From the NCBI GenBank assembly GCA_905178155.1, contig CAJINV010000006.1, positions 1,067,516 through 1,115,826 of the forward strand: a stretch of DNA of 48,311 nucleotides. The letters are read 5' to 3'. This document shows, piece after piece, positions 1 to 48,311 of this stretch. The DNA comes from Amoebophrya sp. A120 (lineage: Eukaryota; Protista; Dinoflagellata). Below the pieces are notes generated by a model that did no database searches, was not told the origin of the DNA, and was given only the letters and a program-made list of their open reading frames with translations. Every line of letters begins with the position of its first letter. Within the stretch, counting starts at the first letter, position 1. Made by a program: the position numbers and the translations under genes.

Positions 1-107
1 GGGAAACCGGGAAACCGGGAAACCGGGAAACCGGGAAACCGGGAAACCGGGAAACCCTGGAGTGGTTTCGGGTAAGGGTATCGCTGGAGTGGTTTCGGGT
101 AAGGGTA
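1..107. repeat. (GGGAAACC)x7 followed by a 24-bp duplication, inside an intron
   Basis: GGGAAACC x7 at 1-56; CTGGAGTGGTTTCGGGTAAGGGTA at 57-80 and 84-107. Confidence 0.9.
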
Positions 108-193
108 CGCGGGGAGTGATAAAGTGCTTCACGATTTCAGTACTTTCGGGCAATTTCTACCTTTCCCGGGTCTATATATATTTGCATTTGATA
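1..193. mobile_element. Right end of an introner (family A-like); left end outside window
   Basis: Ends ...ATATTTGCATTTGATA at 193, matching family A right TIRs; an open frame starts right after. Confidence 0.7.
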
Positions 194-3100
194 GTATTTG
201 AAGAGGCGGATGGACGTCGACAGTCCAGACGAGGGCGGAATCGAGGACTGCGTTGAGGAGGGTTCGTCGCAGGATGTGAAGAGTGGGGCTGCAGCAGCTG
301 CATCGACCCCGGGGCAGCCATCGTCGCAAGCAGATATTCTGGACACCACCGTAACATCTTCAACCCCGGCCGACTTTGACATCGGCGCCGTGCAGCTGGA
401 CCCGCTGGTGTGGAAGCAGGATTTGGCCCAGCAGAGGGGGATGTGGACGGGAGGTGATGGGGTTTTTCACAAAGTGGAAAATCAAAAGACCAGCGGAGGA
501 ACAACAGGAACATCAGGTACTAGCGCGAACAAAATGATGAACAACGCGAAGTGCAGGAAAAATAGATCTGTTCGTAGAGGTCTTCTCGCGCCGTCTGATG
601 ATCAAGAAGAAGAAGACTATTTCCTCCTGTCCGAGCAAAACCGCAAGCTCTACACGTCCTTCGGCGAAAACAGCAGAGAGGCGACAGAGCAGGAAGTTTC
701 CAGCCAAACCCAAAGTTTCCGGCGGGCGCTGGAGAGTGTTGACGGGGACAACTCATTTCGGGAAGCCGAGGCGTTGTCGGCTCTCGGGTTTTACCAGGAT
801 GCGGTGAAGGGAACGGATATTTTTACTGTTGATGGCTCATCAACAGCAGAGCAGCCTAGTTACGATCCGTCCCCCCGCCGAGGCAGATTTCTCCGGCCTG
901 TGCAGCAGCCTGGAGACGATTCTCTTCGGGTTGGTTATCAACTGTAAAAATGTCTGGGTCTGGAAGATTGCCGGCTTTGTCATGCACATTTTGCATGACT
1001 CCTCAAGTCTGTGATGCATGCCCTAGCATCACGGATTTTTAGAGGGCTTCCTGATGCCTATTCCGCATGGCAAATGCTCTTTCCGTACTGCAAAATTTGG
1101 ACTCTCTTGGCTGCTCATGCAATACAGATTTTTTTAGAATCCAAAATCAGCAGGATAAGTTGGATTCTTCCAGACCCAGACATTTTTACAGTTGATATTG
1201 GTGCCGCAGCTGCAACCGGCATAGAAACCTCCGTAGAGGGCAAAGCGAAGTCGGCTCTGCGCAGGTTAGGCGAGGACGAACACGGGCGAGTAACCGATTG
1301 GCGGTTCGTTTCCTTAGCAGAAACCTTCCGAGATTTCGAGTTCGTTTCCGCGGCGGAGACTGATATTGACAGTGAAAGAACTGAAAACAACAGTAAGGAG
1401 AAGCAAGATCATGGGTCGAAGAACGAAAAGAAATCGAAATCCACTTCATCCCAGGACCTAGTAGAAGAAGGTGACTTGTTATTGTCCCCCCAGAGCAGAC
1501 GCACCCTGCAGACCGTCCGTCCCCCGAACCCCTTCTGCGACGGCCCACCGCCCGCTGGCGACTGCACAATACCTCTAACCGACGAAGATAAGTGCACGTT
1601 TTATAACAATCTTTTCCAGTCCACCGTCGCGGTTTCCACCGACACCACCTTCGACCCAAATTTCCAATCCAGAGGATTTACCCAGGTCGACACAAGTGTC
1701 GAGTTCGGGTTTAAGAATGAGTTGAAGCTCAAGATGAACGCGCCGAAGGGAAAGTTGATCAAACTGATAATATATCAACTGCAAATGTCTGGGTCTGGAA
1801 GAAGGTTTCCAGACTTGTCATGCAGGTTTTCCATGACCTTGACCCATGAGGTCTGGTATGTAGGACATAGCATGACAGATTCTGTGATAGTTCTATGATG
1901 CCTATTCTGCATGAGAAACTGCATCTCGATTAGCAGAATTCCTGGAAGAAGTGTTTGACGAAGAAGGGAGAACAAATAGAGAAAGACTGCAAAAAGCGGA
2001 GGCTAAGCTGCGCACGAGAATACAAGGCTATACAAGGGAGGGGACATAGACGCAAGCTTTCGGGACTACGACCACCGGACGGAGGTAGACGAAATATACC
2101 AAAAGGAGGCCGGCCCACCAGTGACGGGATACAGGAGAGGAGAAAAAGTCACAACAGGGCAAGGGAAAGAGAAGAAGGGCGAAAAAACAAGAAAGACGGA
2201 ATTTCGGCACTACATGGGAAAGCTTCCGCACGACAACAAGAGAAAATGGGCCCTAGCGGTTCAATATGTGGACGACGGGACTACTGTCCTGAAGTTTTTT
2301 GTAGAAGATATAGAAGTGGTAGCGGCAGCTTTGAGAGCAGCAAGCTGGGCGCGCCAAAAAATCTATGAAACAGAAGGACAATTTTTGGCGCCCATGAAGT
2401 GCGAACTTGCCACGTCGCTGAAAGAGGCAGGCTTTCCAGCCTTTTGGAATTATGTTCGAAGAGAAGGACTTCCTAAAGATCTTAGGAATAAGGATAGTGC
2501 CAACGAACAAGGAGGGACAGCGCAAGGCTCTCAGGGGCCAAGTTCAGCAGAGCATAGGAATAGGGCAGCACCTGGCGTGCCAGGTCATGTCAAGACGGAA
2601 AAAACTAGAGGGGGCGGAGCTGGTGTGGATAGTCCAGGCGTTCTCTGTATCGTCGATGATATATTTTCTACCGGTGACGCAGCTCTATTTCGACATGCAA
2701 GACTGGGCGACGATGCTAGGGGAAATATCGCTAACAACAGCAGAGACGATAGGGATGACAGAGGAAACGGCTGAAGAACTGATGAGAAAGACGAACACAA
2801 ATGCAGAAACCTTCTACCGTGTGGCTTTCGGGGCGAAGATGCTAGGAATTACAGACCCATTCACGCTGGGGCTGAAAACACTAAGAGCAACAGCCCAAGC
2901 AAACGACTTGACAGACCCGGGGAGTTTCATCCAAATGGCAACAATGCCGCTCAAAATAGTAGGTGAATCGAAAGCAGGAATAGCAAGAGCCGTGGAAAGA
3001 AAGATCATGAAGAGAAAAGAAGCTGGCATAGCATTACTGCAGGCACTCAGAGACGGAGCATCGGTAAGGTTGTCTGCGGGGAGCGATCTGCGGGGGGTGG

Positions 3101-6100
3101 GAATAGTAAGAAAAACTAACAAAGTAAAGCCGCAGATGGTACAAAGTCAGCACGTGCGCAGATGCGACAGGAGTCTGCTTGCGGACAAAATAAAACAAGG
3201 GGGGAAAGGCAAGAAAGGGCAAAGTGACTACATGGCGAAGATATGGGTAAAACACACGGAAAAGGAAGAGGCCACGACGGTAACAATAGAGGAATGGAAA
3301 GGGAAAGAAGAGCACATGGCAACAATTGAAACGAGGCAGGATCACCTAAAGACAGAAGTTAGGACAGAAGAACGAAAATTCGTAGCGTATTGCAATAACG
3401 CCATAAGAGCGATAGAGATGGTGAAGAAGCAGCAACGCGAAGGGAGTGGAGGGGTGTGCGTGTGCTTGCTGGATTGCGACGAGATGAAAGAGAAAACGCG
3501 GGGGCTCCTGCGGAAAGAACAAGGGAGAGCGCTAGAGCTGCAGGAGGAAATAGAAAAAGCAGAGGAACAGATCCCGGGATTAGCAGCAGCCAGGCGCTGG
3601 GGGAAGCAGAACGCGCCCAAAACCCTCGCAAAGAGAGAAGCACAAGGGGGCTATACAGAAGTGATACCCTTGAAGGTGGCAAACGTATCGAAGCACGACG
3701 ACGAATATGCCGAATGGGTTCAGTACGATTTCGGGGCTAAAAATGTACCGACAAAACCGGTCTGGGAATGGCCGGAAATCAATGCCAAAAATAGAAAGAC
3801 AAGTGTGCATCTACCGGAAGACTATAGGAGATGAAAAGAAAGAAGGGCAGAAAACGGAGAAGGGAAGCGGTGACGGCGGGGACGACAGAAAGAAAGGCAG
3901 CGCAGGAGAGAGGAAGGGGAAGGGGGCAGGCAGCAGTGCGAAGGGAAACGCTCGCTGCGGAAAAGGCCCCAAGGGGAACACTGCGCCGACAGACACGAGC
4001 AGGGAGATAGGCAGCGGGTCATTAGCAGAAACAATCAGAAAAATGGTAGAAGGGGAAAAGATAAGAGCACAAAAAGAAGGAAGCGAAATGCTGCAGAGGG
4101 CGCTGGACATAATAGGAAGAGCCACAGACCTACTAGAAACAGCCGAAGACGTTCCACTAGAATCCCGCGCGACGTCGAGCAGCAGCACCAGGAGAGACGT
4201 GCCGGAAATAACAGAAGAGCGAAATGAATCAAAAAAAGAAGAAAAGGACGAAACAGAGGAAGATGCGTATTTCTACCCGGCGCAGGAGTATCAGGGAAGC
4301 CGCCCAGGATATGTGTACAAACTTGGGCATTTTGGCATGGGGTATTATAAGGATCAAGGACCGGAGGAGGCAACGCGGGAGATGTTTCAAAAAATTACGA
4401 TAGGGGGGCCAGGAGGCAAACTGCCCAAGAGGGAAGTCTCGAAAGAACAGAAAACAGCGAGCAAAGAAGTCGCAGGAGATGCGACGCGACATGAGAAGAA
4501 CACGCAGCAAGTGCGCCAAGTGCCGGAAAAGGAGGAGGAAACAGAAGCGACAGCACGAGAAGCAGCAGAACCAGCTGGAGAAGGGGGACTTGGAGGACTG
4601 AGGAAGAAAATCGCTAAAGATATAAGCGAAACAGAGATGGCAAAAGAAGATAAAAAGGAAGAAAAAAGATTCCCAACGCTGGAGGAGCTGAACGAGAGGG
4701 ACCGGAAGCGGGACCGCGAAGAGGCAGCGGAGCGGGAAGACGAGCGCAAGCGGCAGGAAGAAAGGAGATCCATGAAAAGACTGAAGTATGAAAACCCATT
4801 ACAAGATGAGTTAGCCCAGATGTATAGGAACACGCGCTGAGAAATAATGATGAAGGAAATGTTCAAAAATGATGAAAAGAAAGGGAACAGAGAACGAAAC
4901 AGAAGGGCGCATAATGGGGGCGCAGTGTTCTGGGTGTCGGCGGAGGGGAGAGGAAGCAGAGGAAAGAAAAGGAAGAGAAGAAAGAAAGTGGCTCCCTTGG
5001 TCGTCACAGCTAGCCTGCAAGGGCTCCGTTTCCGCCAGCTGAAAGGCACGGCGGTGCTAATCGTCTCGTCCTCGCCAGCCGATAGGCACGGCGCTGCTAT
5101 CCCGTCGTCGTCATTGCGTCCCTTTTACTAGTAGGTGGAAACAGGGTTGCTAAGTTAAAGACTGCGCTAAGGCAGCGCCCCCCTTCCCCAAGGGGCCCCC
5201 CGGGGCGGGCGCGGTGGCGGCTCTGCTAACGCGGAGCTTCAAAGTCCGACTCTACCTATGCGCATAAAAAGTAAGGGCGCGCGGAAGCAGGTCGGTAAAG
5301 TGCTTGAAAGGGGCATGCTTTGGGGTTGCCCGTCATCGTGATAGGGTCAACGTGTGTGACCAATAGACCCCCTGTATATCATAGCGCGCAACCGACCACA
5401 AAAGCAGTAGCGTTTGACGTTTGTAAGAATAACCCCGCAAGGCAACACTGGAGCTCCACCTTGCTCGCGGGCTTGGATGGTAAATCAGGTCAGCCACATC
5501 TAACGCCCACTGGCCGTATACACGCGTAAGAAATCGGAAACGGTTCAGCGGATGCGGTCGGGTGGTACCTGTAGGACGTGGAACGGGTGTCCACCTAGGG
5601 GTATTGGCAGAGGCTAAATCTGTTCTAGCGCCACGGTATTGGCAGAGGCTAAATCTGTTCTAACGCCACCCTGACAGGAGTCAAATGCCAAAGCGATACG
5701 ATGCGACTAGGTCGCACGTGGACAGCTTTTGGTAATCATGCAACACAGATTTCTACGTGATTCAGATTTAGCATTACAAGTTCCAACCTTCGAGACCCAA
5801 ACATATTTGCAATGCATATGATACGGAACGTGGAGTTACCGGTAACTGGCGGCGAAACGCTGTTCGACTTGACCACCTTCTTCCGCGGGCAGATCCAGGA
5901 CCAGAGTCTCTCCTGTTGCCGGCCCGGGGGGACGGTTAATCCTTCTACGCCGTTGATTTCCTTCAGGATAGCAAGAGCTCTACCGATCTTCATGGCGGCG
6001 AACAAAAACGAATTTAGGAATGACCCAGACAGGTACCCTGTGGAAGCGGATTTACCAATCAGATTTGGTGACAATAGTTTCATCGAGTTCAAGTTCATCG

Positions 6101-9100
6101 CGTCCGGGCCGGTGGCGCCGGGGAATGTTTTGGAGATCCAGGGGCCCGCCGGATACCGGTTTGTCCCGGATTTTTTCCAGCTGCGGGATATGGGCCCGGA
6201 GGGGTTCTGTCCCCCCCCGAAGCCGGGGGACGAGGGGTGTGCCTACCCCTATTTGTCGTTGACGGTGAATAGGATTTTGGACAACGGGATGGACCAGCCG
6301 AGGTTGATTCTCACCATGGACACGAAGGACGAAATTTGGTTGAAAATGTACAGGACGATCAACATGGTCACCGTCGAGAAGAAGGAGTACGACGCAACGG
6401 ATCCGGCGAATGTGTATTTGTTAGAAAGAGGGTTGATCGGGGACGATTTGGTGGTGGATGTGAACGCCACGGAAGTTACAAACGTTCTCCCCCCGCCAAG
6501 CTCCATGCCCGATAACCAGATCTACTTTGGCAGGAGGTACGCATTTATGCATTGCAAAAGCATCGTACTAGTATAAACCGCAATACAAATTTCCTTAGCA
6601 TTAGAAATGGAATTTGTAATGCGGATTTGCCTTTCCAAGACCCTCCGGTTTGTTTGAGAAACATAGACCCTCCGGTTTGTTTGAGAACGGATACTATCCC
6701 TTTCCAAATCAAAACACATTAGGACCCGGGGGGACAGGAAGAGCCCCCCGGTAGCGCTAGTCTCACATGGGTGCACACATAAGGACGTTGACGGAGAAAC
6801 ACACACACACACGCAAAAACACGTCGGCCAAAAACAAAAATAAAATGCGTCCTGCACAAACTGCCCTCACTCACTCACCGGGTGGATGCGCCGCCGAGGT
6901 CCGCAGATAGCTTATTGAGAAAAAGAATAAGACTAGTAATAGCTTAGTAAGAAAGAAAAAGATAGAAGTCGCAAAAACTACTACTAATGTTTTTGTGCTA
7001 GAATAGCCGCGCCGCTGAACAACGGGAGACGGCCTGTCCGGTGAGTGAGTACGCCGTCAACTGCTCGCCGGGGCGCTGCGTGGAAGGGCAGCGTCGCCGC
7101 AAGTCGAGCCGGGGAACTAGTTTCTTTGCTTTCGACTGCCTTTTATTTTTTATGTTCCCCGTCATCTCAATTCCCCCTTAACTTGCCGCCTTACTCTTCA
7201 CGGACATCTCGTGGATGACATCAGCGCGTAGAACGGTTCGAACCAGCCTCGGGCTACAAGGCGACAGGTAAACCATCCCTACGCCCTCCGCTTTGACCTT
7301 GACGAAACTGACTACCAAACACTCTGGGGATTTCTATCAGCAACAGCATTGCCGACACCTAGGGCCACGCCACCGCGCCTTCCGAGGGTAGATCAGACGG
7401 ACCACAGAAGGGCGCTGCGAGGTGGCAACGACATCACTGAAGCGGGAGAGCGGATACAAGGCCTTCGCTCAACTGTGTGGTGTGCGTTGTTTACTAGTCC
7501 TAGTTTCATCGTCCGCGTGTTACTAGCGTCCTGACCCTTCAGGTCGTCCCTGCCGCCGGTGGTCACGTCCGCGTGGCGCTATCAGCGAATCAGCGAAAAT
7601 AGGTTATCTCTCTCTCTCTCTCTAATGCGGATTTGCCTTCAGAAAATGCATGACTGCGATTACTACGAGTGCGATACTTTTGCACAGGATAGCATTGCAG
7701 GCGAGGGTACAGGGACCGCAACAGGCGGCGGTATTATAAAGTTTTTTTGTTGTTGCTTGTTCTTTCCAGCATGACAAAATGAGTCTTGTCTTCGAAAATA
7801 AAGTCTTGCATCACAGACTACACGACATGCGATCCGTTCCAAACCATACCAAAACAGCCCCCGCCCAACCACCAGTTCCAGATCAAATTCACAACCTTAG
7901 TCGCGGTCAACAACGGGGAATATCCAAATGACCTCGGCCCCAGCCCAGATTTCAACATGACCCACTGCATCCCCTTTCGAATCAGCAAATCCATCCTCGC
8001 GTTCCATGACCCGGACATCACCTATCCGCTAGAATGGCAGTCCTTCGTCGCCGCAGATTCCTTCCTCGACGTGAAACTCGAGTTCCCCCGGAAGTTCCCG
8101 CAGGATCTAGGGTTGACAAACCTCGAAGTCTACCCGCCTTCTTCCGGGTTTTTCCTCCCGAGAGGGCAAATTTTCAGCGACCGACAAGAATATTTACCGT
8201 TGCAGTTCGCTTCCATCACGGTGAACAAAATCCGGCCGTTCACGGCGCCGGTGGAAATCAACGGGACGACGTTATACCCAGCGACGAAGTACGTGCAAGC
8301 GCCGGGGGGCGTTATCAAATGCAAAAATGTCTGGATCTGGAAGAGTGTAAACTTGTCATGCAGGTTTTCCATGACCCTTGAAGTCTGGAATGCGGGACCT
8401 AGCATGACAGAGTCTGTGAGGTCTCTTTCATGCCTATCCTGCATGAGAAAATCCCTCCCAACTTGGTCAAAAGTGGACAGCTTTTGGCACTCATGCAACA
8501 CAGATTTTTGCATGATTCGGATTTAGCATGACAAGTTGCAATCTTCCAGACTCAGACATTTTTGCAATCCATAGGCGTGAATCTGAAACTAGTCTGCGAC
8601 CGGAACGACTCAACCCCGATAAACAAAGACGTCGAGCTATTATATGTAGAAACGTCCCCACCCCATAGTCAAGTTGGGATCTTAGCAACACAAATCTAGA
8701 AGTTTTGGGAGCCTCGCATGACAAGTTGCAGTTCGTAGTGTACTGCAGGTTCGTAAGGACAGCGGCATCACAAATCCATCTGCTCATCCTGTTCCCGGCA
8801 TTACAAATCCCAAAACACGACTAGCAATTGCCTCTCATGGGGACCCGCATTACAAATGTTTCTGTAGATGCAAATCTGCATGACAACTATGGGGTGGGGA
8901 CGTTTTTACTCAGCATACGAGCCGGTCCAGAACTACCACTGGTACATCATCGGGAACGCGAAAAACCCGACGACCGGGGTGGTTTCTACTCTCGGTTGGG
9001 AGCGGTATGAGCCGAAGGATTTACTCGTTTCCCAGTTCTATGCATTGCAAATATGTCAAGGAATGCAAACTTGTGATGCGCATTTCACAACACATACAAA

Positions 9101-12100
9101 TCTCTCATGCCGCAGCGGCAAAAGCTGCCCACTTTCTGACACCAAAGTGGGGAGTTTGTCATTCGGATTCGGCGTTCCGGAAGCTTTTCGAAATCTGTGA
9201 TACCAGAGCTTCCATGCCAGACCTTCTGCGTCATGCAAAAACAGCATGACTCTTCCAGACCGAGACATATTTGCATTTCATAAGTTCCCGGTGCAGTGGA
9301 ATCCAGAGACGAAGTGGATCGCTGGGTCGCAGGTGGAAGCCATGTTTGAAATCAAATTCAGAATACCGCTGCCCGTCGGTGGCGCAATTTACATCAAAGC
9401 GCCGCCGAATTACCGGTTTAGGTGCCCGATTACGAACATCATGGTCCTATCATATGTAAAAACGTCCCCACCCCAGAGTTGTCATGCAGATTTGCGATTG
9501 CAGGAAGATTTGCAATGCGCATCTCCATGAGAGGCATTGCCAGTCGTGTTTTGGGATTTGTAATGCTGCAAACAGCATAAGCAGATGGATTTGTGATGCG
9601 GTTGTCCTTGCTAACATGCACTACTTACACTACGGACTGCAACTTGTCATGCGTTGCTCTCAAAACTTCTGGATTTGTGTTGCTAAGTTCCCAACTTGAC
9701 TATGGGGGTGGGGACGTTTTTACATATGATAGCTCCCGGAGCCGAGTTACATGCCAATTTGCGTGTTTAACCCCATCCATCCTCTGTTGCAGGGTTGTGG
9801 CAGGATAGAACGGGATCTGCAGCAGGTGACTTTTGACATAAACCGTTTGGAAAACAGGATCGAGTATCTGAAGGAACTGAGCAAAATCAAACCCCAGGAG
9901 ATGACGCCGCAACAGAGATTGACTTTCATCTCCGAAACGGTGAACGGGACGAGGAGGGAATTAGATGTGAAAATGCTGTACAAGAGGGAATTAGAGGAAA
10001 TCATGGAGTACGTGCCGCCACCAAGTTCTGAAACCGATTCAACCACGATCACAACTTTGACGATAACCAGTACCGCGTCTGGCGGGTTCTCGATCACAAA
10101 TACTCCGCCTACAACCACGACAACAGAGCCGCCCACAACCCTCCCCCCGAACGGCCTGGCGACGACCGCCAAGCCGGAGGGGAAGCCGCCGAGCGGGTGC
10201 GAGCTGCGGCACGAGGTCTTGTTTGCTTATCAGACGACGGATTACCCGCTATGAACTGCAAATGTGTTTGGGTCTGGAAGAATTATGCAGAAGACTTCTC
10301 ATGATGCACATTTCGCAAGACCCATGATGTCTGTGATGCATGCTCTAGCATCACAAACTTTTTGAGGGCTTTCTGATGCGCATACTGCATCGTAGCACAA
10401 AATCGACTCCTCTTGCTGGTCATGATGCAATACAGATTTTTTTAGAATCCGAAGACAGCATCAGAAGTTGCCTTCTTCCAGACCCGGACATATTTGCACT
10501 TCATACCCGCCGGTGTTCTACGAAACGAAGATGACCCGGTCGATCCGCGATCCGATCACGGGTATGCATTGCAAAAGCATCGTCAGGAGAGGTCCTAGGA
10601 GTAATCTTCGCAATCATGCATTGCAAATCTCTTTCGCAAGGGAAATCGGCATGACAGATTCCATCTGTCATGCTGAACTAATTTGTAATGCAATCACTAC
10701 TAGAAGCACAAGCAGCGCGACACTTTTGCAATGCATAACTGGCATCCGGCAGGAACGGTCGCAGCAGGTGGCGATCCCGATCATGACCTACAAGTTCAAC
10801 ATCCGGATGGAACTGCCGGATATGCATTGCAAATATCGATCTGTGTCTGGAAACTTGTGATGCTAATTTATGAATTGCGGGGATCACACTGCAATAGGCA
10901 GCCGCGCATGACAAGTTTCTGGGCTCCTTTGTGTTTCGCTTTCCGCATGACAAATAACTACATTTGTGCATGACAGGCAAGCGGCTCTTTATTTCCTGCT
11001 CCCGCATTACAGGTTCAAGACTCACATATTAAGACAAGCATGACAAGCTTGCACTCTACTTCCAGACCCGGACAACATATTTGCATTGGATACCGGAAGC
11101 GGACGCGCAGCTCCCGAACAGCAACCGGTACAACGATTTCGACGTGATTATGCTGGACCGGATGAAGAGAACCATTGACAACAACGTGGCGGTATCCTGT
11201 GCAAAAGTGTCGTACTCGTATTGCAGTCATGCATTACAAATCTTTTTCTTAACGTAAACCCGCATTACAAATTTTCTCTCTCATGCTGAGAGAATTTGCA
11301 ATGCATTTAAATACGAGTACGATACTTTTGCAATGCATAGGCGGTGCCCGTCCCCCAATTCTACACGGACTACAAAGTGACCAACTTCATATGCATCGCA
11401 AGAGCATCGTGCCAAGTAGTAGCAAGCGCATGACAGATTTACTGCGTAGCATGTTGACAAATGGACTTTGTAATGCTGATTTGGCTTCGCAAAGAACATT
11501 TCTCTTGCAGGAATGCGATTAGTGGCGCGTCGTGCACGATGCTCTTGCAGTGGATACTTCACCTTTTGGTACGACCACGAGCGGACGCGGTTCCGCACTC
11601 AGGAGGAAAATAAAGTGATCAACGGGATCGACGAGGCCTATGACCCCTATCCTATGTAAAAACGTCCCCACCCGCCCATAGCTGTCATGCAGATTTGCCA
11701 ATGCAGGAACATTTGTAATGCGCACCGGCATGGGAGGTACTTCCAATCGTGTTGTGGAATTCGTAATGCTGTAAACGGGATACGTGCGTGGCGTTGTGAT
11801 GCGGCTGTGCTTGATAAACTGCACTCCAAGACACAGAGGAACTTGTCATGCGTGACTCTCAAAAGTTCTGGATTCCTGTTGCGAAAGCCCCATCTTGATG
11901 ACTATGGGGTGGGGACGTTTTTGCTCAGCATAACCCGCGCGGAAAAATCATCCCCTTCTATGTCACGATCGCCATCAACGAGCGGATTCCGGCGGGGCGG
12001 GGGTTCAAGGTGATGGAATTTACCGTCCCGGACAATGGGTTTGGCATGGAAATCGCCTTGCCGACGGATGTCCAAGTTCTCTCCGAGGCCGTGCCGGTGC

Positions 12101-13841
12101 GAAGCTGGGGGTGGGATCCGAATTCGGCGCGGATAAAACAACTCTTCTTCAACATGCCGGACATTGACGACATCGACTACAATGGGATCCTATCAAATGT
12201 AAAAATGTCTGGGTCTGGAAGAATGCAACTTGTCATGCTAAAATGGAAGCATGCAAAAATCTGTGTTGCGTGATTACCAAAAGCTGTCCACTTTTGACCT
12301 AATCGAGAGGCAGTTTCTCATGCAGGAGAGGCATGATAGAACTCTCACAGAATCTGTCATGCTCTGTCCTACTTGCCAGACCTCATGAGTCATGTAAAAT
12401 CTGCATGACAAGTCTGGCATTCTTCCAGACCCAGACATTTTTACAGTTGATAGATCCCGGCCGGGCAATTCGCGTTCTCCATCCCCATGAAGCTCCCGGA
12501 CACCACCGAGGCGATTTACGGGCTATCAAGTGCAAATATGTCTGGGTCTGGACAAGCGCAAACTTCTGATGCGCATTTCAGACGACGCAAATATCTGTCA
12601 TGCATGGACAGCAAATGTCACCCATTTCTTATCACTGAGAGTGGGGATTCGTCATGCGGATCAGGCATTGAGAATCCTCCTCAAAACCTGTGATGCTAGG
12701 GCTTGCATGCCAGACTTTCTTGATCAGGTAAAAACAGCATGACAAGTAGCATCTGCACTCATCCAGACCGACACATGTTTGCAGTTGATACGGGCTGCAA
12801 GGCAACAACATTCAGGAGTTCACGTCGCAGGACCGGAATGGGGAGTACATGAACTTCTTCAAAGTCAAATTTTGCAACGACTTTCCGTTTATGCAAGGCA
12901 AAAGCATCGCAGCGTTGTAAATCGCATGACAAATTTTCTCAGCATGATGAGAAATGCAATTTGTAATGCGGATTTAACTTGACAAAAAAATTTGTAAAAT
13001 TACAATTTTTTTTGTCAAGTTAAATCCGCATTTATGCATTGCATAAATGCGATTAGTACGAGTACGAAGATACTTTTGCAATGCATACCCTTCTGCATCG
13101 AGAAACTGGCAGAGTTCAAGGTCCCCGGGTTTCAGTTCAACGACGTCACCAGAGACGACTTCATCGTGCAGCCGGACGGGTTATCCAGTGCAAATATCGA
13201 TCTGGGTCTGGAAGAGTGCAACTTGTGATGCTGTGTTTGGATTCTACAAAAATCTGTATTGCATGAGCAGCGAAATACGGAGTCCACCTCTTGCTCTTGC
13301 TACGCGAAGAGGGCGTTTGTAATGCGGGTTCGGCATGATCAAGACGGCCTCAAAAAATCTGTGATGCTAGGGCGTACATCACAGACATCATGGCTCACGC
13401 GAAACGTGCATGACAAGTTCGCATCCTTCCAGGAGACCCAGACATATTTGCGATGCATACGGGTTTGGCAGCGAAAAATACAGTCGGACGACTGATCGGG
13501 TGGTAATATCCTGTGCAAAAGTATCGTACTCGTAGTGATCGCAATCATGCATTACAAATCTCCCTCTTAACCGAAATCGGCATTACAAATTCCATTTTTC
13601 ATGCTGAGGGAATTTGTCATGCGATTTATATATACTAGTACGATGCTTTTGCATTGCATAGGTAAAAACGCTGGCTGATTTTCAAGTCGACGAAGGCCCG
13701 CAGTCGTCGGGGGCGACTTCTCGTAGAGGGATTAAATGGAGCAGCATCAGTGGCATCCTCGCTGGAGGCGGTATTTGGTGGTTGGGTACAACTTTGATGG
13801 TAGCGCTTTCGTACAGCCATCATGTTCATGCGGTTGCTTAG
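194..13841 (+). CDS. Gene 1 (5'-partial): large multi-exon, >=1500-aa putative GPI-anchored/surface protein of unknown family
   Basis: Exons 194-935, 1203-1772, 5824-6545, 7697-7730, 7804-8312, 8579-8637, 8923-9038, 9288-9447, 9737-10249, 10511-10562, 10743-10820, 11098-11192, 11345-11389, 11562-11647, 11938-12190, 12458-12523, 12796-12889, 13093-13181, 13465-13506, 13666-13841 join in frame (4500 nt from 195 to TAG). Recurrent 'I.I.aP.gyrF' beta-rich motifs, Thr/Pro linker, C-terminus ...QSSGATSRRGIKWSSISGILAGGGIWWLGTTLMVALSYSHHVHAVA*. Confidence 0.85.
936..1197. mobile_element. Introner family A
   Basis: TIR TATCAACTGTAAAAATGTCTGGGTCTGGAAGA; DR TTGGT at 931-935 and 1198-1202; removal restores frame. 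Confidence 0.95.
1936..4840 (+). pseudogene. Reverse transcriptase (palm/thumb) plus long charged C-terminal extension, broken by frameshifts
   Basis: Frameshifts at G-run ~2040-2043, T-run 2442-2445 (deleting one T gives EAGFPAFGIMFEEKDFLKILG) and ~3825; ORFs 2121-2774, 2452-3834, 3707-4840. Confidence 0.7.
5600..5669. repeat. 35-bp tandem duplication in the retroelement 3' UTR
   Basis: GGTATTGGCAGAGGCTAAATCTGTTCTARCGCCAC x2. Confidence 0.9.
6546..7691. mobile_element. Introner family B interrupted by a SINE-like insert
   Basis: TATGCATTGCAAAAGCATCGTAC ... GCGATACTTTTGCACAGGATA; DR GCATT. Confidence 0.9.
6634..7622 (+). mobile_element. Non-coding SINE-like / non-autonomous non-LTR element
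   Basis: 17-bp TSD TAATGCGGATTTGCCTT (6617-6633, 7623-7639); (TC)8 tail 7607-7622; 23-bp duplication near the 5' end. Confidence 0.8.
7731..7803 (+). other. Probable canonical GT-AG intron (73 nt)
   Basis: GTATTA...TAAAG; phase-0 join gives QQAA|SCITDYTTC. Confidence 0.6.
8313..8573. mobile_element. Introner family A
   Basis: TIRs; DR GGCGT; frame restored. Confidence 0.95.
8638..8917. mobile_element. Introner family C (AAACGTCCCCACCCC TIR)
   Basis: DR CGAGC; frame restored. Confidence 0.95.
9039..9282. mobile_element. Introner family A
   Basis: DR AGTTC; closely similar to 43553-43804. Confidence 0.95.
9448..9731. mobile_element. Introner family C
   Basis: TIR TATCATATGTAAAAACGTCCCCACCCC; DR GGTCC/GCTCC. 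Confidence 0.95.
10250..10505. mobile_element. Introner family A
   Basis: DR CCCGC. Confidence 0.95.
10563..10737. mobile_element. Introner family B
   Basis: TATGCATTGCAAAAG TIR; DR ACGGG/ACTGG. Confidence 0.9.
10821..11092. mobile_element. Introner family A variant
   Basis: DR CCGGA. Confidence 0.9.
11193..11339. mobile_element. Introner family B
   Basis: DR GGCGG. Confidence 0.95.
11390..11556. mobile_element. Introner family B variant
   Basis: GCAAGAGCATCGTGC inverted repeat; DR CTTCA. Confidence 0.9.
11648..11932. mobile_element. Introner family C
   Basis: DR ACCCC/ACCCG (synonymous Pro). Confidence 0.95.
12191..12452. mobile_element. Introner family A (opposite orientation to 8313-8573)
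   Basis: DR GATCC. Confidence 0.95.
12524..12790. mobile_element. Introner family A
   Basis: DR CGGGC. Confidence 0.95.
12890..13087. mobile_element. Introner family B with internal palindrome
   Basis: DR CCGTT/CCCTT; inverted repeat 12965-13032. Confidence 0.9.
13182..13459. mobile_element. Introner family A
   Basis: DR CGGGT. Confidence 0.95.
13507..13660. mobile_element. Introner family B
   Basis: DR GGTAA. Confidence 0.95.
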
Positions 13842-14663
13842 GAAAGAAGGAGCTGGAAGACGAGGAAGCTCAACTTTTCAACATTTATTCCAAGAATCTA
13901 GTCGTGGCTTTTCTTGTTGCGTTCACGACATGGTAGGAGCAAGAGCAAGTTCGCCGTGTATATTGTTTTTTTGGACGCAGATACTAAGTGCGTGAATCAA
14001 GCAAGAAGCACAAGAGCAACCAAGTTGAAGAATATCCAAGATTTTAGCAATAGCAACCAAGTTGAGGCGTGAAATTATCAGCATACTTAAAGCAGACCAA
14101 GAAAGTCGAGTCTCAAGAAAGGAATTAAACCAAGTTTCCGTTTGCAACTAAATCTCCTACAACAACTCGTATGAACAATTAGCTTCACAACAACATGCAT
14201 AAAGCTCTAACCGCTGCTCTGCGCAAAAAAAGCACCGCAAGCGCTTCGGTCTTCCTACGAGGACCCACCAGGATGGAGACAAAGTGACAGAGACAAAGCT
14301 TCTCTCGCTCCACCTTTGTGCTGCATCGTAGGTAGATGCGAAGAGGTTGATGGTCATGCTCCTGCGACATATCAGATTCAGATTTTTTTAAAGGGAGCTG
14401 GTCTACGACCGCTCTCAACATATTGTAGAAGCGCAGCTACAGTCAGACATGATGACCGCGGCAGAAGCTGCCAGGGTGGTCGTGTCGACAGTTCAGCAAA
14501 CCAAGTTTCCGTTTTTCTACACTTCTATGCAATAAATCCGTTTCGTAGTGGTCGCATTTGTTTCTAACTAAGTAATACTATCACTTCTCCTTATTCAAAT
14601 TTAACTATGATGGTGCTGGTACAGCAAATTGCTGGACACGATGAAATAGAATCCGTTTCTGTG

Positions 14664-14803
14664 TGCTGACCGAAAACGTTTCTGAAGTTTCTGGAGTTAA
14701 TTACAATAGCCGATAGAAGTTGCAACAGCGACACAACGATAGTCCAACGCAGCTGCAACAAGAATCTGCAGGGTTCTTGCGATAGAAGAAAGCTGCTGGC
14801 AGC
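14664..14803. repeat. Dispersed non-coding repeat (second copy 23129-23269)
   Basis: GCTGACCGAAAACGTTTCTGAAGTTTCTGGAGTTAATTACAATAGCCGATAGAAGTTGCAAC shared. Confidence 0.85.
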
Positions 14804-15394
14804 ACCTGCAGTAACTGGGTTCATCTTCATTCATCGTGAGGCCGAGCCAGATGCTGTGTAGTTTGTACATGTTGCAAAAAGTAGAAAAGCAGGACCATGG
14901 TTATTTGTCGTGCTGCAAACGCGCGCTTTGAGTGCAGTTCCCTCAATAATTGTCATGCTTTTTTTCGTTCTTATCTTTCCTCTCGTGCTGAAGAGAATAC
15001 AAAACAGAAATAGATTTTTCGTACCTCGTTCTCGTAAGGCTGTATTCGCGCCGCACCAGCATGCCGTCGTACTCCTGTCGTGTGGATCAATAATTTCAAC
15101 AATACCCGCTGAAGCTGAACACATCCTTCGTCCGTTTCTCTCGTGAAGGTGATGTATTCTAGTCCGAAGTCGTGCAACGGTTGCGGTTGTGGTAGTTATA
15201 GTTTTTAGCAAGACAGCACTTGATCTTGTTTTCATCTCCCAGCAGGACCAGGAAGTGGCTTTGTAAAACCCGCTTGATTTTTTCCTTGTTTTCGTTTCTT
15301 TTGCCGCATTTATTTTGCGACTTTACATTCACTAAACGTAAACGTGACAAAACGTCGTCACTTTTGCAGAATCTTCTGTTGCTCCGCGTATTAC

Positions 15395-18300
15395 ATGCTT
15401 TTTGTACCTGCTGCTCCTGCTCCTGCTAGCGCAAAAGGAAAACGAAAAACATTCAGCATGTCCTTAGCCACCTTGTCGCCGCGTTTCTCGTTCTCGCGCG
15501 AACGCTTCTTTCGCCGCGGCGCTAGTTCTTGCAGTTCATTGTCACAAAAATGGCTGGCTTCTTCGGGTCTACTTCTACTTGTGGTTCATCACGACAAGAC
15601 CGGGCAGCTGCTAGGAGTGCAAGAAGCTTTGGCGGTCTCGTTCATGTCCAAGATGAAGATGAAGCTGCAGCAGAACAAAAAGAAAACCTCAACATTTGCA
15701 TCGAAGATCATGAAGGAGCGGCTTCCTGCTCGGGGCCTCCCAAGAAGTGGAAGAACGGGAGCACAGGAGCTACACACAACAGGTGGGAGCCACGATCATG
15801 AGGCCTTCTTCTACAACAAGACTAGCTCAACATCGGTGGAACAAGATGAACAAAGCTTCTTTTTGCAAAAGCACGAGGCTACCTTGAGCGGCGCGACTTG
15901 TTCGCTTTCGCGTGCGGAGCGTGGAAGGAACGGTATCACACAGAAAAGTACACCGAACCGAGTGCACCAGAGTCAGAAAATAAAAAAATTCAGAATCTGT
16001 TGTTGTTATGCTGCTACTTTACATAAATTGGCGCCATTCCAAAACTCTAAAAACAAGAACTCAAACTCTGTAGATACACAGAGTACTAGCGAGGCATTTT
16101 ATTTTTTGGTGTGCAAAAGAAAAAAAAATACAATTTTTACTGCGCGAAGGCTAGGAAAAGGGTGTTAGAATGAAAGTAAAAGTATCATCTCACGACGTCG
16201 GACGGCCAACAGGCACTTTTTTTTCCCGCAAACAGAACGGCATGACATGATAGTTCTTCTCGAGATACCCTGGTGAAAAGTACCAATGGGTTCTTTACTT
16301 TTCTGTACAATAAACGGAGGGCCTGGGGGCTACGGATACTGCCGCAACGCCAGCAGTGGCATGGTCAAGAGCGATTGCAAGCTTTGCATGAGATGTAGCG
16401 GTCGCAGTTGGCTGAAATACATCGATACAGCCACCGGAAGTGCGACGTCTTGGCAGCTGGATACGATGCCGCGGAGTTGGAGGGAGTTGGAGTTCAACAC
16501 GGGAACAGGGGAGCTGTTGAAGGGGGGCTGTGATATTCCAAGCGGGACGTTGGGAAAGATGAACCACAAGGCATGCCTGGAGAAAAATCTCGACAAATTG
16601 TACGAAGACCACGCTTGGAACGAGCAGGATCTAGACATCGACACTCCTCGTCTCGTTAATTTGAAGGTGAACGGCGATGTCTGGAGGCATTACACGGCAG
16701 AGGAGAATGTTAGATGCGAGGCACGGATGGCGATGAAGAAATCCGGAGCCTCGGGCTCCGTAGAAGTATGCATTGCAAATATGATGTCTGGGTCTGGAAA
16801 CTTGTAATGCTGCGTTGGGAATAGTGAAAAATGCCCTGTAATGCACAGCCAAGCATGAAAAATATCTGCGCTTCTTTGCGTTGCGTTTTTCTTTTTCGCA
16901 TGACAAACTGCGTTTTTGCATGACAAGCAAAAGGGTCTGCTCTTCTCGGACACGCGTCACAAACTTTTTAGTCATGCCAGACAAGCATGACAGACCTTGC
17001 ATCCTTCTAGACCCAGACATATTTGCACTTGATAAGAACAGCGCTTCGACAACGGCGGCTGGGAGACAGCTCCGAGTGGCAGTGTCGACTGGAATATGAC
17101 AGTGCACAACTCCCCCTCCCCCTCCCTTGTCATGCAAATTTCCCGAATCCAGGCTGTGCCTCTTGTCACTGTTTGCATGACAAGTTCTGGTAGCCCAAAT
17201 AGCACTACACTCCAGTTTAAATCTGTCATGCAAAGCCCGCATTTTTGCGAATGCTCGCATTGCCGTTTATGCTTATACAAATGAGGGGGAGGCGGGGGAG
17301 TTGTGCACTGTCATATGGAAGACACAGATGGCCCCCGTGGGGTGGCACAAGGTGGAACAGTGGAAAGAGATAGGCGATGAACTCGAGGAGGCCGCGCAGC
17401 GACTGGGCGACAATTTCTTTGTGGTCAGTTTGTCCGCCTTTGCTCCCTCCTGCGGTAGCGAGAAGTACTGCGGGGATTCAGACCACACATGGGATAACGA
17501 TGAAAACGATTTTGCGGCTCATCGCAACAACTGTGAGTGCAAGGCGTGTACGCGGTGCAAACTATAGTGTGTCTAGGTGTGGAAAAAATAAAACGGGCCT
17601 TGTGCTTCTTGTATCTTTAAAATATAAATATATAAAATTGCTTGTATAGCATTGGTGCTGCTGGCAAGTCTGCATTGCATAACCGACAGGGGCGGCGGCG
17701 CTTCCTTCGTCATCCAAAAGCGAAAGCGCAGACGTTGGTCGAGCTGTTTATGCAAATTGATAATTGGCACTACTCGTACTACCTATCAAGAGAGAAACTT
17801 GTCATGCTTTGTTGCATCATGTGAGTATGTCTGACCCATCCACTATTTGTCCGCATCGCAGGTGTGATATTCCAGACCCAGACACATTTGCATTTGATAG
17901 CGTGCTGCGAGAAGGTGGAGAGGGATGGCAGCTGGTTGGCCACGGTCGACAAATGGCGTTGCGGGGAGAGTGGGTTTTACTCGATCGACGACTATGCGAG
18001 GGAACAAATCAACAGCAAGATCCAACGCGCGAGCATCGAGTTATGGCACTCTCAAACGTTACACTGTCTATTGTCCTCTTATGATATTGACTTGTCCTGC
18101 AAAATGAAAATTGTCAGCAGCCTCGACAAGATTTTGAAGATCAAATAAAGCTACTTCGCGTGACAAATAATTTTGGAAGGGCTAAGAGGCATTGCAATCT
18201 GTGCCGAATTTGTATGTAATACGACTTCGACTTGCGCGGCAGGGCAATAAAGCGCCCTTCCTTTGTTCAACACTTTTGCTACTGTTGCATCTTCTTCACA

Positions 18301-21300
18301 AATTCGTGTAAAGAACAGCGACCAATGTAAACGTTTGTTGAAAACTTGATATGAAGGGGTAGAGCCCCCGTCAACTACATCCTCACCTACATCCTCAACT
18401 ACATCCTCACCTTCGCCTTCATCTCGCGCTGTCACAGAAACGCCTTCCACCACGCCGGCACCGCCTGCGGTTTATGCAATACAAATTTCCCGTAGCCGTA
18501 CATGTACAAGGTGCATTACAAATTTCACCAATTTATTGGAGTGTAACATCACTTGTAATGCTAAAATAGGACCACGGCTAAGTTTTGTCATGCAGAGACC
18601 GGATTTGTACGTGTTGTACGGGAATAAATTTCCTGTGGATATAGTCACGCCCGAGTCCACCACTACTTCGCTGCCGAGGACAGGTGAAATAAAGTCCGAC
18701 GAATCCTTATCTTGTGCAAAAGTATCGTACTCGTACAAATTGCTTTTATGCCTTACAAAGAAATATTTTTGTTAATAAGGCAAAAGCGCATTACAAAGGC
18801 CTAGGCCTAGGCTATGCTACCCAATGGGCAGCTAGGGTGTCTGAAATTAGCTTATACTTTTTACACGCGCCGCGGGCTAGGGTGGGTCATTAACAAAACG
18901 TGAGGAAAACCGGGCCTATCATTTCGCGCCTGCGCGGTAAAGGTTTAAGTACATAAAAGTGCATCAGACAACCAAACCTTCAAACAGGCCCCGCGGCAGA
19001 ATCCGTTTTCCCCTTAAATAAATGAAATTCTGTACAATCGCCTGGCGAGACGCAAAAGTAGATGAACCGACTCTCAATAAATAGCTGCCCCGTGGCGCTT
19101 CTTGAGTTTGTTTAGTGTGGCCGTAGTCCAAAAATCATTTGTTTTTTCTAAGCACAGCTGATGACAGCGCTCGTGGTCGTGCATAGAGTTTTTCACTTTT
19201 GGGTTACGGCCTCTCTGAGGAGGTCTGTCGACGTTGCTCCACTCAGGAGCAGGCTGTTCTTTTCTGTCACTGACAGGCGGTTCTGCGACCGCAAGTCTCG
19301 GCAATTCCCGAGCTCTTGTTTCTGGTGCGAACTTCGTACGGAATTCTCTTGGTGGGTTCATCTAGTGGTGCGCTGCGCGTTTCTTAACATTTTTTGAGGC
19401 CGTACGATTAATGGGCCCCCTTTTCGATACCGAAAAGGGGGGGGTAGGTACGGTCGGTCGTCTGGCCGTATCCAAAAGCGACCACTTCCCTCGGGACCCG
19501 ACCAGTTTTCGAATTTCAAAAATCAAAATGTCAGCCCATGACCCCCCCCCGCCCCGAAGTAGTTTTCTGCTTTGTTGACCACTAGTTGCGGCGCGGCTTT
19601 ATCAGCGTATAGCCCCTCTATTGCGGTTTCTGGGGTGTGGTTAGCAGAGGAACAAGCACACAACGCAATTTTTTTTTGGGGCGCGCGCTGCGCGCGCGCG
19701 CGTCGCGATATGCATACAAAAGTAAAGAAACTTCGGCGCGCGCGCTAAATAAATACACGCGCCACGCAGCGGAACGCATGGCGCATACGTGGTTACAATC
19801 CGCCGGCGCGGTGCAGCAAACCATGATCATCTGCAGGACAGATGAAGATCGAGCCCGGTTTATTATCGTCGTCGGCTCTGCCTCTCCGCCTGCACTGGGG
19901 CCGAGCATGGTGCGCGAGGTTTGTTGGCCCTTCTTCCGCCTTCAAGCTGAATAAGAAGCAAAGGGGCTTGCGACTTGGAATAAAGTATGCCGGAAAAGGA
20001 AAGAGCGCTTTGCCGCGACAACAACCATCGCCATTACCCATCCTGCGCGGGGTAGTGTGCAGAGGGTTAAAAAGTGGGCTAACTACAAAAAAAAACGCCT
20101 TCGGCTTCGCAGTAATTTGTAGCGCAGCACTGCGCTACAAGCACCCGGCGCGCCAAAGTGGTTGATGTGGGCATCTCAATTACTGAGATACCCGCTTCAA
20201 CAGCCCGAGAGCAGTCTTGGTCGCGCAGTTCTGCATTAGAAGTTGCGCCATGATCTACCGCGCCGCAAGTCTGTTTGTGCAGGAGAGTGACTTCTCAGTC
20301 GATCTACAAGCTTCCCCCTGAAGTACTGCGAAGCACCTCTTCTGCTTAAAACATGCTCAGTCACTCAAAATCAAATAAAAGCAAAACAGTTCTGCATGCT
20401 TTTACTTGAATGAGCTGCCGAGCTCCTACGATCTACTTACAAACTGCGCCCAAGCTACTGCTCTTTTTTTCGAGCAGTGGATCGGCGGCATACAACCAAG
20501 CGGGATTGCAGTCAAGAAGTTGTAGATAATTCATTGCGAGGCAGCTGCGCTGCTGCTCCGTGAAAGGTAGCCGTCTCCCTTTTGGGGAAAGAATGGCCCT
20601 CGGCTTCATTTTGAGAAACAGAAAGCACGTCTGCTTCGATTGATTTACTTCCCTTTTGGCGACGGAATTCTCTTGGTGGGTTCATCTAGTGGTGCGCTGC
20701 GCGTTTCTTAACATTTTTTTTCTTTCCTCGTTTCCATTTCTTGTCCTGTCGGTGTGCTTCGCTCGATCTCTAATCGGTTTTCGTCATCTCCCATGAGAAG
20801 AGCGACCTCTGTCGATCGTCTTCGTCTCGCCTTTTTTCTCGCTTTTTTCTCGACTGTTTTAGTTAGTTAGGCGAGCTTTCTTGCGCATACGTACGTAGAT
20901 CTCCTAGTGCCTTGGTACTTCGAGGTTTAGGGTCGGAACGTTCTCAGCACTGCTGAAGCTTAAGAAGAAAGGGGCGTGCACGCTCCGGCCTTCAGTTTGC
21001 TCCGCCTTTATCTTTTTGAAATCGCTTTACTATAATCCTCCTTTTTGCTTGCTTCCTGTTCCCCGGGCCCAACTGGCACCAAGCAGGTTTTTTCTCTCCT
21101 AGGGTTAGGCTTAGTTAGGCCGCCACCGCCGCCGGCACGGGATGGCTGCCGACGCGACCGTCTCACCTTCGATCCAGCCACCACCCTCATCTGCTGCTCA
21201 AGATCGATCCAGAAAGGGTTTAGTTTAGGTTTCAGGGTTTAGGAAGCAATCTTAACATTTTTTTTCTTTCTCTCTTTCTTTCTTTTGTACTTCTGGGTCT

Positions 21301-22968
21301 GCGTCCCCTCGTACCAACGGGCCTCTCTTCCTCCGTCAGCGGGGTTGTCAGGTTTTTGCGGTCTGGCGACCTACGTTCGCTAGTTCGGGCCGTTGTTGTC
21401 TCCGACGGTTTCGAGTTATAAAAGTTATGGTTTGTGTGACAAGGAGGCAACACGGGCCTAGCGAAGCGGCCCGGGTAGCCAAGGCAGGAACACAAAGCGG
21501 ATTTTTATAAAGAGATACCTCTCTACCATCCGGTCGAATATTGTTGTGGTCCCGGGCGGAAGACCTTAAACTCGACCCAAAGAAAGTAATGCCCTGCGGT
21601 TCAAGTTTCAATAAAATTTTTTTCCTTCCCTTCCCTCCCTTTTATTTCTCGTTACTGTTGTCGAGACAAAGCCCTTATCCCGCGGGGTAAGGGAGTGGGT
21701 TGTCAGGTTTTTGCGGTCTGGCGACCTACGTTCGCTAGTTCGGCCCGTTGTTGTCTCCGACGGTTTCGAGTTATAAAAGTTATGGTTTGTGTGACAAGGA
21801 GGCAACACGGGCCTAGCGAAGCGGCCCGGGTAGCCAAGGCAGGAACAAAAAGCGGATTTTTATAAAGAGATACCTCTCTACCATCCGGTCGAATATTGTT
21901 GTGGTCCCGGGAAGACCTTAAACTCGACCCAAAGAAAGTAATGCCCTGCGGTTCAAGTTTCAATAAAATTTTTTTCCTTCCCTTCCCTCCCTTTTATTTC
22001 TCGTTACTGTTGTCGAGACAAAGCCCTTATCCCGCGGGGTAAGGGAGTGGGTTGTCAGGTTTTTGCGGTCTGGCGACCTACGTTCGCTAGTTCGGCCCGT
22101 TGTTGTCTCCGACGGTTTCGAGTTATAAAAACGTGAGGAAAACCGGGCCTATCATTTCGCGCCCCACCCTAGAGGGTATTTCCACCCTAGTGCCCTGCGG
22201 CTCGCACTAGCGTGGTGCACCGAACTAGCCTGGGTCTAGACCACGGCCAGGCTAGGTTTCTGCATGCATATTTGCAATAATTACTACGAGTGCGATACTT
22301 TTGGTTTTGCGCAGGATAATCAATTGACGGAGACTACAACCAGGATGGTGATGGTACCCGTATCCAAGTGATGAAAACATCAAGTGTTAATATTTGCTCC
22401 GCCACAGAAGATGAAAGTAGTACGGAGTTTTATTTCGATACAAGAAGAAGATGAAGAAGTACTCACAGCGCAGTACGCGCACGCCGGGGGTAGGAATTTG
22501 CTGCTCTAGTATTTTTGCGTGGCAGCATGGTGTTTCCACGCATATTCGAGATGATTTTCGATTTCGTCCTTTGATGGACATTATAGTGAGCACGAAACTG
22601 GTGATAAAAAAAATTGCATATAGCCTAAGAACCATGTAAAGAGATGAACGCATAATTCGCTGTGGGATGGGCAGACGGACGGGGACACTTGATTTTCTTG
22701 TTTTCATAACCCTTTCTCCGGCGATGCGGGTGGTGTATCCTGGGCAAAAGTATCGTACTCGTAGTAATCGCAGTGATGCATTACAAATCTCGTTCATAAG
22801 GCAAATCAGCATCACAAATCCCATTTGTTATGAGGAGCGAATTTGTATTGCAATTACTACTAGTACGATACGTTTGCAGTTCATATGAAGCAGGCGCGGG
22901 CGATACTCCTCGGAACTTCGGCTGATGCGGGTGAAGTTGCCACCCAACGGGTTGGTGTGTGCTGCTGA
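15395..22968 (+). CDS. Gene 2: Cys/Trp-rich putative secreted protein with Ser/Thr/Pro tail (intron-rich paralog of 27299-28885); 3' end uncertain
   Basis: Exons 15395-15933, 16318-16766, 17040-17094, 17321-17548, 17905-18041, 18357-18472, 18647-18707, then tentative 22324-22360, 22714-22735, 22891-22968; aligns with paralog (CSGRSWLKYIDTATG, MAPVGWHK, ELEEAAQRLGDNF, SLSAFAPSCGS, CECxACC). Confidence 0.75.
15934..16312. mobile_element. Old/degenerate introner
   Basis: TATCACACAGAAAAGTA / TACTTTTCTGTACAATA; DR AACGG; frame restored. Confidence 0.8.
16767..17034. mobile_element. Introner family A
   Basis: DR AGAAG/AGAAC; absent in paralog. Confidence 0.9.
17095..17315. mobile_element. Introner family D
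   Basis: Perfect TIR TATGACAGTGCACAACTCCCCC; DR TGGAA; single TGGAA in paralog. Confidence 0.95.
17549..17899. mobile_element. Degenerate introner family A (TAC start)
   Basis: DR GCGTG; same position as 24266-24528; single GCGTG in the intron-free paralog. Confidence 0.85.
18042..18351. mobile_element. Degenerate introner family E
   Basis: Left end TATGGCACTCTCAAACGTTACA resembles 39469; DR decayed (CGAGT/TGAAG); frame restored. Confidence 0.65.
18473..18641. mobile_element. Introner family F
   Basis: AAATTTCCCGTA TIR; reverse copy of 25670-25820; DR decayed. Confidence 0.8.
18800..22256. mobile_element. CTAG-rich inverted-repeat element, itself split by a 3.2-kb insert bounded by a 36-bp duplication
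   Basis: CTAGGGTG motifs at left and CACCCTAG at right; terminal hairpin 22225-22255; 36-bp DR at 18895-18930 and 22128-22163; 58-bp DR at 19338-19395 and 20662-20719. Confidence 0.65.
21342..22130. repeat. ~353-bp tandem repeat, 2.2 copies
   Basis: Units start at 21342, 21697 and 22049 (GGGTTGTCAGGTTTTTGCGG...), nearly identical. Confidence 0.95.
22361..22708. mobile_element. Degenerate introner
   Basis: TAT...ATCAAGTGT / ACACTTGAT...ATA; DR ACCCG/ACCCT. Confidence 0.55.
22736..22885. mobile_element. Introner family B
   Basis: TIRs clear; DR TGGTG/TGAAG. Confidence 0.85.
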
Positions 22969-23996
22969 GGTCGCGTTTGTGATTCTTCAAATTATTTAAG
23001 AATTTGTATACGAGGGTAGTTCTAGTTACAGCCTTTATGCTATACGCGTTTCTCGATCGTGAGAAGGCAGTAAAGGGACTTATTTCCAGCCACAATGCTA
23101 TGCTGAAAAAGAAAACTTCACAATGCTATGCTGACCGAAAACGTTTCTGAAGTTTCTGGAGTTAATTACAATAGCCGATAGAAGTTGCAACCGCGATACA
23201 AGCTGTCCAAGTCCAACGCAGCTGCAACGAGGAGGTGCAGGGTTCTTGCGATAGAAAGCTGCTGGCAGCGCCGCCTCGTCCGACTTACATGGTGATTTAG
23301 TGATCATTCCTACTGTAAGCTGCAGCTCATCTTCTACCCTCGAGTTGTGTGAAGTAGATCAGGCGAAATTAATAGTGTGATCTCCAAGAAGCAAGTAAAA
23401 ATGTTGGATAAAATCGATGCTGGTCTAGACACAACGACCCCAAGGCAAAAATCAGGCTAATCCCCTTGCTCCGCACGACAAATTCACCAGATTCCGCATT
23501 ACAAACTCACCAGATTCTATGTTTTTGGATCCATTGCGACGGTTCGAAATAAAAAGCGCCGCTGTCGTCGGTCGTTCTGAGGATCATCTGAGCGCTCTGT
23601 GACAGCGCTCGATGTCGATGAGGAAATGTTGCATGTTGATGCATTTTTAGTCGTGCCATTTCTTGTGTCTGATCATCAATTTCAGAGTCAGGTATTTTCG
23701 ATCTTCTGTACCTTCGAGTTCGAACACCAGTTGAAGTTCTTTTTGGCGAGTTTATCATCCGTTTTTGAGATTTCAATTTATCCACAAGTAGTTATTGTAT
23801 TATTTGAGGTTTTTAACACGCACGACGACGACACACAGCTACGATTTTCTTTGTTTTGCAATCGAGGATATTTTTCGAAACCGCTCTCACTAACCAGCGT
23901 GATCAGGTGGAATAGTATAGTGCTTCTGAGTTCTTCTTCTTCTTCTTGAGTCAAGCAGAGACGAGTTTTAAATAAATCAAAAAGAAAATCTAAATC

Positions 23997-24135
23997 ATGC
24001 CTCAGAAGTCCCTCATCATGAAGAAAATGTCAATCGATGCGTTTTCTTGCGTGAAGACGTGGTCCTCGTTTTCTTGCGTGAAGACGAGCGTTCGCGCAGT
24101 CCACCTTGCCAGTACTAGGGGGCCGCAGCAGCAGA
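23997..24135 (+). pseudogene. 5' fragment of the gene 5 family (paralog of 46633-47090)
   Basis: MKKMS...WSSFSCVKTSVRAVHLAS matches gene 5 after removing its first introner. Confidence 0.65.
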
Positions 24136-24139
24136 TAGT

Positions 24140-24202
24140 GTTTTCATCATGCACATTTTAGCATCACAAATTTTTCAGACCCAGACATTTTTGCACTTGA
24201 TA
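24140..24202. mobile_element. Right half of a family A introner
   Basis: CAGACCCAGACATTTTTGCACTTGATA with no partner left TIR. Confidence 0.7.
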
Positions 24203-24265
24203 TGAGAACACCTGGGACGAGCATGAGGAGCAGGACCATTACGCTAATTGCGAGTGCGACGCGTG

Positions 24266-24528
24266 TATCAAATGCAAAAATGTCTGGGTCGTCTGGAAGA
24301 ATGCGAGTTTGCCATGCTTGTTTGGCATGACTCGAGAATCTGTGTTGCATAGGCACGAAAAGGCCCTCACCCTCTTACGTGTCATGCAAAAACGCAGTTT
24401 GCCATGCGGAGTACGTAAGAAAGGGCAGCCACAAAATTTGTCATGCATAGCTGCGTATTGCAGTGCGTCTACCATTCATTTTAAGCATTACAAGTTTGCA
24501 GACCCAGACCTATTTTTTGCACTCGATA
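24266..24528. mobile_element. Introner family A
   Basis: DR GCGTG. Confidence 0.95.
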
Positions 24529-24594
24529 GCGTGCTGCGCGAGGAAGAAAAGGGGCATGTCCGCGTTTACCTTCCGCGATAAGTGGCGCTGCGAC

Positions 24595-24885
24595 TATCCG
24601 GAGTAAAATAAACGTCCCCACCCCAGAGTTGTCTTGCAGAATTGCAATGACAAGGAAATTTGTGGTGCGCATACCCATGGTAGACATCTCCGATCGTGTT
24701 TTGGAATTTGTGATGCTGTGAACAGGAAAGGCAGATGAATCTGTGAAGATTCGGCTGCACTTGCTAACCTGCACTACTACACTGCGGAGTGCAACTTGTC
24801 ATGCGTGACTCCCAAAACTCCTAGGCTTGTGCTGCAAAATAATCCCCATCCTGACTCTGGTGTGGGGACGTTTTTACTCAGGATA
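24595..24885. mobile_element. Introner family C
   Basis: DR GCGAC. Confidence 0.95.
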
Positions 24886-25669
24886 GCGACGAGATGGGGT
24901 TCTACTCGCTCGACGCCTATGCTGGCTGGATTTCCCCTGGTATCGAACGCACGTCCACATTTCCTCCTACCACCGGCGCAACCCCGAGGTCGACATCAGC
25001 ACAGTCACCGGAAACGCCGGCGCCCGGAGATCCGAAAATAGCCGAGCAGGCACCGGAGACGTCCCCGCCCGGAGGAGGCCCGACAACAACCAAAGCTGCA
25101 CCGGAGACGCCCCCGCCCGGAAGAGGCCCGACAACAACCAGGGCACCGGTGAGTGAAAATTATACCGGTGACAATGTCGACGCAACTACCGGGAACCAGC
25201 GGCAAGCACGCATATGACAAAGAATAAAAGAAATACTCTAGCACCACCAGCCTTGATGCAGAGCCTATGCCTAAGTAAAAAGCAGGTGCAGGCTTGTGGC
25301 CCCAGAACCTAAGCCAAGCCACAGGTTTTGGCATCGTGCTAGAGAACATCATCTGGTCAACATTTTTAGACGTCCGAGAGGAAGCAAAGAACATCAAGCT
25401 GTTGCATTTCGATGTTTGCGCTCTTGCCTTGTTACAACTGCCATAGAAAATAAATCTGCTGGCGTGTGCTGTAAAAGTCTATTGAAGATGTTGAGTAAAA
25501 AATTAAAAGAAAAATATACTACGTTTACAAAGATGCGAAGATAATAAATTTTTACCTTCAAGAACTACAAGTGGTGCTAGAGTCATTTGCTTGCATAAGC
25601 AGGAAGAGATGAATGGGACGACCGCCCGGCCCTGCGCAATGAACATCATGATGGCCGCAGCACTCCAAA

Positions 25670-25820
25670 TATCCACAGTAAATTTCCCGTACACGTACAA
25701 ATGCGGTCTCTGCATGACAAAACTTGGCTTCGATTCTAGCTTAACATGACAAGTTTTACGCTCCTAATTGGCGAAATTTGTGACGCGCCTTGTACATGTA
25801 CGGGAAATTTGTATTGCATA
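25670..25820. mobile_element. Introner family F
   Basis: DR CCAAA; absent from homologous segment ~29830. Confidence 0.9.
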
Positions 25821-25988
25821 CCAAACCAGGAAGGCGTTGCTGGCGTTGTCAGCACCCCGGGCGAAATACCTCTTGACACCCCCCAGCACTCGGAGCTGCC
25901 CGATGAAGCCAAGTGCTGCGCAGGGGCAGATCATGAACGCGTGTTGGTGTTGTCCGGAACAAGAAGGCCGTGACAGCGTTTTAATACC

Positions 25989-26126
25989 TATCCTGTGCAA
26001 AAGTATCGTACTCGTATTGCAATCATGCATTACAGGGCAAATCCCCATTACAAATTTTATTTCTGACGCTGAGGAAATTTGTAATGCATTTATACGAGTG
26101 CGATACTTTTGGTTTTGCAGCTCATA
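25989..26126. mobile_element. Introner family B
   Basis: DR ATACC/ATGCC; empty site TTAATACCATG at ~29990-30000. Confidence 0.9.
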
Positions 26127-27298
26127 ATGCCATGCACTTAGCTATCATGATGATGATCACGAACAATGCCACTTCTGTACTACCTGTACTAGATTTAAAC
26201 AAAATCTATAGCGTCTAGACCCTTCTCCTTCTCGTCTGCACCAGTGTAATTTTTCGTATCATTTTCCTTTTCATTTCACCCCAGCCCCACGGAACAGCTC
26301 CGTCCGACAACATTCCAGAACTTCCGTATATTAGATGTGCATCGTTTATACAAATTTTTTTCTTTAGAAGATTCTTTTTTTCGTCATTCACATTCAAATT
26401 TTTACATTCGACCCTTATCTTCCTATGTGTCGCACCATGATTAAATGTTGCCACTGAAGACTTTCTTACTCGTTATTGTCTTTCTGCAAACAACCATGAA
26501 GGAAGTAGTGCGTACATGTAGACCTCCAACTTCTAGTAGCCTGATTTCAATACCAGCTCCCCCGTCCTCGTGCTTTCCCCCTGCTTCCCCCATCAAGACA
26601 GAGACCTGAAATAAACGTGCGAACCCCGACAAGAAATAGCAGTTGTGACTTAGGGCCTGAGAAGATCACAGTTCCTAGTAAGCCTGCTACTTGACCGCAA
26701 CAAGATGCGACGTTCTGAATGTACCAGTATAATATGATCCGATCTGTGCGGTAGTGGTCCTCCTGGACAAGCAGAGCTACGATTTGTCGTGCTAGTTGTA
26801 TTATGATTATCATTTTGTGGTATTCTCAATATCAATTCTCGTGCTATATTTCGTTCTTTTCTGTCGTGCTGATGCTGAAGAGAAAATAAAATCGTGCTGG
26901 ATTCGTACTTTTCGAAGTTGTAATATTTGCGGCGGCGCCGCACCGGCGTGCGGTCATACTTGTTGTACTCCTGTCGTGCGGACCAATTTCAACAAGACCC
27001 ACAAGAAATGTCTTCCGTTTCTCGTTTCTCCGTTTCTCTCGTGTTGGTGCGTTGTAACGCTTAGTAAAAGTTGTAGTTAAATTTAGCACGACGCGACTTC
27101 GTCTTGTTTTCATCTCCTTCTCCAGGAAGTGGTTTTGTACACGAACCCGTACCTTGATTCCCGTGTTTTTGTTTCATCTTTTGCCTCATTCATTTTTCGC
27201 GAATTTTGATTTTCATTCACTAGACGTCACAAAAGGAAACGTCGGCAGCTTTGTAAGTACAACCGAACCTATTCTTGTTGCTCCGTGTAAGTATTCAT

Positions 27299-28885
27299 AT
27301 GATTTTTGTACCTGCAGCTCCCGCTAGTCCTTGTGCAAAAGCAAAAGGAAAAACGACCAGCATGATGTTCTCGTCCTCCACAACCGCCTTCCTTCGGCGT
27401 GAACAAGGCCCGTCCTCGCGCGGACGCTTCTGTCGCCGCGGCAGTTGCAGTTCATTGCCACAGTGGCTGGCTGCAGCTGGGGGTCTAGTTGCGATTTTTC
27501 TCGACAAGAGCGGGCTTCCAGGAGTGCAGGACGCCGTTGCGTTGTCGTTCATGACAAAGATGAAGATGAAACTGCACCAGCAGAGGAAGAAGTCCTCTGT
27601 TTCGGAGATGGAGCAGCTTCCTCGACGGAGGAGTCCAACAGGTACTGTAACATCAACTCCGGTCATGAACGAACAAGGGGACAAAAAGAGTCGGTCTCCA
27701 CCTGGAAGGAGCGGCTTTCTGGAACATCAAAGGCAGGGGCGCAGCACGAGAATAAAAAAAATGAAAGCGAAGTGTCATGGAAAGGAGCTGTTTGAGTACG
27801 TCGCGGCTGGAGGACCGCGTAACTACGATTACAGGCACGACGGCCATGGCATGGTAAAAAACGAGTGCAAACTTTGTCTCAAGTGCAGTGGTCGCAGCTG
27901 GCTGAAATACATCGATACCGCCACCGGACAGGCGACATCGTGGCAAATGAAGAACACGCCGCGCAACTGGAGGTGGGAGAAATACAGTTACTGTGCAAAC
28001 GGGGAAAACCACGGAGGGTGCCTCGAGAGCAATCTTGACGAGCTCTACAAAAATGGGTGGAACGAGGGGCATCTCACGTTCTTTGGAGATGCGCCGGACT
28101 ACGACCGGAGCCCCAACATTGTTGACAAAGACGGGCTCCACCACCTGGAGGGCAGATGCGAGGCGCGGACTGCGATGAAAAAAAGGGGACTTTCGGGTCC
28201 CTTACAGCAGCGCTTTGACAGCCATGCGTGGGCCACAGCTCCGAGCGGGGAGGGCATTGACTGGAAAACCAGAATGGCCCCCGTGGGGTGGCACAAGACT
28301 GCGGCCTGGGAGAACATCAGCAATGAACTGGAAGAGGCCGCGCAACGGCTGGGGGACAATTTCCTCGTTGTCAGCTTGTCAGCATTCGCTCCCTCCTGCG
28401 GTTCCCGTTTGTACTGCCGCGGCACCTCCGCCGGCTACACCTGGGATGATCACAGTGCCGCGGCCCGTTACTCCATTTGCGAGTGCGAGGCGTGCTGCGG
28501 GAGGACTGAGAGGGAAATGTCCTTGTTTAGCTTCCGCGATATGTGGCGTTGCGCCGAGATTGGGTTTTTCTCCCTCGACGTTTATGCCGGCAAGATTTCC
28601 CCTGATATCGAACGCACGTCCACATTCCCTTCTACCACCGCACCCCCGGAGACGCCGGCGCCCGACAAACCGAAAACCGCACCCCCGGAGACGCCGGCGC
28701 CCGAAAAACCGAAAACCGAGGCACCGAAGACGCCGGCGCCCGAAAAACCGAAAACCGAGTCACCGGAAACGCCGGCGCCTGCAAAACCGAAAACCGAGGC
28801 ACCGGTGAGTGAAAATGCTGGTGACAATCATGTCGACGCCAACGGGAACCAGCGAGAGCAGCTGCTGCAGCCTGCACGCATATGA
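27299..28885 (+). CDS. Gene 3: intron-free Cys/Trp-rich putative secreted protein with 13-aa Pro/Lys/Thr repeats
   Basis: Single ~528-aa ORF; hydrophobic WLAAAGGLVAIFL segment; APPETPAPEKPKT-type repeats x4 (~28640-28800); paralog of gene 2. Confidence 0.85.
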   Translation: MIFVPAAPASPCAKAKGKTTSMMFSSSTTAFLRREQGPSSRGRFCRRGSCSSLPQWLAAAGGLVAIFLDKSGLPGVQDAVALSFMTKMKMKLHQQRKKSSVSEMEQLPRRRSPTGTVTSTPVMNEQGDKKSRSPPGRSGFLEHQRQGRSTRIKKMKAKCHGKELFEYVAAGGPRNYDYRHDGHGMVKNECKLCLKCSGRSWLKYIDTATGQATSWQMKNTPRNWRWEKYSYCANGENHGGCLESNLDELYKNGWNEGHLTFFGDAPDYDRSPNIVDKDGLHHLEGRCEARTAMKKRGLSGPLQQRFDSHAWATAPSGEGIDWKTRMAPVGWHKTAAWENISNELEEAAQRLGDNFLVVSLSAFAPSCGSRLYCRGTSAGYTWDDHSAAARYSICECEACCGRTEREMSLFSFRDMWRCAEIGFFSLDVYAGKISPDIERTSTFPSTTAPPETPAPDKPKTAPPETPAPEKPKTEAPKTPAPEKPKTESPETPAPAKPKTEAPVSENAGDNHVDANGNQREQLLQPARI

Positions 28886-29128
28886 CAAAGAATACGCAAT
28901 ACTCTAGCAGCCTGCTGAAAGCAAAGCCTAAATAGCGAACAGGTTATTTGATGTGGCTCCATATAAGCCAAGCTACAGCTTTTGGCGTACCAGAGAACAT
29001 TTGGTCATCAACATCTGACGGACTAGAGGGACGAGCAAAGAACATCAAGCTGTTGCATTTCGATTTTTGCGTTGCGTTGTGACAACTACAACAGAAGATA
29101 AATTTGCTGTCGACGACGTGTGTAAAAA

Positions 29129-29655
29129 TGTTGGTCATGGAAATCGATCCCGCACACACGTAACACGATCGCCCCAAATGACGCCTGTTCCCAATGAAAT
29201 GACAGTTCTGAGTGACCTGAACTAGCTAGATCCTTAGGGAAATGGTCAGAATCTATCTAGATCCTAAAGGAATCTCTTCACCATGTTCCGCGAATCCCCC
29301 AAATACTACGAAGGCAAAGCCATCAGGATCGTAGTGAAATGAATGGACTCAGCTCGGTCCAGACGTTCAGAATGGTCGCCCTGGGGGACTTGACTCCCGC
29401 CAGGGTCGAGCACCAATCTGAGCAGGTTGAGGGATGGACTCCCATGCTGTTTTGCCACTTGACTCCGGACCCGATTGGTCCATATGAATCTGATGAATTT
29501 GGATGAATTGAACCTACAGGATGTAACGCAGCAAGAGACTTGCGTCACTTGCTTGCTTACTTGCAATTGAGAGAATTCATCGAATTGCTGTTGATAACGA
29601 GCTCAGAGGAGCAAGCGTGTGTAAGTGTGTGCGAGTGTTCTCAAGTCCATTAACA
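29129..29655. mobile_element. Probable solo LTR (527 bp)
   Basis: TGTT...AACA termini with ATGGA/TCCAT inverted motif; A-run TSD; absent from homologous segment at ~25470. Confidence 0.65.
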
Positions 29656-30972
29656 AAAACTCTATTGATGTTGAGGAAAAATAAATAGGAAAATTTTCCA
29701 TACAAAGACGCAGAGATTACGTGCAACAGGAACAAGTGGTGCTAGAGCGATTTGCTTGCATAACGTGGACGACCAAGTAGAGATCAACGGGACCGGTCTG
29801 CCCTGAGCAATGAAGATGATGGCAGCACTCCTCCACAACAGGAAAACGGTGGGGGTGGTGGCGTCCCGCACGAAAAGCCTCTACTTGACACCCCCCTCGA
29901 CTCGGAGCCGTCCGAAGCCAAGTGCTGCCCTTGAGAAGAGCATGATGAACGCGTGTTGGTGTGGTCCTGAAGAGGGCCGTGAGGACGTTTTAATACCATG
30001 TACGTAGCTACTTATCATGATCACGAACAAAAATGCCACCTCTGTACTACCTGTAGTGAACAAAATCAAAATCTAGAGCAGCTAGATCGTGCCTGTCCGC
30101 ACCAGTATATTTTTTTTGTATCCTTTTCATTTCACAATCACATTCACCCCACGGAACAGCTCCGTCCGACAACATTCCAGAACTATCGTCTAGATGTGCA
30201 TCGTTTGTACAGATTTTTTTCTTTATTTTAGATCGAACGACATAGACATCTTTATTTTAGATCGATCGGATCCTTTTTTTTCGTCACTCACATTCAAATT
30301 CTAATTCTCAACAATCGACTCTCAATAGTTTTAGTTGCCTATGTAAGAACACTACAACTGTGCTCCTTATGTGGAGCGTTTCACCCTGCAGACTGACATT
30401 AAACTGAGCTTTGCCGTCTGTTAGAACACGAAATACACCATGTAGGTCGGCGGGTGTGTCGACGACCTACGGTACCAGTATCCACGTAACTGTTTGAGCA
30501 TGGGGAAACGCACAGCATCATCATCGTCATTCGTCATCTCTCAGTTGCTCTACCTCTCGGAACATCGGGATTCCGCTCATGGAAGTGAAGGACGAGGACC
30601 TGATTTCATGATCGTGGGTTTCGAGTGGGATTTGGATCAGTACATGGTCGCCATGATCGCCATTAGTTACATGGTGATTTAGTGATCATTCCTACTGTAA
30701 GCTGCAGCTCATCTACCCTCAAGTATGAAGTAGATCAGGCGACATTAAGTAATAGTGTGATCCCAGTAAGCAAGTAAAAATGTTGGATAAAAATGTTGGA
30801 TAAAATCAGACCCGGTGGCAGGTCTTTTTCAAAAAGTGGTTTGCACGCAAGCTACGGGGCCCGTTGTCCGAAGCAAGCCGGCGCTTATTTCGTTCCGGTG
30901 CTTCTTCGGTGCGCGAGGCGCGGTCACTGAAAGCGTTCTTCTCAGAGGATCTTCTCGCCACCTCGAGCAAGT

Positions 30973-31127
30973 TGTGCATTGCAAAAGTATCGTAGTACAA
31001 CTCGTAGAAATGCATTACAAATTTCCTCAGGATGAGAGATAAAATTTGTAATGCAGATTTGCATTGGAAACAAGATCTGTAATGCAAGACTTGCATTTGT
31101 ACGAGTACGATACTTTTGCACAGGATA
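30973..31127. mobile_element. Introner family B (TGT start)
   Basis: DR CAAGT/CGAGT. Confidence 0.9.
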
Positions 31128-31245
31128 CGAGTGCACCACGCAAGACACCTTTCTCGAGAAGTACACTTTTGGCACCGATCAGAAGCAGTTCGCTTCCGCC
31201 TTTCTCGACACGTTCGAACGGGCTCTCGCGCGGCCGAATGCCGCA

Positions 31246-31560
31246 TATCACAATGAAAAACGCCCCCACCCCCGCACTTGGGAGCATTTGTATTGCAAAC
31301 CTTTCCAACAGAAACACTCGCCCTCTTGCATCTAGCAGCATCACAGATTTCCAGTCGTGAATTATAGCGAAGATTTGTATTGCAACAGATCCCAGCAAGA
31401 GCGGCGCTCGTCATGCGAGCAATGCTATATACGCCTAGACTCTGCATCACAAAGATAAAGATTCATTATTCCTTTCATGCATGACAAAAAGTTTTCATTT
31501 GGAAACGTCGCATCGCAAATTATTGCAACTTTCGGAGTGGGGGCATTTTTCACGGCAATG
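31246..31560. mobile_element. Introner family C variant (ATG end)
   Basis: DR CCGCA; frame restored. Confidence 0.85.
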
Positions 31561-32034
31561 CCGCAAGCTACAGATTCGGCGGCTCGGGGGAGCACAGCAT
31601 CAAATTTGGGCCGCAAAAGCCGGCTGAGTGGGTATGGTGGGGGCGAGAGGCATGTATGAGTTTTGCGATGTATTGGCGGAAAAACATCGCAAAAAATACA
31701 TCGCACATCGCACATCGTACATAGCCGCTCTGAGGATTACGGCCGTGGAAGTGCGTCCTGAAAGTATAATCCAACCGGAGCTGCTTTTGCGCGCCGCAGA
31801 GACAGGCGAACAGAAGGTGCAGGACCTGGAATTCCAGTTGTGCACAGCCACAGGAGGTAGCAGCTTATCTTCCAGCTGGTGTGAGTTGTTGGAAAAGAAT
31901 GGCGACTATGATGAAGAATGGCCAGCCGTTCTTCGCCTCGAAGTGACGCGAAGCAGCAGTAACTACGATCTGGACGGTCCCACGCGGTACGACCTCGCGC
32001 TCATTCTTGAGCTTGTATTGATAGAATACACATA

Positions 32035-32190
32035 TATATAATTCACTACTTAGGGATTCTATATAATTCACTACTTAGTAGTGAAAGTGATAGTGAAGGG
32101 ACTGATAGTGAAGGGAGTAATAGTGAAGGGACTGATAGTACTTAAAGTAGTTAGATAAAAGTGCGTGGTAAGTGATAGCGAAGGGACTTG
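32035..32190. repeat. Short tandem repeats
   Basis: TATATAATTCACTACTTAG x2; (G)ATAGTGAAGGGA-like x4. Confidence 0.8.
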
Positions 32191-32363
32191 TTTCTTTATG
32201 CAAGACAGCCAGATGAAGAAATTGAAATTGGTCTTCTACTTCTTCTTTACCTCGGCCCGAGCGACGCCGGGGCGGGGGCGGGTATTACAAAGGACCGGCC
32301 CTCGTACGCGTGTAACCCTTGGGCCGGCCCTGTAGTTGCTGCGCTACGCTAAGTACATACTTA

Positions 32364-32452
32364 TCGTAGCCATTTAATACTTTTACCTCAAGGTCGTGAA
32401 GGGGCCAGTTGCTCTTTCAGCTTGGGGCAAGAATCGAAAGCCAACTTTTTTC
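32364..32452 (+). ncRNA. Candidate variant/relic dinoflagellate spliced-leader RNA
   Basis: TCGTAGCCATTT-AATACTTTTAC-CTCAAG|GT versus DinoSL DCCGTAGCCATTTTGGCTCAAG; followed by stem-loop TGAAGGGGC/GCTCTTTCA and a T-run. Confidence 0.35.
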
Positions 32453-34370
32453 TGCTCGGCGCAGCGCTCCAACTATCAACTTACTTTGCAAAACAACTGT
32501 GACAGCAGCTTCAGGCCCAATTACTCAGGTTGACATGTAGAGAGGATTGGCAGTCATCGATTTATTACATCTATACGCGGACCTTTAAGGAGATTGTGTA
32601 TATGATTCTTAATGGTTGAGCACGAACTGCCTCTCCACGCAAGACAGATTCACTGGCTCCGCTCCTGTCTTTTTGAAAAATGTATGATGTTTGTTTTGGT
32701 CTACTTTTCTGCTCCTGTTTTTTTGAAAAATGTATGATGTTTGTTTTGGGAATAAGGGTCTGCTTTTTATCGTTTTACTAAATTTGTCATGCAAATTTGC
32801 CATTCGGCAACAAATTGCCGCTCTCGAAAAAAGCATGCTCCTACATCGGTGCTACATCCTGTATGATTTTCAATGGTTTATTTTCCTGGATCTTCGTGTA
32901 TGATTTTCAAATGGTGATTAGCGCGGCGTCAATCGCCATCGCATTTACCAACTATTCTCTTCATCGAGCATGACATATTCGCACTGTATACTTTTTGCTT
33001 TTCCAGCCAAATTGTCAAGGTATCGAATCGCCAAGATAGCATTACGAAGTCGTATCTTGCACTAGACCATAGGGGTTATTCTTATTAGAAGGAAAAATCG
33101 CATTACATCGTGGGGCAAAGTCGTTTTTAGCCTCACAAATTTGGGGACGGTTTTAAGGAAACGAAATGCACTAACATCGGGAAAGGAGATAAAGCATTGC
33201 GAAACCGCACCTAACTGCGGTCTAGTTGGTTTACTTGGGATAATATTCATCGCGTTCTAACCTCACCACTTCGAAACTAGGTCCTTCAAGACTGAACTGA
33301 TTCTCATGCAGAACAAGAGGAAAAAAATTGCTAAGATGATGTACATCAATTCCAGTCTGTCACATCAGGGAGAAAAGTCAGGTCTGGTGTAGTGACAAAG
33401 CTTCTATCTTTCCACACAACTCTACTACTGATTTGTCGGCGCTTGACACAGAGACAGATACTTACTGGCGCACGTGTTCGGTGGTTGTTGCCTTTAGACT
33501 GGGAAAAAAATCCAGTAAGCACTCCTGAGAGCCGCGGTTTGGTGCTGGCTAAAAGCGTCAGATGGCGATTTCGAGTTTCTTGCGGTCTACATTTGTTCAC
33601 ACTGCTATCATGCACCCATCGGGCAAATTCCTGCCGCTGCTCACAAGCGCATGTTCTCACGAAGGACGTCTGGATCGCACTCGAAGGCGATGCTGTGCGA
33701 CTTGATGCACCTGTATGAGTCGCCGCCCTAGTTGTGATCTACTACTTCTACTGTGTGAATACTGTGTGTAGTAACCCCGGAGGGAGGAGCGTCGCAGGCT
33801 CCTGTAGTTCATCAGTTCTTACTTGTTATGCACCATTTTGATTTTCTTTGGCAGTCAAACTGTTTTTTTCTTCCTCACTACTTCAACGACAGGAAATAAT
33901 GCTTATCGGTGTAGGTAAGTACTACTAAATCGGCAGCGGACAACATCTTTTTCATGAATAGTATAGACTAACGTTGTGCGGTTCATCGGCGATTCAGGAT
34001 CTCCGAACGCAGAAAGTCATTCGGTTCGTAGATATTGACAGTTTTCGTTTATACATCCGCTTGTCGGGAGCAAATTGAAATTCAGATTCGGGTCAGGTCG
34101 ATGCTGAAAACACGGAAATTAAAAGTAGAATCGGTTTTGTTCTTTATTATTTTCCATTTCCACCACGACCCGCAGCCACGGGCTATCGAAGCTACCAGGT
34201 AAATTATATTTTTCGGTTGTATGATCCACGCACGGCCACGGACGTGGTAGTCAAGTCTGTCTCTGTTTGTTGTACTACGCTGGCTTGGTATTGCTTTCTT
34301 ATTTCTTGCTATTGCTTGACAGTGACGCGCTTCGGTCGTATCTTGATGGTGTGTCGTCGGTTCCAACATG

Positions 34371-36930
34371 TTTCCCGCTTGTGCACCTCAGAACAAGGTC
34401 ACGCTTTTGCATCTTCGTGGTAGGCTACCTAGCGGGTTCGCCGGGCATCTTCATGCTCTTGCATCTTCATGCTCTTGCATCTTAGCGGGTTCGCCGGGCC
34501 CGGGGGGGCGGGGGGGCTGTCGCCCGCAAGGAAGCGACGGCGGATTACCTTACGGGGGATCTAGATGGAACAAAGGGGCGCCCCCCAAAGTGGGGCAGTA
34601 GCATCGGGGGAAGGGCTTGCTAAGCTGGAACCGCGGTCGGCCGCGTGGGCGGCCAAAAGGTGCGCCAAAAACGCAGCCTCCCACCGGGGGAAGGTGTAAA
34701 AATGGTGATTTTCGCGTCCATGGGCCCATTGGTATCCGAAAAGTGAGAGTTTTTTTGTGTCGCGAATCCACCCGTTACGCTTGCGAAAAAGTAGCGAACT
34801 TGTTGGACCCTCCGTGGGTCCGCAGTAACATCGTCTTTCGCAAGAAAAAAATGAAAAAATGAAAAAAAAAATCGCCCATTTGTAAAGGGCCTTGCGCTCA
34901 ATCCGAAATTTGTCAGGCCGCCAAACACGGCGGCATGGTGAAAGCGTACTCAGTGTATAGTCGTGCTTGGGGGTGTGATGTTTTGCCATTTTTGGGACAG
35001 AGGCCTCCGCCTGATCAAGCGGATTCTCGTCGTGTTTGAGGTGCAAAAGCGCCGCCCACAAAAATGCAAGAAATGAAAAAAAAAAGCTCAAACGAAAACA
35101 AGCAAAAACCACACGACCGCCATATCGTGCGGGGTAACATTAGGCGCGACGGTATGGCGCGCCACGCCAGTTTTTGGATTCTCGCGCGACCGTCCCCGCG
35201 CAGCCCGAGCCCCGCCCGGCCCGCCCCCTGCGGGGGCGCCCTTGATCCGTTCCACTCTTCGCAGCACTCTGGGGCAATTCCTTTCTGGCCCAAGAAGAAG
35301 GCTGTGAAGAACAAGAGCGGAGCGGGGTCGCAGCCGTTGGGCCCAGACCTCGTTATCGCGCGCGGCCGTCGAAATGCGCGCGTCGCGGTTTTTGCTTCGC
35401 AAAACGAAGTGCGCAGCGATTGATCACCGTATCGCCCTCCGGGCGCGACCTTAATATTTCCCGCTTGTGCACCTGAGAACAAGGTCATGCTCTTGCATCT
35501 TCGCGGTAGGCTACCTAAACTCATCCATCGCAAACGCAGCGCGAACGCAGCGCGAAGGCTTTGCCGTTGCCATATGGGAGGGACTCGGGAGTATGCAATC
35601 ACTCGCAAAGTCGGGCATTTCTAAGTGTGTTTTGCCTTCAGAAAGCGGATCGGCGGGAATTTATGTGAATTTTGTCGAAAGCAGCCGAAACAGCAATTAC
35701 CAAGCGGGAAGAGGGTAAAAAAGAGCAGTTTTGCTGCTCCGCCCGGTCTGAATCTGAAAAAAGAGAGTGGCATTTTCGGCTAGGGTCGATGGTGTGATGC
35801 GTTTCATAGCGGAAATTGCGTCACTTCCGGGCAGCTCCAGCCGCTTAAAAATTGAAAAAAAGTGCTTAAAAAGTGTGATTTTTCGCAGCATGCAAGCAGC
35901 CGACAAAATTTACCGATTTTCTGCAGTCCCCGGGAAGTGCTTAGAAATTGAAAAAAAAGACGAGAAAAGTTACATTTTTCGCAGCGTGGAAGCGGGCAAC
36001 AAAATTTGCCGATTTTCTCCAGTCCCCGGAAAACGCTTGGAAATTGAAAACGACAATTTTCGCTGGAAAAGCAAAAGCCGCTTAAAAATTGCCGCTCAAA
36101 AGGGGTTCGCAAAATTTTCCGCAGGCCCGTACCACTGGGATTGGACGAAGAGAAACCAATTATCAGCAAGCCTGTGGAGGTGTGTCACACGGGCACGGTT
36201 TTCGGCCTCTCTGAAGTCGCAAACTGGAACCCTTCCCCCGCTTGGAAAAGCCCGATCTGGGTGGCCCAAAAGGCCAGCCGATAGATGAGCGCTATGGCAT
36301 AGTGGCCCTCAGAGAAGGCTACTTTGTTCCAAGGGGCATCGAAAGGATGCCCCGCTGCGAAATAGCAGACCGGATTTCGCCTTCAATGCTTATCGCAGGA
36401 GCCTGCGGGCCGCCGCGGGCTCCACCACTTCCCCGCGGCCCCAGTTTGTCATGCAGGGGGCGAGAAAGGATGCCCCGCTGCGAAGGCGGATGGGGGGGGG
36501 TCCGGGGGGGGCTTGCCCCCCCGGCCAGATACCTTCCGGGCCAGGTGGTCAGTTTGTGATGCAGGGGGCGAGAAAGGAGGCCCCGCTGCGAAATAGCAGA
36601 CCGGATTTCGCCTTCAAAGCTTATCGCAGGAGCCTACGGGCCGCCGCGGGCGACAGTAGTTGTCCGCGGCCCAAGGGCCGCGAGCACAACTGCGGCCCGC
36701 GACCCAAGAAGAAGAAGTGGGAATCTAGAAATTAAAAAGAAAATGGCGAAAGCGCAGCCCGCGGGCCGCGGCGATGTTACAAAAAGGTAGGTGGGCCTTC
36801 GCGCTGGTTAGATTTTCGCGCACGCATTTGGTTACCAATATCGCCCTCCGGGCGCGACCTTAATATTTCCCGCTTGTGCACCTGAGAACAAGGTCATGCT
36901 CTTGCATCTTCGTGGTAGGTTACCTAAACT
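34371..36930. repeat. Repeat-rich non-coding region with a three-copy 61-92-bp direct repeat and internal duplications
   Basis: Copies at 34371-34431, 35430-35521, 36839-36930; ~100-bp tandem units 35850-36050; duplication ~36343-36420 / ~36575-36650. Confidence 0.8.
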
Positions 36931-37035
36931 TTCTCATTCTGGCTGCACAGCCGCGTTGACATAAAAACTTCCTCAGATATTGTTGATTCCTGCTCTGCAG
37001 TTGGTACAGCCCGAATCCATTTTTTCAAGTCACGT

Positions 37036-38085
37036 TAGACCAGAAAATCGGAAGAAGTGCATACTTTTTCGCGCACCCGCTGGCATGGCGGGCCGCTTTC
37101 GTTTCGCTCCGGGGGTGGTGGGGTGCCCCGACAACACACCCGGCCCGAGAACCTCGCTGCGCCATGCAGCGGCGCGGGCGTTGTGGCTTGTTAAAGAGAG
37201 CCGGGGTGGCCTCCCGGCCTCCAAGCCTGCCAAGAGCGAGAAGCGCCGCCCCGCCGAGCGGCCTCTCCGCGGGCCCATCCCTGTCGGGCCGGTGCGCCGC
37301 CGCCATGTTTTTGGCCGGAACTGCATGGGCCTGCTCGCCGTACCGGAGGGGCCGGCCCTTGAAGCAGTAGGGCGCGCGCCCCTCAGGTGGGGCCTGCTTC
37401 GGCCCCAACAGCCGCCCGCCCCTCAAGTGGGGGGCAGGGAAGGGGGGGCCCGGAAGGCGCGCGCGCCCCCCCCTTCTGGGGGGGGGGGGGGTAAAAAGGG
37501 GGCCGAATTGGGCCAATTCTATCCCCTCTTTTAGGGGGGGGCAAAAAATGGCCTTCCCCCGATGCTCAGGGGGGAGCAAAATGAACAGAATCCGGCTCAT
37601 TTTACCCCCCCCCTAAAAAGGGGGGGCGAATCATTTCAATTCAGCCCCCCTCTTTACCGCCCCCCCCCCCCCGGCAGGGGGAGGCGCGCGCGCCTTTCAG
37701 GGGGCCGGCAGTTCACCCGGCGGCCGGGGGCCCCGGAAGGGAAAGGGCGCGCCCGGCCGCAGCAAAGGCGCGAGCTTTCCGGGCTGTGCAGGGCTTCGCC
37801 TTGGGGCCCCGGAATGCACGCCGCGTCGGCTGTGTGTCCCCGACGTGGGCCCCGCGCGGGGGCGGGTGGCGAAGTGCTGGCTGCGTGCCGTCACCTTCCT
37901 AACTACGCCAGGCCGACCCGCCCCGGTTCCGGCCGCGCAGCCGCAATGCCGGAGGCTAATTTTTCCGGGATAAAGCAGCCCGGAACGCGGTCGCGACTTC
38001 GCACCCCCCGACTTCATTCCGCCCACGACCCCCATTGCAAGGGGATGCGCAAAAAAACATGTACTTCTTCCGATTTTCTGGTCTA
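37036..38085. mobile_element. Non-autonomous fold-back DNA transposon (MITE-like)
   Basis: Perfect 23-bp TIR TAGACCAGAAAATCGGAAGAAGT, extending imperfectly; inner ~100-bp inverted repeat ~37454-37696; no credible ORF. Confidence 0.8.
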
Positions 38086-38336
38086 GTCACACTTTTGTAT
38101 GTTGATGCTATTCACTTTGACCTCCTGAAGAAAAGATGATTAAAAAGTCCCCATTTATTGAGCACGAATTTGATTGAATTTGAAAATTTGTTTCCATATT
38201 ATCAGACCGCCTAAATATTCAAGAACATCATGGCAAGCCAATGTGACAAAAGTGCACACCAGCAGTACAAACGGCACTACGTACATCACACTGACCATGT
38301 CGCCGCTAGTGTAGTTCTGTTCCAAGTAAAAACCCG

Positions 38337-41300
38337 ATGAGGATGATGAAATTCTGTCTCCTTCTTGCCTCCTACCACCAGGGCGGCGGAGGCGGACCAC
38401 TTTTCGCCGGCGCGGTGTGGGATCGATTGTTTGGCCGGGAAGATGAAGATGGTTTCTTAGGGCCAGCACATGATGTTCCTGCTCCTCGAGAGCAGAAGAA
38501 GGACTTGACGTTGAGCGGAGGAGAATCTTCTACTTTCGCCACGACTTCTAGTTCTGCCACGACTTCTAGTTTCGCCGGAGACGAGCACAAGACCAGTTCG
38601 TCGCCCTCTCTCTTGACGACCGATGCGCAGGCGGCAGCGGCCAGTCTTCCTGGTGCGCACGACCAGAAGATGTTGAAGAAGTATCGGCTGCGGGGATCGA
38701 AAAATCAACACTTCTTGGAGGACAACGCCGCTAGTACAACTTCTTCCCAGGACCACGACGGGCACAATATCGAGATGGACGGTTTCAATACCGCGGCCGC
38801 GGGAGCGCTGCAGACGCAGACCACTTCTGCGGATAAAGATCCTGCTGATGAAATAGAAAACCAGGAACAAATTATAGCGCCAAACACGTCGAAAGAGAAC
38901 ACGAACCCAGGTGCAGCAGCTACCGGGAAGGGCGTTCTTGAGCGCAAAAGTTCCAAGCACAAGAACCACGGGGACCACTTCTACACGAGCACAACAGGAG
39001 CGAAGTACAACGAACAACCGGCGGAAGTACAAGTAGACGGGCAACATCAACCCGAAGCTCCTGCAGCTGCGTTCCTGAACACCAGGGTTACAAGTACAAC
39101 TGTGGCCGATGATGACACACCTCCTCCTCGTCCCCCATCTCATACTATGTTGAAGTCGAAAACGCCCCCGGCCCCGGCCTCCCCGCACAGCTTATCAACC
39201 AGAACCACGAGGACTACACTGCAGCCTCAAGAAGTTCTTGTCGGAGCTCCTGTTGCAGTGCTACCACAGCACGACGATATTAACACAGGCTCGGCTTCAT
39301 CGTCGTTTTTGGGTCGTCGTTGTTTCGGTGATGGGGGCGGATGTGGTGGTAGTCAACAAGCTCCTCCAGCAGGCGCTCCCCCGCCGGCGCCCAGGGCGCC
39401 TGGTACAACTCCTACGCCGAAAAATTTGAATCAGAACCAGCAACAATCCACAACTCCTGTTGCTGTTGTATGGCGTTCTCAAACGTTACATTCTGAACTG
39501 TTACGTGGATTTGTAATGCAAGAACAGCAACAGTGAAACAGGCAAGATTGCAGCTTTCGCATCACAGATTTTCCACAGATCATCATGCTGCTTAGCGCTT
39601 CAAAAATTTGTCATGCTAAGCACGTTGATCAAGTGGAGGGTGGTGGCAGTTTTGCATGACAAATCCGTGTAACAGTTGAGAACGTAACACTTGAGAACGC
39701 CATATGTTGCGGGAGCACCAGGCCTTCCGCTTGCACCGGGAGGTGCTGGCGGTGTCCTCTCGTCTTCCGGGGGTGATCCTGGCGCCCCTGGTGCAACCCG
39801 GCAACCCCTGTTGCAGAGCAGTGCAGCGCAAGTGCCTGCGCCAGCAGGTAGCGCAACTTCAGCGCAACCATTACTGCAGAGCAGTGCAACTACAGCCCCG
39901 CTTGCGCCCGGACCTCCTCCTGGTGGGAGTCTTCAACCTCCGCCCCCAGAGGCGAGGACGATGTTGACCACCAGAACGTCGGTCCAACAGCGCGCCGAGG
40001 GCGGACTCCCACCTCCAACCACAACTGTGCCAAGCAGTGCGACAACTACGGGTGCTGCCCCGCTTGCAACAAGTGCAACTTTTGGTGACTCCTCTACTTC
40101 CACTGCGTTGCGACCTCCCGGACCACCGTTCGCGCCCTCGGGCGGCGGGGGCGCGGAATCGGTCTATCAACCGGGAATAGGCCCTACCCAGCGTGTAGTT
40201 GGAGTTGCAACTGGACCTGGAGCAGGCGGATCGCCACCTCTGGCGACGACTACATTGACGGCTCCTGGCGCACCTGCTCCGCCCGTGCCGACCACGACGA
40301 CGATGACCACTCCGTCCGGTGTTGTACCCGAAGGTCCGCCCCCCGGTGGTGATGTGGGCACCAGCTCGGGTGGTCGAGGTGGGACGACCGCAGTTGATGC
40401 TGGTCCTGATGTTGAGAAAGCACCTGAACTACAACCACTACCTGTTAAGGTTTTGCGCCCCGAGGACTGGTCTCTGGCGGAAATGCAAAATACACTGCCT
40501 CAAGGAGACAGCAAAGCAAAGGAGATGCTTATTCCAGAGCAAAAACAATTGAGCCCACGACTAACGAGGACCCTAGAGTCGGTTACAGTTCAACATGAAT
40601 ATTATCGCATACATGGTTGTGGTTCTACTTTCGTGGTTTGATAACCACGAATGTAGAACCAGCATATATCTTCCAGTAATACGCATGACAATCAAGTAGA
40701 AGTACAAGAACAGGTCTCCTGGGGTCGTCATCGTCAATGGCCATGAGGCTACTTTCTTTCTCCTAGCATATACGATGCGGAAATCGCTAAAGCGGACGTA
40801 CGCACGAAAATTTTGGTGGAAAATGTGATGGGCTGGAAGCTTTCTACCTCGCCAGATCAACCTTCACCGGAAGGTCTTTCGACTGGTGCAACAACTACTG
40901 GCGAAGCAAGCGATGATCCGAAGACAACGACCGTCCGCGTCCGCAAGTGTTATCAAGATACGAAGATCAGTATCCTGTGTGAAAACGTCCCCACCCCGCA
41001 GTCAAGATGGGAAATTTGCTAGACAAATCCACAAGTTTTGGGACTAGCGCATGACAAGTTTGGGGACGCAGCATAGTCCTGCCTAGGTACTTGTTAGCCG
41101 CGACGCATTACAGCTCCACTCATCTCTTATCCTGATTCGCGCATGACAGATTACCAAACACGAGCAGAAAATGCCCGTCATGCTGAGCCGCATGATAGAT
41201 GTTTCTGGGCATACAGATTTGCACGACAACTTCTTTGGATTGGGGACGTTTTTTCTCTGGATATGCAAGGGTGTTGGTCCGAGCAATTTCATCGAACATT

Positions 41301-44300
41301 TCTTCGTGACATTTGACCTTCCGGACGGCACGGAGTGGACGTCCGAGTATGGTCCGAACGGCGGCGTGGATATGGATTCTGCAAACATGTCCTCTGGGTC
41401 ATCATATTGTTGAAGGGTCGTCCACCAGGTTTGTCATGCTTGGCCAGTATGACTTGTCTCAACGATCTGTGATGCACGTTCTTACCCAAAAACCGCAGCT
41501 CCTTGCTGTCATGCACAAAACAAAGCGGTTTGCCATGCAGAAAGGGCACCAGTACCACCTAGCGCCCCAAAGCATTTATTATGCTTGGTTGTGAATCTGA
41601 ATGGAGGCGTCCTCATGACTGTCCCACCCGCATCACAAGTTTCCAGACTCCGACATGTTTGCACTTGATCGCGGACACCTATGAGAGCAGGAAGGACAAT
41701 CGGAGGCTCGCGAGATTGAGTTATTTCATGTGCAAGCATTATATTAAACAAGTATCGAGTACTCGGACTCGGACAATGAATTGCGGTTGCGCATGACAAA
41801 TCTAACTTTCCACCTTAATATGCTCCAGCATGAAAAATTGCATTTTTCTTCGATCATCTTGTTCTACAACGTACTTCGGAAATGAAATTCGTACGTGCAA
41901 TTCATTGCTACGAAAAGTAAAAAGTACTTAGTGCGCTACTTTTGCGATGCATAGGAGTGGCCTATCAGATGATACTGGGCAGGCCCCTTTAGACGATGCT
42001 GCGTGGGAGAATTTCAAGCAACAGGACCGGGATTTCCAGGCCAGACAAGATGAGTTCGGTGTGCAAGACTGGGGAGACTACATGGCAGCGTATCGGGCCC
42101 TTGGCAAACAAGATCCCGCCATATGCCTAAAAATGCAAATATGTCTGAATCTGGAAGAGCGCACTTGTTTATTGTCATGCATCTTCTCGTGGACCAAGCA
42201 AGAGCAACCAGATGGACTGGAAGACTAGATACACAGAGAAGCATGACAGATTCTTGCACAGGAGCTTCCTAATGCCCAATCTGCATGTTGAGAAATTCGC
42301 TCTATGCGTACAACTAGCAAGAAAAAATAATGTGGGTATCTCTTGGCAAGACCAAGAGATATTTGTCTGTTCATCCAGACACATCAGACTTGGCAAGACA
42401 CGTGGCAGTGTAATTTCAGACACCATGATTGGGATATTTGCACTGGATACGCCGGCGAAGCGAAAAACCAATATAAATCGCCGTGGTTGTGTGCGTTTCA
42501 GAAAGGCGCTGTCCAAAAGGTCGCGAAAGCCTGGAGAAACGACAAGAGCACACTTTTGCAGACCGGAATCAGCGCTTTGATTGAGCCGGTCTGGGAAAAC
42601 TTCGAATTCGAAGTTATGGGGCTGAACAATGGATATCAAGAGGAAAAATCCCCCCTCCCCATATCGAAATGGAAATCTGTGATGCAGGATTTGTGCACAC
42701 AAATCGGATTTGTCCTGCGGTAGAGGACTGCAGACAGATACAAAGCCCGGAAAGGGGCGGCTTGGGGTAGGCACTTAGCATGGCAGACGTCTGCCCTAGT
42801 AGCGTAGCAGCATCACAAATCGCCTGCGAAATGCAGCGGAAGCCCTGGCTTTGCTCTCTTGCAGGATAGACTACATCTGTGGCGACAAATCAGCATCACA
42901 AATTTTGAAAAGCGCGCCTTTTCGATATGGGGAGGGGGGATTTTTCCTCACAATAATGGCGAAGAATTAAAGAAGCGCCTCAACCAGCTCGCCGTTGCGA
43001 CCGGTTTCGTCGCGGGAGAATACAGCGCTCTTCGGCCATACGGCAAGAACTGTCAAACGTGGACGAACGAAGTGGCTAACGCCCTCCGGACGCAGAACGA
43101 TTACGAGTTGAACGTGAGCCAAAAGTCTCGGTTTTGGCCCGGTGGTTCTCGCCTCCGGACGGGAAAGGATTTTTCGGACCCAGAACAAGGCCCAAATTAC
43201 TTGGTGGAAACGCGAGCCCCGGAGCTGGAAAAGAAGCTCTACGCGTTCCGGGTATGATATTGATAATGCACATAGGTCTGGGTCTAAATAAAGAATTGAA
43301 CAACTTGTGATGCGAATTTTGCCGGACACAAAAATCTGTGTTGCATGAGCACCAATAGTTGTTCATTTCTCGCAACGCAAAAAGCCGATTTCCCATGCAG
43401 AAAAGGCATGATAGGACGGCATGTGCACAACTTGTAATGCGCTTGTCCGCATTCCAGGCCACAACCACATATGTGGTTCAGAACACGCATGGCAAACAGT
43501 CGTGTCGAAGTCTTTCAGACCCAGACATGTTTGCACATTCGATATCGGGAGCTATGAAATGCAAAAATGTCTGGGTCTGGAAGGATCCGAACTTGCGATG
43601 CGCATTTTAGAACACAGAAAAATCTCTCATGCATGGGTAGCAAAAGCTGCCGACTTTTTGCCACCAAAATGGGGGATTTCTCATGCGGATTCGGCATTGC
43701 GGAAGCTTCTCGAAACCTGTGATGCTAGAGCCTCCATGCCAGACCTTCTGTGTCATGCAAAAACAGCATGACTCTTCCAGACCCAGACATTTTTACATTT
43801 GATAGGAGCGCCTACGCAACAAGAGCTGTGAGCCGGGAATGGACCCGCGGAAAAAAGAGGCGTACATCTCGCTGTTTGCTATTCCACGAAAAAAACGTTG
43901 TTAGTGTAAATTAGTGATGCGCAACATGCAAGATGATTGCGTCCGTCATGCTTGGCATGCATTGCAGGGTCCATGAACAAAGGGCGTTCTTACGTACTAT
44001 CTGCGCATGACAGGTTTTTGCTGTCATGCCAGACAGATTTGTAATGCTGTTCCTCCAAAAAAGTGACAATTACAATGTTTTTTTCTTGGATATTCGCCTA
44101 CCACAGTCTCTTGCTCAAATTCTGGATACAAGAAGTGGACACTCTCTTGCAGAAACATGGACTTTAGGCACTGCAAAAGGTTCTTCGTACTTACTCGTAG
44201 AAGTCGTAGTTGTGATTCTTGCAAGAAGTATGCATTATGCAACAAGTTTCATCTACTTCCTAGAGGTAAAAAATATGCATTGCGCCTTGCATTTCTCATG

Positions 44301-44773
44301 CTGAGAAAATTTGTTAAAGCAATCCCATACCCATAGTACGACCACGATCTCGAAATGATCTCGATGCCTTTGCAGTGCATAAAGGTGACGCGCTTCGCAA
44401 ACGGAACGCAAACGCTGAAATCGCGAAAATTTCCATCCAAGCCGAGTGCCCACCACCCAGGCGTATCAAATGTAAAAATGTCTGGGTCTGGAAGATTGCC
44501 AGGTTTGTCATGCATATTTTGAATGACCCAGGATCGATCTGTGATGCATGCCTTAGCATCACAGATTTTCAGAGGACTTTGTGATGTAGTCTCTACCGCA
44601 TGAGAAATGCCCTCGTCTTCACGGAGCACAAACTGGAGTTGTCCTTTTGCTGGTCATGCAATACAAATTTTTTTAGAATCCAGAGACAGCATGACAAGTT
44701 TGAAATCTTCCAGAGGACCCAGACATTTTTACGTTTGATAAGGCGAGTCGGTCACCTATATCCTGGACACTAA
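38337..44773 (+). CDS. Gene 4: putative secreted protein with long low-complexity N-terminus and a permuted papain-like (PPPDE/DeSI-like) thiol peptidase domain
   Basis: Signal-like MMKFCLLLASY; Thr/Pro/Ala-rich exons 38337-39468 and 39710-~40600; then ~40771-40970, 41269-41370 (IEHFFVTF...SEYG), 41676-41721, 41959-42121, 42455-42633, 42961-43252 (FVAGEYSALRPYGKNCQTWTNEV), 43550-43552, 43810-43879, 44098-44164, 44387-44463, 44746-44773. Junction at 40600-40770 unresolved. Confidence 0.65.
39469..39704. mobile_element. Introner family E
   Basis: TIR TATGGCGTTCTCAA; DR TGTTG; joins ORFs 38337 and 39691 in frame. Confidence 0.95.
40971..41263. mobile_element. Introner family C
   Basis: TIRs clear; DR decayed (ATCAG/TGCAA). 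Confidence 0.8.
41371..41670. mobile_element. Introner family A variant (ATC end)
   Basis: DR GTGGA/GCGGA. Confidence 0.8.
41722..41953. mobile_element. Degenerate introner family B
   Basis: DR TGAGT/GGAGT; frame restored. Confidence 0.75.
42122..42449. mobile_element. Degenerate introner family A
   Basis: DR CGCCA/CGCCG. Confidence 0.8.
42634..42955. mobile_element. Introner family G
   Basis: TIR TAT....GAGGAAAAATCCCCCCTCCCCATATCGAAA; DR ATGGA/ATGGC. Confidence 0.9.
43253..43544. mobile_element. Introner family A
   Basis: DR CCGGG/TCGGG. Confidence 0.85.
43553..43804. mobile_element. Introner family A
   Basis: DR GGAGC. Confidence 0.95.
43880..44092. mobile_element. Degenerate introner
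   Basis: TATTCCACGAAAAAAA / TTTTTTTCTTGGATA; DR TTTGC/TTCGC. Confidence 0.75.
44165..44381. mobile_element. Degenerate introner family B (TAG start)
   Basis: TAGGCACTGCAAA / TTTGCAGTGCATA; DR lost, but removing element +5 nt keeps frame. Confidence 0.65.
44464..44740. mobile_element. Introner family A
   Basis: DR AGGCG; similar to 936-1197. Confidence 0.95.
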
Positions 44774-46048
44774 GCAGCTATTGGCCTCGCTCTCCGAACG
44801 CCGATCGTACTGTTCTAGTCCCAGAGCGACCATTTTTTGTGCTTGTGATTTGTCGTTGCACAGTTTGTAATGTCAAGAGTAGAAGACCTCCCTTGCTGCA
44901 GATCCAGCAACGATGGTGGTCTTCTGTTTGTTATGCAAAACCGGCACGGCGCGTGTCGTCCTTGCGATGTATTTTTTTTTTTCGCCGTAGCTTTATATTT
45001 TCTCATTTACATTTTTCGACTTTGATTTTTGGGTACTATCTTCCTTCTTGTTTGAATGAATTAAGATTAACATCTTCATAAAAATGATCCTATATCAGTC
45101 GCGCTTTTGACGATACCGGTAGCCTGCTTAATAATTGCTGAACATGAAAATGTTTGTTTGTATGGTTCATGTGTGCTTTTTCATCTGATTATAGCGCTAC
45201 ACCAAGATCGATGTTGTTAAAGCTACTTGACTTTTTTGATGAAATGCCAGTGCTCTTTTTTTCTGACATTACAGCCGTACTATCGTCTGTGTATCGCTGC
45301 ACCGATGCCGCGTCGTAGAAAATGAATATCAACGTAGTCGGGGAAATCGCATTTGTCCACATCGGTCGCGCTGTGAAGTTCTGGCGCTTTCTTGTTTTTA
45401 GGAAAACATCATGGTCCTGCGCAAATCGGCAAAAAATCGCTATCTCCTTGGTTGTACCACTATATTTCCTCCTCTCTAGTACTAGCACGCAGCTTGTAAG
45501 AATCATGTCGGTTCGAACTCCTAACTACAAGAAGTGCTGTCCCGATCGGTTGTAGTCCATTCGTGCATAGACTTCTCCGAATGGTCAACATCGGTTGCAC
45601 ACGACAAACAGGTGGCTTGCTGTGGTCTTCGGCATCGTCGCACATAAGTTGTACCTAGGTCGCGCGCACTTGCTACCTATCGCCGACGTGATATTAATTT
45701 TAATGCAAGTGCTACTATAATTTCTAAGACCTCGCGTTACCACGAGGCGGTACGTCTTGATTGTCATTTACATCGATCACGTCGACAGGAGGCACCTTGA
45801 ATGTTGAGTCATGTGACAATTTCAATTTGCATATCCACTAATTCCCGCTACTAGCAGATCGTAATTGGATTGTCAATCCGGTTTGAGACCTTTATACAGA
45901 AGGTTGAAGTGTGACCGACATACATTGCCCCGTCACAGAACCAGGAGCAGAAACGAATATTAAATTTAAACCTAGAAAAAAATAATATACAACGACGGTT
46001 CGATCACGATCGTCAACAACTACTTAAGAACAACTACGCTAAAAAACT

Positions 46049-46308
46049 TATCAACACAGTGCGCAACTCCACCCCCTCCCCCTCATTTGTAGTGCATTTC
46101 CAGCAGCGCCAGCAGCAGTAGATGAAACCAATGCAAATCAAATGCGGTCTCTGCATGATATACAAAACCACGCGCTGAGCATAGTGCTAGTGCAGTTTGG
46201 GCTTCCAGAACTTGTGACGCAAGCACAGCCGAAAGGCTCACCTCAGACAGGATTTGGCATTTTTGCATTACAAACGTGGGGCGGGAGGGGAACTTGTGGA
46301 CTCGGATA
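46049..46308. mobile_element. Introner family D upstream of gene 5 (UTR or intergenic)
   Basis: Reverse copy of 17095-17315; DR AAACT/TAACT. Confidence 0.8.
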
Positions 46309-46632
46309 TAACTTTTCCTCTTTCTACAATCAAATAAAAATATCCATATCGACATTGTGTCGACATTCGACTTCTTCCAAGGACCAATAGGCGCTTTTTA
46401 CTTCTTTTCCCTACTACACATCACACTGCCATCTTCTACTTCTTCCTGCACAGAAATAGAAGTTCTTGTAAGCTGCAGCTCATCTACTTTATCTTGCTTC
46501 CACCTCCTGGTGAAGATCCTCAAGCGTGAAGATCAGGCGAAATAGTTGTCTGGCGCTTCTGAGTTGTTGTTCTTCTTGGGCCAACAACATCAAGTAGAGA
46601 ATTTTACAACCAAAAAGAAGTTGTACTAGGCC

Positions 46633-48065
46633 ATGAAGATGTCTCGGAACAAGTCCCTGACCATGATGAAGAAAATGTCAGTCGCTCCTGCGCCTCTGAC
46701 TGCAGCTGTTTGCAGCGTGCTGGTCGTATTATTACACGCGTTGTGCTGCGGGTGGTCCTCGTATGGATTGCAAAAATGTCTGGGTCTGGAAAGTTGAGCT
46801 TGTGAAGATGCTGCGTTTGGATTCTAAAAAAATCTGTATTGCATGAGCAGCAAAGAGAGTGCAATTTTTGCTACACGGAATAAAGGGCATAATTTGTCAT
46901 GCGGTATAGGCATCAGGAAGCCCTCATAAAATCTGTGATGGTACTAGGGCATGCATCACAGACATCAGGAGTCACGCAAAATGTGCATGACAGACCTTGG
47001 ATCCTTCCAGACCCAGACATATTTGCATTTGATACCTCGTTTTCTTGCGTGACGAGCGTTCGTGCAGTCCTTCTCCTTGCCAGTCCCAGAAGCCGCGGGC
47101 AGCCTCGTGGCGGAAGCAGGGGTAGCAGCAGAGGTCGTCGTGGTCATGCCGGAACGGGTACAGGGGTGGTGCCGGGTATGGGCGTGTCAGGATTGAAATC
47201 GTCAGAGTTGAAATAGTTTGTCATGTTGCATGAATTGCAAGGCATGAAGCGCCTCTCTTGCAGGGATGGCAAGTGAGGCCGACTGTCAGCCTGTTTGGGG
47301 TCTGCGGTCGAGCTGCGAAATAAAGTAGCATGACAAAAGAGGACGCCTTCTGGGGCCCCTAAACAGCATGACAAACTGAATTTACACGGTGCAGAGATCA
47401 TCTGTCATGCGCCGCTTGGAAATTGGGCTTCCAACTGGTATCGATTTTATGCATGGCAAACTCTTTCAACTCTGACGATTTCAATCCTGACGCTTCCATA
47501 CTGGGCGCGGAGCAAGGTGGAAAGGCCGCGTCGGACCAAGGGGCGCACTGGGGCGACGTGCCGGACCCAGTTTGGGCCGTGATCAACGAAGGCGCACGCG
47601 CGCGTTCGTATCCGGGCTGGTCCGACTTGATTTCGCTTTTCAGAATCGTGTTTTCCGGTGAGCTCCAACCGGGGGCCGCCCAGCTGGAGCACGCCCGAGA
47701 CGCGGTGTTGCTGGGGACCATCCAGCGTGCGTGGGGTTCTGAAACGGGACTACCGATCACTCCGGTCGAAGAAGGTTTGATTCGGTGGCATCTCTTTTTC
47801 CAGGCGTGGAGCACGTTTCCCCAACAGGTTGTCTCGCCGCTTGCCGAAGTAAGCAGGCGCTTTCGCGGCTTTTCTTCGGTGCGCCAGCCGGCCCGCCTGG
47901 GCCAGTTCCTCTCGGAGGAGCTTTTCGCTACGAGTCACGTCGGATGGCAGCAATCCACCGGGCCGGGCGAGTACATTGCGGGTCAGCAGTTCGCTTCCAA
48001 GTTTCTCGCCACGTTCGAGACGGCTCTCAAGCGGCCGGGTGCCGCAACGTACCTGCGGGATGGTA
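46633..48065 (+). CDS. Gene 5 (3'-partial): signal-peptide-bearing protein of unknown family
   Basis: Exons 46633-46761, 47040-47176, 47506-48065 in frame; hydrophobic AVCSVLVVLLHALCCGW; Gly/Arg-rich linker; continues beyond window. Confidence 0.75.
46762..47034. mobile_element. Introner family A
   Basis: DR CCTCG; empty site at 24064-24068. Confidence 0.95.
47177..47500. mobile_element. Introner family H
   Basis: ~37-bp TIR with core GTCAGGATTGAAATCGTCAGAGTTGAAA; DR CCGGG/CTGGG. Confidence 0.95.
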
Positions 48066-48311
48066 TATGCATTGCAAATGAGTCTGGGTCTGGAAGATTC
48101 TAAACTTGTAATTATACAAGAGGTGAACACGCTCCACACGTAAAAGGTTAAGCTTGTCGCTTTTCGCTTCTTTGTCTTTCTACTAGTCGCAAGCTACCCT
48201 TGACCCACTCCGCACTAGAAACCAAAAGCAACACACAACAACGACCAGGCAGGCACCCCGCCGCACCCTCACGCACTCCCCACAGGCGCACAGCAAGGCG
48301 ACAGTCCCAGT
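48066..48311. mobile_element. Left end of a family A introner, interrupted at ~48113 by foreign sequence running off the window
   Basis: TATGCATTGCAAATGAGTCTGGGTCTGGAAG; similarity stops after CTTGTAAT. Confidence 0.75.

What the first reader, a model, noticed from the sequence alone, without database searches (positions are those of the whole stretch)
194..48311. System of TAT...ATA transposon-introns removed precisely with one copy of a 5-bp target duplication, without GT-AG signals
Seen: ~47 complete elements of >=8 TIR families share the end grammar TAT-N5-G(C/T)AAA and a 5-bp DR of arbitrary sequence (TTGGT, GCATT, CGAGC, CCCGC, CTTCA...). Removing element plus one DR restores the frame at all 18 such sites in gene 1. 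The DRs do not supply AG|GT, so sliding the junction generally cannot give GT-AG. Established: repeat-bounded non-canonical introner elements are described in Amoebophrya genomes, but to my knowledge the excision mechanism and mobilising enzyme are unresolved. Inference: a dedicated end-recognition pathway coexists with ordinary GT-AG introns (7731-7803, 31654-31724).
Basis: partly seen in the sequence, partly recalled or inferred. Interest (0 to 1): 0.9.

Follow-up and report, generated by a model that had tools for sequence, protein, structure and literature searches.

The report
Transposon introns cut by fixed ruler
In a marine parasite, dozens of small transposon-like inserts sit inside genes and are removed from the RNA without the usual GT-AG signals, which is already published; new here, every informative site fits one rule (cut one base before the insert's TAT start and four bases after its ATA end), likely made by an altered spliceosome.

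Summary
Observation confirmed; system already published. A database protein identical to a window exon is named Amoebophrya sp. A120, whose TAT-ended introner elements Farhat 2021 described. I count 47 complete elements. The repeat is 5 bp (24/47 perfect here; 178/271 in a second assembly). RNA-type contigs lack the elements; DNA contigs keep them.

New: imperfect repeats map the cut. All 14 informative sites (7 RNA, 7 annotated protein) are compatible with one register, and three allow only it: intron = 1 nt + TAT…ATA + 4 nt. The cut lies inside the duplication, not at the element edge. It needs no repeat identity (0/5 at 40530), no fixed orientation, no predicted end-pairing (18042), and ignores an available GT-AG (9448). 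Farhat called these borders variable or unknown.

Intron positions +1, −2 and −1 are free while +2 is always U. Those are the three bases the spliceosome uses to dock the 3' site, so a modified spliceosome is likely (0.5); a Euglena-like nuclease-ligase is the rival (0.35). No transposase found. Correction: the canonical intron is 7731-7857.

The parts
1..193 (+). 3' end of a further element (ATA at 191-193), cut by the window edge; gene 1 continues upstream
   Evidence: end scan; RNA contig X3 record 9 runs 12.6 kb beyond 193
194..14715 (+). gene 1 (3' part): 1481 codons after removing 18 elements and 1 GT-AG intron; poly-A at 14715
936..1197 (.). element, family A, repeat TTGGT/TTGGT
   Evidence: RNA join 930->1198
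1773..5818 (.). 4-kb family A element with nested ~3.7-kb insert; TAATA/TGATA; left base 2 kept
   Evidence: RNA piece ends 1769; RNA depth 0-4 inside
6546..7691 (.). 1.1-kb family B element, GCATT
7731..7857 (+). canonical GT-AG intron (corrected end); holds 2 internal motifs
   Evidence: contig length 3791 fits only this end
8313..8573 (.). element A, GGCGT
8638..8917 (.). element C, CGAGC
9039..9282 (.). element A (inverted), AGTTC
9448..9731 (.). element C (inverted vs 8638), GGTCC/GCTCC; available GT-AG slide not used
   Evidence: RNA join 9444->9734
10250..10505 (.). element A, CCCGC
10563..10737 (.). element B, ACGGG/ACTGG
   Evidence: length match
10821..11092 (.). element A, CCGGA
   Evidence: length match
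11193..11339 (.). element B, GGCGG
   Evidence: length match
11390..11556 (.). element B, CTTCA
   Evidence: length match
11648..11932 (.). element C, ACCCC/ACCCG; right base 5 kept
   Evidence: RNA piece starts 11933
12191..12452 (.). element A, GATCC
12524..12790 (.). element A, CGGGC
   Evidence: length match
12890..13087 (.). element B, CCGTT/CCCTT; left base 3 kept
   Evidence: join 12887->13091
13182..13459 (.). element A, CGGGT
   Evidence: join
13507..13660 (.). element B, GGTAA
   Evidence: join
15934..16312 (.). element, AACGG
   Evidence: join; retained in DNA contig
16767..17034 (.). element A, AGAAG/AGAAC; right base 5 kept
   Evidence: join 16761->17035
17095..17315 (.). element, TGGAA; empty site in paralog
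17549..17899 (.). element starting TAC, GCGTG; empty site in paralog
18042..18351 (.). old element, CGAGT/TGAAG; pins intron to 18041-18355
   Evidence: join 18040->18356 with zero overlap
18473..18641 (.). element, CGGTT/TAGTC
   Evidence: join 18469->18644
18708..22318 (.). 3.6-kb family B element with inserts, ATCCT/ATCAA; left side fits only the same register
22736..22885 (.). element B, TGGTG/TGAAG
   Evidence: sequence
24266..24528 (.). element A, GCGTG; empty site in paralog
24595..24885 (.). element C, GCGAC; empty site in paralog
25670..25820 (.). element, CCAAA
25989..26126 (.). element B, ATACC/ATGCC
27257..28885 (+). element-free paralog of gene 2 (empty sites)
30973..31127 (.). 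element B starting TGT, CAAGT/CGAGT
31246..31560 (.). element ending ATG, CCGCA
31654..31724 (+). possible GT-AG intron; the fixed-register reading 31654-31727 keeps the same frame; unverified
   Evidence: sequence; no hit
38337..44780 (+). gene 3 (annotated protein P0001) with 12 elements; end approximate
39469..39704 (.). element, TGTTG
40530..40770 (.). old element with no repeat (ATGCT/TACGA); pins intron to 40529-40774
   Evidence: P0001 compatible with one register only
40971..41263 (.). element C, ATCAG/TGCAA
41371..41670 (.). element ending ATC, GTGGA/GCGGA
41722..41953 (.). element, TGAGT/GGAGT
42122..42449 (.). element, CGCCA/CGCCG
42634..42955 (.). element, ATGGA/ATGGC
43253..43544 (.). 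element A, CCGGG/TCGGG; predicted 3-nt exon 43549-43551 follows
   Evidence: P0001 disagrees here
43553..43804 (.). element A, GGAGC
   Evidence: P0001 disagrees here
43880..44092 (.). element, TTTGC/TTCGC
44165..44381 (.). element starting TAG, GACTT/AAGGT
44464..44740 (.). element A, AGGCG
46049..46308 (.). element, AAACT/TAACT
46762..47034 (.). element A, CCTCG
47177..47500 (.). element, CCGGG/CTGGG
48066..48311 (.). left end of a family A element; no right end found before the window edge

Best explanation
These are non-coding inverted-repeat inserts with 5-bp target duplications that are removed from the RNA at one fixed register (1 nt before TAT, 4 nt after ATA), likely by a modified spliceosome and likely spread by an integrase-type transposase. 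Shown: 5-bp duplication, empty sites in a paralog, removal in RNA-type contigs but not DNA contigs, the register, and independence from repeat identity, element orientation and length (147 to 4046 nt). Because 1+4=5, each new insertion is removed without changing the mRNA. Inferred (0.8): a DDE/integrase-like enzyme mobilises them, binding a shared internal motif (AAAYYTGTVATGC) and the termini. Inferred (0.5): the 5' end N|N-UAU-S acts as a donor in which U+2 (and usually A+3) is still read, while the G+1/G-1 and A-2/branch-point docking contacts are relaxed. The 3' cut would then be measured from the terminal AUA by a factor that reads each end's sequence.
For: Register from RNA (k = left-copy bases kept): 18042 k=4 only; 18708 left piece fits k=4 only; 12890 k3-5; 18473 k2-4; 9448 k2-5; 1773 k>=2; 11648 and 16767 k<=4. 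That is 8 sites; 7 excluding half-seen 1773. Register from annotated P0001: 40530 k=4 only; 44165 k4-5; 43880 k3-5; 40971 k2-4; 41371 k>=2; 41722 k>=1; 42122 k<=4. Both sets intersect at k=4. Spliced length 6020-14693 = 3791 = contig length; a second contig 3851+9 A = 3860. DNA contigs cross 15934, 18042 and 18473 without gaps. Families A, B and C are spliced in both orientations in genes 1-2. At k=4, +1 is T11/C9/G9/A8, -2 is G12/C11/A7/T7, -1 is G18/T7/C6/A6, and +2 is T in 37 of 37 genic elements. The yeast structure docks G-1 on G+1 and A-2 on the branch A, while U+2 pairs with U6 A51 (10.1101/212811 passages). Farhat Table S4: 9 of 9 predominant A120 motifs start N-T; 9 of 9 in A25 start TT, where the repeats begin TTA. 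83 of 89 spliceosomal proteins were found and U1 was not. At 18042 and 40530 the termini are not predicted to pair, and the inner 18042 stem is offset by 3 nt (sequence).
Against: No lariat, branch point or snRNA pairing was tested. No fixed branch A: 3' ends vary to GTA, CTA, ACA, ATC and ATG in the second assembly (not RNA-checked). Position +5 is G or C with no 5'/3' asymmetry (C120/G61 vs C117/G64), and the two ends are otherwise symmetric. T+2 may simply be the transposon terminus. Table S4 may be biased by aligner sliding towards T+2 and A-2 (recalled BLAT behaviour; 8 of 9 A120 motifs have A at -2). A spliceosome free at +1, -1 and -2 has no precedent that I know. Only 3 sites pin the register exactly. 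RNA evidence is assembled contigs labelled RNA by guess, which hide minor junctions. P0001 fits neither 43253 nor 43553 at any register, and its independence from runs X3/X6 was not checked. No transposase was found.
Confidence: 0.5

Rival explanations
1. Same elements and register, but a non-spliceosomal endonuclease plus RNA ligase cuts both flanks (staggered by 3 nt) and would release circles, as proposed for Euglena nonconventional introns.
For: Most elements are predicted to pair end to end (mean pairing 0.82-0.88 at end positions 9-15 in 22 RNA-supported elements). Orientation independence. No AG or G+1 preference. Euglena uses a motif-plus-spacer code N3-CDG...CHG-N5-6|R (PMC12501133 abstract and section 8) and makes circles (PMC11282704 section 6). 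An RNase III plus ligase route is proposed in PMC12621601 (passages).
Against: The register holds where end pairing is not predicted (18042: 0.2 expected pairs, z -0.06; 40530: 3.1 pairs). End positions 4 and 7 do not covary within elements (0.49 vs 0.50 and 0.29 vs 0.29). U+2 is shared with A25 despite different repeats. Euglena's downstream purine rule fails here: exon +1 is a purine in 19 of 37.
Confidence: 0.35
2. Removal depends on the direct repeat itself (recombination-like exchange or cutting at the TIR/DR edge), or the junctions are reverse-transcriptase template-switch artefacts at repeats flanking hairpins.
For: Most sites have near-perfect repeats and strong hairpins, the classic setting for template switching (general knowledge). 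At 12 of the 25 gene 1-2 sites or more, perfect repeats make the cut point unobservable.
Against: Join 18040->18356 has zero overlap. 40530 has 0/5 repeat identity. The mRNA is a left/right hybrid at a fixed point. Unspliced transcripts would hit early stops at 17 of 18 gene-1 sites.
Confidence: 0.06
3. Elements are excised from DNA in part of the life cycle (ciliate IES-like), so the RNA is copied from an edited template.
For: TA-ended inserts inside coding sequence resemble IESs (recalled). The DNA run's joint table was swamped by repeats, so minor excised DNA forms cannot be excluded.
Against: DNA contigs at depth 42-51 run straight through or into elements. The same contigs that lose the elements also lose the GT-AG intron and carry poly-A.
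Confidence: 0.04
4. The elements self-splice as ribozymes using the shared internal motif.
For: The motif is in 222 of 222 second-assembly elements and 39 of 42 short window elements.
Against: Both orientations are spliced, interiors are unrelated, 3.6-4 kb inserts are tolerated, and Rfam gives 0 hits in the window.
Confidence: 0.05

Closest known systems
Amoebophrya A120 introner elements (Farhat et al. 2021, PMC7789003)
   Same: Same strain by protein identity; IR motif starting TAT then A-run; 3-5 nt direct repeats; about 240-nt length; RNA-supported; non-GT-AG; coexisting canonical introns.
   Different: Farhat: splice sites 'variable' relative to the hairpin, border 'remains unknown', repeats vary in length and position. 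Here: repeat strictly 5 bp, one register, repeat not needed, orientation-free, shared internal motif, and the same families at 69-93% identity in a second assembly.
A120 family 38 introner (Gozashti et al. 2025, PMC12130899)
   Same: TIR element with '5-bp TSD, TA/TA Termini' (supplement file 8 row 580); ORFs with Copia/Gypsy homology, a candidate mobiliser lineage.
   Different: No such ORF found here. Their automated TSD calls for the 11 A120 families I saw were 2-5 bp or none, with mixed splice motifs.
Euglena nonconventional introns (Nomura et al. 2025, PMC12501133)
   Same: Terminal inverted motif plus fixed spacers of any sequence; direct repeats obscure junctions; coexist with GT-AG introns.
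   Different: Euglena: CDG/CHG, spacers 3 and 5-6, downstream purine, pairing required. Here: UAU/AUA, spacers 1 and 4, no purine rule, U at +2, pairing apparently dispensable in old copies.
IS3EU/GingerRoot, Ginger2, IS481EU DNA transposons (PMC10045372)
   Same: Integrase-related DDE groups: TA..TA termini (IS3EU/GingerRoot), TNT..AYA (IS481EU), 4-5-bp TSD (Ginger2).
   Different: GingerRoot/IS3EU TSD is 6 bp and IS481EU about 4, 15 or 25 bp; no transposase here to classify.
U2-type spliceosomal introns
   Same: U at +2; 5' end N-UAU-S resembles GUAUG donors (yeast consensus recalled).
   Different: No G+1, no AG, no polarity, no fixed branch A found.

Membership tests
Amoebophrya A120 introner elements | terminal inverted repeat starting TAT with downstream A run | tested here: met
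   42 of 47 exact TAT/ATA; end logos
Amoebophrya A120 introner elements | 3-5 nt direct repeat at the junction | tested here: met
   5 bp; 40 of 47 at 4/5 or better
Amoebophrya A120 introner elements | RNA-supported removal, non GT-AG | tested here: met
   0 of 37 are GT-AG at the mapped register
Amoebophrya A120 introner elements | repeated families | tested here: met
   4 multi-member clusters in the window; 7 with the second assembly
MITE / non-autonomous TIR transposon | TIR, fixed TSD, empty sites | tested here: met
   single repeat copy in the paralog at 16767, 17095, 17549, 24266, 24595; 4 other gene-2 sites did not align
MITE / non-autonomous TIR transposon | cognate transposase in the genome | tested here: inconclusive
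   no genome held; no transposase family among hits for 20 window ORFs or 96 locus ORFs
IS3EU/GingerRoot | TA..TA termini | tested here: met
IS3EU/GingerRoot | 6-bp TSD | tested here: not met
   0 of 44 and 0 of 271 perfect at 6 bp
U2-type spliceosomal intron | G+1 and 3' AG | tested here: not met
U2-type spliceosomal intron | U (or C) at +2 | tested here: met
   37 of 37; follows from TAT plus the register
U2-type spliceosomal intron | lariat with branch adenosine; snRNA dependence | not testable with these tools
   no raw reads of this strain (X9: 2 reads); snRNA alignments are figures
Euglena-type nonconventional intron | terminal motif with fixed spacers | tested here: met
   1 and 4 nt
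Euglena-type nonconventional intron | CDG/CHG motif, 3 and 5-6 nt spacers, downstream purine | tested here: not met
Euglena-type nonconventional intron | excised as full-length circles | not testable with these tools
   contigs only; no back-joins listed

The most novel reading that the evidence does not exclude
Amoebophrya A120 has a spliceosome that no longer needs G+1 or the 3' AG: it reads N-U-A as donor and places the acceptor exactly four bases past a transposon's terminal AUA. Any 5-bp-duplicating TA-ended transposon then becomes a seamless intron in either orientation. A25 follows the same 'cut one base before UA' rule with unrelated repeats.
Probability: 0.4. Interest if true: 0.9.

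Novelty: already known. Interest (0 to 1): 0.62.

Why it matters
About two thirds of A120 introns are non-canonical and their borders were published as variable or unknown. A single register turns that into an exact code that can re-annotate tens of thousands of introns and fix gene models (for example a predicted 3-nt exon). It explains why insertions are harmless: the two spacers add up to the duplication length. It also predicts the exact ends of the excised RNA, so lariat versus circle, and spliceosome versus a new enzyme, becomes a direct experiment. A spliceosome freed from G+1 and AG would revise a near-universal rule.

Tried and rejected
No RNA holder on record was listed for 5800-13700; X3-X6 are RNA by guess. 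Raw-read run X9 laid 2 reads, so no read-level test. Codon-model and AT-shift test of the register in the second assembly: uninformative, summed log ratios -1.0 to +0.9 over 10-22 mismatches per position. The idea that repeat position 4 is specially conserved was rejected: mismatches 6/7/6/4/8. General 10.5-bp phasing of the internal motif is weak (0.14-0.16); only the 31-33-bp pair spacing recurs, in 14 of 30 clusters and 7 of 7 multi-member ones. The 5'/3' asymmetry of variant termini is inconclusive: 10 confidently oriented of 15 found, including one 5' CAT. Transposase search found nothing: Pfam (95 of 101 long locus ORFs plus one short ORF were sent), homolog search of ORF 2422-3831, only 2 elements over 500 nt in the loci, viral contigs 0 matches; the protein atlas did not complete, so that ORF stays unclassified. 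Rfam gave 0 hits. The exon after 31724 had no database hit. Earlier scan findings: none. My first translation used the wrong frame and was redone. Literature: searches listed no paper whose title or shown text states this register. I read only parts of the papers. Farhat Figs 3 and S19-S25 are images I could not see and may bear on the register. Roy et al. 2023 Curr Biol was not read.

Full report
Identity and prior art. An exon of gene 3 matches one database protein at 100%, named Amoebophrya sp. A120. Farhat et al. 2021 (PMC7789003; abstract, sections 11, 12, 16, 25, passages, supplement part 2 and Table S4 rows) describe A120 introner elements whose inverted repeats start with TAT and carry an A run, with 3-5-nt direct repeats. 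Their Fig. [quoted passage not shown] They found no transposase and no U1 in A120. Gozashti et al. 2025 (PMC12130899; section 6, passages, supplement file 8 rows) list A120 family 38 with '5-bp TSD, TA/TA Termini' and Copia/Gypsy-like ORFs. The system is therefore known.

Observation. I curated 47 complete elements; 42 have exact TAT...ATA ends. Under fixed criteria 28 candidates are seen against 0-1 in 30 simulations. The repeat is 5 bp and no other length. There, 271 end pairs chosen without regard to repeats give 178 perfect 5-bp repeats, against 1 at 4 bp and 0 at 6 bp, and 38 of 44 window elements have relatives at 69-93% identity. An element-free paralog (27257-28885) has a single repeat copy at 16767, 17095, 17549, 24266 and 24595; four other gene-2 sites did not align. 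These are target duplications.

RNA. Two runs labelled RNA by guess (X3, X6) hold contigs without the elements. The predicted spliced length of 6020-14693 (16 elements plus one GT-AG intron) is 3791, equal to the X3 contig; the X6 contig equals 3851 plus 9 A. This fixes the canonical intron at 7731-7857. Nine joints in 12800-19000 each skip element plus 5 nt. Run X1 gives ungapped contigs through 15934, 18042 and 18473 and through the canonical intron, as DNA should. Of 25 elements in genes 1-2, 23 are supported by a joint or the exact length, and two long ones (1773, 18708) by one side plus near-zero depth inside.

The register. Where the two repeat copies differ, the transcript shows which base survives. 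With k as the number of left-copy bases kept, RNA gives: 18042 k=4 only (join 18040->18356, zero overlap); 18708 k=4 (63-nt piece ending 18706, left side only); 12890 k3-5; 18473 k2-4; 9448 k2-5; 16767 and 11648 k<=4; and half-seen 1773 k>=2. The annotated protein gives, at 7 of 12 gene-3 sites: 40530 k=4 only (repeat identity 0/5); 44165 k4-5; 43880 k3-5; 40971 k2-4; 41371 k>=2; 41722 k>=1; 42122 k<=4. Three sites were uninformative and two (43253, 43553) fit no register. At those two, the rule predicts a 3-nt exon and an open frame of 1057 codons that differs from the annotation; this is untested. Both sets intersect at k=4: intron = N-TAT...ATA-NNNN. At 9448 a GT-AG slide exists (k=1) and the RNA excludes it.

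What the machinery does not need. Repeat identity (40530, 18042). Orientation: families A, B and C are each spliced in both orientations. Short length: 3.6- and 4-kb copies with inserts appear to be removed. Particular bases at +1, -2 or -1. Predicted end pairing: most elements fold end to end, but 18042 and 40530 do not, and end positions 4 and 7 do not covary. The third base of TAT can vary: 17549 starts TAC and is spliced.

Mechanism, inferred. In the yeast spliceosome, G-1 pairs with G+1 and A-2 with the branch A, while U+2 pairs with U6 A51 (10.1101/212811 passages). The three free positions here are those docking bases; the fixed one is U+2. Farhat Table S4 shows N-T starts for 9 of 9 predominant A120 motifs and TT for 9 of 9 in A25, whose repeats start TTA, although aligner sliding may inflate this (recalled). 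I put a modified spliceosome at 0.5. Against it: no branch point was found, the ends are symmetric, and U+2 could be only the transposon terminus. The rival at 0.35 is a Euglena-like route; Euglena uses N3-CDG...CHG-N5-6|R with length-sensitive spacers (PMC12501133 abstract, section 8, passages) and releases circles (PMC11282704 section 6). In both cases the spacers should sum to the duplication length (inference).

Mobility, inferred. All families share an internal motif, AAAYYTGTVATGC: 121 copies in 10.2 kb of short elements against 18 in 29.3 kb outside, and 793 against about 5 in shuffles in the second assembly. Same-direction copies recur 31-33 bp apart. Its reverse complement resembles the bases after TAT. 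It is most simply a transposase site, but two copies also lie in the canonical intron, so a splicing role is open. TA ends with a 5-bp duplication fit integrase-related DDE groups but miss GingerRoot's 6 bp (PMC10045372 passages). No transposase was found.

Verdict. A real, published system with a simple splice code that I did not find stated in the papers returned; unseen figures may bear on this. Register confidence about 0.88; full mechanism 0.5; interest 0.62. Other papers were seen only as passages (PMC12005148; PMC12787238; PMC12621601) or as search listings.

Noticed in passing
window 1-193: Telomere-like GGGAAACC repeats at 1-57 precede an element's right end, yet gene 1's RNA contig continues 12.6 kb upstream: assembly break, internal satellite or chimeric contig.
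   Followed up: partly
window ~1933-5710: A-rich ~3.7-kb insert nested in element 1773, with three overlapping ORFs (255, 470, 388 aa), no Pfam hit at cut-off and no homolog for the 470-aa ORF; DNA depth 100-400 vs ~45 and many variants suggest several copies; CGATTAG/CGACTAG flank it. Possibly an unclassified mobile element.
   Followed up: partly
window 15251-28885: Paralog family (gene 2, fragment 24203-25250, intron-free 27257-28885) with independent insertions; 17549 and 24266 are different elements at the same GCGTG site.
   Followed up: partly
window 43545-43552: Two elements 8 nt apart with overlapping duplications predict a 3-nt exon; the public protein differs in frame from here on.
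   Followed up: partly
window 42958-43251: Weak DUF6540 match (E 0.026); the NCQTW stretch recalls PPPDE-type cysteine peptidases (recalled, untested).
   Followed up: no
window 34400-38100: GC-rich region with long inverted repeats (37036-37095 / 38026-38085), dispersed direct repeats and two internal-motif copies at 36446 and 36554; unexplained.
   Followed up: no
window 21340-22130: ~355-bp tandem repeat inside the 3.6-kb element 18708.
   Followed up: no
window 24150-24202: Orphan right half of a family A element, preceded by sequence like 46670-47100.
   Followed up: no
L001-L159 (JACKZZ01 contigs): A second assembly carries the same element families; these loci also hold SNF2, DNA ligase, UBA1, KIN17-like, TRIP4-like and DNA methylase ORFs.
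   Followed up: partly

What the first reader, a model, noticed from the sequence alone, without database searches (positions are those of the whole stretch)
936..47500. Shared internal motif GCAT(G/C/T)ACA(A/G) arrayed in both directions in otherwise unrelated families
TTGTCATGC, GCATGACAA, GCATTACAA, GCATCACA(A/G) and CTGTGATGC recur several times per element in families A-H, including those with unrelated TIRs (39469, 42634, 47177). They persist in decayed elements (43880-44092) and look rare in exons. Inference: binding sites for a common trans factor (transposase, or a splicing/excision protein) that defines these introns.
Basis: partly seen in the sequence, partly recalled or inferred. 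Interest (0 to 1): 0.75.

Follow-up and report, generated by a model that had tools for sequence, protein, structure and literature searches.

The report
Phased binding sites inside jumping introns
The jumping introns of the marine parasite Amoebophrya A120 all carry one 9-letter DNA word, repeated at a fixed 31-32-letter spacing and on either strand, which is likely the landing site for a single, still unknown DNA-binding protein (likely a transposase) that would move them, rather than a splicing signal.

Summary
The motif is real. GCATBACAR occurs 124 times (3-12 expected): 116 in introner elements or their fragments, 0 in 10.4 kb of exons. The window is Amoebophrya sp. A120; the elements are its known TAT..ATA introners with 5-bp target duplications. 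In 311 elements found without using the motif, in a second assembly, 30 of 32 clusters carry it. New anatomy: 920 of 921 sites lie more than 34 bp from a terminus; same-strand sites recur 31-32 bp apart (about three helical turns) in about 7 of 10 TIR groups; fixed positions are 4.4-fold more conserved than spacer while the degenerate base drifts at the spacer rate. The motif ignores the transcribed strand (290 vs 307), and inverted pairs show almost no compensatory change. It therefore likely reads as double-stranded DNA, as subterminal transposase sites do in MITEs. No transposase was found, and a splicing role is weakened, not excluded. The 'decayed' example (43880) is a multi-copy family member. 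Side finding: insertions are mostly in-frame, 2-bp or 5-bp duplication plus one base, the latter a likely excision footprint.

The parts
936..1197 (.). Introner, TIR group A; 2 exact motifs
   Evidence: 5/5 TSD, perfect 30-bp TIR
977..1034 (.). Example of the lattice: reverse-strand sites at 977 and 1009 (32 bp apart) and a one-mismatch forward site at 1026 (17 bp further)
1775..5818 (.). Group A element split by an unrelated 3.8-kb insertion; arms about 1775-1933 and 5704-5818; 3 exact motifs in the arms
   Evidence: sequence; junctions approximate
6546..7691 (.). Short group B element split by a 1-kb insertion; 1 exact motif
   Evidence: 5/5 TSD, paired TIRs
8313..8573 (.). Introner, group A; 3 exact motifs
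8638..8917 (.). Introner, group C, one-directional array: 5 motifs, all sense on the transcript
9039..9282 (.). Introner, group A; 1 exact motif, 4 one-mismatch
9448..9731 (.). Introner, group C in the opposite orientation: 4 motifs, all antisense on the same transcript
10250..10505 (.). Introner, group A; 2 exact motifs
10563..10737 (.). Introner, group B; 3 exact motifs
10821..11092 (.). Introner, group A; 6 exact motifs
11193..11339 (.). Introner, group B; 2 exact motifs 31 bp apart
11390..11556 (.). Introner, group B; 2 exact motifs
11648..11932 (.). Introner, group C; 4 motifs, all antisense
12191..12452 (.). Introner, group A; 3 exact motifs
12524..12790 (.). Introner, group A; 3 exact motifs
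12890..13087 (.). Introner, group B with internal palindrome; 2 exact motifs
13182..13459 (.). Introner, group A; 4 exact motifs
13507..13660 (.). Introner, group B; 3 exact motifs
16767..17034 (.). Introner, group A; 5 exact motifs
17095..17315 (.). Introner, group D; 3 exact motifs
17549..17899 (.). Truly decayed group A-like element (eroded left TIR, 5-bp TSD kept); only 1 exact motif in 351 bp; counted as 17749-17899 in the statistics
   Evidence: empty paralogous site at 28485
18473..18641 (.). Element, group J; 3 exact motifs; TSD not recognisable
18708..22318 (.). Group B element split by a 3.4-kb insertion; arms about 18708-18800 and 22255-22318; 1 exact motif
   Evidence: junctions approximate
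22736..22885 (.). Element, group B; 2 exact motifs 31 bp apart
24140..24203 (.). Truncated right end of a group A element; 1 exact motif
24266..24528 (.). Introner, group A; 2 exact motifs
   Evidence: empty paralogous site at 28485
24595..24885 (.). Introner, group C; 2 exact motifs
25670..25820 (.). Element, group J; 1 exact motif
25989..26126 (.). Element, group B; 2 exact motifs
30973..31127 (.). Element, group B; 3 exact motifs
31246..31560 (.). Element, group E-type TIR; 3 exact motifs
39469..39704 (.). Introner, group H; 4 exact motifs; absent together with one 5-bp repeat from a transcript-like contig
40971..41263 (.). Introner, group C; 3 exact motifs
41371..41670 (.). Diverged introner; 4 exact motifs
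41722..41953 (.). Diverged introner; 1 exact motif
42122..42449 (.). Diverged introner; 2 exact motifs
42634..42955 (.). Introner, group E; 3 exact motifs
43253..43544 (.). Introner, group A; 2 exact motifs
43553..43804 (.). Introner, group A; 1 exact motif, 4 one-mismatch
43880..44092 (.). Introner, group G, multi-copy (not a decayed relic); 3 exact motifs
44165..44381 (.). Old element with no exact motif (2 one-mismatch sites); its removal is part of a 412-codon open frame
44464..44740 (.). Introner, group A; 4 exact motifs
46049..46308 (.). Element, group D; 1 exact motif
46762..47034 (.). Introner, group A; 3 exact motifs; missing from a transcript-like contig; empty paralogous site at 24061
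47177..47500 (.). Introner, group F; 3 exact motifs; missing from a transcript-like contig
48066..48130 (.). Left end of a group A element; no partner end in the window
7850..13760 (+). Host gene segment: 768 open codons after removing 15 elements plus 5 bp each (at most 277 for 0, 3, 4 or 6 bp)

Best explanation
The motif is a 9-11-bp word repeated through the interior of Amoebophrya A120 introners, kept by selection and spaced 31-32 bp apart on either strand, and it is likely the double-stranded-DNA binding site of one mobilising protein, likely a cut-and-paste transposase, that would coat each element and bring its ends together. Shown: enrichment, conservation, the motif-free terminal 34 bp, the spacing rule, strand indifference, 5-bp TSD with empty sites. 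Inferred: that a protein binds it; that 31-32 bp means three helical turns and same-face cooperative binding; that the protein is the transposase; that selection acts on copies that still transpose, with near-neutral decay after insertion; that one enzyme serves all families, so they are one system of non-autonomous elements. Splicing would then be directed by the paired termini and the 5-bp repeat, not by this motif.
For: Enrichment. Constraint: fixed positions differ from subfamily consensus in 211 of 6,308 cells (3.3%), spacer in 4,332 of 29,409 (14.7%), the middle base in 209 of 1,394 (15.0%), TIR 9-30 in 6.4% (18 subfamilies, 228 of the 311 elements). Geometry: 1 of 921 sites is centred within 34 bp of an end, 373 at 35-48; same-strand pairs at 31-32 bp in a mean 7.3 of 10 TIR groups, while shuffled layouts reach 6 at any spacing in 8 of 4,000 trials and never more; opposite-strand offsets of 16-17, 33-34, 47-49, 65-66 fit the same period; the spacers differ between groups. 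Strand-blind: 290 sense vs 307 antisense sites, 27 sense-only and 26 antisense-only among 198 of 311 elements with a strand call, and all 17 subfamilies with 3 or more calls insert both ways; 8638 (5 sense, 0 antisense) and 9448 (0, 4) sit in one 768-codon frame. Not pairing: 2 compensatory among 133 changed core cells; group C arrays are one-directional and pair no motif in the MFE. Selection on masters: shared variants are depleted 6-fold (5.1 vs 30.3 per 1,000) but private ones only 2-fold (19.5 vs 39.3; Fisher p 1e-8); private rate 19.0 vs 20.5 in coding-located vs uncalled copies. Cut-and-paste: 10 of 14 six-bp insertions are a 5-bp duplication plus one base (null 1%), 3 of 4 in the window. 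Precedent: PMC1636448 (abstract and section 14 read), PMC6188088 (passages read).
Against: No transposase: none in 30 window ORFs or 87 of 236 locus ORFs of 200+ aa, no autonomous element among 5 long TIR pairs; Farhat et al. report none in A120 and argue against transposase mobilisation (PMC7789003 section 16). All 198 coding-located elements keep at least 2 one-mismatch sites, so need of a degenerate site for splicing is not excluded, and the detector favours young copies. Phasing to the terminus is not robust (period 10.5: p 0.055 and 0.033; periods 9 and 11 fit better). Spacing-changing indels are only weakly depleted (0.26 vs 0.39 per 100 bp, p 0.053). Divergent 16-bp pairs share the middle base more than pooled expectation (102 of 211 vs 73), and 52 of 110 window motifs pair with another in the MFE. 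Decay with isolation is not significant in coding-located group A (rho 0.10, p 0.3). Groups may share the lattice by descent. 'Uncalled' copies are not proven non-genic. 6 of the 10 '5+1' insertions also read as perfect 6-bp duplications.
Confidence: 0.62

Rival explanations
1. A host dsDNA-binding protein reads the lattice and marks each element for co-transcriptional excision or for chromatin packaging; elements that carry it are tolerated because they splice well in a cell that appears to lack U1.
For: Everything that points to dsDNA recognition fits equally. Every coding-located element keeps 2 or more near sites. Private changes are still halved at the motif. No transposase is known in A120 and U1 was not detected (PMC7789003 passages).
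Against: Private-change rate is the same in coding-located and other copies; 4 of 198 coding-located elements and window 44165 have no exact site; density halves in isolated copies, significantly in groups B and G; constraint is strongest on shared variants, as expected for selection on transposing lineages.
Confidence: 0.17
2. The motifs are pairing modules: inverted copies 16-17 bp apart form 9-bp stems in the RNA or in single-stranded DNA, folding the intron so that its ends meet for splicing or mobilisation.
For: Interiors fold better than shuffles (median z -2.4; 23 of 41 below -2) and 52 of 110 motifs pair with another; divergent pairs share the middle base in 102 of 211 vs 73 expected; 89 of 133 core changes are G-U compatible on one strand or the other.
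Against: Only 2 of 133 changes are compensatory; the middle base is non-complementary in 85 of 195 cells; convergent pairs match in 31 of 85 vs 38.5 expected; groups C and I are one-directional arrays; the commonest spacing is same-strand; a fixed sequence is not needed for pairing; transitions are the commonest changes anyway.
Confidence: 0.08
3. A single-stranded-RNA-binding splicing factor recognises the motif in the pre-mRNA.
For: The motif is confined to introns; 141 of 198 elements carry both polarities, so most offer a sense copy.
Against: No sense bias (290 vs 307); 26 of 198 coding-located elements have only antisense exact sites and 4 none; 9448 and 11648 have none in sense in a continuous frame; 31-32-bp spacing has no evident meaning on ssRNA.
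Confidence: 0.04
4. The lattice is a functionless relic: all families descend from one element built of a 31-32-bp palindromic repeat.
For: One period explains both same-strand and inverted offsets; all families share end architecture.
Against: Within subfamilies the fixed positions are 4.4-fold more conserved than the spacer while the middle base is not; spacers are unalignable between groups. Common descent may be true, but it cannot explain the constraint.
Confidence: 0.05

Closest known systems
Amoebophrya A120 introner elements (Farhat et al. 2021, PMC7789003; passages, section 16 and supplement passages read)
   Same: Same elements: IR starting TAT + 7 nt + AAA, 3-5-nt direct repeats, about 240 nt, non-canonical splicing; window protein is 100% identical to an A120 protein.
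   Different: In the parts read there is no internal motif or spacing rule (supplement text: 0 hits for GCAT, figures not visible); the paper argues against general transposase mobilisation, while the motif, uniform 5-bp TSD and 5+1 insertions argue for it.
Emigrant MITE / pogo-like Lemi1 subterminal motifs (PMC1636448; abstract and section 14 read)
   Same: Non-autonomous TIR element with repeated internal motifs in both orientations, bound cooperatively by the transposase.
   Different: [quoted passage not shown]
IS607-family ends, IS1535 (PMC6188088; passages read)
   Same: Helically phased 9-bp motifs from 20-60 bp inside the end that nucleate cooperative transposase binding.
   Different: Prokaryotic serine recombinase, no TIR or TSD, one-turn direct repeats; here three-turn spacing, both orientations, TIR and TSD present.
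IS3EU/GingerRoot (PMC10045372, PMC12730594; passages read)
   Same: TA..TA (TAY..RTA) termini on eukaryotic TIR transposons of the integrase-like DDE group.
   Different: TSD usually 6 bp there, 5 bp here; no transposase to compare.
hAT subterminal repeats, including hAT5 (PMC6188088, PMC12730594 passages); Mu, Tn7, IS21 ends (recalled, from no call)
   Same: Multiple short internal transposase sites; hAT5, and as recalled Mu and Tn7, make 5-bp TSDs.
   Different: hAT repeats are described as variably spaced; none is known to be spliced out without a trace; no enzyme evidence here.

Membership tests
Amoebophrya A120 introner elements | Inverted repeat starting TAT, seven variable bases, then AAA | tested here: met
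   vs PMC7789003 passage
Amoebophrya A120 introner elements | 3-5-nt direct repeat at the boundaries | tested here: met
   36 of 41 window elements match 4 or 5 of 5; empty paralogous sites at 24061 and 28485
Amoebophrya A120 introner elements | Removed from transcripts | tested here: met
   Contigs of run X3 (RNA is the tool's guess) skip 241 = 236+5 nt at 39469 and leave 139 nt = 746-278-329 between 46756 and 47503; 3 elements direct, others inferred from ORF continuity
Amoebophrya A120 introner elements | Host organism is A120 | tested here: met
   P0001, 100% identity, named Amoebophrya sp. A120
MITE with subterminal transposase-binding repeats | Short, non-coding, high-copy, TIR and TSD | tested here: met
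MITE with subterminal transposase-binding repeats | Repeated internal motif under sequence constraint | tested here: met
MITE with subterminal transposase-binding repeats | Cognate autonomous element or transposase sharing the ends | tested here: inconclusive
   None in the window or 467 kb of loci; the whole genome was not available
MITE with subterminal transposase-binding repeats | Transposase binds the motif | not testable with these tools
   needs EMSA, footprinting or pull-down
IS3EU/GingerRoot | TA..TA termini | tested here: met
   PMC10045372
IS3EU/GingerRoot | 6-bp TSD | tested here: not met
   5-bp match, 6-bp not; only removal of element+5 restores frames
IS3EU/GingerRoot | IS3-like DDE transposase | not testable with these tools
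   no autonomous copy found
hAT5 | 5-bp TSD | tested here: met
   hAT5 definition from PMC12730594
hAT5 | hAT transposase and hAT-type termini | not tested
   no enzyme found; termini not compared with hAT profiles

The most novel reading that the evidence does not exclude
All A120 introners are one frame-neutral transposon system run by a single unrecognised protein: it reads a three-turn lattice of one 9-bp site, inserts with a 5-bp repeat that splicing removes exactly, leaves an in-frame 6-bp scar (5-bp duplication plus one untemplated base) when it excises, and, still bound to the DNA, marks the element for U1-independent splicing; together with the genome-wide 2+1 insertions this would drive the lineage's fast protein evolution.
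Probability: 0.12. Interest if true: 0.9.

Novelty: new variant of a known kind. Interest (0 to 1): 0.58.

Why it matters
A120 has about 30,000 repeated non-canonical introns whose mobilising enzyme and splicing route are open questions (PMC7789003). A single conserved site with a fixed spacing turns almost 2,000 reported families into one system, gives a bait for pulling down the missing protein, and gives a clean mutational test that separates mobilisation from splicing. It also argues against the published view that a transposase cannot be responsible. The in-frame insertion signature, if it holds genome-wide, offers a mechanism for the reported rapid protein evolution.

Tried and rejected
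No whole genome is held, so all statistics come from the window and 156 loci (467 kb non-redundant) fetched with a group A TIR pattern, which over-represents group A (163 of 311). First reading of the ends as TA-duplicating Tc1/mariner: rejected, the duplication is 5 bp outside TA. No listed holder is on record as RNA; raw RNA runs X8 and X9 laid only 133 and 2 reads and were uninformative. Direct RNA evidence for 5650-18900 was not obtained. Pfam: no transposase or integrase in 30 window ORFs or 87 of 236 locus ORFs. The 1,104-bp TIR element in L021 is a group F-like element with a nested GC-rich insert, not autonomous. TIR pattern in viral contigs: 0 matches. Helical phase of sites relative to the terminus: inconclusive. 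Indel constraint on spacing: borderline. TSD mismatch as an age clock: 33 copies, too few to tell. 17549 vs 24266 as a post-insertion pair: too diverged to align. Element length modulo 3: no clear bias (110/97/104). Earlier scan notes: none. Roy et al. 2023 Curr Biol is not held and was not read.
Full report
Setting. The window is an introner-dense stretch of Amoebophrya sp. A120: the ORF at 27362-28882 is 100% identical to a protein named A120 by its sources, and the elements match the published A120 introners, whose inverted repeats start TAT, then seven variable bases, then three or more A (PMC7789003, passages). I curated 41 whole elements of 138-328 bp plus five interrupted or partial ones. 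36 of 41 have a 5-bp direct repeat matching at 4 or 5 of 5 positions outside TAT..ATA. Paralogous genes give single-copy empty sites at 24061 and 28485, so this is a true target duplication. Contigs of run X3, which the tool only guesses to be RNA, skip exactly element+5 bp at 39469 and, by length, at 46762 and 47177; two low-depth contigs retain 42122 and 43253. Removing element+5 bp opens frames of 768, 696, 412, 274 and 261 codons, longer in each of the five regions than removal of 0, 3, 4 or 6 extra bases.

Observation. GCAT[GCT]ACA[AG] occurs 124 times against 2.8-12.4 expected: 110 in the 41 elements, 6 in fragments, 8 in the remaining 37.7 kb, 0 in 10,433 exonic bp. Of 15 window families 14 carry an exact site and each of these exceeds its shuffles. 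For an independent test I fetched 156 loci (467 kb non-redundant) from a second assembly with a group A TIR pattern (contigs JACKZZ01...), which shares families with the window at up to 93% identity. A detector that does not use the motif found 311 elements; it recovers 25-26 of the 41 window elements with 1 extra, and nothing in 10 shuffled windows. They fall in 32 clusters, 30 with the motif; density is 12.2/kb inside and 1.2/kb outside, and 397 of the 489 outside hits lie near TIR-like ends or locus edges. The middle base is A in only 10 of 931 sites.

The terminal 34 bp are motif-free (1 of 921 sites), and 373 sites lie 35-48 bp in, with outward-pointing peaks at 36-37 and 46-47. Same-strand neighbours lie 31 or 32 bp apart in 16 and 11 clusters. 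Lumping clusters into 10 TIR groups and drawing one copy per group, a mean of 7.3 groups show that spacing, while shuffled layouts reach 6 groups at their best spacing in 8 of 4,000 trials and never more. Opposite-strand offsets (16-17, 33-34, 47-49, 65-66) follow the same period. The spacers differ between groups. Some groups are mirror-symmetric (A, E, F, H outward; B inward), others one-directional (C, I). Against a strict helical reading: phase relative to the terminus is borderline at period 10.5 and fits 9 or 11 better, and indels of 2 bp or more are only weakly depleted between paired sites (p 0.053). The groups may also share the lattice by descent.

Constraint. In 18 subfamilies (228 of 311 copies) the seven fixed positions differ from consensus in 3.3% of cells, the spacer in 14.7%, the degenerate middle base in 15.0%, TIR positions 9-30 in 6.4%. 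So a sequence is read, and the free base is an internal neutral control. Variants shared between copies are depleted 6-fold, private ones 2-fold. That is the pattern expected if selection acts on lineages that keep transposing and relaxes after insertion (inference; private variants mix both phases). The private rate is equal in coding-located and uncalled copies (19.0 vs 20.5 per 1,000). Density falls from 15.3 to 6.7/kb from the best-connected to the most isolated copies, significantly in coding-located groups B and G but not A. The one clearly eroded window element, 17549-17899, has 1 exact site in 351 bp.

DNA or RNA. A codon model gave strand calls for 198 of 311 elements, 144 of 145 agreeing within loci. 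Sites are 290 sense and 307 antisense; 27 elements are sense-only, 26 antisense-only, 4 have none; subfamilies insert both ways. In the window 8638 (5 sense) and 9448 and 11648 (4 antisense each) interrupt one frame. This all but excludes a single-strand RNA binder. Pairing: interiors fold better than shuffles and 52 of 110 motifs pair with another, but group C pairs none, only 2 of 133 changed stem cells are compensatory, and the middle base is non-complementary in 85 of 195 cells; convergent pairs match no better than chance, divergent pairs somewhat better. Hairpins look like a by-product of inverted sites. A host dsDNA binder that helps splicing stays open, because all 198 coding-located copies keep two or more one-mismatch sites.

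Mechanism. Most likely (0.62) a transposase-like protein binds the sites cooperatively on one face of the helix, three turns apart, across the 110-330-bp element, positions catalytic subunits on the TAT ends, and inserts with a 5-bp stagger; the host removes element plus one repeat from the RNA using the paired termini. Binding, the enzyme's identity and the splicing route are inferred. An independent hint of cut-and-paste came up in the alignments: clean insertions inside copies peak at 3 bp (56 of 123) and 6 bp (14), deletions do not; 10 of 14 six-bp insertions are a 5-bp duplication plus one base (null 1%; 6 also read as perfect duplications), as are 3 of 4 in the window, which is what excision of a 5-bp-TSD element with one added base would leave; 45 of 56 three-bp insertions are a 2-bp duplication plus one base (null 18%), also 21 of 23 in non-element repeated DNA, and these are unexplained. 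No transposase was found, and Farhat et al. found none in A120.

Known systems and novelty. Subterminal transposase-binding repeats are established in Emigrant/Lemi1, IS1535 and hAT elements. The ends resemble IS3EU/GingerRoot (TA..TA) but fail its 6-bp TSD, so I do not file them there. In the 20 further A120 rows of Gozashti et al. 2025 dataset sd07 that I saw (22 of 58 in all), the superfamily column reads 'Unknown' throughout. I found no description of the motif: searches; passages of PMC7789003, PMC12130899, PMC9860276, PMC11282704, PMC12005148; one supplement text of PMC7789003 and 12 of 14 of PMC12130899. Supplementary figures of PMC7789003 (S19-S25) and Roy et al. 2023 could not be seen and may show it.

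Verdict. Real, constrained and patterned; a new variant of a known kind of signal in a known set of elements, useful because it points to the missing mobiliser of about 30,000 introns. Interest 0.58.

Noticed in passing
L001-L156 element copies; window 16767, 24266, 25989, 46762 and others: Small insertions are mostly in-frame even in non-coding DNA: 3 bp = 2-bp duplication plus one base of any kind (45 of 56, null 18%; 12 of 16 in the window; 21 of 23 in non-element repeats) and 6 bp = 5-bp duplication plus one base (10 of 14). Possibly excision footprints or a repair signature of staggered breaks; could feed rapid protein evolution.
   Followed up: partly
element ends, e.g. window 8313-8573, 11193-11339: TIR positions 4-8 are no more alike between the two ends of one element than between different elements in groups A and B (0.64 vs 0.67; 0.45 vs 0.60), so those bases need not pair.
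   Followed up: partly
window 1-58: Seven tandem GGGAAACC units at the window start, unlike the TTTAGGG telomere reported for A120.
   Followed up: no
window 1934-5700: 3.8-kb purine-skewed insertion inside an introner, three overlapping + strand ORFs (255, 470, 388 aa), no TIR and no Pfam hit above cut-off; unknown mobile element.
   Followed up: partly
window 18800-22255 and 6634-7620: Further large insertions nested in introners; the first holds 352-355-bp near-perfect tandem repeats (21342-22130) and a repeated 30-bp end-like segment at about 18897 and 22127.
   Followed up: no
window 37040-38095: GC-rich (69%) 1-kb palindromic element with long imperfect inverted ends; 92-bp repeats at 34344, 35430, 36839 nearby; two motif copies at 36446 and 36554 lie in a 108-bp-spaced repeat there.
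   Followed up: no
window 32760-33210: One exact motif and several eroded motif-like words outside any recognised element; possibly a long, old relative.
   Followed up: no
window 15330-18700, 22900-26400, 27200-30800, 46300-47200: Tandem paralogous gene blocks with filled and empty insertion sites; the same 5-bp site is filled at 17549 and 24266 and empty at 28485.
   Followed up: partly
L021 505-1608: Group F-like introner carrying a nested 800-bp GC-rich inverted-repeat insert with many AGAGG/CCTCT units.
   Followed up: partly
L018 2-1090: C-5 cytosine DNA methylase domain ORF next to introners.
   Followed up: no

Follow-up and report, generated by a model that had tools for sequence, protein, structure and literature searches.

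We read positions 1934-5710 of the DNA analysed here, a stretch of 48,311 nucleotides from Amoebophrya sp. A120 (the window), as a 5'-truncated copy, with frameshifts, of a LINE that has an APE-type endonuclease and occurs in many copies. The copy was likely inserted by TPRT into the middle of a pre-existing introner with terminal inverted repeats (TIRs), and the resulting non-canonical intron of 4051 nt, the paired ends of which are intact, is likely still removed by the host. We give this reading a probability of about 0.85. The features are listed in Table 1.

Table 1. Features in and around the interrupted intron (window positions).
Feature	Position	Strand	Basis
Host exon, 3' part of a long transcript extending upstream of the window	195-930	+	ORF; followed directly by 1198 in X3 record 9 (14068 nt) and X6 record 15
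Empty TIR introner, same family as the interrupted one	936-1197	+	Introner profile; absent from joined contigs
Host exon 5' of the interrupted intron	1198-1772	+	0 differences from X3/X6 contigs across 1198-1769
Left introner half with 5' TIR	1773-1933	+	Model positions 1-158; alignment to empty copy
Left target copy CGATTAG	1927-1933	+	Window compared with L001 at the junction
5'-truncated pol frame	1934-3776	+	91% identical to L001 2228-4117
Charged, low-complexity C-terminal frame	3777-4840	+	ORF; contigs; L001 comparison
FYPAQEYQGSRPGYVYKLGHFGMGYYKD peptide (FYPAQEY...)	4271-4354	+	ORF translation
3' untranslated part	4841-5692	+	Contig depth
(R)CGAT repeat tail running into right target copy CGACTAG (5704-5710)	5693-5710	+	Sequence; alignment
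Right introner half with 3' TIR	5711-5818	+	Model positions 148-262; terminal pairing in fold
Host exon 3' of the interrupted intron	5821-6545	+	Follows 1769 directly in contigs X3-9 and X6-15
Next intron, an introner of another family interrupted by a retro-like insert	6546-7696	+	X3/X6 contigs pass from 6545 to sequence starting at 7697

The three host exons, when joined, give 2033 nt with 0 stops and thus stay in frame as the preliminary description had stated; an intron kept in the transcript would lead to a stop near 1896. The exon at 195-930 has no Pfam family. The empty introner corresponds to intron 931-1197 and its equivalent placements, and carries a TTGGT direct repeat. Near-full copies of this introner family number 18 and make up approximately 11% of the window. 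The family has terminal inverted repeats, direct repeats at its boundaries, non-canonical ends and genomic repetition, and the exon join in probable-RNA contigs indicates removal from the mRNA.

The insert divides an introner of approximately 262 nt into two halves that match empty copies. Against a profile built from nine window copies, the left half matches at 1773-1936 (model 1-158, E 3e-35) and the right half at 5704-5818 (model 148-262, E 3e-22), and both are collinear with the empty copy on the negative strand at 12191-12452. The empty site reads through, and target letters appear duplicated at the insert. The apparent duplication comprises 3 identical nt, or 7 nt if one mismatch is allowed, and is confounded with microhomology at both ends. 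At the 5' junction the microhomology is TAG (3 nt), the final letters of the left target, which recur in the element at the cut. At the 3' end we found the resemblance of tail and target pointed out earlier, in the form of a GCGAT-ACGAT-GCGAC tail at 5693-5707, and also the hairpin TGCGAC-TAG-GTCGCA at 5702-5716. Microhomology-primed TPRT at this end is plausible. We found no terminal repeats within 1934-5710, a copy that lacks the 5' end of the full-length family.

The pol frame of the window copy is cut between RT motifs 4 and 5, at L001 position 2231. In brief, it contains the end of the RT4-RT5 insertion, YVDD (2265-2276), motifs 6-7, the thumb and a downstream region. The reported motifs YVDD, KCE, KILG and LGITDP are all present, spread over two window frames, and align in order with both the Amoebophrya protein P0001 and the open frame of L001, a copy of the element located elsewhere. 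Three indels break the frame: near 2022 one nucleotide is lost, near 2425 another 23 are lost, and near 3777 the window copy has 4 nt more than L001 and two contigs of the DNA run X1. None of these lies in a homopolymer, and the earlier suspicion of homopolymer frameshifts is therefore dropped. The dN/dS ratio is 0.149 over 611 codons, and such purifying selection on the frame supports the non-LTR reading.

The charged residues described 3' of the RT belong to the low-complexity frame that likely continues the pol frame. This frame has no Pfam family at the cut-off and no RNase H in Pfam at E<=10, and a pattern search of it gave no C-x-C/H, CCHC or REL (PD-(D/E)xK) pattern. This agrees with the preliminary description, which saw none of these; what has to be corrected is the nature of the missing endonuclease, an N-terminal APE domain removed by the 5' truncation. 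The peptide at 4271-4354 that it called a conserved-looking module is there, but its conservation is unsupported, as a word-based protein search gave no homologue and Pfam no family. The 3' untranslated part harbors a 35-nt tandem duplication at 5600-5669, and summed contig depth climbs 5- to 20-fold from about 5100. Its end folds weakly better than shuffled sequences (z -1.67). Rfam and ARAGORN gave no RNA family or tRNA match over this part and the window, so that a tRNA-headed SINE or a ribozyme is an unsupported reading.

The class of the element follows from L001, which is 91% identical to the window copy and has a single open frame of at least 1465 aa. The family is assigned to the APE-type LINEs because this frame carries an APE-type endonuclease followed by an RT. 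The APE motifs occur in order (YRRP 63, GDLN 106, IDFM 169, SDH 213), as do those of the RT (GMDG 506, LDASNYF 664, QG 723, YVDD 855). A language-model search of the ESM Atlas placed 23 of 30 matches of aa 1-230 in Exo_endo_phos clusters and 26 of 30 matches of aa 480-1100 in RVT_1 clusters, with scores of 0.92-0.94 and 145-164 shared features, where same-family matches typically share 170. The preliminary description had made its reading depend on an RT profile match, and this was nearly missing: Pfam RVT_1 aligns to L001 at E 0.018, short of the cut-off, and Pfam gave no match to the APE domain. The RT call, read from sequence, instead rests on motif order, the language-model search and homology to P0001 (24% identity over 754 aa, E 9e-52). 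The QG and YVDD motifs are usually about 40 aa apart; here they are separated by 132 aa, a spacing common to P0001. By eye, P0001 also has an RNase H-like stretch.

The APE-YxDD order is seen in L001 only, and L001 is without the 3' part of the element. Other properties of APE-type LINEs were found as well, namely the absence of LTRs or terminal repeats, a simple-repeat 3' tail, 5' truncation and, by the rough measure of contig depth, a surplus of 3' ends. A REL-type element (R2/CRE/NeSL) was rejected, as the C-terminal CCHC and PD-(D/E)xK are absent and an APE is present. LINE clades bearing RNase H or CCHC were set aside on the C-terminal frame, which has neither, and a Helitron on the APE-RT frame, found in place of any evidence for a replication initiator. 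The proposal of a non-LTR element nested in an introner thus finds support in the split halves, the APE and RT of L001, the dN/dS ratio and the contig depth rising towards the 3' end.

It should be noted that the element is very divergent. No piece of it reaches a Pfam family at the cut-off, Pfam searches of the window frames gave nothing relevant, and P0001 is the sole protein relative that we found. In word-based searches, the ORF at 2422 matched 0 of 7995 candidates among longer proteins, and the P0001 region retrieved only P0001 itself. PDB sequence searches gave no RT and no nuclease, viral contigs no relative, and a literature search with motif variants nothing relevant. Two AlphaFold models had low confidence (pLDDT 38.8 and 34.6) and were uninformative, as was Foldseek (no match at E<=0.001).

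Further copies are seen in X1. Summed contig depth, which is not equal to copy number, is 24-28 for unique exons, 52-373 for the element body and 929-4611 for the last 600 nt, and the contigs show element copies at least 80% alike. Of the X1 variants checked in 1934-3776, 25 of 26 carry the L001 letter. Low-depth contigs of the 3' part occur in run X3, and X6 has no contig in the body; from neither do we conclude anything about expression, and the raw RNA run X8 (3 reads, 0 on the insert) is uninformative in this respect.

Contigs from X3 and X6 join the host exons exactly, 1769 to 5821, with 0 differences. The excised intron is 4051 nt long, and all four equivalent placements are non-canonical, which agrees with the proposed enlargement of an introner to about 4 kb and its excision across that distance. 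X3 and X6 are taken as RNA by guess only, none of the listed runs with matching contigs being registered as such, and their samples differ from that of X1. In the predicted fold of the whole 4046-nt introner, 34 pairs form between the right half and 1780-1823, and excision likely persists because the paired introner ends are intact. We consider it likely that the host excises the whole intron, with RNA from an insert-free allele as a possible source of the joined contigs. An assembly artefact, or such an allele, would mean that a 4-kb non-canonical intron was never truly spliced. The different samples fit this explanation, as does the lack, among the contig rows listed, of any contig bridging either junction. 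We nevertheless hold it to be improbable: an X1 contig is identical to the window copy over 2875-3188 (0 differences) at a single-copy depth of 26.4, alongside a diverged contig, and the window form of the 2022 break occurs at a depth of about 27. Moreover, the DNA contigs and the probable-RNA contigs agree fully over the host exons, and the junctions carry TPRT-like marks, which an assembler would not produce.

Whether the element chose its site is less clear. In X1, a loose end behind 5706 (four contigs, agreement 0.75) runs into the interior of an introner. A 20-nt piece of this flank matches only 10390-10409 in the window, with 3 mismatches, in a different introner subfamily and at the same introner column as the insertion site; the window copy's own flank and its sister copies gave no match within 3 mismatches. 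This suggests, among the rows listed, between one and four further junctions at the same introner site. By chance, an insertion would hit this 9-nt site in this orientation with a probability of 0.0018; were insertions tolerated in this introner family alone, the figure would be about 0.017 (9 of 2 x 262). We see about even odds that the family prefers this site as a safe haven. Tentatively, and with the odds somewhat against it, we speculate that Syndiniales harbour a deeply divergent LINE lineage with a fixed homing site inside TIR introners; such a hyperparasite would be harmless in genes since the paired ends of the introner splice it out at any length.

The same LINE may equally have landed by chance and survived because a compact genome tolerates insertions only in introns and between genes. 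To this we give little short of an even chance; the further junction or junctions behind 5706 speak against it at the above probabilities, whereas the share of the window taken up by this introner family speaks for it, together with the surroundings of L001, where no copy of this introner lies within 10 kb, and a second four-contig row that leaves the element at 5687 (agreement 0.59) for sequence that is not introner-like and is absent from the window. The loose-end evidence covers 6 of 59 rows. A retro-like insert of 989 nt (6634-7622), unrelated to the LINE, lies in the next intron too; it has a (CT)n tail and a perfect duplication of 17 bp. This is a separate, neighbouring event and implies that introners collect insertions generally. 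A single old LINE insertion multiplied together with its introner as a DNA transposon would make the shared site one event. Introners are high-copy TIR elements, contig depth over the last 600 nt far exceeds that over the body, and TIR introner families of A120 reach 7-8 kb with LINE peptide matches (PMC12130899); we still find this unlikely, as the 5706 flank belongs to a different introner subfamily, whereas the similarity among element copies is 80% or higher. Far less probable, and largely refuted, is an autonomous RT-bearing TIR parent of which the 262-nt introners are deletion derivatives. TIRs do enclose the whole unit, and a TIR-flanked Amoebophrya introner family with retroelement homology is described (PMC12130899), but the RT frame is severed mid-domain at the junction, L001 extends 2.2 kb upstream of the cut point without introner sequence, and the empty site is continuous with its target letters duplicated at the insert.

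For the nested LINE copy we envisage the following course. The APE of the element would nick the introner at a CG near model position 150, and the (R)CGAT tail would pair with the CGAT of the target and prime reverse transcription. Synthesis would then halt between RT motifs 4 and 5, and the end would be joined via TAG, the microhomology present at the junction. The resulting copy cannot encode a working protein because the endonuclease and half of the RT are missing and three indels are present. The terminal repeats are predicted to pair over 4 kb, and the exons are joined exactly in the probable-RNA contigs.

How non-canonical introns are removed in Amoebophrya is an open question (PMC7789003). 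A 262-nt introner lengthened 15-fold by foreign DNA and removed exactly is a natural experiment: exact removal speaks for a cut defined by the paired ends and against one set by length or interior, and the neighbouring intron is a second case. Since the LINE family escapes Pfam cut-offs, annotation of such elements is probably incomplete, and they may enter gene models, as in P0001, the gene model of which fuses a V-SNARE to such a LINE. If homing holds, non-canonical splicing in Amoebophrya would be defined by ends alone, the long retro-homologous introner families would be explained as nested composites, and a safe-haven strategy like that of Tx1L would be aimed at introns. If not, what remains is an unusual LINE inserted into another element in the ordinary way.

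The introner elements known from Amoebophrya share the non-canonical ends, TIRs, direct repeats of 3-5 nt and length of approximately 260 nt, and differ from the present 4051-nt intron with its nested retroelement (PMC7789003). That study covered introns of 40-1000 bp only, found no U1 snRNA and proposed hairpin-joined intron ends. The A120 families of PMC12130899 are likewise TIR families with long members and LINE peptide matches (supplement file 8: fam16 and fam6 to ~7.1 kb, fam2 to ~8.3 kb), but are classed there as TIR DNA or unknown, and the main text contains neither 'nested' nor 'within introners'. New here is the four-contig consensus in which other 3' ends of the element join introners of a different subfamily close to the same site, a hint of Tx1L-like targeting. 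The element resembles the APE-type non-LTR retrotransposons (L1/Tx1, RTE, I/Jockey) in having an N-terminal APE followed by an RT in one frame, microhomology at the 5' truncation, a simple-repeat tail and 3' ends that far outnumber bodies. It departs from them in falling below all Pfam cut-offs, in its QG-YVDD spacing and in its long charged C-terminus without detected CCHC, RNase H or REL motif. Tx1L and Tx2L of Xenopus laevis insert into the DNA transposon Tx1D (PMC1950540, PMC6719617), and they are also APE-LINEs inside a TIR DNA transposon, with the same safe-haven logic if the 5706 junctions hold. We draw this likeness without claiming kinship with the Tx1 clade; in Amoebophrya, unlike in that system, target sequences vary between introner subfamilies and the host transposon is also an intron of a protein-coding gene.

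We suggest, with a probability of about 0.85, that the insert at 1934-5710 is a real feature and represents a dead, divergent APE-LINE copy within an introner that appears to be still excised. The window harbors 18 near-full copies of one TIR introner family of approximately 262 nt (profile built from nine window copies). A profile search assigned 1773-1936 to model positions 1-158 and 5704-5818 to model positions 148-262 of one split copy, and the empty sister introner at 12191-12452 on the negative strand reads CTCGATTAG-GTCAAAAGTGGAC uninterrupted. These two collinear halves and the sister that reads through confirm the preliminary description of an introner split by an insert. The target letters flanking the insert are CGATTAG (1927-1933) on the left and CGACTAG (5704-5710) on the right, the latter directly preceded by a GCGAT-ACGAT-GCGAC tail. 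Since TAG stands just before the cut in L001, a metagenome stretch with a related copy, the 5' junction shares a 3-nt microhomology with the target. A second copy of the insert was sought in the window and not found. Three letters of the right flank are unlike those of the empty sisters and bring the hairpin at the junction (5702-5716) up to 6 bp, which templated repair after insertion may have produced.

Pfam searches with eight frames of the window gave nothing relevant. A 470-aa frame searched against 1.84 billion representatives gave one match (E 2.9e-4), g13847.t1 of Amoebophrya sp. AT5.2, the sole protein relative found, to which both window frames align in order, YVDD on YVDD. A metagenome scan confirmed one of 14 candidate stretches, L001, which is 91% identical to window 1931-3800. 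It contains a single 1465-aa open frame whose 5' end is open, with APE-type motifs followed by RT motifs in order. In the ESM Atlas, 23 of 30 matches to residues 1-230 fell in Exo_endo_phos clusters and 26 of 30 to residues 480-1100 in RVT_1 clusters, with scores of 0.92-0.94 and 145-164 shared features, under typical same-family values by the tool's own rating, and with RVT_1 annotated on just 27-39% of cluster members in the rows shown. The L001 frame and g13847.t1 are 24% identical over 754 aa (E 9e-52) and have in common a long QG-to-YVDD stretch, 132 aa in L001. Comparison of the window with L001 gave a dN/dS of 0.149 over 611 codons.

The proposed reverse transcriptase is supported by ordered motifs, homology to g13847.t1 and the Atlas RVT_1 clusters; the Pfam RVT_1 match on L001 stayed under the cut-off (E 0.018). 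RNase H, CCHC and restriction-like endonuclease signatures, described as not recognisable, were not detected by Pfam or pattern searches either. FYPAQEY, the peptide module thought to look conserved, has no detected homologue or Pfam family, and that claim is not upheld. PDB searches, two predicted folds and one fold search were uninformative on the element.

In the gene model of g13847.t1, a V-SNARE_C domain (aa 56-120) is joined to this RT family, probably through an element within or next to a host gene being annotated as exons. On visual inspection only, residues ~1200-1310 of the protein resemble RNase H. At L001 4117-4398 the match to the window has ended (at window position 3800) and the frame continues for ~90 codons in unrelated sequence, making this a 3'-truncated or recombined copy. 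L001 also encodes, at 6873-8954 on the negative strand, an intronless 693-aa ORF without a Pfam match, whose GGDTN motif we take to be reminiscent of EEP nucleases.

The window copy starts inside the RT4-RT5 stretch and differs from L001 by a 1-nt loss (~2022), a 23-nt loss (~2425) and a 4-nt gain (~3777). All three lie outside homopolymers, and the earlier suspicion of homopolymer frameshifts is not supported. In the DNA-like run X1, the alternative form accounts for 40.8 of 67.4 depth at 2022, the remainder having the window's form at about single-copy depth, and for 154.9 of 279.3 at 3777 (two contigs); the 12 indel rows shown, of 18, do not include the 2425 break. Among the 40 X1 variants shown (of 371 in all), 26 single-letter ones fall in 1934-3776, and 25 of these have the base found in L001; L001-like copies are therefore present in this run. 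Summed X1 contig depth is 24-28 over unique exons, 52-373 over the element body and 929-4611 over 5114-5730, a gradient expected of 5' truncation, contig depth not being a copy number. A separate non-autonomous 3' partner element could also underlie the high 3' depth: the last ~600-700 nt (4990-5706) have a base composition unlike the body and exceed it 5- to 20-fold in contig depth, and X1 holds internal deletion forms in the 3' part (5223-5296, 5271-5430 and 5375-5454).

Single contigs run through 800-930, 1198-1769 and 5821-5985 with 0 differences in two of the four runs compared, X3 and X6, which belong to one study and are RNA by guess; X1 is DNA-like and X8 gave three matching reads only. 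The X3 and X6 samples differ from that of X1, and a junction-bridging contig is absent among those listed. The skipped 4051 nt have four equivalent placements (AT..TG, TA..GA, AT..AT and TA..TA), none canonical. The joined exons keep an open frame, and intron retention leads to a stop near 1896. The exact joins and the open joined frame agree with the claim that the host exons are in frame and that excision spans 4 kb. The terminal arms of the split introner are weaker than those of six empty copies (-42.8 vs -54.2 to -76.6 kcal/mol), and 34 pairs between 1780-1823 and 5771-5811 are still predicted when all 4046 nt are folded. The X3 host transcript contig is 14068 nt long and reaches ~12 kb upstream of the window, window 1-118 is a (GGGAAACC)n array, and Pfam gave no family for any of the three host exons or for one frame further downstream.

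Target choice was assessed from loose-end rows, consensus sequences of contigs leaving the element (6 of 59 shown). The row behind 5706, from four contigs with an agreement of 0.75 and a median of 121 nt, lengthens the tail and then enters the interior of an introner. One 20-nt piece of this row matches the window once, at 10390-10409 (0 expected), in the same alignment column as the insertion site and in a different introner subfamily. Being a consensus, this row proves at least one further event, not four. At random, an insertion would hit that site in that orientation with a probability of 0.0018, or ~0.017 if only these introners are tolerated. A second row departs at 5687 (four contigs, agreement 0.59); the sequence beyond was not found in the window, and L001, with the 3' part of the element missing, has no such introner nearby. 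A true preference for this introner site has about even odds, and strict homing to it falls below that.

A competing explanation is untargeted insertion of the LINE, and it is supported by the neighboring introner, also filled by a retro-like insert (see table). That insert is multi-copy by X1 depth (1434 at 6629-6800); it showed no ORF family and no relation to the 3' part of the LINE. X3 and X6 contigs pass from 6545 into sequence beginning at 7697, and this intron is apparently spliced out too. Introners in the window evidently collect retro-like inserts, which backs length tolerance but also untargeted insertion.

Other repeats and ORFs of the window are included in the table. The palindrome is a possible nested MITE. 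Neither long ORF has a Pfam match; 13-aa proline-rich repeats make up the end of the second.

Further repeats, introners and ORFs of the window
Feature	Position	Remarks
Split introner of another family	6546-7696	989-nt insert at 6634-7622, perfect 17-bp target duplication, (CT)n tail
Introner of the second family	12888-13090	apparent short near-perfect AT-rich palindrome (about 12970-13035)
Tandem repeat	21342-22130	352-nt unit, 2.2 copies, 98% identical
~92-nt repeat, three copies	34344-36930	spacing 1086 and 1409 nt; two copies 98% identical
Two long ORFs	15278-16168 and 27257-28885	similar N-terminal signal-like segments

The available parts of PMC7789003 note non-LTR elements in Amoebophrya and analyse introns of 40-1000 bp only; the intron anatomy of the introner-rich window agrees with the introner elements described there and, with the AT5.2 relative, suggests an Amoebophrya-like source. 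Those of PMC12130899 (12 of the 14 supplement files and, in file 8, 16 of the 18 places with 'LINE') report A120 TIR or unknown introner families with LINE peptide matches and members reaching 7-8 kb. Secondary insertions into introns already present were filtered out in that study. In the literature searched, which lacks most subscription journals, no paper was seen to describe a LINE that sits within introners or targets them. A precedent for a LINE in a DNA transposon is Tx1L, which inserts into Tx1D, according to the available parts of PMC6719617 and PMC1950540.

Follow-up and report, generated by a model that had tools for sequence, protein, structure and literature searches.

Transposon-like introners of Amoebophrya sp. 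A120 are missing from probable transcripts of one gene in either orientation, with a cut register that appears to follow the transcript

How can introns be removed from a transcript whichever way round they lie, when spliceosomal introns are polar? The question is raised by a 48,311-nucleotide stretch of the Amoebophrya sp. A120 genome (contig CAJINV010000006.1, positions 1,067,516 to 1,115,826; hereafter the window), in which a first, sequence-only reading had picked out three pairs of reverse-complementary elements (8313/12191, 8638/9448 and 936/13182), had placed them in the same gene with its frame restored by their removal, and had taken this symmetric function as a sign that a paired stem in the RNA, or the ends of duplex DNA, are recognized. 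The elements are the TAT...ATA introners of Amoebophrya sp. A120 (Farhat et al. 2021, PMC7789003), and both they and introners that work two ways are already known. According to PMC7789003, the A120 repeats consist of TAT, seven looser bases and then As, the elements measure about 240 nt, the direct repeats measure 3-5 nt (5 bp in the legend of Fig. S19), and a hairpin joining the exon ends has already been proposed for A120 introners; the means by which tens of thousands of introns leave A120 transcripts with neither GT-AG borders nor a detectable U1 is posed there as a question.

The host gene encodes a 988-aa protein (P0001) for which no Pfam family was found, and the protein matches at 99-100% carry the name Amoebophrya sp. 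A120. Between 8313 and 13660 it holds 15 introners from at least three families, every family being present in both orientations (Table 1), and a 5-nt direct repeat flanks each of the 15 (perfect at 11, with one mismatch at 4). All six stretches quoted in the sequence-only reading have TAT...ATA ends and terminal inverted repeats of about 30 nt, at exact coordinates; the 23-mers quoted with them lie at 8465-8487 and 12277-12299. The elements are short and non-coding, with inverted repeats and a duplication of fixed length, as in a MITE (a non-autonomous DNA transposon). Once 35 nt had been trimmed off each terminal repeat, the interiors of the paired elements aligned far better with one of them reverse-complemented than as they stand (85% vs 58% identity for 8638/9448, 83% vs 59% for 8313/12191 and 73% vs 54% for 936/13182, against a baseline of 50-72% for an interior and its own reverse complement). 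The three opposite-orientation pairs are therefore real, and what had been called reverse complements are diverged family members lying opposite ways rather than exact reverse complements. Further opposite pairs in the host gene are 10250/13182, 11390/13507 and 12890/10563.

Table 1. Coordinates of the host gene, its ordinary intron and the introners discussed (positions in the window)
Feature	Position	Strand	Evidence or remark
Host gene, 988-aa protein P0001, function unknown	5992..13936 (end approximate)	+	Public 'unnamed protein product [Amoebophrya sp. A120]'
Introner, ~260-nt family, orientation A	936..1197		Removal restores upstream + frame; outside RNA-contig coverage
Introner with ~1 kb nested insert	6546..7691		Missing from P0001 at element + 5
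Ordinary GT-AG intron of host gene, start GTATTA	7731..7857	+	P0001 placement among candidate introns
Introner, ~260-nt family, orientation A	8313..8573		Duplication GGCGT/GGCGT; joined 8307>8574, skip 266 nt
Introner, ~285-nt family, orientation A	8638..8917		Duplication CGAGC/CGAGC; skip 285 nt
Introner, ~250-nt family, same orientation as 43553	9039..9282		Skip 249 nt
Introner, ~285-nt family, orientation B	9448..9731		GGTCC/GCTCC, mismatched; left copy kept for at least 2 nt
Introner, ~260-nt family, orientation A, opposite to 13182	10250..10505		Alignment and contig joints
Introner, ~150-nt family, orientation A	10563..10737		ACGGG/ACTGG; left copy kept for at least 3 nt
Introner, same orientation as 16767, opposite to 24266	10821..11092		Alignment and contig joints
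Introner, ~150-nt family, orientation A	11193..11339		Alignment and contig joints
Introner, ~150-nt family, orientation B	11390..11556		Alignment and contig joints
Introner, ~285-nt family, orientation B	11648..11932		ACCCC/ACCCG; left copy kept for at most 4 nt
Introner, ~260-nt family, orientation B, opposite to 8313	12191..12452		Alignment and contig joints
Introner, ~260-nt superfamily, orientation B	12524..12790		Alignment and contig joints
Introner, ~150-nt family, orientation B, internal insertion	12890..13087		CCGTT/CCCTT; left copy kept for at least 3 nt
Introner, ~260-nt family, orientation B, opposite to 936 and 10250	13182..13459		Alignment and contig joints
Introner, ~150-nt family, orientation A	13507..13660		Alignment and contig joints
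Introner in next gene, P0002	22736..22885		TGGTG/TGAAG; left copy kept for at least 4 nt (public protein model, not reads)

Removal was read from assembled contigs of four runs (X3-X6), which come from two samples of one study and whose RNA nature is guessed rather than on record. One contig of about 3.8 kb per run carried the joints, 15 of 20 being listed, and in each run all 15 junctions between 8313 and 13660 were joined at exactly the element plus 5 nt. The elements are accordingly removed in both orientations, as had been proposed, and none of the 15 is GT-AG at the register inferred below. Deletion of element plus 5 nt at all 15 yields an 817-aa plus-strand frame, whereas deleting +0, +1, +3 or +4 instead yields at most 304 aa; retaining a single element shortens the frame for 14 of the 15, only 10563 being read through. 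The spliced product matches residues 197-988 of P0001 (792 residues) with 0 mismatches, although P0001, whose model may derive from related data, is not treated as independent evidence. In the DNA-like run X1, contigs continue unbroken over the exon/element borders in 7666-8339 and 9695-10348 (depth 43-51, 0 differences), which disfavours the idea that duplex DNA ends are recognized, and no exact element skip is present among the 15 of 1950 joints listed for that run. A low-depth X3 contig (13284-13473; depth 3.5 vs 241) contains element and exon together. The raw RNA runs X9-X11 gave 62, 6 and 19 partial reads on the region, with no joints.

For two of the pairs, 8313/12191 and 8638/9448, the contigs and the 817-aa frame show that opposite elements share one gene and restore its frame; for 936/13182 this part of the earlier proposal is only plausible. 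P0001 starts at 5992 and the RNA contigs stop 745-779 nt upstream of 8050, while the host frame may extend upstream to about 200, giving a reconstructed 1481 aa, and 936 and 13182 lie in that frame only if the nested element at 1773-5818 is also removed. Its removal at element plus 5 leaves the host frame open by computation, the splicing itself being putative. The 1773-5818 element is an introner of the ~260-nt family split by a purine-rich insert of about 3.8 kb with frames of 470 and 388 aa; a Pfam search of these frames returned nothing above the cut-off, and the insert is a candidate for a larger mobile element.

The next gene (P0002; window 15395-22965, 573 aa, no Pfam family) contains at least 8 introners, among which 17549-17899 begins with TAC and 18473-18641 matches at only 2 of 5 duplication positions. 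At 18708-22318 an introner contains about 3.5 kb of nested sequence, including direct repeats of about 220 nt at 21342-22130. Both this nested introner and that at 6546-7691 are missing from the public protein models at element plus 5, and it would seem from these models that the ends alone suffice for removal of nested introners. Elsewhere in the window, two introners at 43253-43804 are separated by a gap of just 8 nt (43545-43552), which would make for an exon only a few bases long (the start of the first was read by eye); a 92-nt repeat occurs three times at 34344-36930 with spacings of 1086 and 1409 nt and is unrelated to the TAT...ATA families; a 39-nt coding tandem repeat lies at 28598-28792 within a 542-aa frame that has no Pfam match; and the octamer GGGAAACC is present seven times at the window start (1-57).

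Element statistics were drawn from the window and at least 143 loci (129 merged, 527 kb) of one metagenome scan, which was seeded on one repeat type and whose source may be another strain, its elements being at most 93% like those of the window; a viral contig collection searched for the elements gave 0 matches. Among the 459 repeat-only candidates in the window and the loci listed, a perfect 5-nt duplication was found at 308 and one with a single mismatch at 66, while perfect duplications of length 4 and 6 numbered 3 and 0. Candidates with three or fewer duplication matches (85 of 459), those without a confident strand (107 of 374) and two further rows were excluded. Host strand in the loci was inferred from reading frames with a codon model and without RNA; it was assigned to 267 of 374 elements and was consistent within all loci but one. 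Twelve families of 4-72 members accounted for 240 of these 267, and the 27 elements outside families of at least four were excluded from the family counts. Summed repeat depth reached 2.4e5, vs about 50 in X1, in keeping with families repeated genome-wide.

Counted family by family on this basis, orientation relative to the host gene is near random, about 50:50 over the 240 elements, which bears out the earlier view that either direction serves. Among the loci listed, the four largest families are split 36/36, 26/20, 11/16 and 10/14, and other families 13/7 and 4/12; the lowest p is 0.08, and none of the 12 departs from 50:50. Element pairs are likewise balanced among the loci listed, with 1091 in the same and 1107 in opposite orientation and no inconsistent edge.

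The position of the cut can be read where the duplication is mismatched, as the number k of left-copy bases kept in the message. The RNA contigs bound k at 9448, 10563, 11648 and 12890 (Table 1), and the public protein model for P0002 bounds it at four further junctions, where it is at most 4 at 16767, 18708 and 22361 and takes the lower bound given in Table 1 at 22736. Only k = 4 fits all 8 junctions, from which we infer an intron of the form N-TAT...ATA-NNNN, cut 1 nt upstream of the element and 4 nt downstream of it; k = 3 is excluded solely by junction 22736, in a modelled protein. Element 12890 is inverted relative to 10563 and 22736, but its k is likewise at least 3; therefore, the register follows the transcript without mirroring the orientation of the element. 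Each orientation thus shows the same ends with a cut that is polar to the transcript, which speaks against the symmetric mode of recognition first proposed.

A donor-side polarity was also seen in terminal variants. The search, which was blind to the terminal 7 nt, gave 24 elements with one terminal substitution, 4 of them unstranded by frame; in the 20 stranded elements, substitutions of the outermost base numbered 8 at the acceptor end and 0 at the donor end (p 0.008; three positions examined), or 9 vs 0 when locus strand was used. Given register 4, the upstream outermost T, with its 0 changes, is intron position +2, whereas acceptor positions 1, 2 and 3 vary in 8, 3 and 3 elements. PMC7789003 shows T at +2 in all dominant A120 intron ends of its Table S4, a table that is shaped by the choice of the aligner within duplications. 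Predicted AT-rich GT-AG introns, which are noisy and made without RNA, start with GTAT in 8 of 34 cases and with GTAA in 7 of 34, against 5.6% and 6.8% for internal GT. Additionally, where the two ends of an element differ at position 4, the C is on the upstream side in 72 cases and on the downstream side in 32 (p 1.1e-4 among 92 tests; seen on both host strands), or 32 vs 10 per locus. This preference for TATC upstream is a real, modest orientation bias, and splicing or insertion could be its cause; a public protein for locus L030 was sought as a source of position-4 junctions, and none was found.

One property of the duplications is unexplained, because a fixed register does not account for it. 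Their mismatches are synonymous in 27 of 44 cases (window and loci L004-L116), as if both copies were coding, vs an expectation of 35-41% with one neutral copy (p 0.0003-0.005). The non-synonymous mismatches are not unusually conservative (p 0.42), and codon scores did not distinguish the exonic copy of a duplication from the other. The excess could come from a cut that slides or from exchange with alleles lacking the intron.

The linear signals of ordinary introns were not detected at the inferred register. Only 7 of 267 elements are GT-AG among the loci listed, the bases at +1 and at -2/-1 do not depart from coding background (p 0.39 and 0.14), and there is no acceptor dinucleotide bias. In the active site of the spliceosome, G+1 pairs with G-1 or A+1 with C-1; the elements show no bias towards either pairing (p 0.39), which counts against a spliceosomal reading. 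Comparison of interior 4-6-mers in sense and antisense left no polar word after 120-790 tests, and branch-like motifs number 41 in sense and 45 in antisense across the 267 elements, although symmetry would mask a motif present in both arms. The donor- and acceptor-side end profiles agree at 29 of 30 positions, so that a reversed element has the same TAT-N7-AAA 5' end and the same TTT-N7-ATA 3' end, a situation that the sequence-only reading had itself named as refuting its proposal. The step from symmetric function to recognition of a stem or duplex was consequently mistaken in itself: two-way function needs no stem recognition, because the terminal inverted repeats keep the linear ends the same on reversal and two-way linear introners have been reported.

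The evidence on the stem is mixed. Pairing of the ends is predicted for 263 of 267 elements, with the terminal 3 bp formed in 183 of 267 sense vs 201 antisense folds and stem positions 4 and 7 paired in only 59% and 43%. Selection for RNA pairing gave no signal at positions 4-30 (324 G-U vs 309 A-C), nor did private wobble-making changes differ between stem and interior (odds ratio 1.19, p 0.5), both with low power. A G-U excess at stem positions 16-30 (191 vs 144, sign p 0.018) was rejected, as it is reversed at 4-10 and is absent overall and in private changes. Private changes are rarer at stem positions 11-30 than in interiors (0.026 vs 0.036, p 1e-4), equally in both arms, which is explained equally well by the needs of a transposase or by detection bias; at 31-45 nt they are rarer upstream than downstream (0.024 vs 0.042; p 0.007 in one bin out of five). 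In the few cases observed, short insertions or deletions lying between terminus and core did not disturb the element-plus-5 rule (8 of 14 candidates passed, 3 of these 8 being frame-shifting). Since there is no linear AG or polar signal and acceptor positions 1-3 vary, something else must place the 3' cut, and for this the stem is the candidate; the paired-stem idea of the sequence-only reading is retained for the 3' cut only, in the face of the negative G-U vs A-C comparison.

The explanation in which we place about half of our confidence is a relaxed U2-type spliceosome that takes the upstream N-UAU as its donor and leaves the 3' cut to be set by the paired ends. These non-autonomous transposon-like elements duplicate 5 bp of any target on insertion, and the transcript contigs lack exactly the element plus 5 nt, which restores the ancestral codons. 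The donor would be read as N-UAU, that is GUAU minus its G, with U at +2 as in GU introns; the catalyst would be the spliceosome core (U2/U5/U6 and Prp8); and the paired ends would place the 3' cut at 4 nt beyond the downstream repeat, the stem replacing both the AG and a U1-type definition. Orientation independence follows from the symmetry of the repeats, which present identical 5' and 3' ends and an identical stem either way, and the donor-only T, together with the likeness of N-TAT to the GTAT donors of the host, is what points to a spliceosome-like donor. The elements lack U2-type GT (GC, GA)/AG ends and, given register 4, have the invariant U at +2. PMC7789003 reports 83 of 89 spliceosomal proteins in A120 along with U2, U4, U5 and U6, U1 not being detected. 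A stricter claim, that the route needs just U+2 and the paired transposon ends, without G+1, AG, U1 or a branch consensus, is doubtful; under it, with the cuts 1 nt ahead of the stem and 4 nt beyond it, any 5-bp target and either orientation would give a scar-free intron, and in its boldest form it would involve a non-spliceosomal or rebuilt machine that has co-evolved with the transposon ends and renders the whole class harmless to genes.

An unlikely alternative, which corresponds to the stem idea of the sequence-only reading, dispenses with the spliceosome: an endonuclease and ligase, or a machine like that of euglenids, would be guided by structure and cut 1 nt ahead of the paired stem and 4 nt beyond it. 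It would make GT, AG and a branch motif unneeded, and it is in keeping with the predicted pairing in both orientations, the fewer private changes at stem positions 11-30 and the absence from protein models, at element plus 5, of elements with 1.1-kb and 3.6-kb interiors, as well as with the undetected U1 (PMC7789003) and with the euglenid introns with repeats and duplications that leave as circles (PMC11282704). It does not predict a donor-only invariant T or the resemblance of N-TAT to the organism's GTAT donors, wobble bias is absent, and transposase recognition would also conserve the repeats. Rather improbable as well is a relaxed spliceosome that uses linear ends only, with N-UAU as donor and a branch or ruler signal in the 3' repeat, the stem being a by-product of the transposon. 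Repeat symmetry would supply identical linear ends both ways, the failure to detect RNA-pairing selection agrees with it, and two-way introners of Polarella and Aureococcus use linear splice sites (bioRxiv 10.1101/2020.10.14.339549); against it, the acceptor side has no invariant base, indels between terminus and core leave element plus 5 intact, and branch-like motifs are not commoner in sense, with the caveat of masking by symmetry.

Two further accounts bypass splicing. Somatic excision, or an RNA polymerase that skips a cruciform formed between the direct repeats, takes up the duplex-end idea of the sequence-only reading; it would suit the transposon-like ends, the perfect direct repeats and, as a sliding join, the synonymous excess, and is very improbable in view of the unbroken X1 contigs, the X3 contig that contains element with exon and a register polar to transcription. 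Equally hard to credit is a reverse-transcriptase template switch over the hairpin in genes that are not truly spliced, for which hairpin plus direct repeat is a known signature (PMC4176328), since 15 of 15 elements are gone from one dominant contig, keeping any of 14 of them shortens the frame, elements with 2 or 3 duplication mismatches are also missing from the protein model, and most duplication mismatches are synonymous, as would be expected of functioning genes.

If a single rule, N-TAT...ATA-NNNN irrespective of orientation and target, holds, every insertion would be silent either way, which would explain how the elements could flood coding sequence. The rule makes the question of A120 splicing testable by mutation and lariat mapping, and with it annotated introns could be given definite ends. 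Neither counts of orientation nor a cut register for the A120 introners turned up in the text of PMC7789003, PMC9860276, PMC12130899, PMC11282704 and PMC12005148; Figures 3 and S19-S25 of PMC7789003 may show part of the register, and subscription papers and preprint supplements were outside the scope of this search. In the passages of PMC7789003 viewed, the word 'orientation' (four uses in the main text and three in the supplement) concerns genes.

Of the systems available for comparison, the A120 introners described in PMC7789003 are the same in organism, in the TAT-N7-AAA repeat, in the direct repeat and in size; the text there leaves the border unplaced inside the repeat and calls the splice sites 'variable', whereas a fixed register and a donor-only T are proposed here. 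Two-way introners are described for Polarella glacialis (classes 1, 2, 3, 6, 7, 8 and 10) and, with reference to Huff et al. 2016, for Aureococcus anophagefferens (bioRxiv 10.1101/2020.10.14.339549). As portrayed in that preprint, they are likewise transposon-derived, with duplications and either orientation, and they need GT/GC/GA and AG, supplied by the element or the target, and show an orientation bias; unlike them, the A120 elements use any 5-bp target and have no family-level bias apart from position 4. The nonconventional introns of euglenids (PMC11282704) share end-pairing inverted repeats, repeats resembling duplications and non-canonical borders; their motif is CAG/CTG, with pyrimidine|purine borders, they are excised as circles and they belong to an unrelated lineage, whereas the A120 elements have TAT/ATA with free border bases and an end pairing that is predicted. 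Finally, the introns of Fritillaria borealis are also reported to be transposon-derived and non-GT/AG and to be handled by an adapted U2 spliceosome (PMC11282704; bioRxiv 10.1101/2025.08.15.670264); their ends are mainly AG-AC and AG-AT, whereas in the A120 elements the +1 base and the last four bases are free.

Follow-up and report, generated by a model that had tools for sequence, protein, structure and literature searches.

Introners of Amoebophrya A120 have been described by Farhat et al. (2021; PMC7789003) and Gozashti et al. (2025; PMC12130899), and the excerpts of these papers that we draw on present them as elements of about 150-380 nt with non-canonical borders, terminal inverted repeats and direct repeats of 3-5 nt, which are removed from RNA. 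In its excerpt, PMC7789003 compares A25 with A120 orthologues, to which the present locus adds presence and absence among tandem paralogs. The terms 'intron loss' and 'excis' have 0 occurrences in the main text of that paper, and in the literature searched we found no report of this parasite losing an introner cleanly. For Dothideomycete fungi, the excerpted part of PMC4457414 holds that introner-like gains at near-identical positions may be separate events, and decay is used there to judge age. Our locus illustrates the known Amoebophrya introners on a small scale and mostly reflects ordinary introner biology, with one possible clean loss. A further system for comparison is that of ciliate IES, short elements lying between short direct repeats of which one remains after removal; this elimination requires a separate somatic nucleus, and no such nucleus is known in Amoebophrya.

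The window (the whole stretch of DNA analysed, 48,311 nt), which protein matches assign to Amoebophrya A120, holds three neighbouring paralogs, A, B and C, the last being gene 3 of an earlier note on this DNA. We consider it probable that the empty introner sites of C reflect gains in A and B after duplication, and that the introners are removed from RNA and not from DNA. The features are collected in Table 1, in which runs are called RNA-like or DNA-like on the basis of their coverage. The exons of C translate exactly to the deposited protein P0002, the exon set of A reproduces P0003 (the first six joints and the donor side of the seventh are seen in an RNA-like contig) and the deposited P0004 is contained within the in-silico product of B. 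Paralog A is a full gene, longer than the 14900-18040 previously assigned to it, and B is 5'-truncated. Pfam returned no family for P0001, P0003 or P0005, neither shorter nor longer homologues turned up in our searches, a metagenome scan gave no relative and Atlas no usable match.

Table 1. Features of the three paralogs, with positions in the window.
Feature	Position	Strand	Remarks
Upstream flank of C	26780..27123	+	homologous to A upstream 14900-15248; outside RNA-like contig
C exon 1	27124..28879	+	intron-free; RNA-like contigs 27124-28718 and 28730-28879 unspliced
Annotated CDS of C	starts 27299, ends 29934 (exon 2)	+	3' UTR thereafter
C intron	28880..29766	+	887 nt, ends AT..GT; RNA-like contig joins 28879 to 29767
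Decayed introner-type element in C intron	28881-29762	+	counterpart in B
Nested TG..CA insertion in C intron	29129..29655	.	AAAA repeat; no counterpart in B
C exon 2	29767..30500	+	RNA-like contig; contains empty CCACA and ATACC sites
Empty TGGAA in C	28262..28266	+	filled in A only; B lacks the region
Empty GCGTG in C	28490..28494	+	filled in A (17549-17899) and B (24266-24528); only loss candidate
Empty GCGCC in C	28551..28555	+	B has GCGAC + element; A empty (GCGGG)
Empty CCACA in C	29833-29837	+	filled in B only
Empty ATACC in C	29993-29997	+	filled in B only
Paralog A (P0003, 573 aa)	15249..23158 (end about)	+	9 introners
A introners	15934-16312, 16767-17034, 17095-17315, 17549-17899, 18042-18351	+	joints in RNA-like contig
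A introners, continued	18473-18641, 18708-22318, 22361-22708, 22736-22885	+	RNA-like contig shows the joint of 18473-18641 and the donor side of 18708-22318; P0003 exon set
A4	17549..17899	+	decayed introner at GCGTG in A
Paralog B, 3' fragment	24203..26410	+	open frame; begins after half element ending 24202
B elements	24266-24528, 24595-24885, 25213-25597, 25670-25820, 25989-26126	+	
B1	24266..24528	+	introner at GCGTG in B; shares the subfamily and orientation of A4

Self-BLAST matched 14942-17456 to 26825-28402 and 24529-26366 to 28490-30225. The RNA-like contigs of C and A begin at an equivalent CAG/GAAG point (27124 and 15249), and the homology between the two genes extends a further ~340 nt upstream of these starts, the upstream flanks being 79% identical over 292 columns. 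The claim that both flanks of C are homologous is thus borne out upstream, whereas its downstream 'flank' is in fact the intron, the last exon and the 3' UTR of the C transcript. As homology to A continues past the start of the RNA-like contig and C has kept an intron, C departs from a retrocopy on both counts, and we agree with the earlier note that simple retroposition fits poorly.

That C lacks every introner, as the same note had it, is contradicted by an RNA-like contig in which its non-canonical intron is spliced out, a removal without which P0002 is not obtained exactly. The element in this intron has TAT..ATA ends and an ACGCA/ACGTG repeat (3/5 matching), and its ends form an 8-nt perfect inverted match that is longer in B, with a tail of only 4.5% and 4.8% against random pairs. 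Aligned with the B element 25213-25597, it is identical at 280/343 columns (82%), and the two are, judged by this alignment, orthologous; the B copy is the sole relative found within the window, and the depth of the C intron at 90% likeness is that of a single copy.

The elements of A and B carry terminal matches of up to 20/20, within the range of terminal inverted repeats of 8-20 nt or more, and, compared with random TAT-anchored pairs, the ends of B1 and A2 score above 99.7% and those of A4 above 98.4%. Perfect 5-mer direct repeats flank five elements (AACGG, TGGAA, GCGTG twice and GCGAC), to which CCAAA can be added, the others being imperfect, and related copies at unrelated sites are seen for at least A2, A4 and B1, which fall in a 16-member family within the window. 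Comparison with the empty sites confirms that the introners duplicate a 5-bp target. Removal from RNA is backed in B by the deposited gene model alone, for three elements. The bins of four B elements (at 24266, 24595, 25670 and 25989) reach summed depths of 18,000-190,000 at 90% likeness, against 27-42 for the intron shared with C, and these four therefore look younger, although such depth differences may reflect family size rather than age.

The earlier note had also raised the idea that introners are cut from DNA in a programmed, IES-like manner, C being the fixed excised form. The exact removal of an element together with one repeat does resemble the use of pointers in ciliates, and all six fully contained A joints in the RNA-like run X4 (depth 45.7) show precisely this removal of the element and one 5-bp repeat. 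As opposed to ciliate IES, however, the elements are missing from the RNA-like assembly and stay in the DNA-like one: all six listed joints have depth 0 in the DNA-like run X2, which covers 30/30 bins, whose depth stays level (42-44) across elements and flanking DNA alike, and whose contigs 14800-16795 and 17873-18736 span three whole elements unbroken. This junction test concerns A sites in one DNA-like sample, and contigs drop rare variants; runs X6 (3/30 bins) and X7 (11/30) have little weight, and the raw-read RNA runs X9 and X10, with 0 and 1 reads at the locus, carry none. Run X3 gave no cover over the unique part of B (25049-25570), which we do not take as evidence on expression. Introners thus appear to be removed from RNA and retained in DNA. 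Since the joints occur in X4 and have depth 0 in X2, since C itself retains an element and since introners are treated in PMC7789003 as RNA-supported introns, we regard IES-like excision as hardly credible; it would matter far more than a clean loss at GCGTG, but our observations speak against it.

The single TGGAA, GCGTG and ATACC that C was said to hold where A or B have an element plus its repeat can be read directly in the sequence. In B, the ATACC repeat is imperfect (ATACC/ATGCC). GCGTG is filled in both other paralogs and empty in C, where the empty junction is exact. A DNA-like contig matches C without any difference over 26293-28718, and the empty state is therefore no assembly slip. 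A never-filled site and a precise loss would both leave a single target copy, which for that reason cannot separate them. A (9 elements) and B (6) have one position in common, so that most empty sites of C require no loss, and over the 60-62 codons aligned across all three paralogs the other two sites of B are empty in A and C alike. Gains after duplication, the option that the earlier note listed first, account for all A-only and B-only sites. All empty sites of C fall inside the transcript.

The number of introns in C is normal for this genome, and A is the outlier. At the published density of 1.42 introns per kb CDS (PMC7789003), C is expected to have 2.5 (Poisson probability of 1 or fewer, 0.29), while the 9 elements of A have a probability of 0.001. 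Compared directly, A and C (9 in 2058 nt against 1 in about 2690 nt) differ with a binomial p of 0.003; chance alone is therefore a weak account of this contrast, which leaves room for a purge of C. In such a purge, several introners would have been lost by cDNA conversion of the 5' two thirds of the gene, in line with a C exon 1 free of elements over 1756 nt and with the location of the empty sites. Intron loss by reverse transcription is, however, expected to favour 3' introns, and C has kept its 3'-most intron, between empty sites, which makes one whole-length cDNA conversion unlikely. The excerpt of PMC7789003 reports both trans-splicing and retro-transposed transcripts in dinoflagellates, but as one site alone is shared by the two other copies and the intron count of C is normal, we consider even the partial conversion improbable.

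On the preferred reading of gains after duplication, element load would follow constraint. The load tracks the rate of protein change across the paralogs (A 9, B 6, C 1, with protein branch lengths of 0.57, 0.37 and 0.16), C appearing by branch length to be the slowest-evolving copy, and A is faster in 2/3 alignments (21 vs 6, p = 0.006; 20 vs 6, p = 0.009; third, 16 vs 13, p = 0.71). A near-simultaneous tandem duplication would likely have produced A, B and C, after which introners, probably mobilised as non-autonomous TIR DNA transposons with 5-bp target duplications, would have inserted into A and B, to be excised from RNA with one 5-bp repeat and kept in DNA. C may have stayed introner-poor because it is the most constrained copy, consistent with published non-canonical introns in less conserved genes; the excerpted text of PMC7789003 links introners to such genes, and here too there are more elements in the faster copies.

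The paralog phylogeny proposed as a check in the earlier note was run with P0005, a fourth paralog, as outgroup; it yielded a star tree (p-AU 0.465, 0.468 and 0.581) and so favours no branching order. A mosaic C, with its 5' part from A and its 3' part from B, was rejected: dS (NG86) is 0.34 at the N-terminus and 1.15 in the core, but the simple count is non-significant (12/50 vs 49/132, p = 0.11), and the spacer 26400-26790 gave no match when compared with the flanks. A 2-codon deletion 5' of GCGTG occurs in B and C but in neither A nor the outgroup, and favours a grouping of B with C that would imply loss in C; B and C also agree against A at 42 sites, compared with 17 and 10 for the other pairings. 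C could have lost its GCGTG introner precisely once it had split from B, either through recombination with a spliced cDNA or when a break was repaired across the 5-bp repeat; we give this proposal somewhat less than an even chance, as all topologies are equal with P0005 and the 42 sites may be A's own changes. No loss is required should C have split before the GCGTG gain, to which we accord about the same weight.

A4 and B1 share one nucleotide site, one subfamily and one orientation. They fall within a starred 5-member subfamily (98/96) in which the data do not reject a clade of A4 with B1 (p-AU 0.41). With A2 as outgroup, the divergence of A4 is ~3 times that of B1 (74 vs 23); the branches of the A and B proteins show a similar ratio (1.07 vs 0.36), as fits one insertion. 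Against this, A4 has no excess of exclusive columns with B1 (11) over A2 (10), e10821 (8) or e41371 (12). The two elements could also have inserted independently, C never having been filled: their end branches differ (A4 0.82, B1 0.14), B1 is closest in the window to A2 (74%, A4 55%), and parallel introner-like gains within a 15-bp window are reported in the excerpt of PMC4457414. Those fungal gains are across species, however, whereas here nucleotide, subfamily and orientation match between paralogs, an agreement that would need chance at a site that scores as average (87th of 186 under a matrix from 32 elements) and not as a hot spot, and A's faster rate may account for the branch difference; we consider independent insertion unlikely. 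GCGTG was likely filled by a single old insertion, of which the copy in A decayed faster. A recent A-to-B conversion of the element was rejected, B1 having C-like flanks on both sides and A4-B1 identity being 55%.

A precise loss at GCGTG can be compatible with gains after duplication as the best explanation for the remaining sites. Loss mediated by reverse transcriptase would leave a single GCGTG as in C, but it differs in that the 3'-most intron of C is retained, and it would presuppose a GCGTG intron in C's ancestor. If true, such a loss would directly document that this parasite can shed an introner cleanly and, once proven, a genome-wide paralog screen could weigh loss against gain. That introners are reversible in DNA, a cut being repaired scarlessly across the 5-bp repeats with GCGTG in C as a fixed case, seems to us rather improbable; scarless exit would, if true, help to explain a near-clean constrained paralog in an introner-flooded genome. 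Lastly, the nested insertion in the C intron has a summed contig depth of 1000-1600, compared with about 25 in its flanks, and its TG..CA ends suggest a likeness to a solo LTR.

Self-comparison of the window confirmed that gene 3, the introner-poor copy (C), is homologous to a full paralog (A) and to a 5'-truncated one (B), and that TGGAA, GCGTG and ATACC, at whose counterparts A or B carries a TAT..ATA element flanked by 5-bp repeats, each occur once in C (at 28262, 28490 and 29993). A DNA-like contig equals C without any difference across 26293-28718. The earlier note had also stated that C lacks every introner, and this proved wrong: an RNA-like contig splices 28879 to 29767, and the exons from this joint reproduce the deposited protein of C (P0002) exactly. 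The intron is non-canonical at its AT..GT borders, carries TAT..ATA ends and the repeat ACGCA/ACGTG, and is identical to its B counterpart in 280 of 343 columns (nested 527-nt insert excluded); that it is a decayed introner is something we infer, since its inverted repeat taken alone is weak (4.5% tail). As the contig with this joint reaches 30500, the supposed downstream flank of C is indeed homologous, not as a flank but as intron, last exon and 3' UTR. Inside the intron, a TG..CA insertion with an AAAA repeat (29129-29655) looks like a solo LTR and, by depth, has further copies in the genome.

A retrocopy origin of C was rejected on account of the kept intron and of A-like sequence upstream of the RNA start (79% identity to A upstream of the common starting point of both RNA-like contigs), in agreement with the suspicion that simple retroposition fits poorly. 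Nor can one cDNA conversion explain all empty sites, because the kept intron sits between them; cDNA-mediated conversion survives as a possible route at GCGTG, if the element was lost there.

The C protein as query matched two proteins of Amoebophrya sp. A120, P0002 and P0003 (A). Searched with a profile, 1.84 billion representatives yielded a family of four, all from A120, the remaining two being P0004 (the deposited model of B) and P0005 (a distant fourth paralog); neither Pfam families nor the Atlas gave a match. The family combines a hydrophobic N-terminal stretch and a Cys-rich core with a tail rich in Pro, Ser and Thr that stops close to a CC pair; that these proteins act at the surface or are secreted would be a guess. 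An 89%-identical block on both sides of A (14664-14806 and 23129-23272) is possibly a trace of tandem duplication. Between A and B, 23285-24202 holds a fragment resembling 30667-30792 and 47035-47084 (another gene family), behind which come the right-hand half of an introner and then the first surviving exon of B. The B frame remains open, so its truncation looks recent.

Layout of the gene family in the window
Feature	Position
Paralog A	15249 to ~23158
Paralog B, 3' fragment starting behind a half element	24203-26410
Gene C	27124 to past 30500
Family protein-bearing stretches	15395-23000, 24203-25988, 27299-29934

Precise, IES-like excision from DNA, another option raised earlier, is not supported by the sequencing-run contigs matching region 14800-18890 around A (30 bins; one informative DNA-like sample; run types inferred). 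In one set, read as RNA, a single 2058-nt contig jumps six A elements, one repeat being removed with each, and most element interiors are without cover. The other, read as DNA, covers 30/30 bins (depth 42-44 in unique parts), crosses three whole elements in unbroken contigs and has depth 0 at all six A joints, among the joints listed and in assembled contigs, which lose rare variants. Because the former skips the elements and the latter keeps them, they behave as introns, as already published for Amoebophrya introners (PMC7789003). The seventh introner of A (18708-22318) is interrupted by a 3.3-kb insertion that has a 36-bp direct repeat at its edges (18895-18930 and 22128-22163) and contains a tandem repeat of ~350 bp; the RNA-like contig nonetheless jumps the full 3.6 kb.

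Gains after duplication suit most of the empty sites. A has nine elements and B six, with one position in common, and B's other two sites, in a stretch alignable in all three copies, are empty in A as well (a comparison leaving out TGGAA and A's two further 5' sites, whose region is absent from B). Judged from sequence, most empty sites in C would require no loss, a single target copy being the appearance of a never-filled site. With a published intron density of 1.42 per kb of coding sequence (PMC7789003), 2.5 introns are expected in C; one was observed (P = 0.29), against nine in A (P = 0.001; both Poisson, no overdispersion). C's count is ordinary and A is the outlier, but the direct contrast between A and C in element load (p = 0.003) counts against reading C's low count as ordinary, as do, less strongly, the 3-4 B-only gains versus none in the homologous part of C (p = 0.125-0.06). 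Target-site quality shows no difference among copies (mean weight 0.97, 1.14, 1.06). The protein branch of C is the shortest (0.16, vs 0.37 and 0.57), in line with the reported preference of non-canonical introns for less conserved genes (PMC7789003), and constraint may be what keeps C clean.

The exception is GCGTG, which, as claimed, is filled in A (element A4, 17549-17899) and B (element B1, 24266-24528) and empty in C. Parallel gain by A and B is, in our view, unlikely: A4 and B1 are members of a single subfamily and have the same orientation, the site is no hot spot (rank 87/186), and although A4 has diverged about three times as far as B1 (six of six outgroups, p under 0.001), this fits a single insertion because the excess matches the longer protein branch of A. 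On the other side, A4 has 11 exclusive columns with B1 versus 10, 8 and 12 with three unlinked copies, and for an A4+B1 clade the tree test yields no more than non-rejection (p-AU 0.41). A single gain after C had split is a serious contender, short of an even chance, and precise loss in C stands level with it; all three weights are judgements, not computed.

Shared introns conflict here, GCGTG uniting A with B and the 28881 element B with C, at a position where the tail of A is not alignable. B equals C against A at 42 sites (other pairs 17 and 10; 60 shared codons), and four-fold sites differ at 13/60 between B and C and at 23/59 in the core compared between A and C. The paralog phylogeny proposed as a check was run with P0005 as outgroup, and did not separate the three topologies (p-AU 0.465, 0.468, 0.581 on 225 columns; 0.526, 0.465, 0.46 on 62). 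Since two of the three alignments give A more unique changes than C (21 vs 6 and 20 vs 6, with 16 vs 13 in the third), the 42 sites may reflect change in A alone, and with the equal fits the duplications look nearly simultaneous. TW-to-EC spacing (12 residues in B and C, 14 in A and P0005) is one character that would favour B+C. If C did lose the element, the junction seen would result from either of two routes, recombination with cDNA or repair across the 5-bp repeat, and sequence cannot discriminate between them.

With their inverted ends, 5-bp repeats and empty targets, and their exact removal seen in the RNA-like assembly, the elements look like non-autonomous TIR DNA transposons; the introners of A120 include diverse TIR families (PMC7789003, PMC12130899). 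Introners would have inserted following tandem duplication, and C would have gained them more slowly or purged them more strongly; a deletion leaving half an element may have truncated B. Overall, the earlier observation was confirmed in part and its interpretation supported in part. The locus fits known introner biology, with one candidate for clean loss; in the literature searched (subscription papers outside its scope), no paper turned up that describes the loss of an introner between paralogs of Amoebophrya.

Elsewhere in the window, one introner lies in two halves (1773-1933 and 5704-5818) about 3.8 kb apart, and the insert between them has three open frames rich in purines (255, 470 and 388 aa), none with a Pfam family above cut-off. 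The window starts with a tandem GGGAAACC repeat (1-57), unlike the A120 telomere motifs TTTAGGG/TTTGGGG given in PMC7789003. A GC-rich, gene-poor block (34368-38085) contains a 64-92 bp repeat in three copies (at 34368, 35430 and 36839) and an inverted pair (37036/38036).
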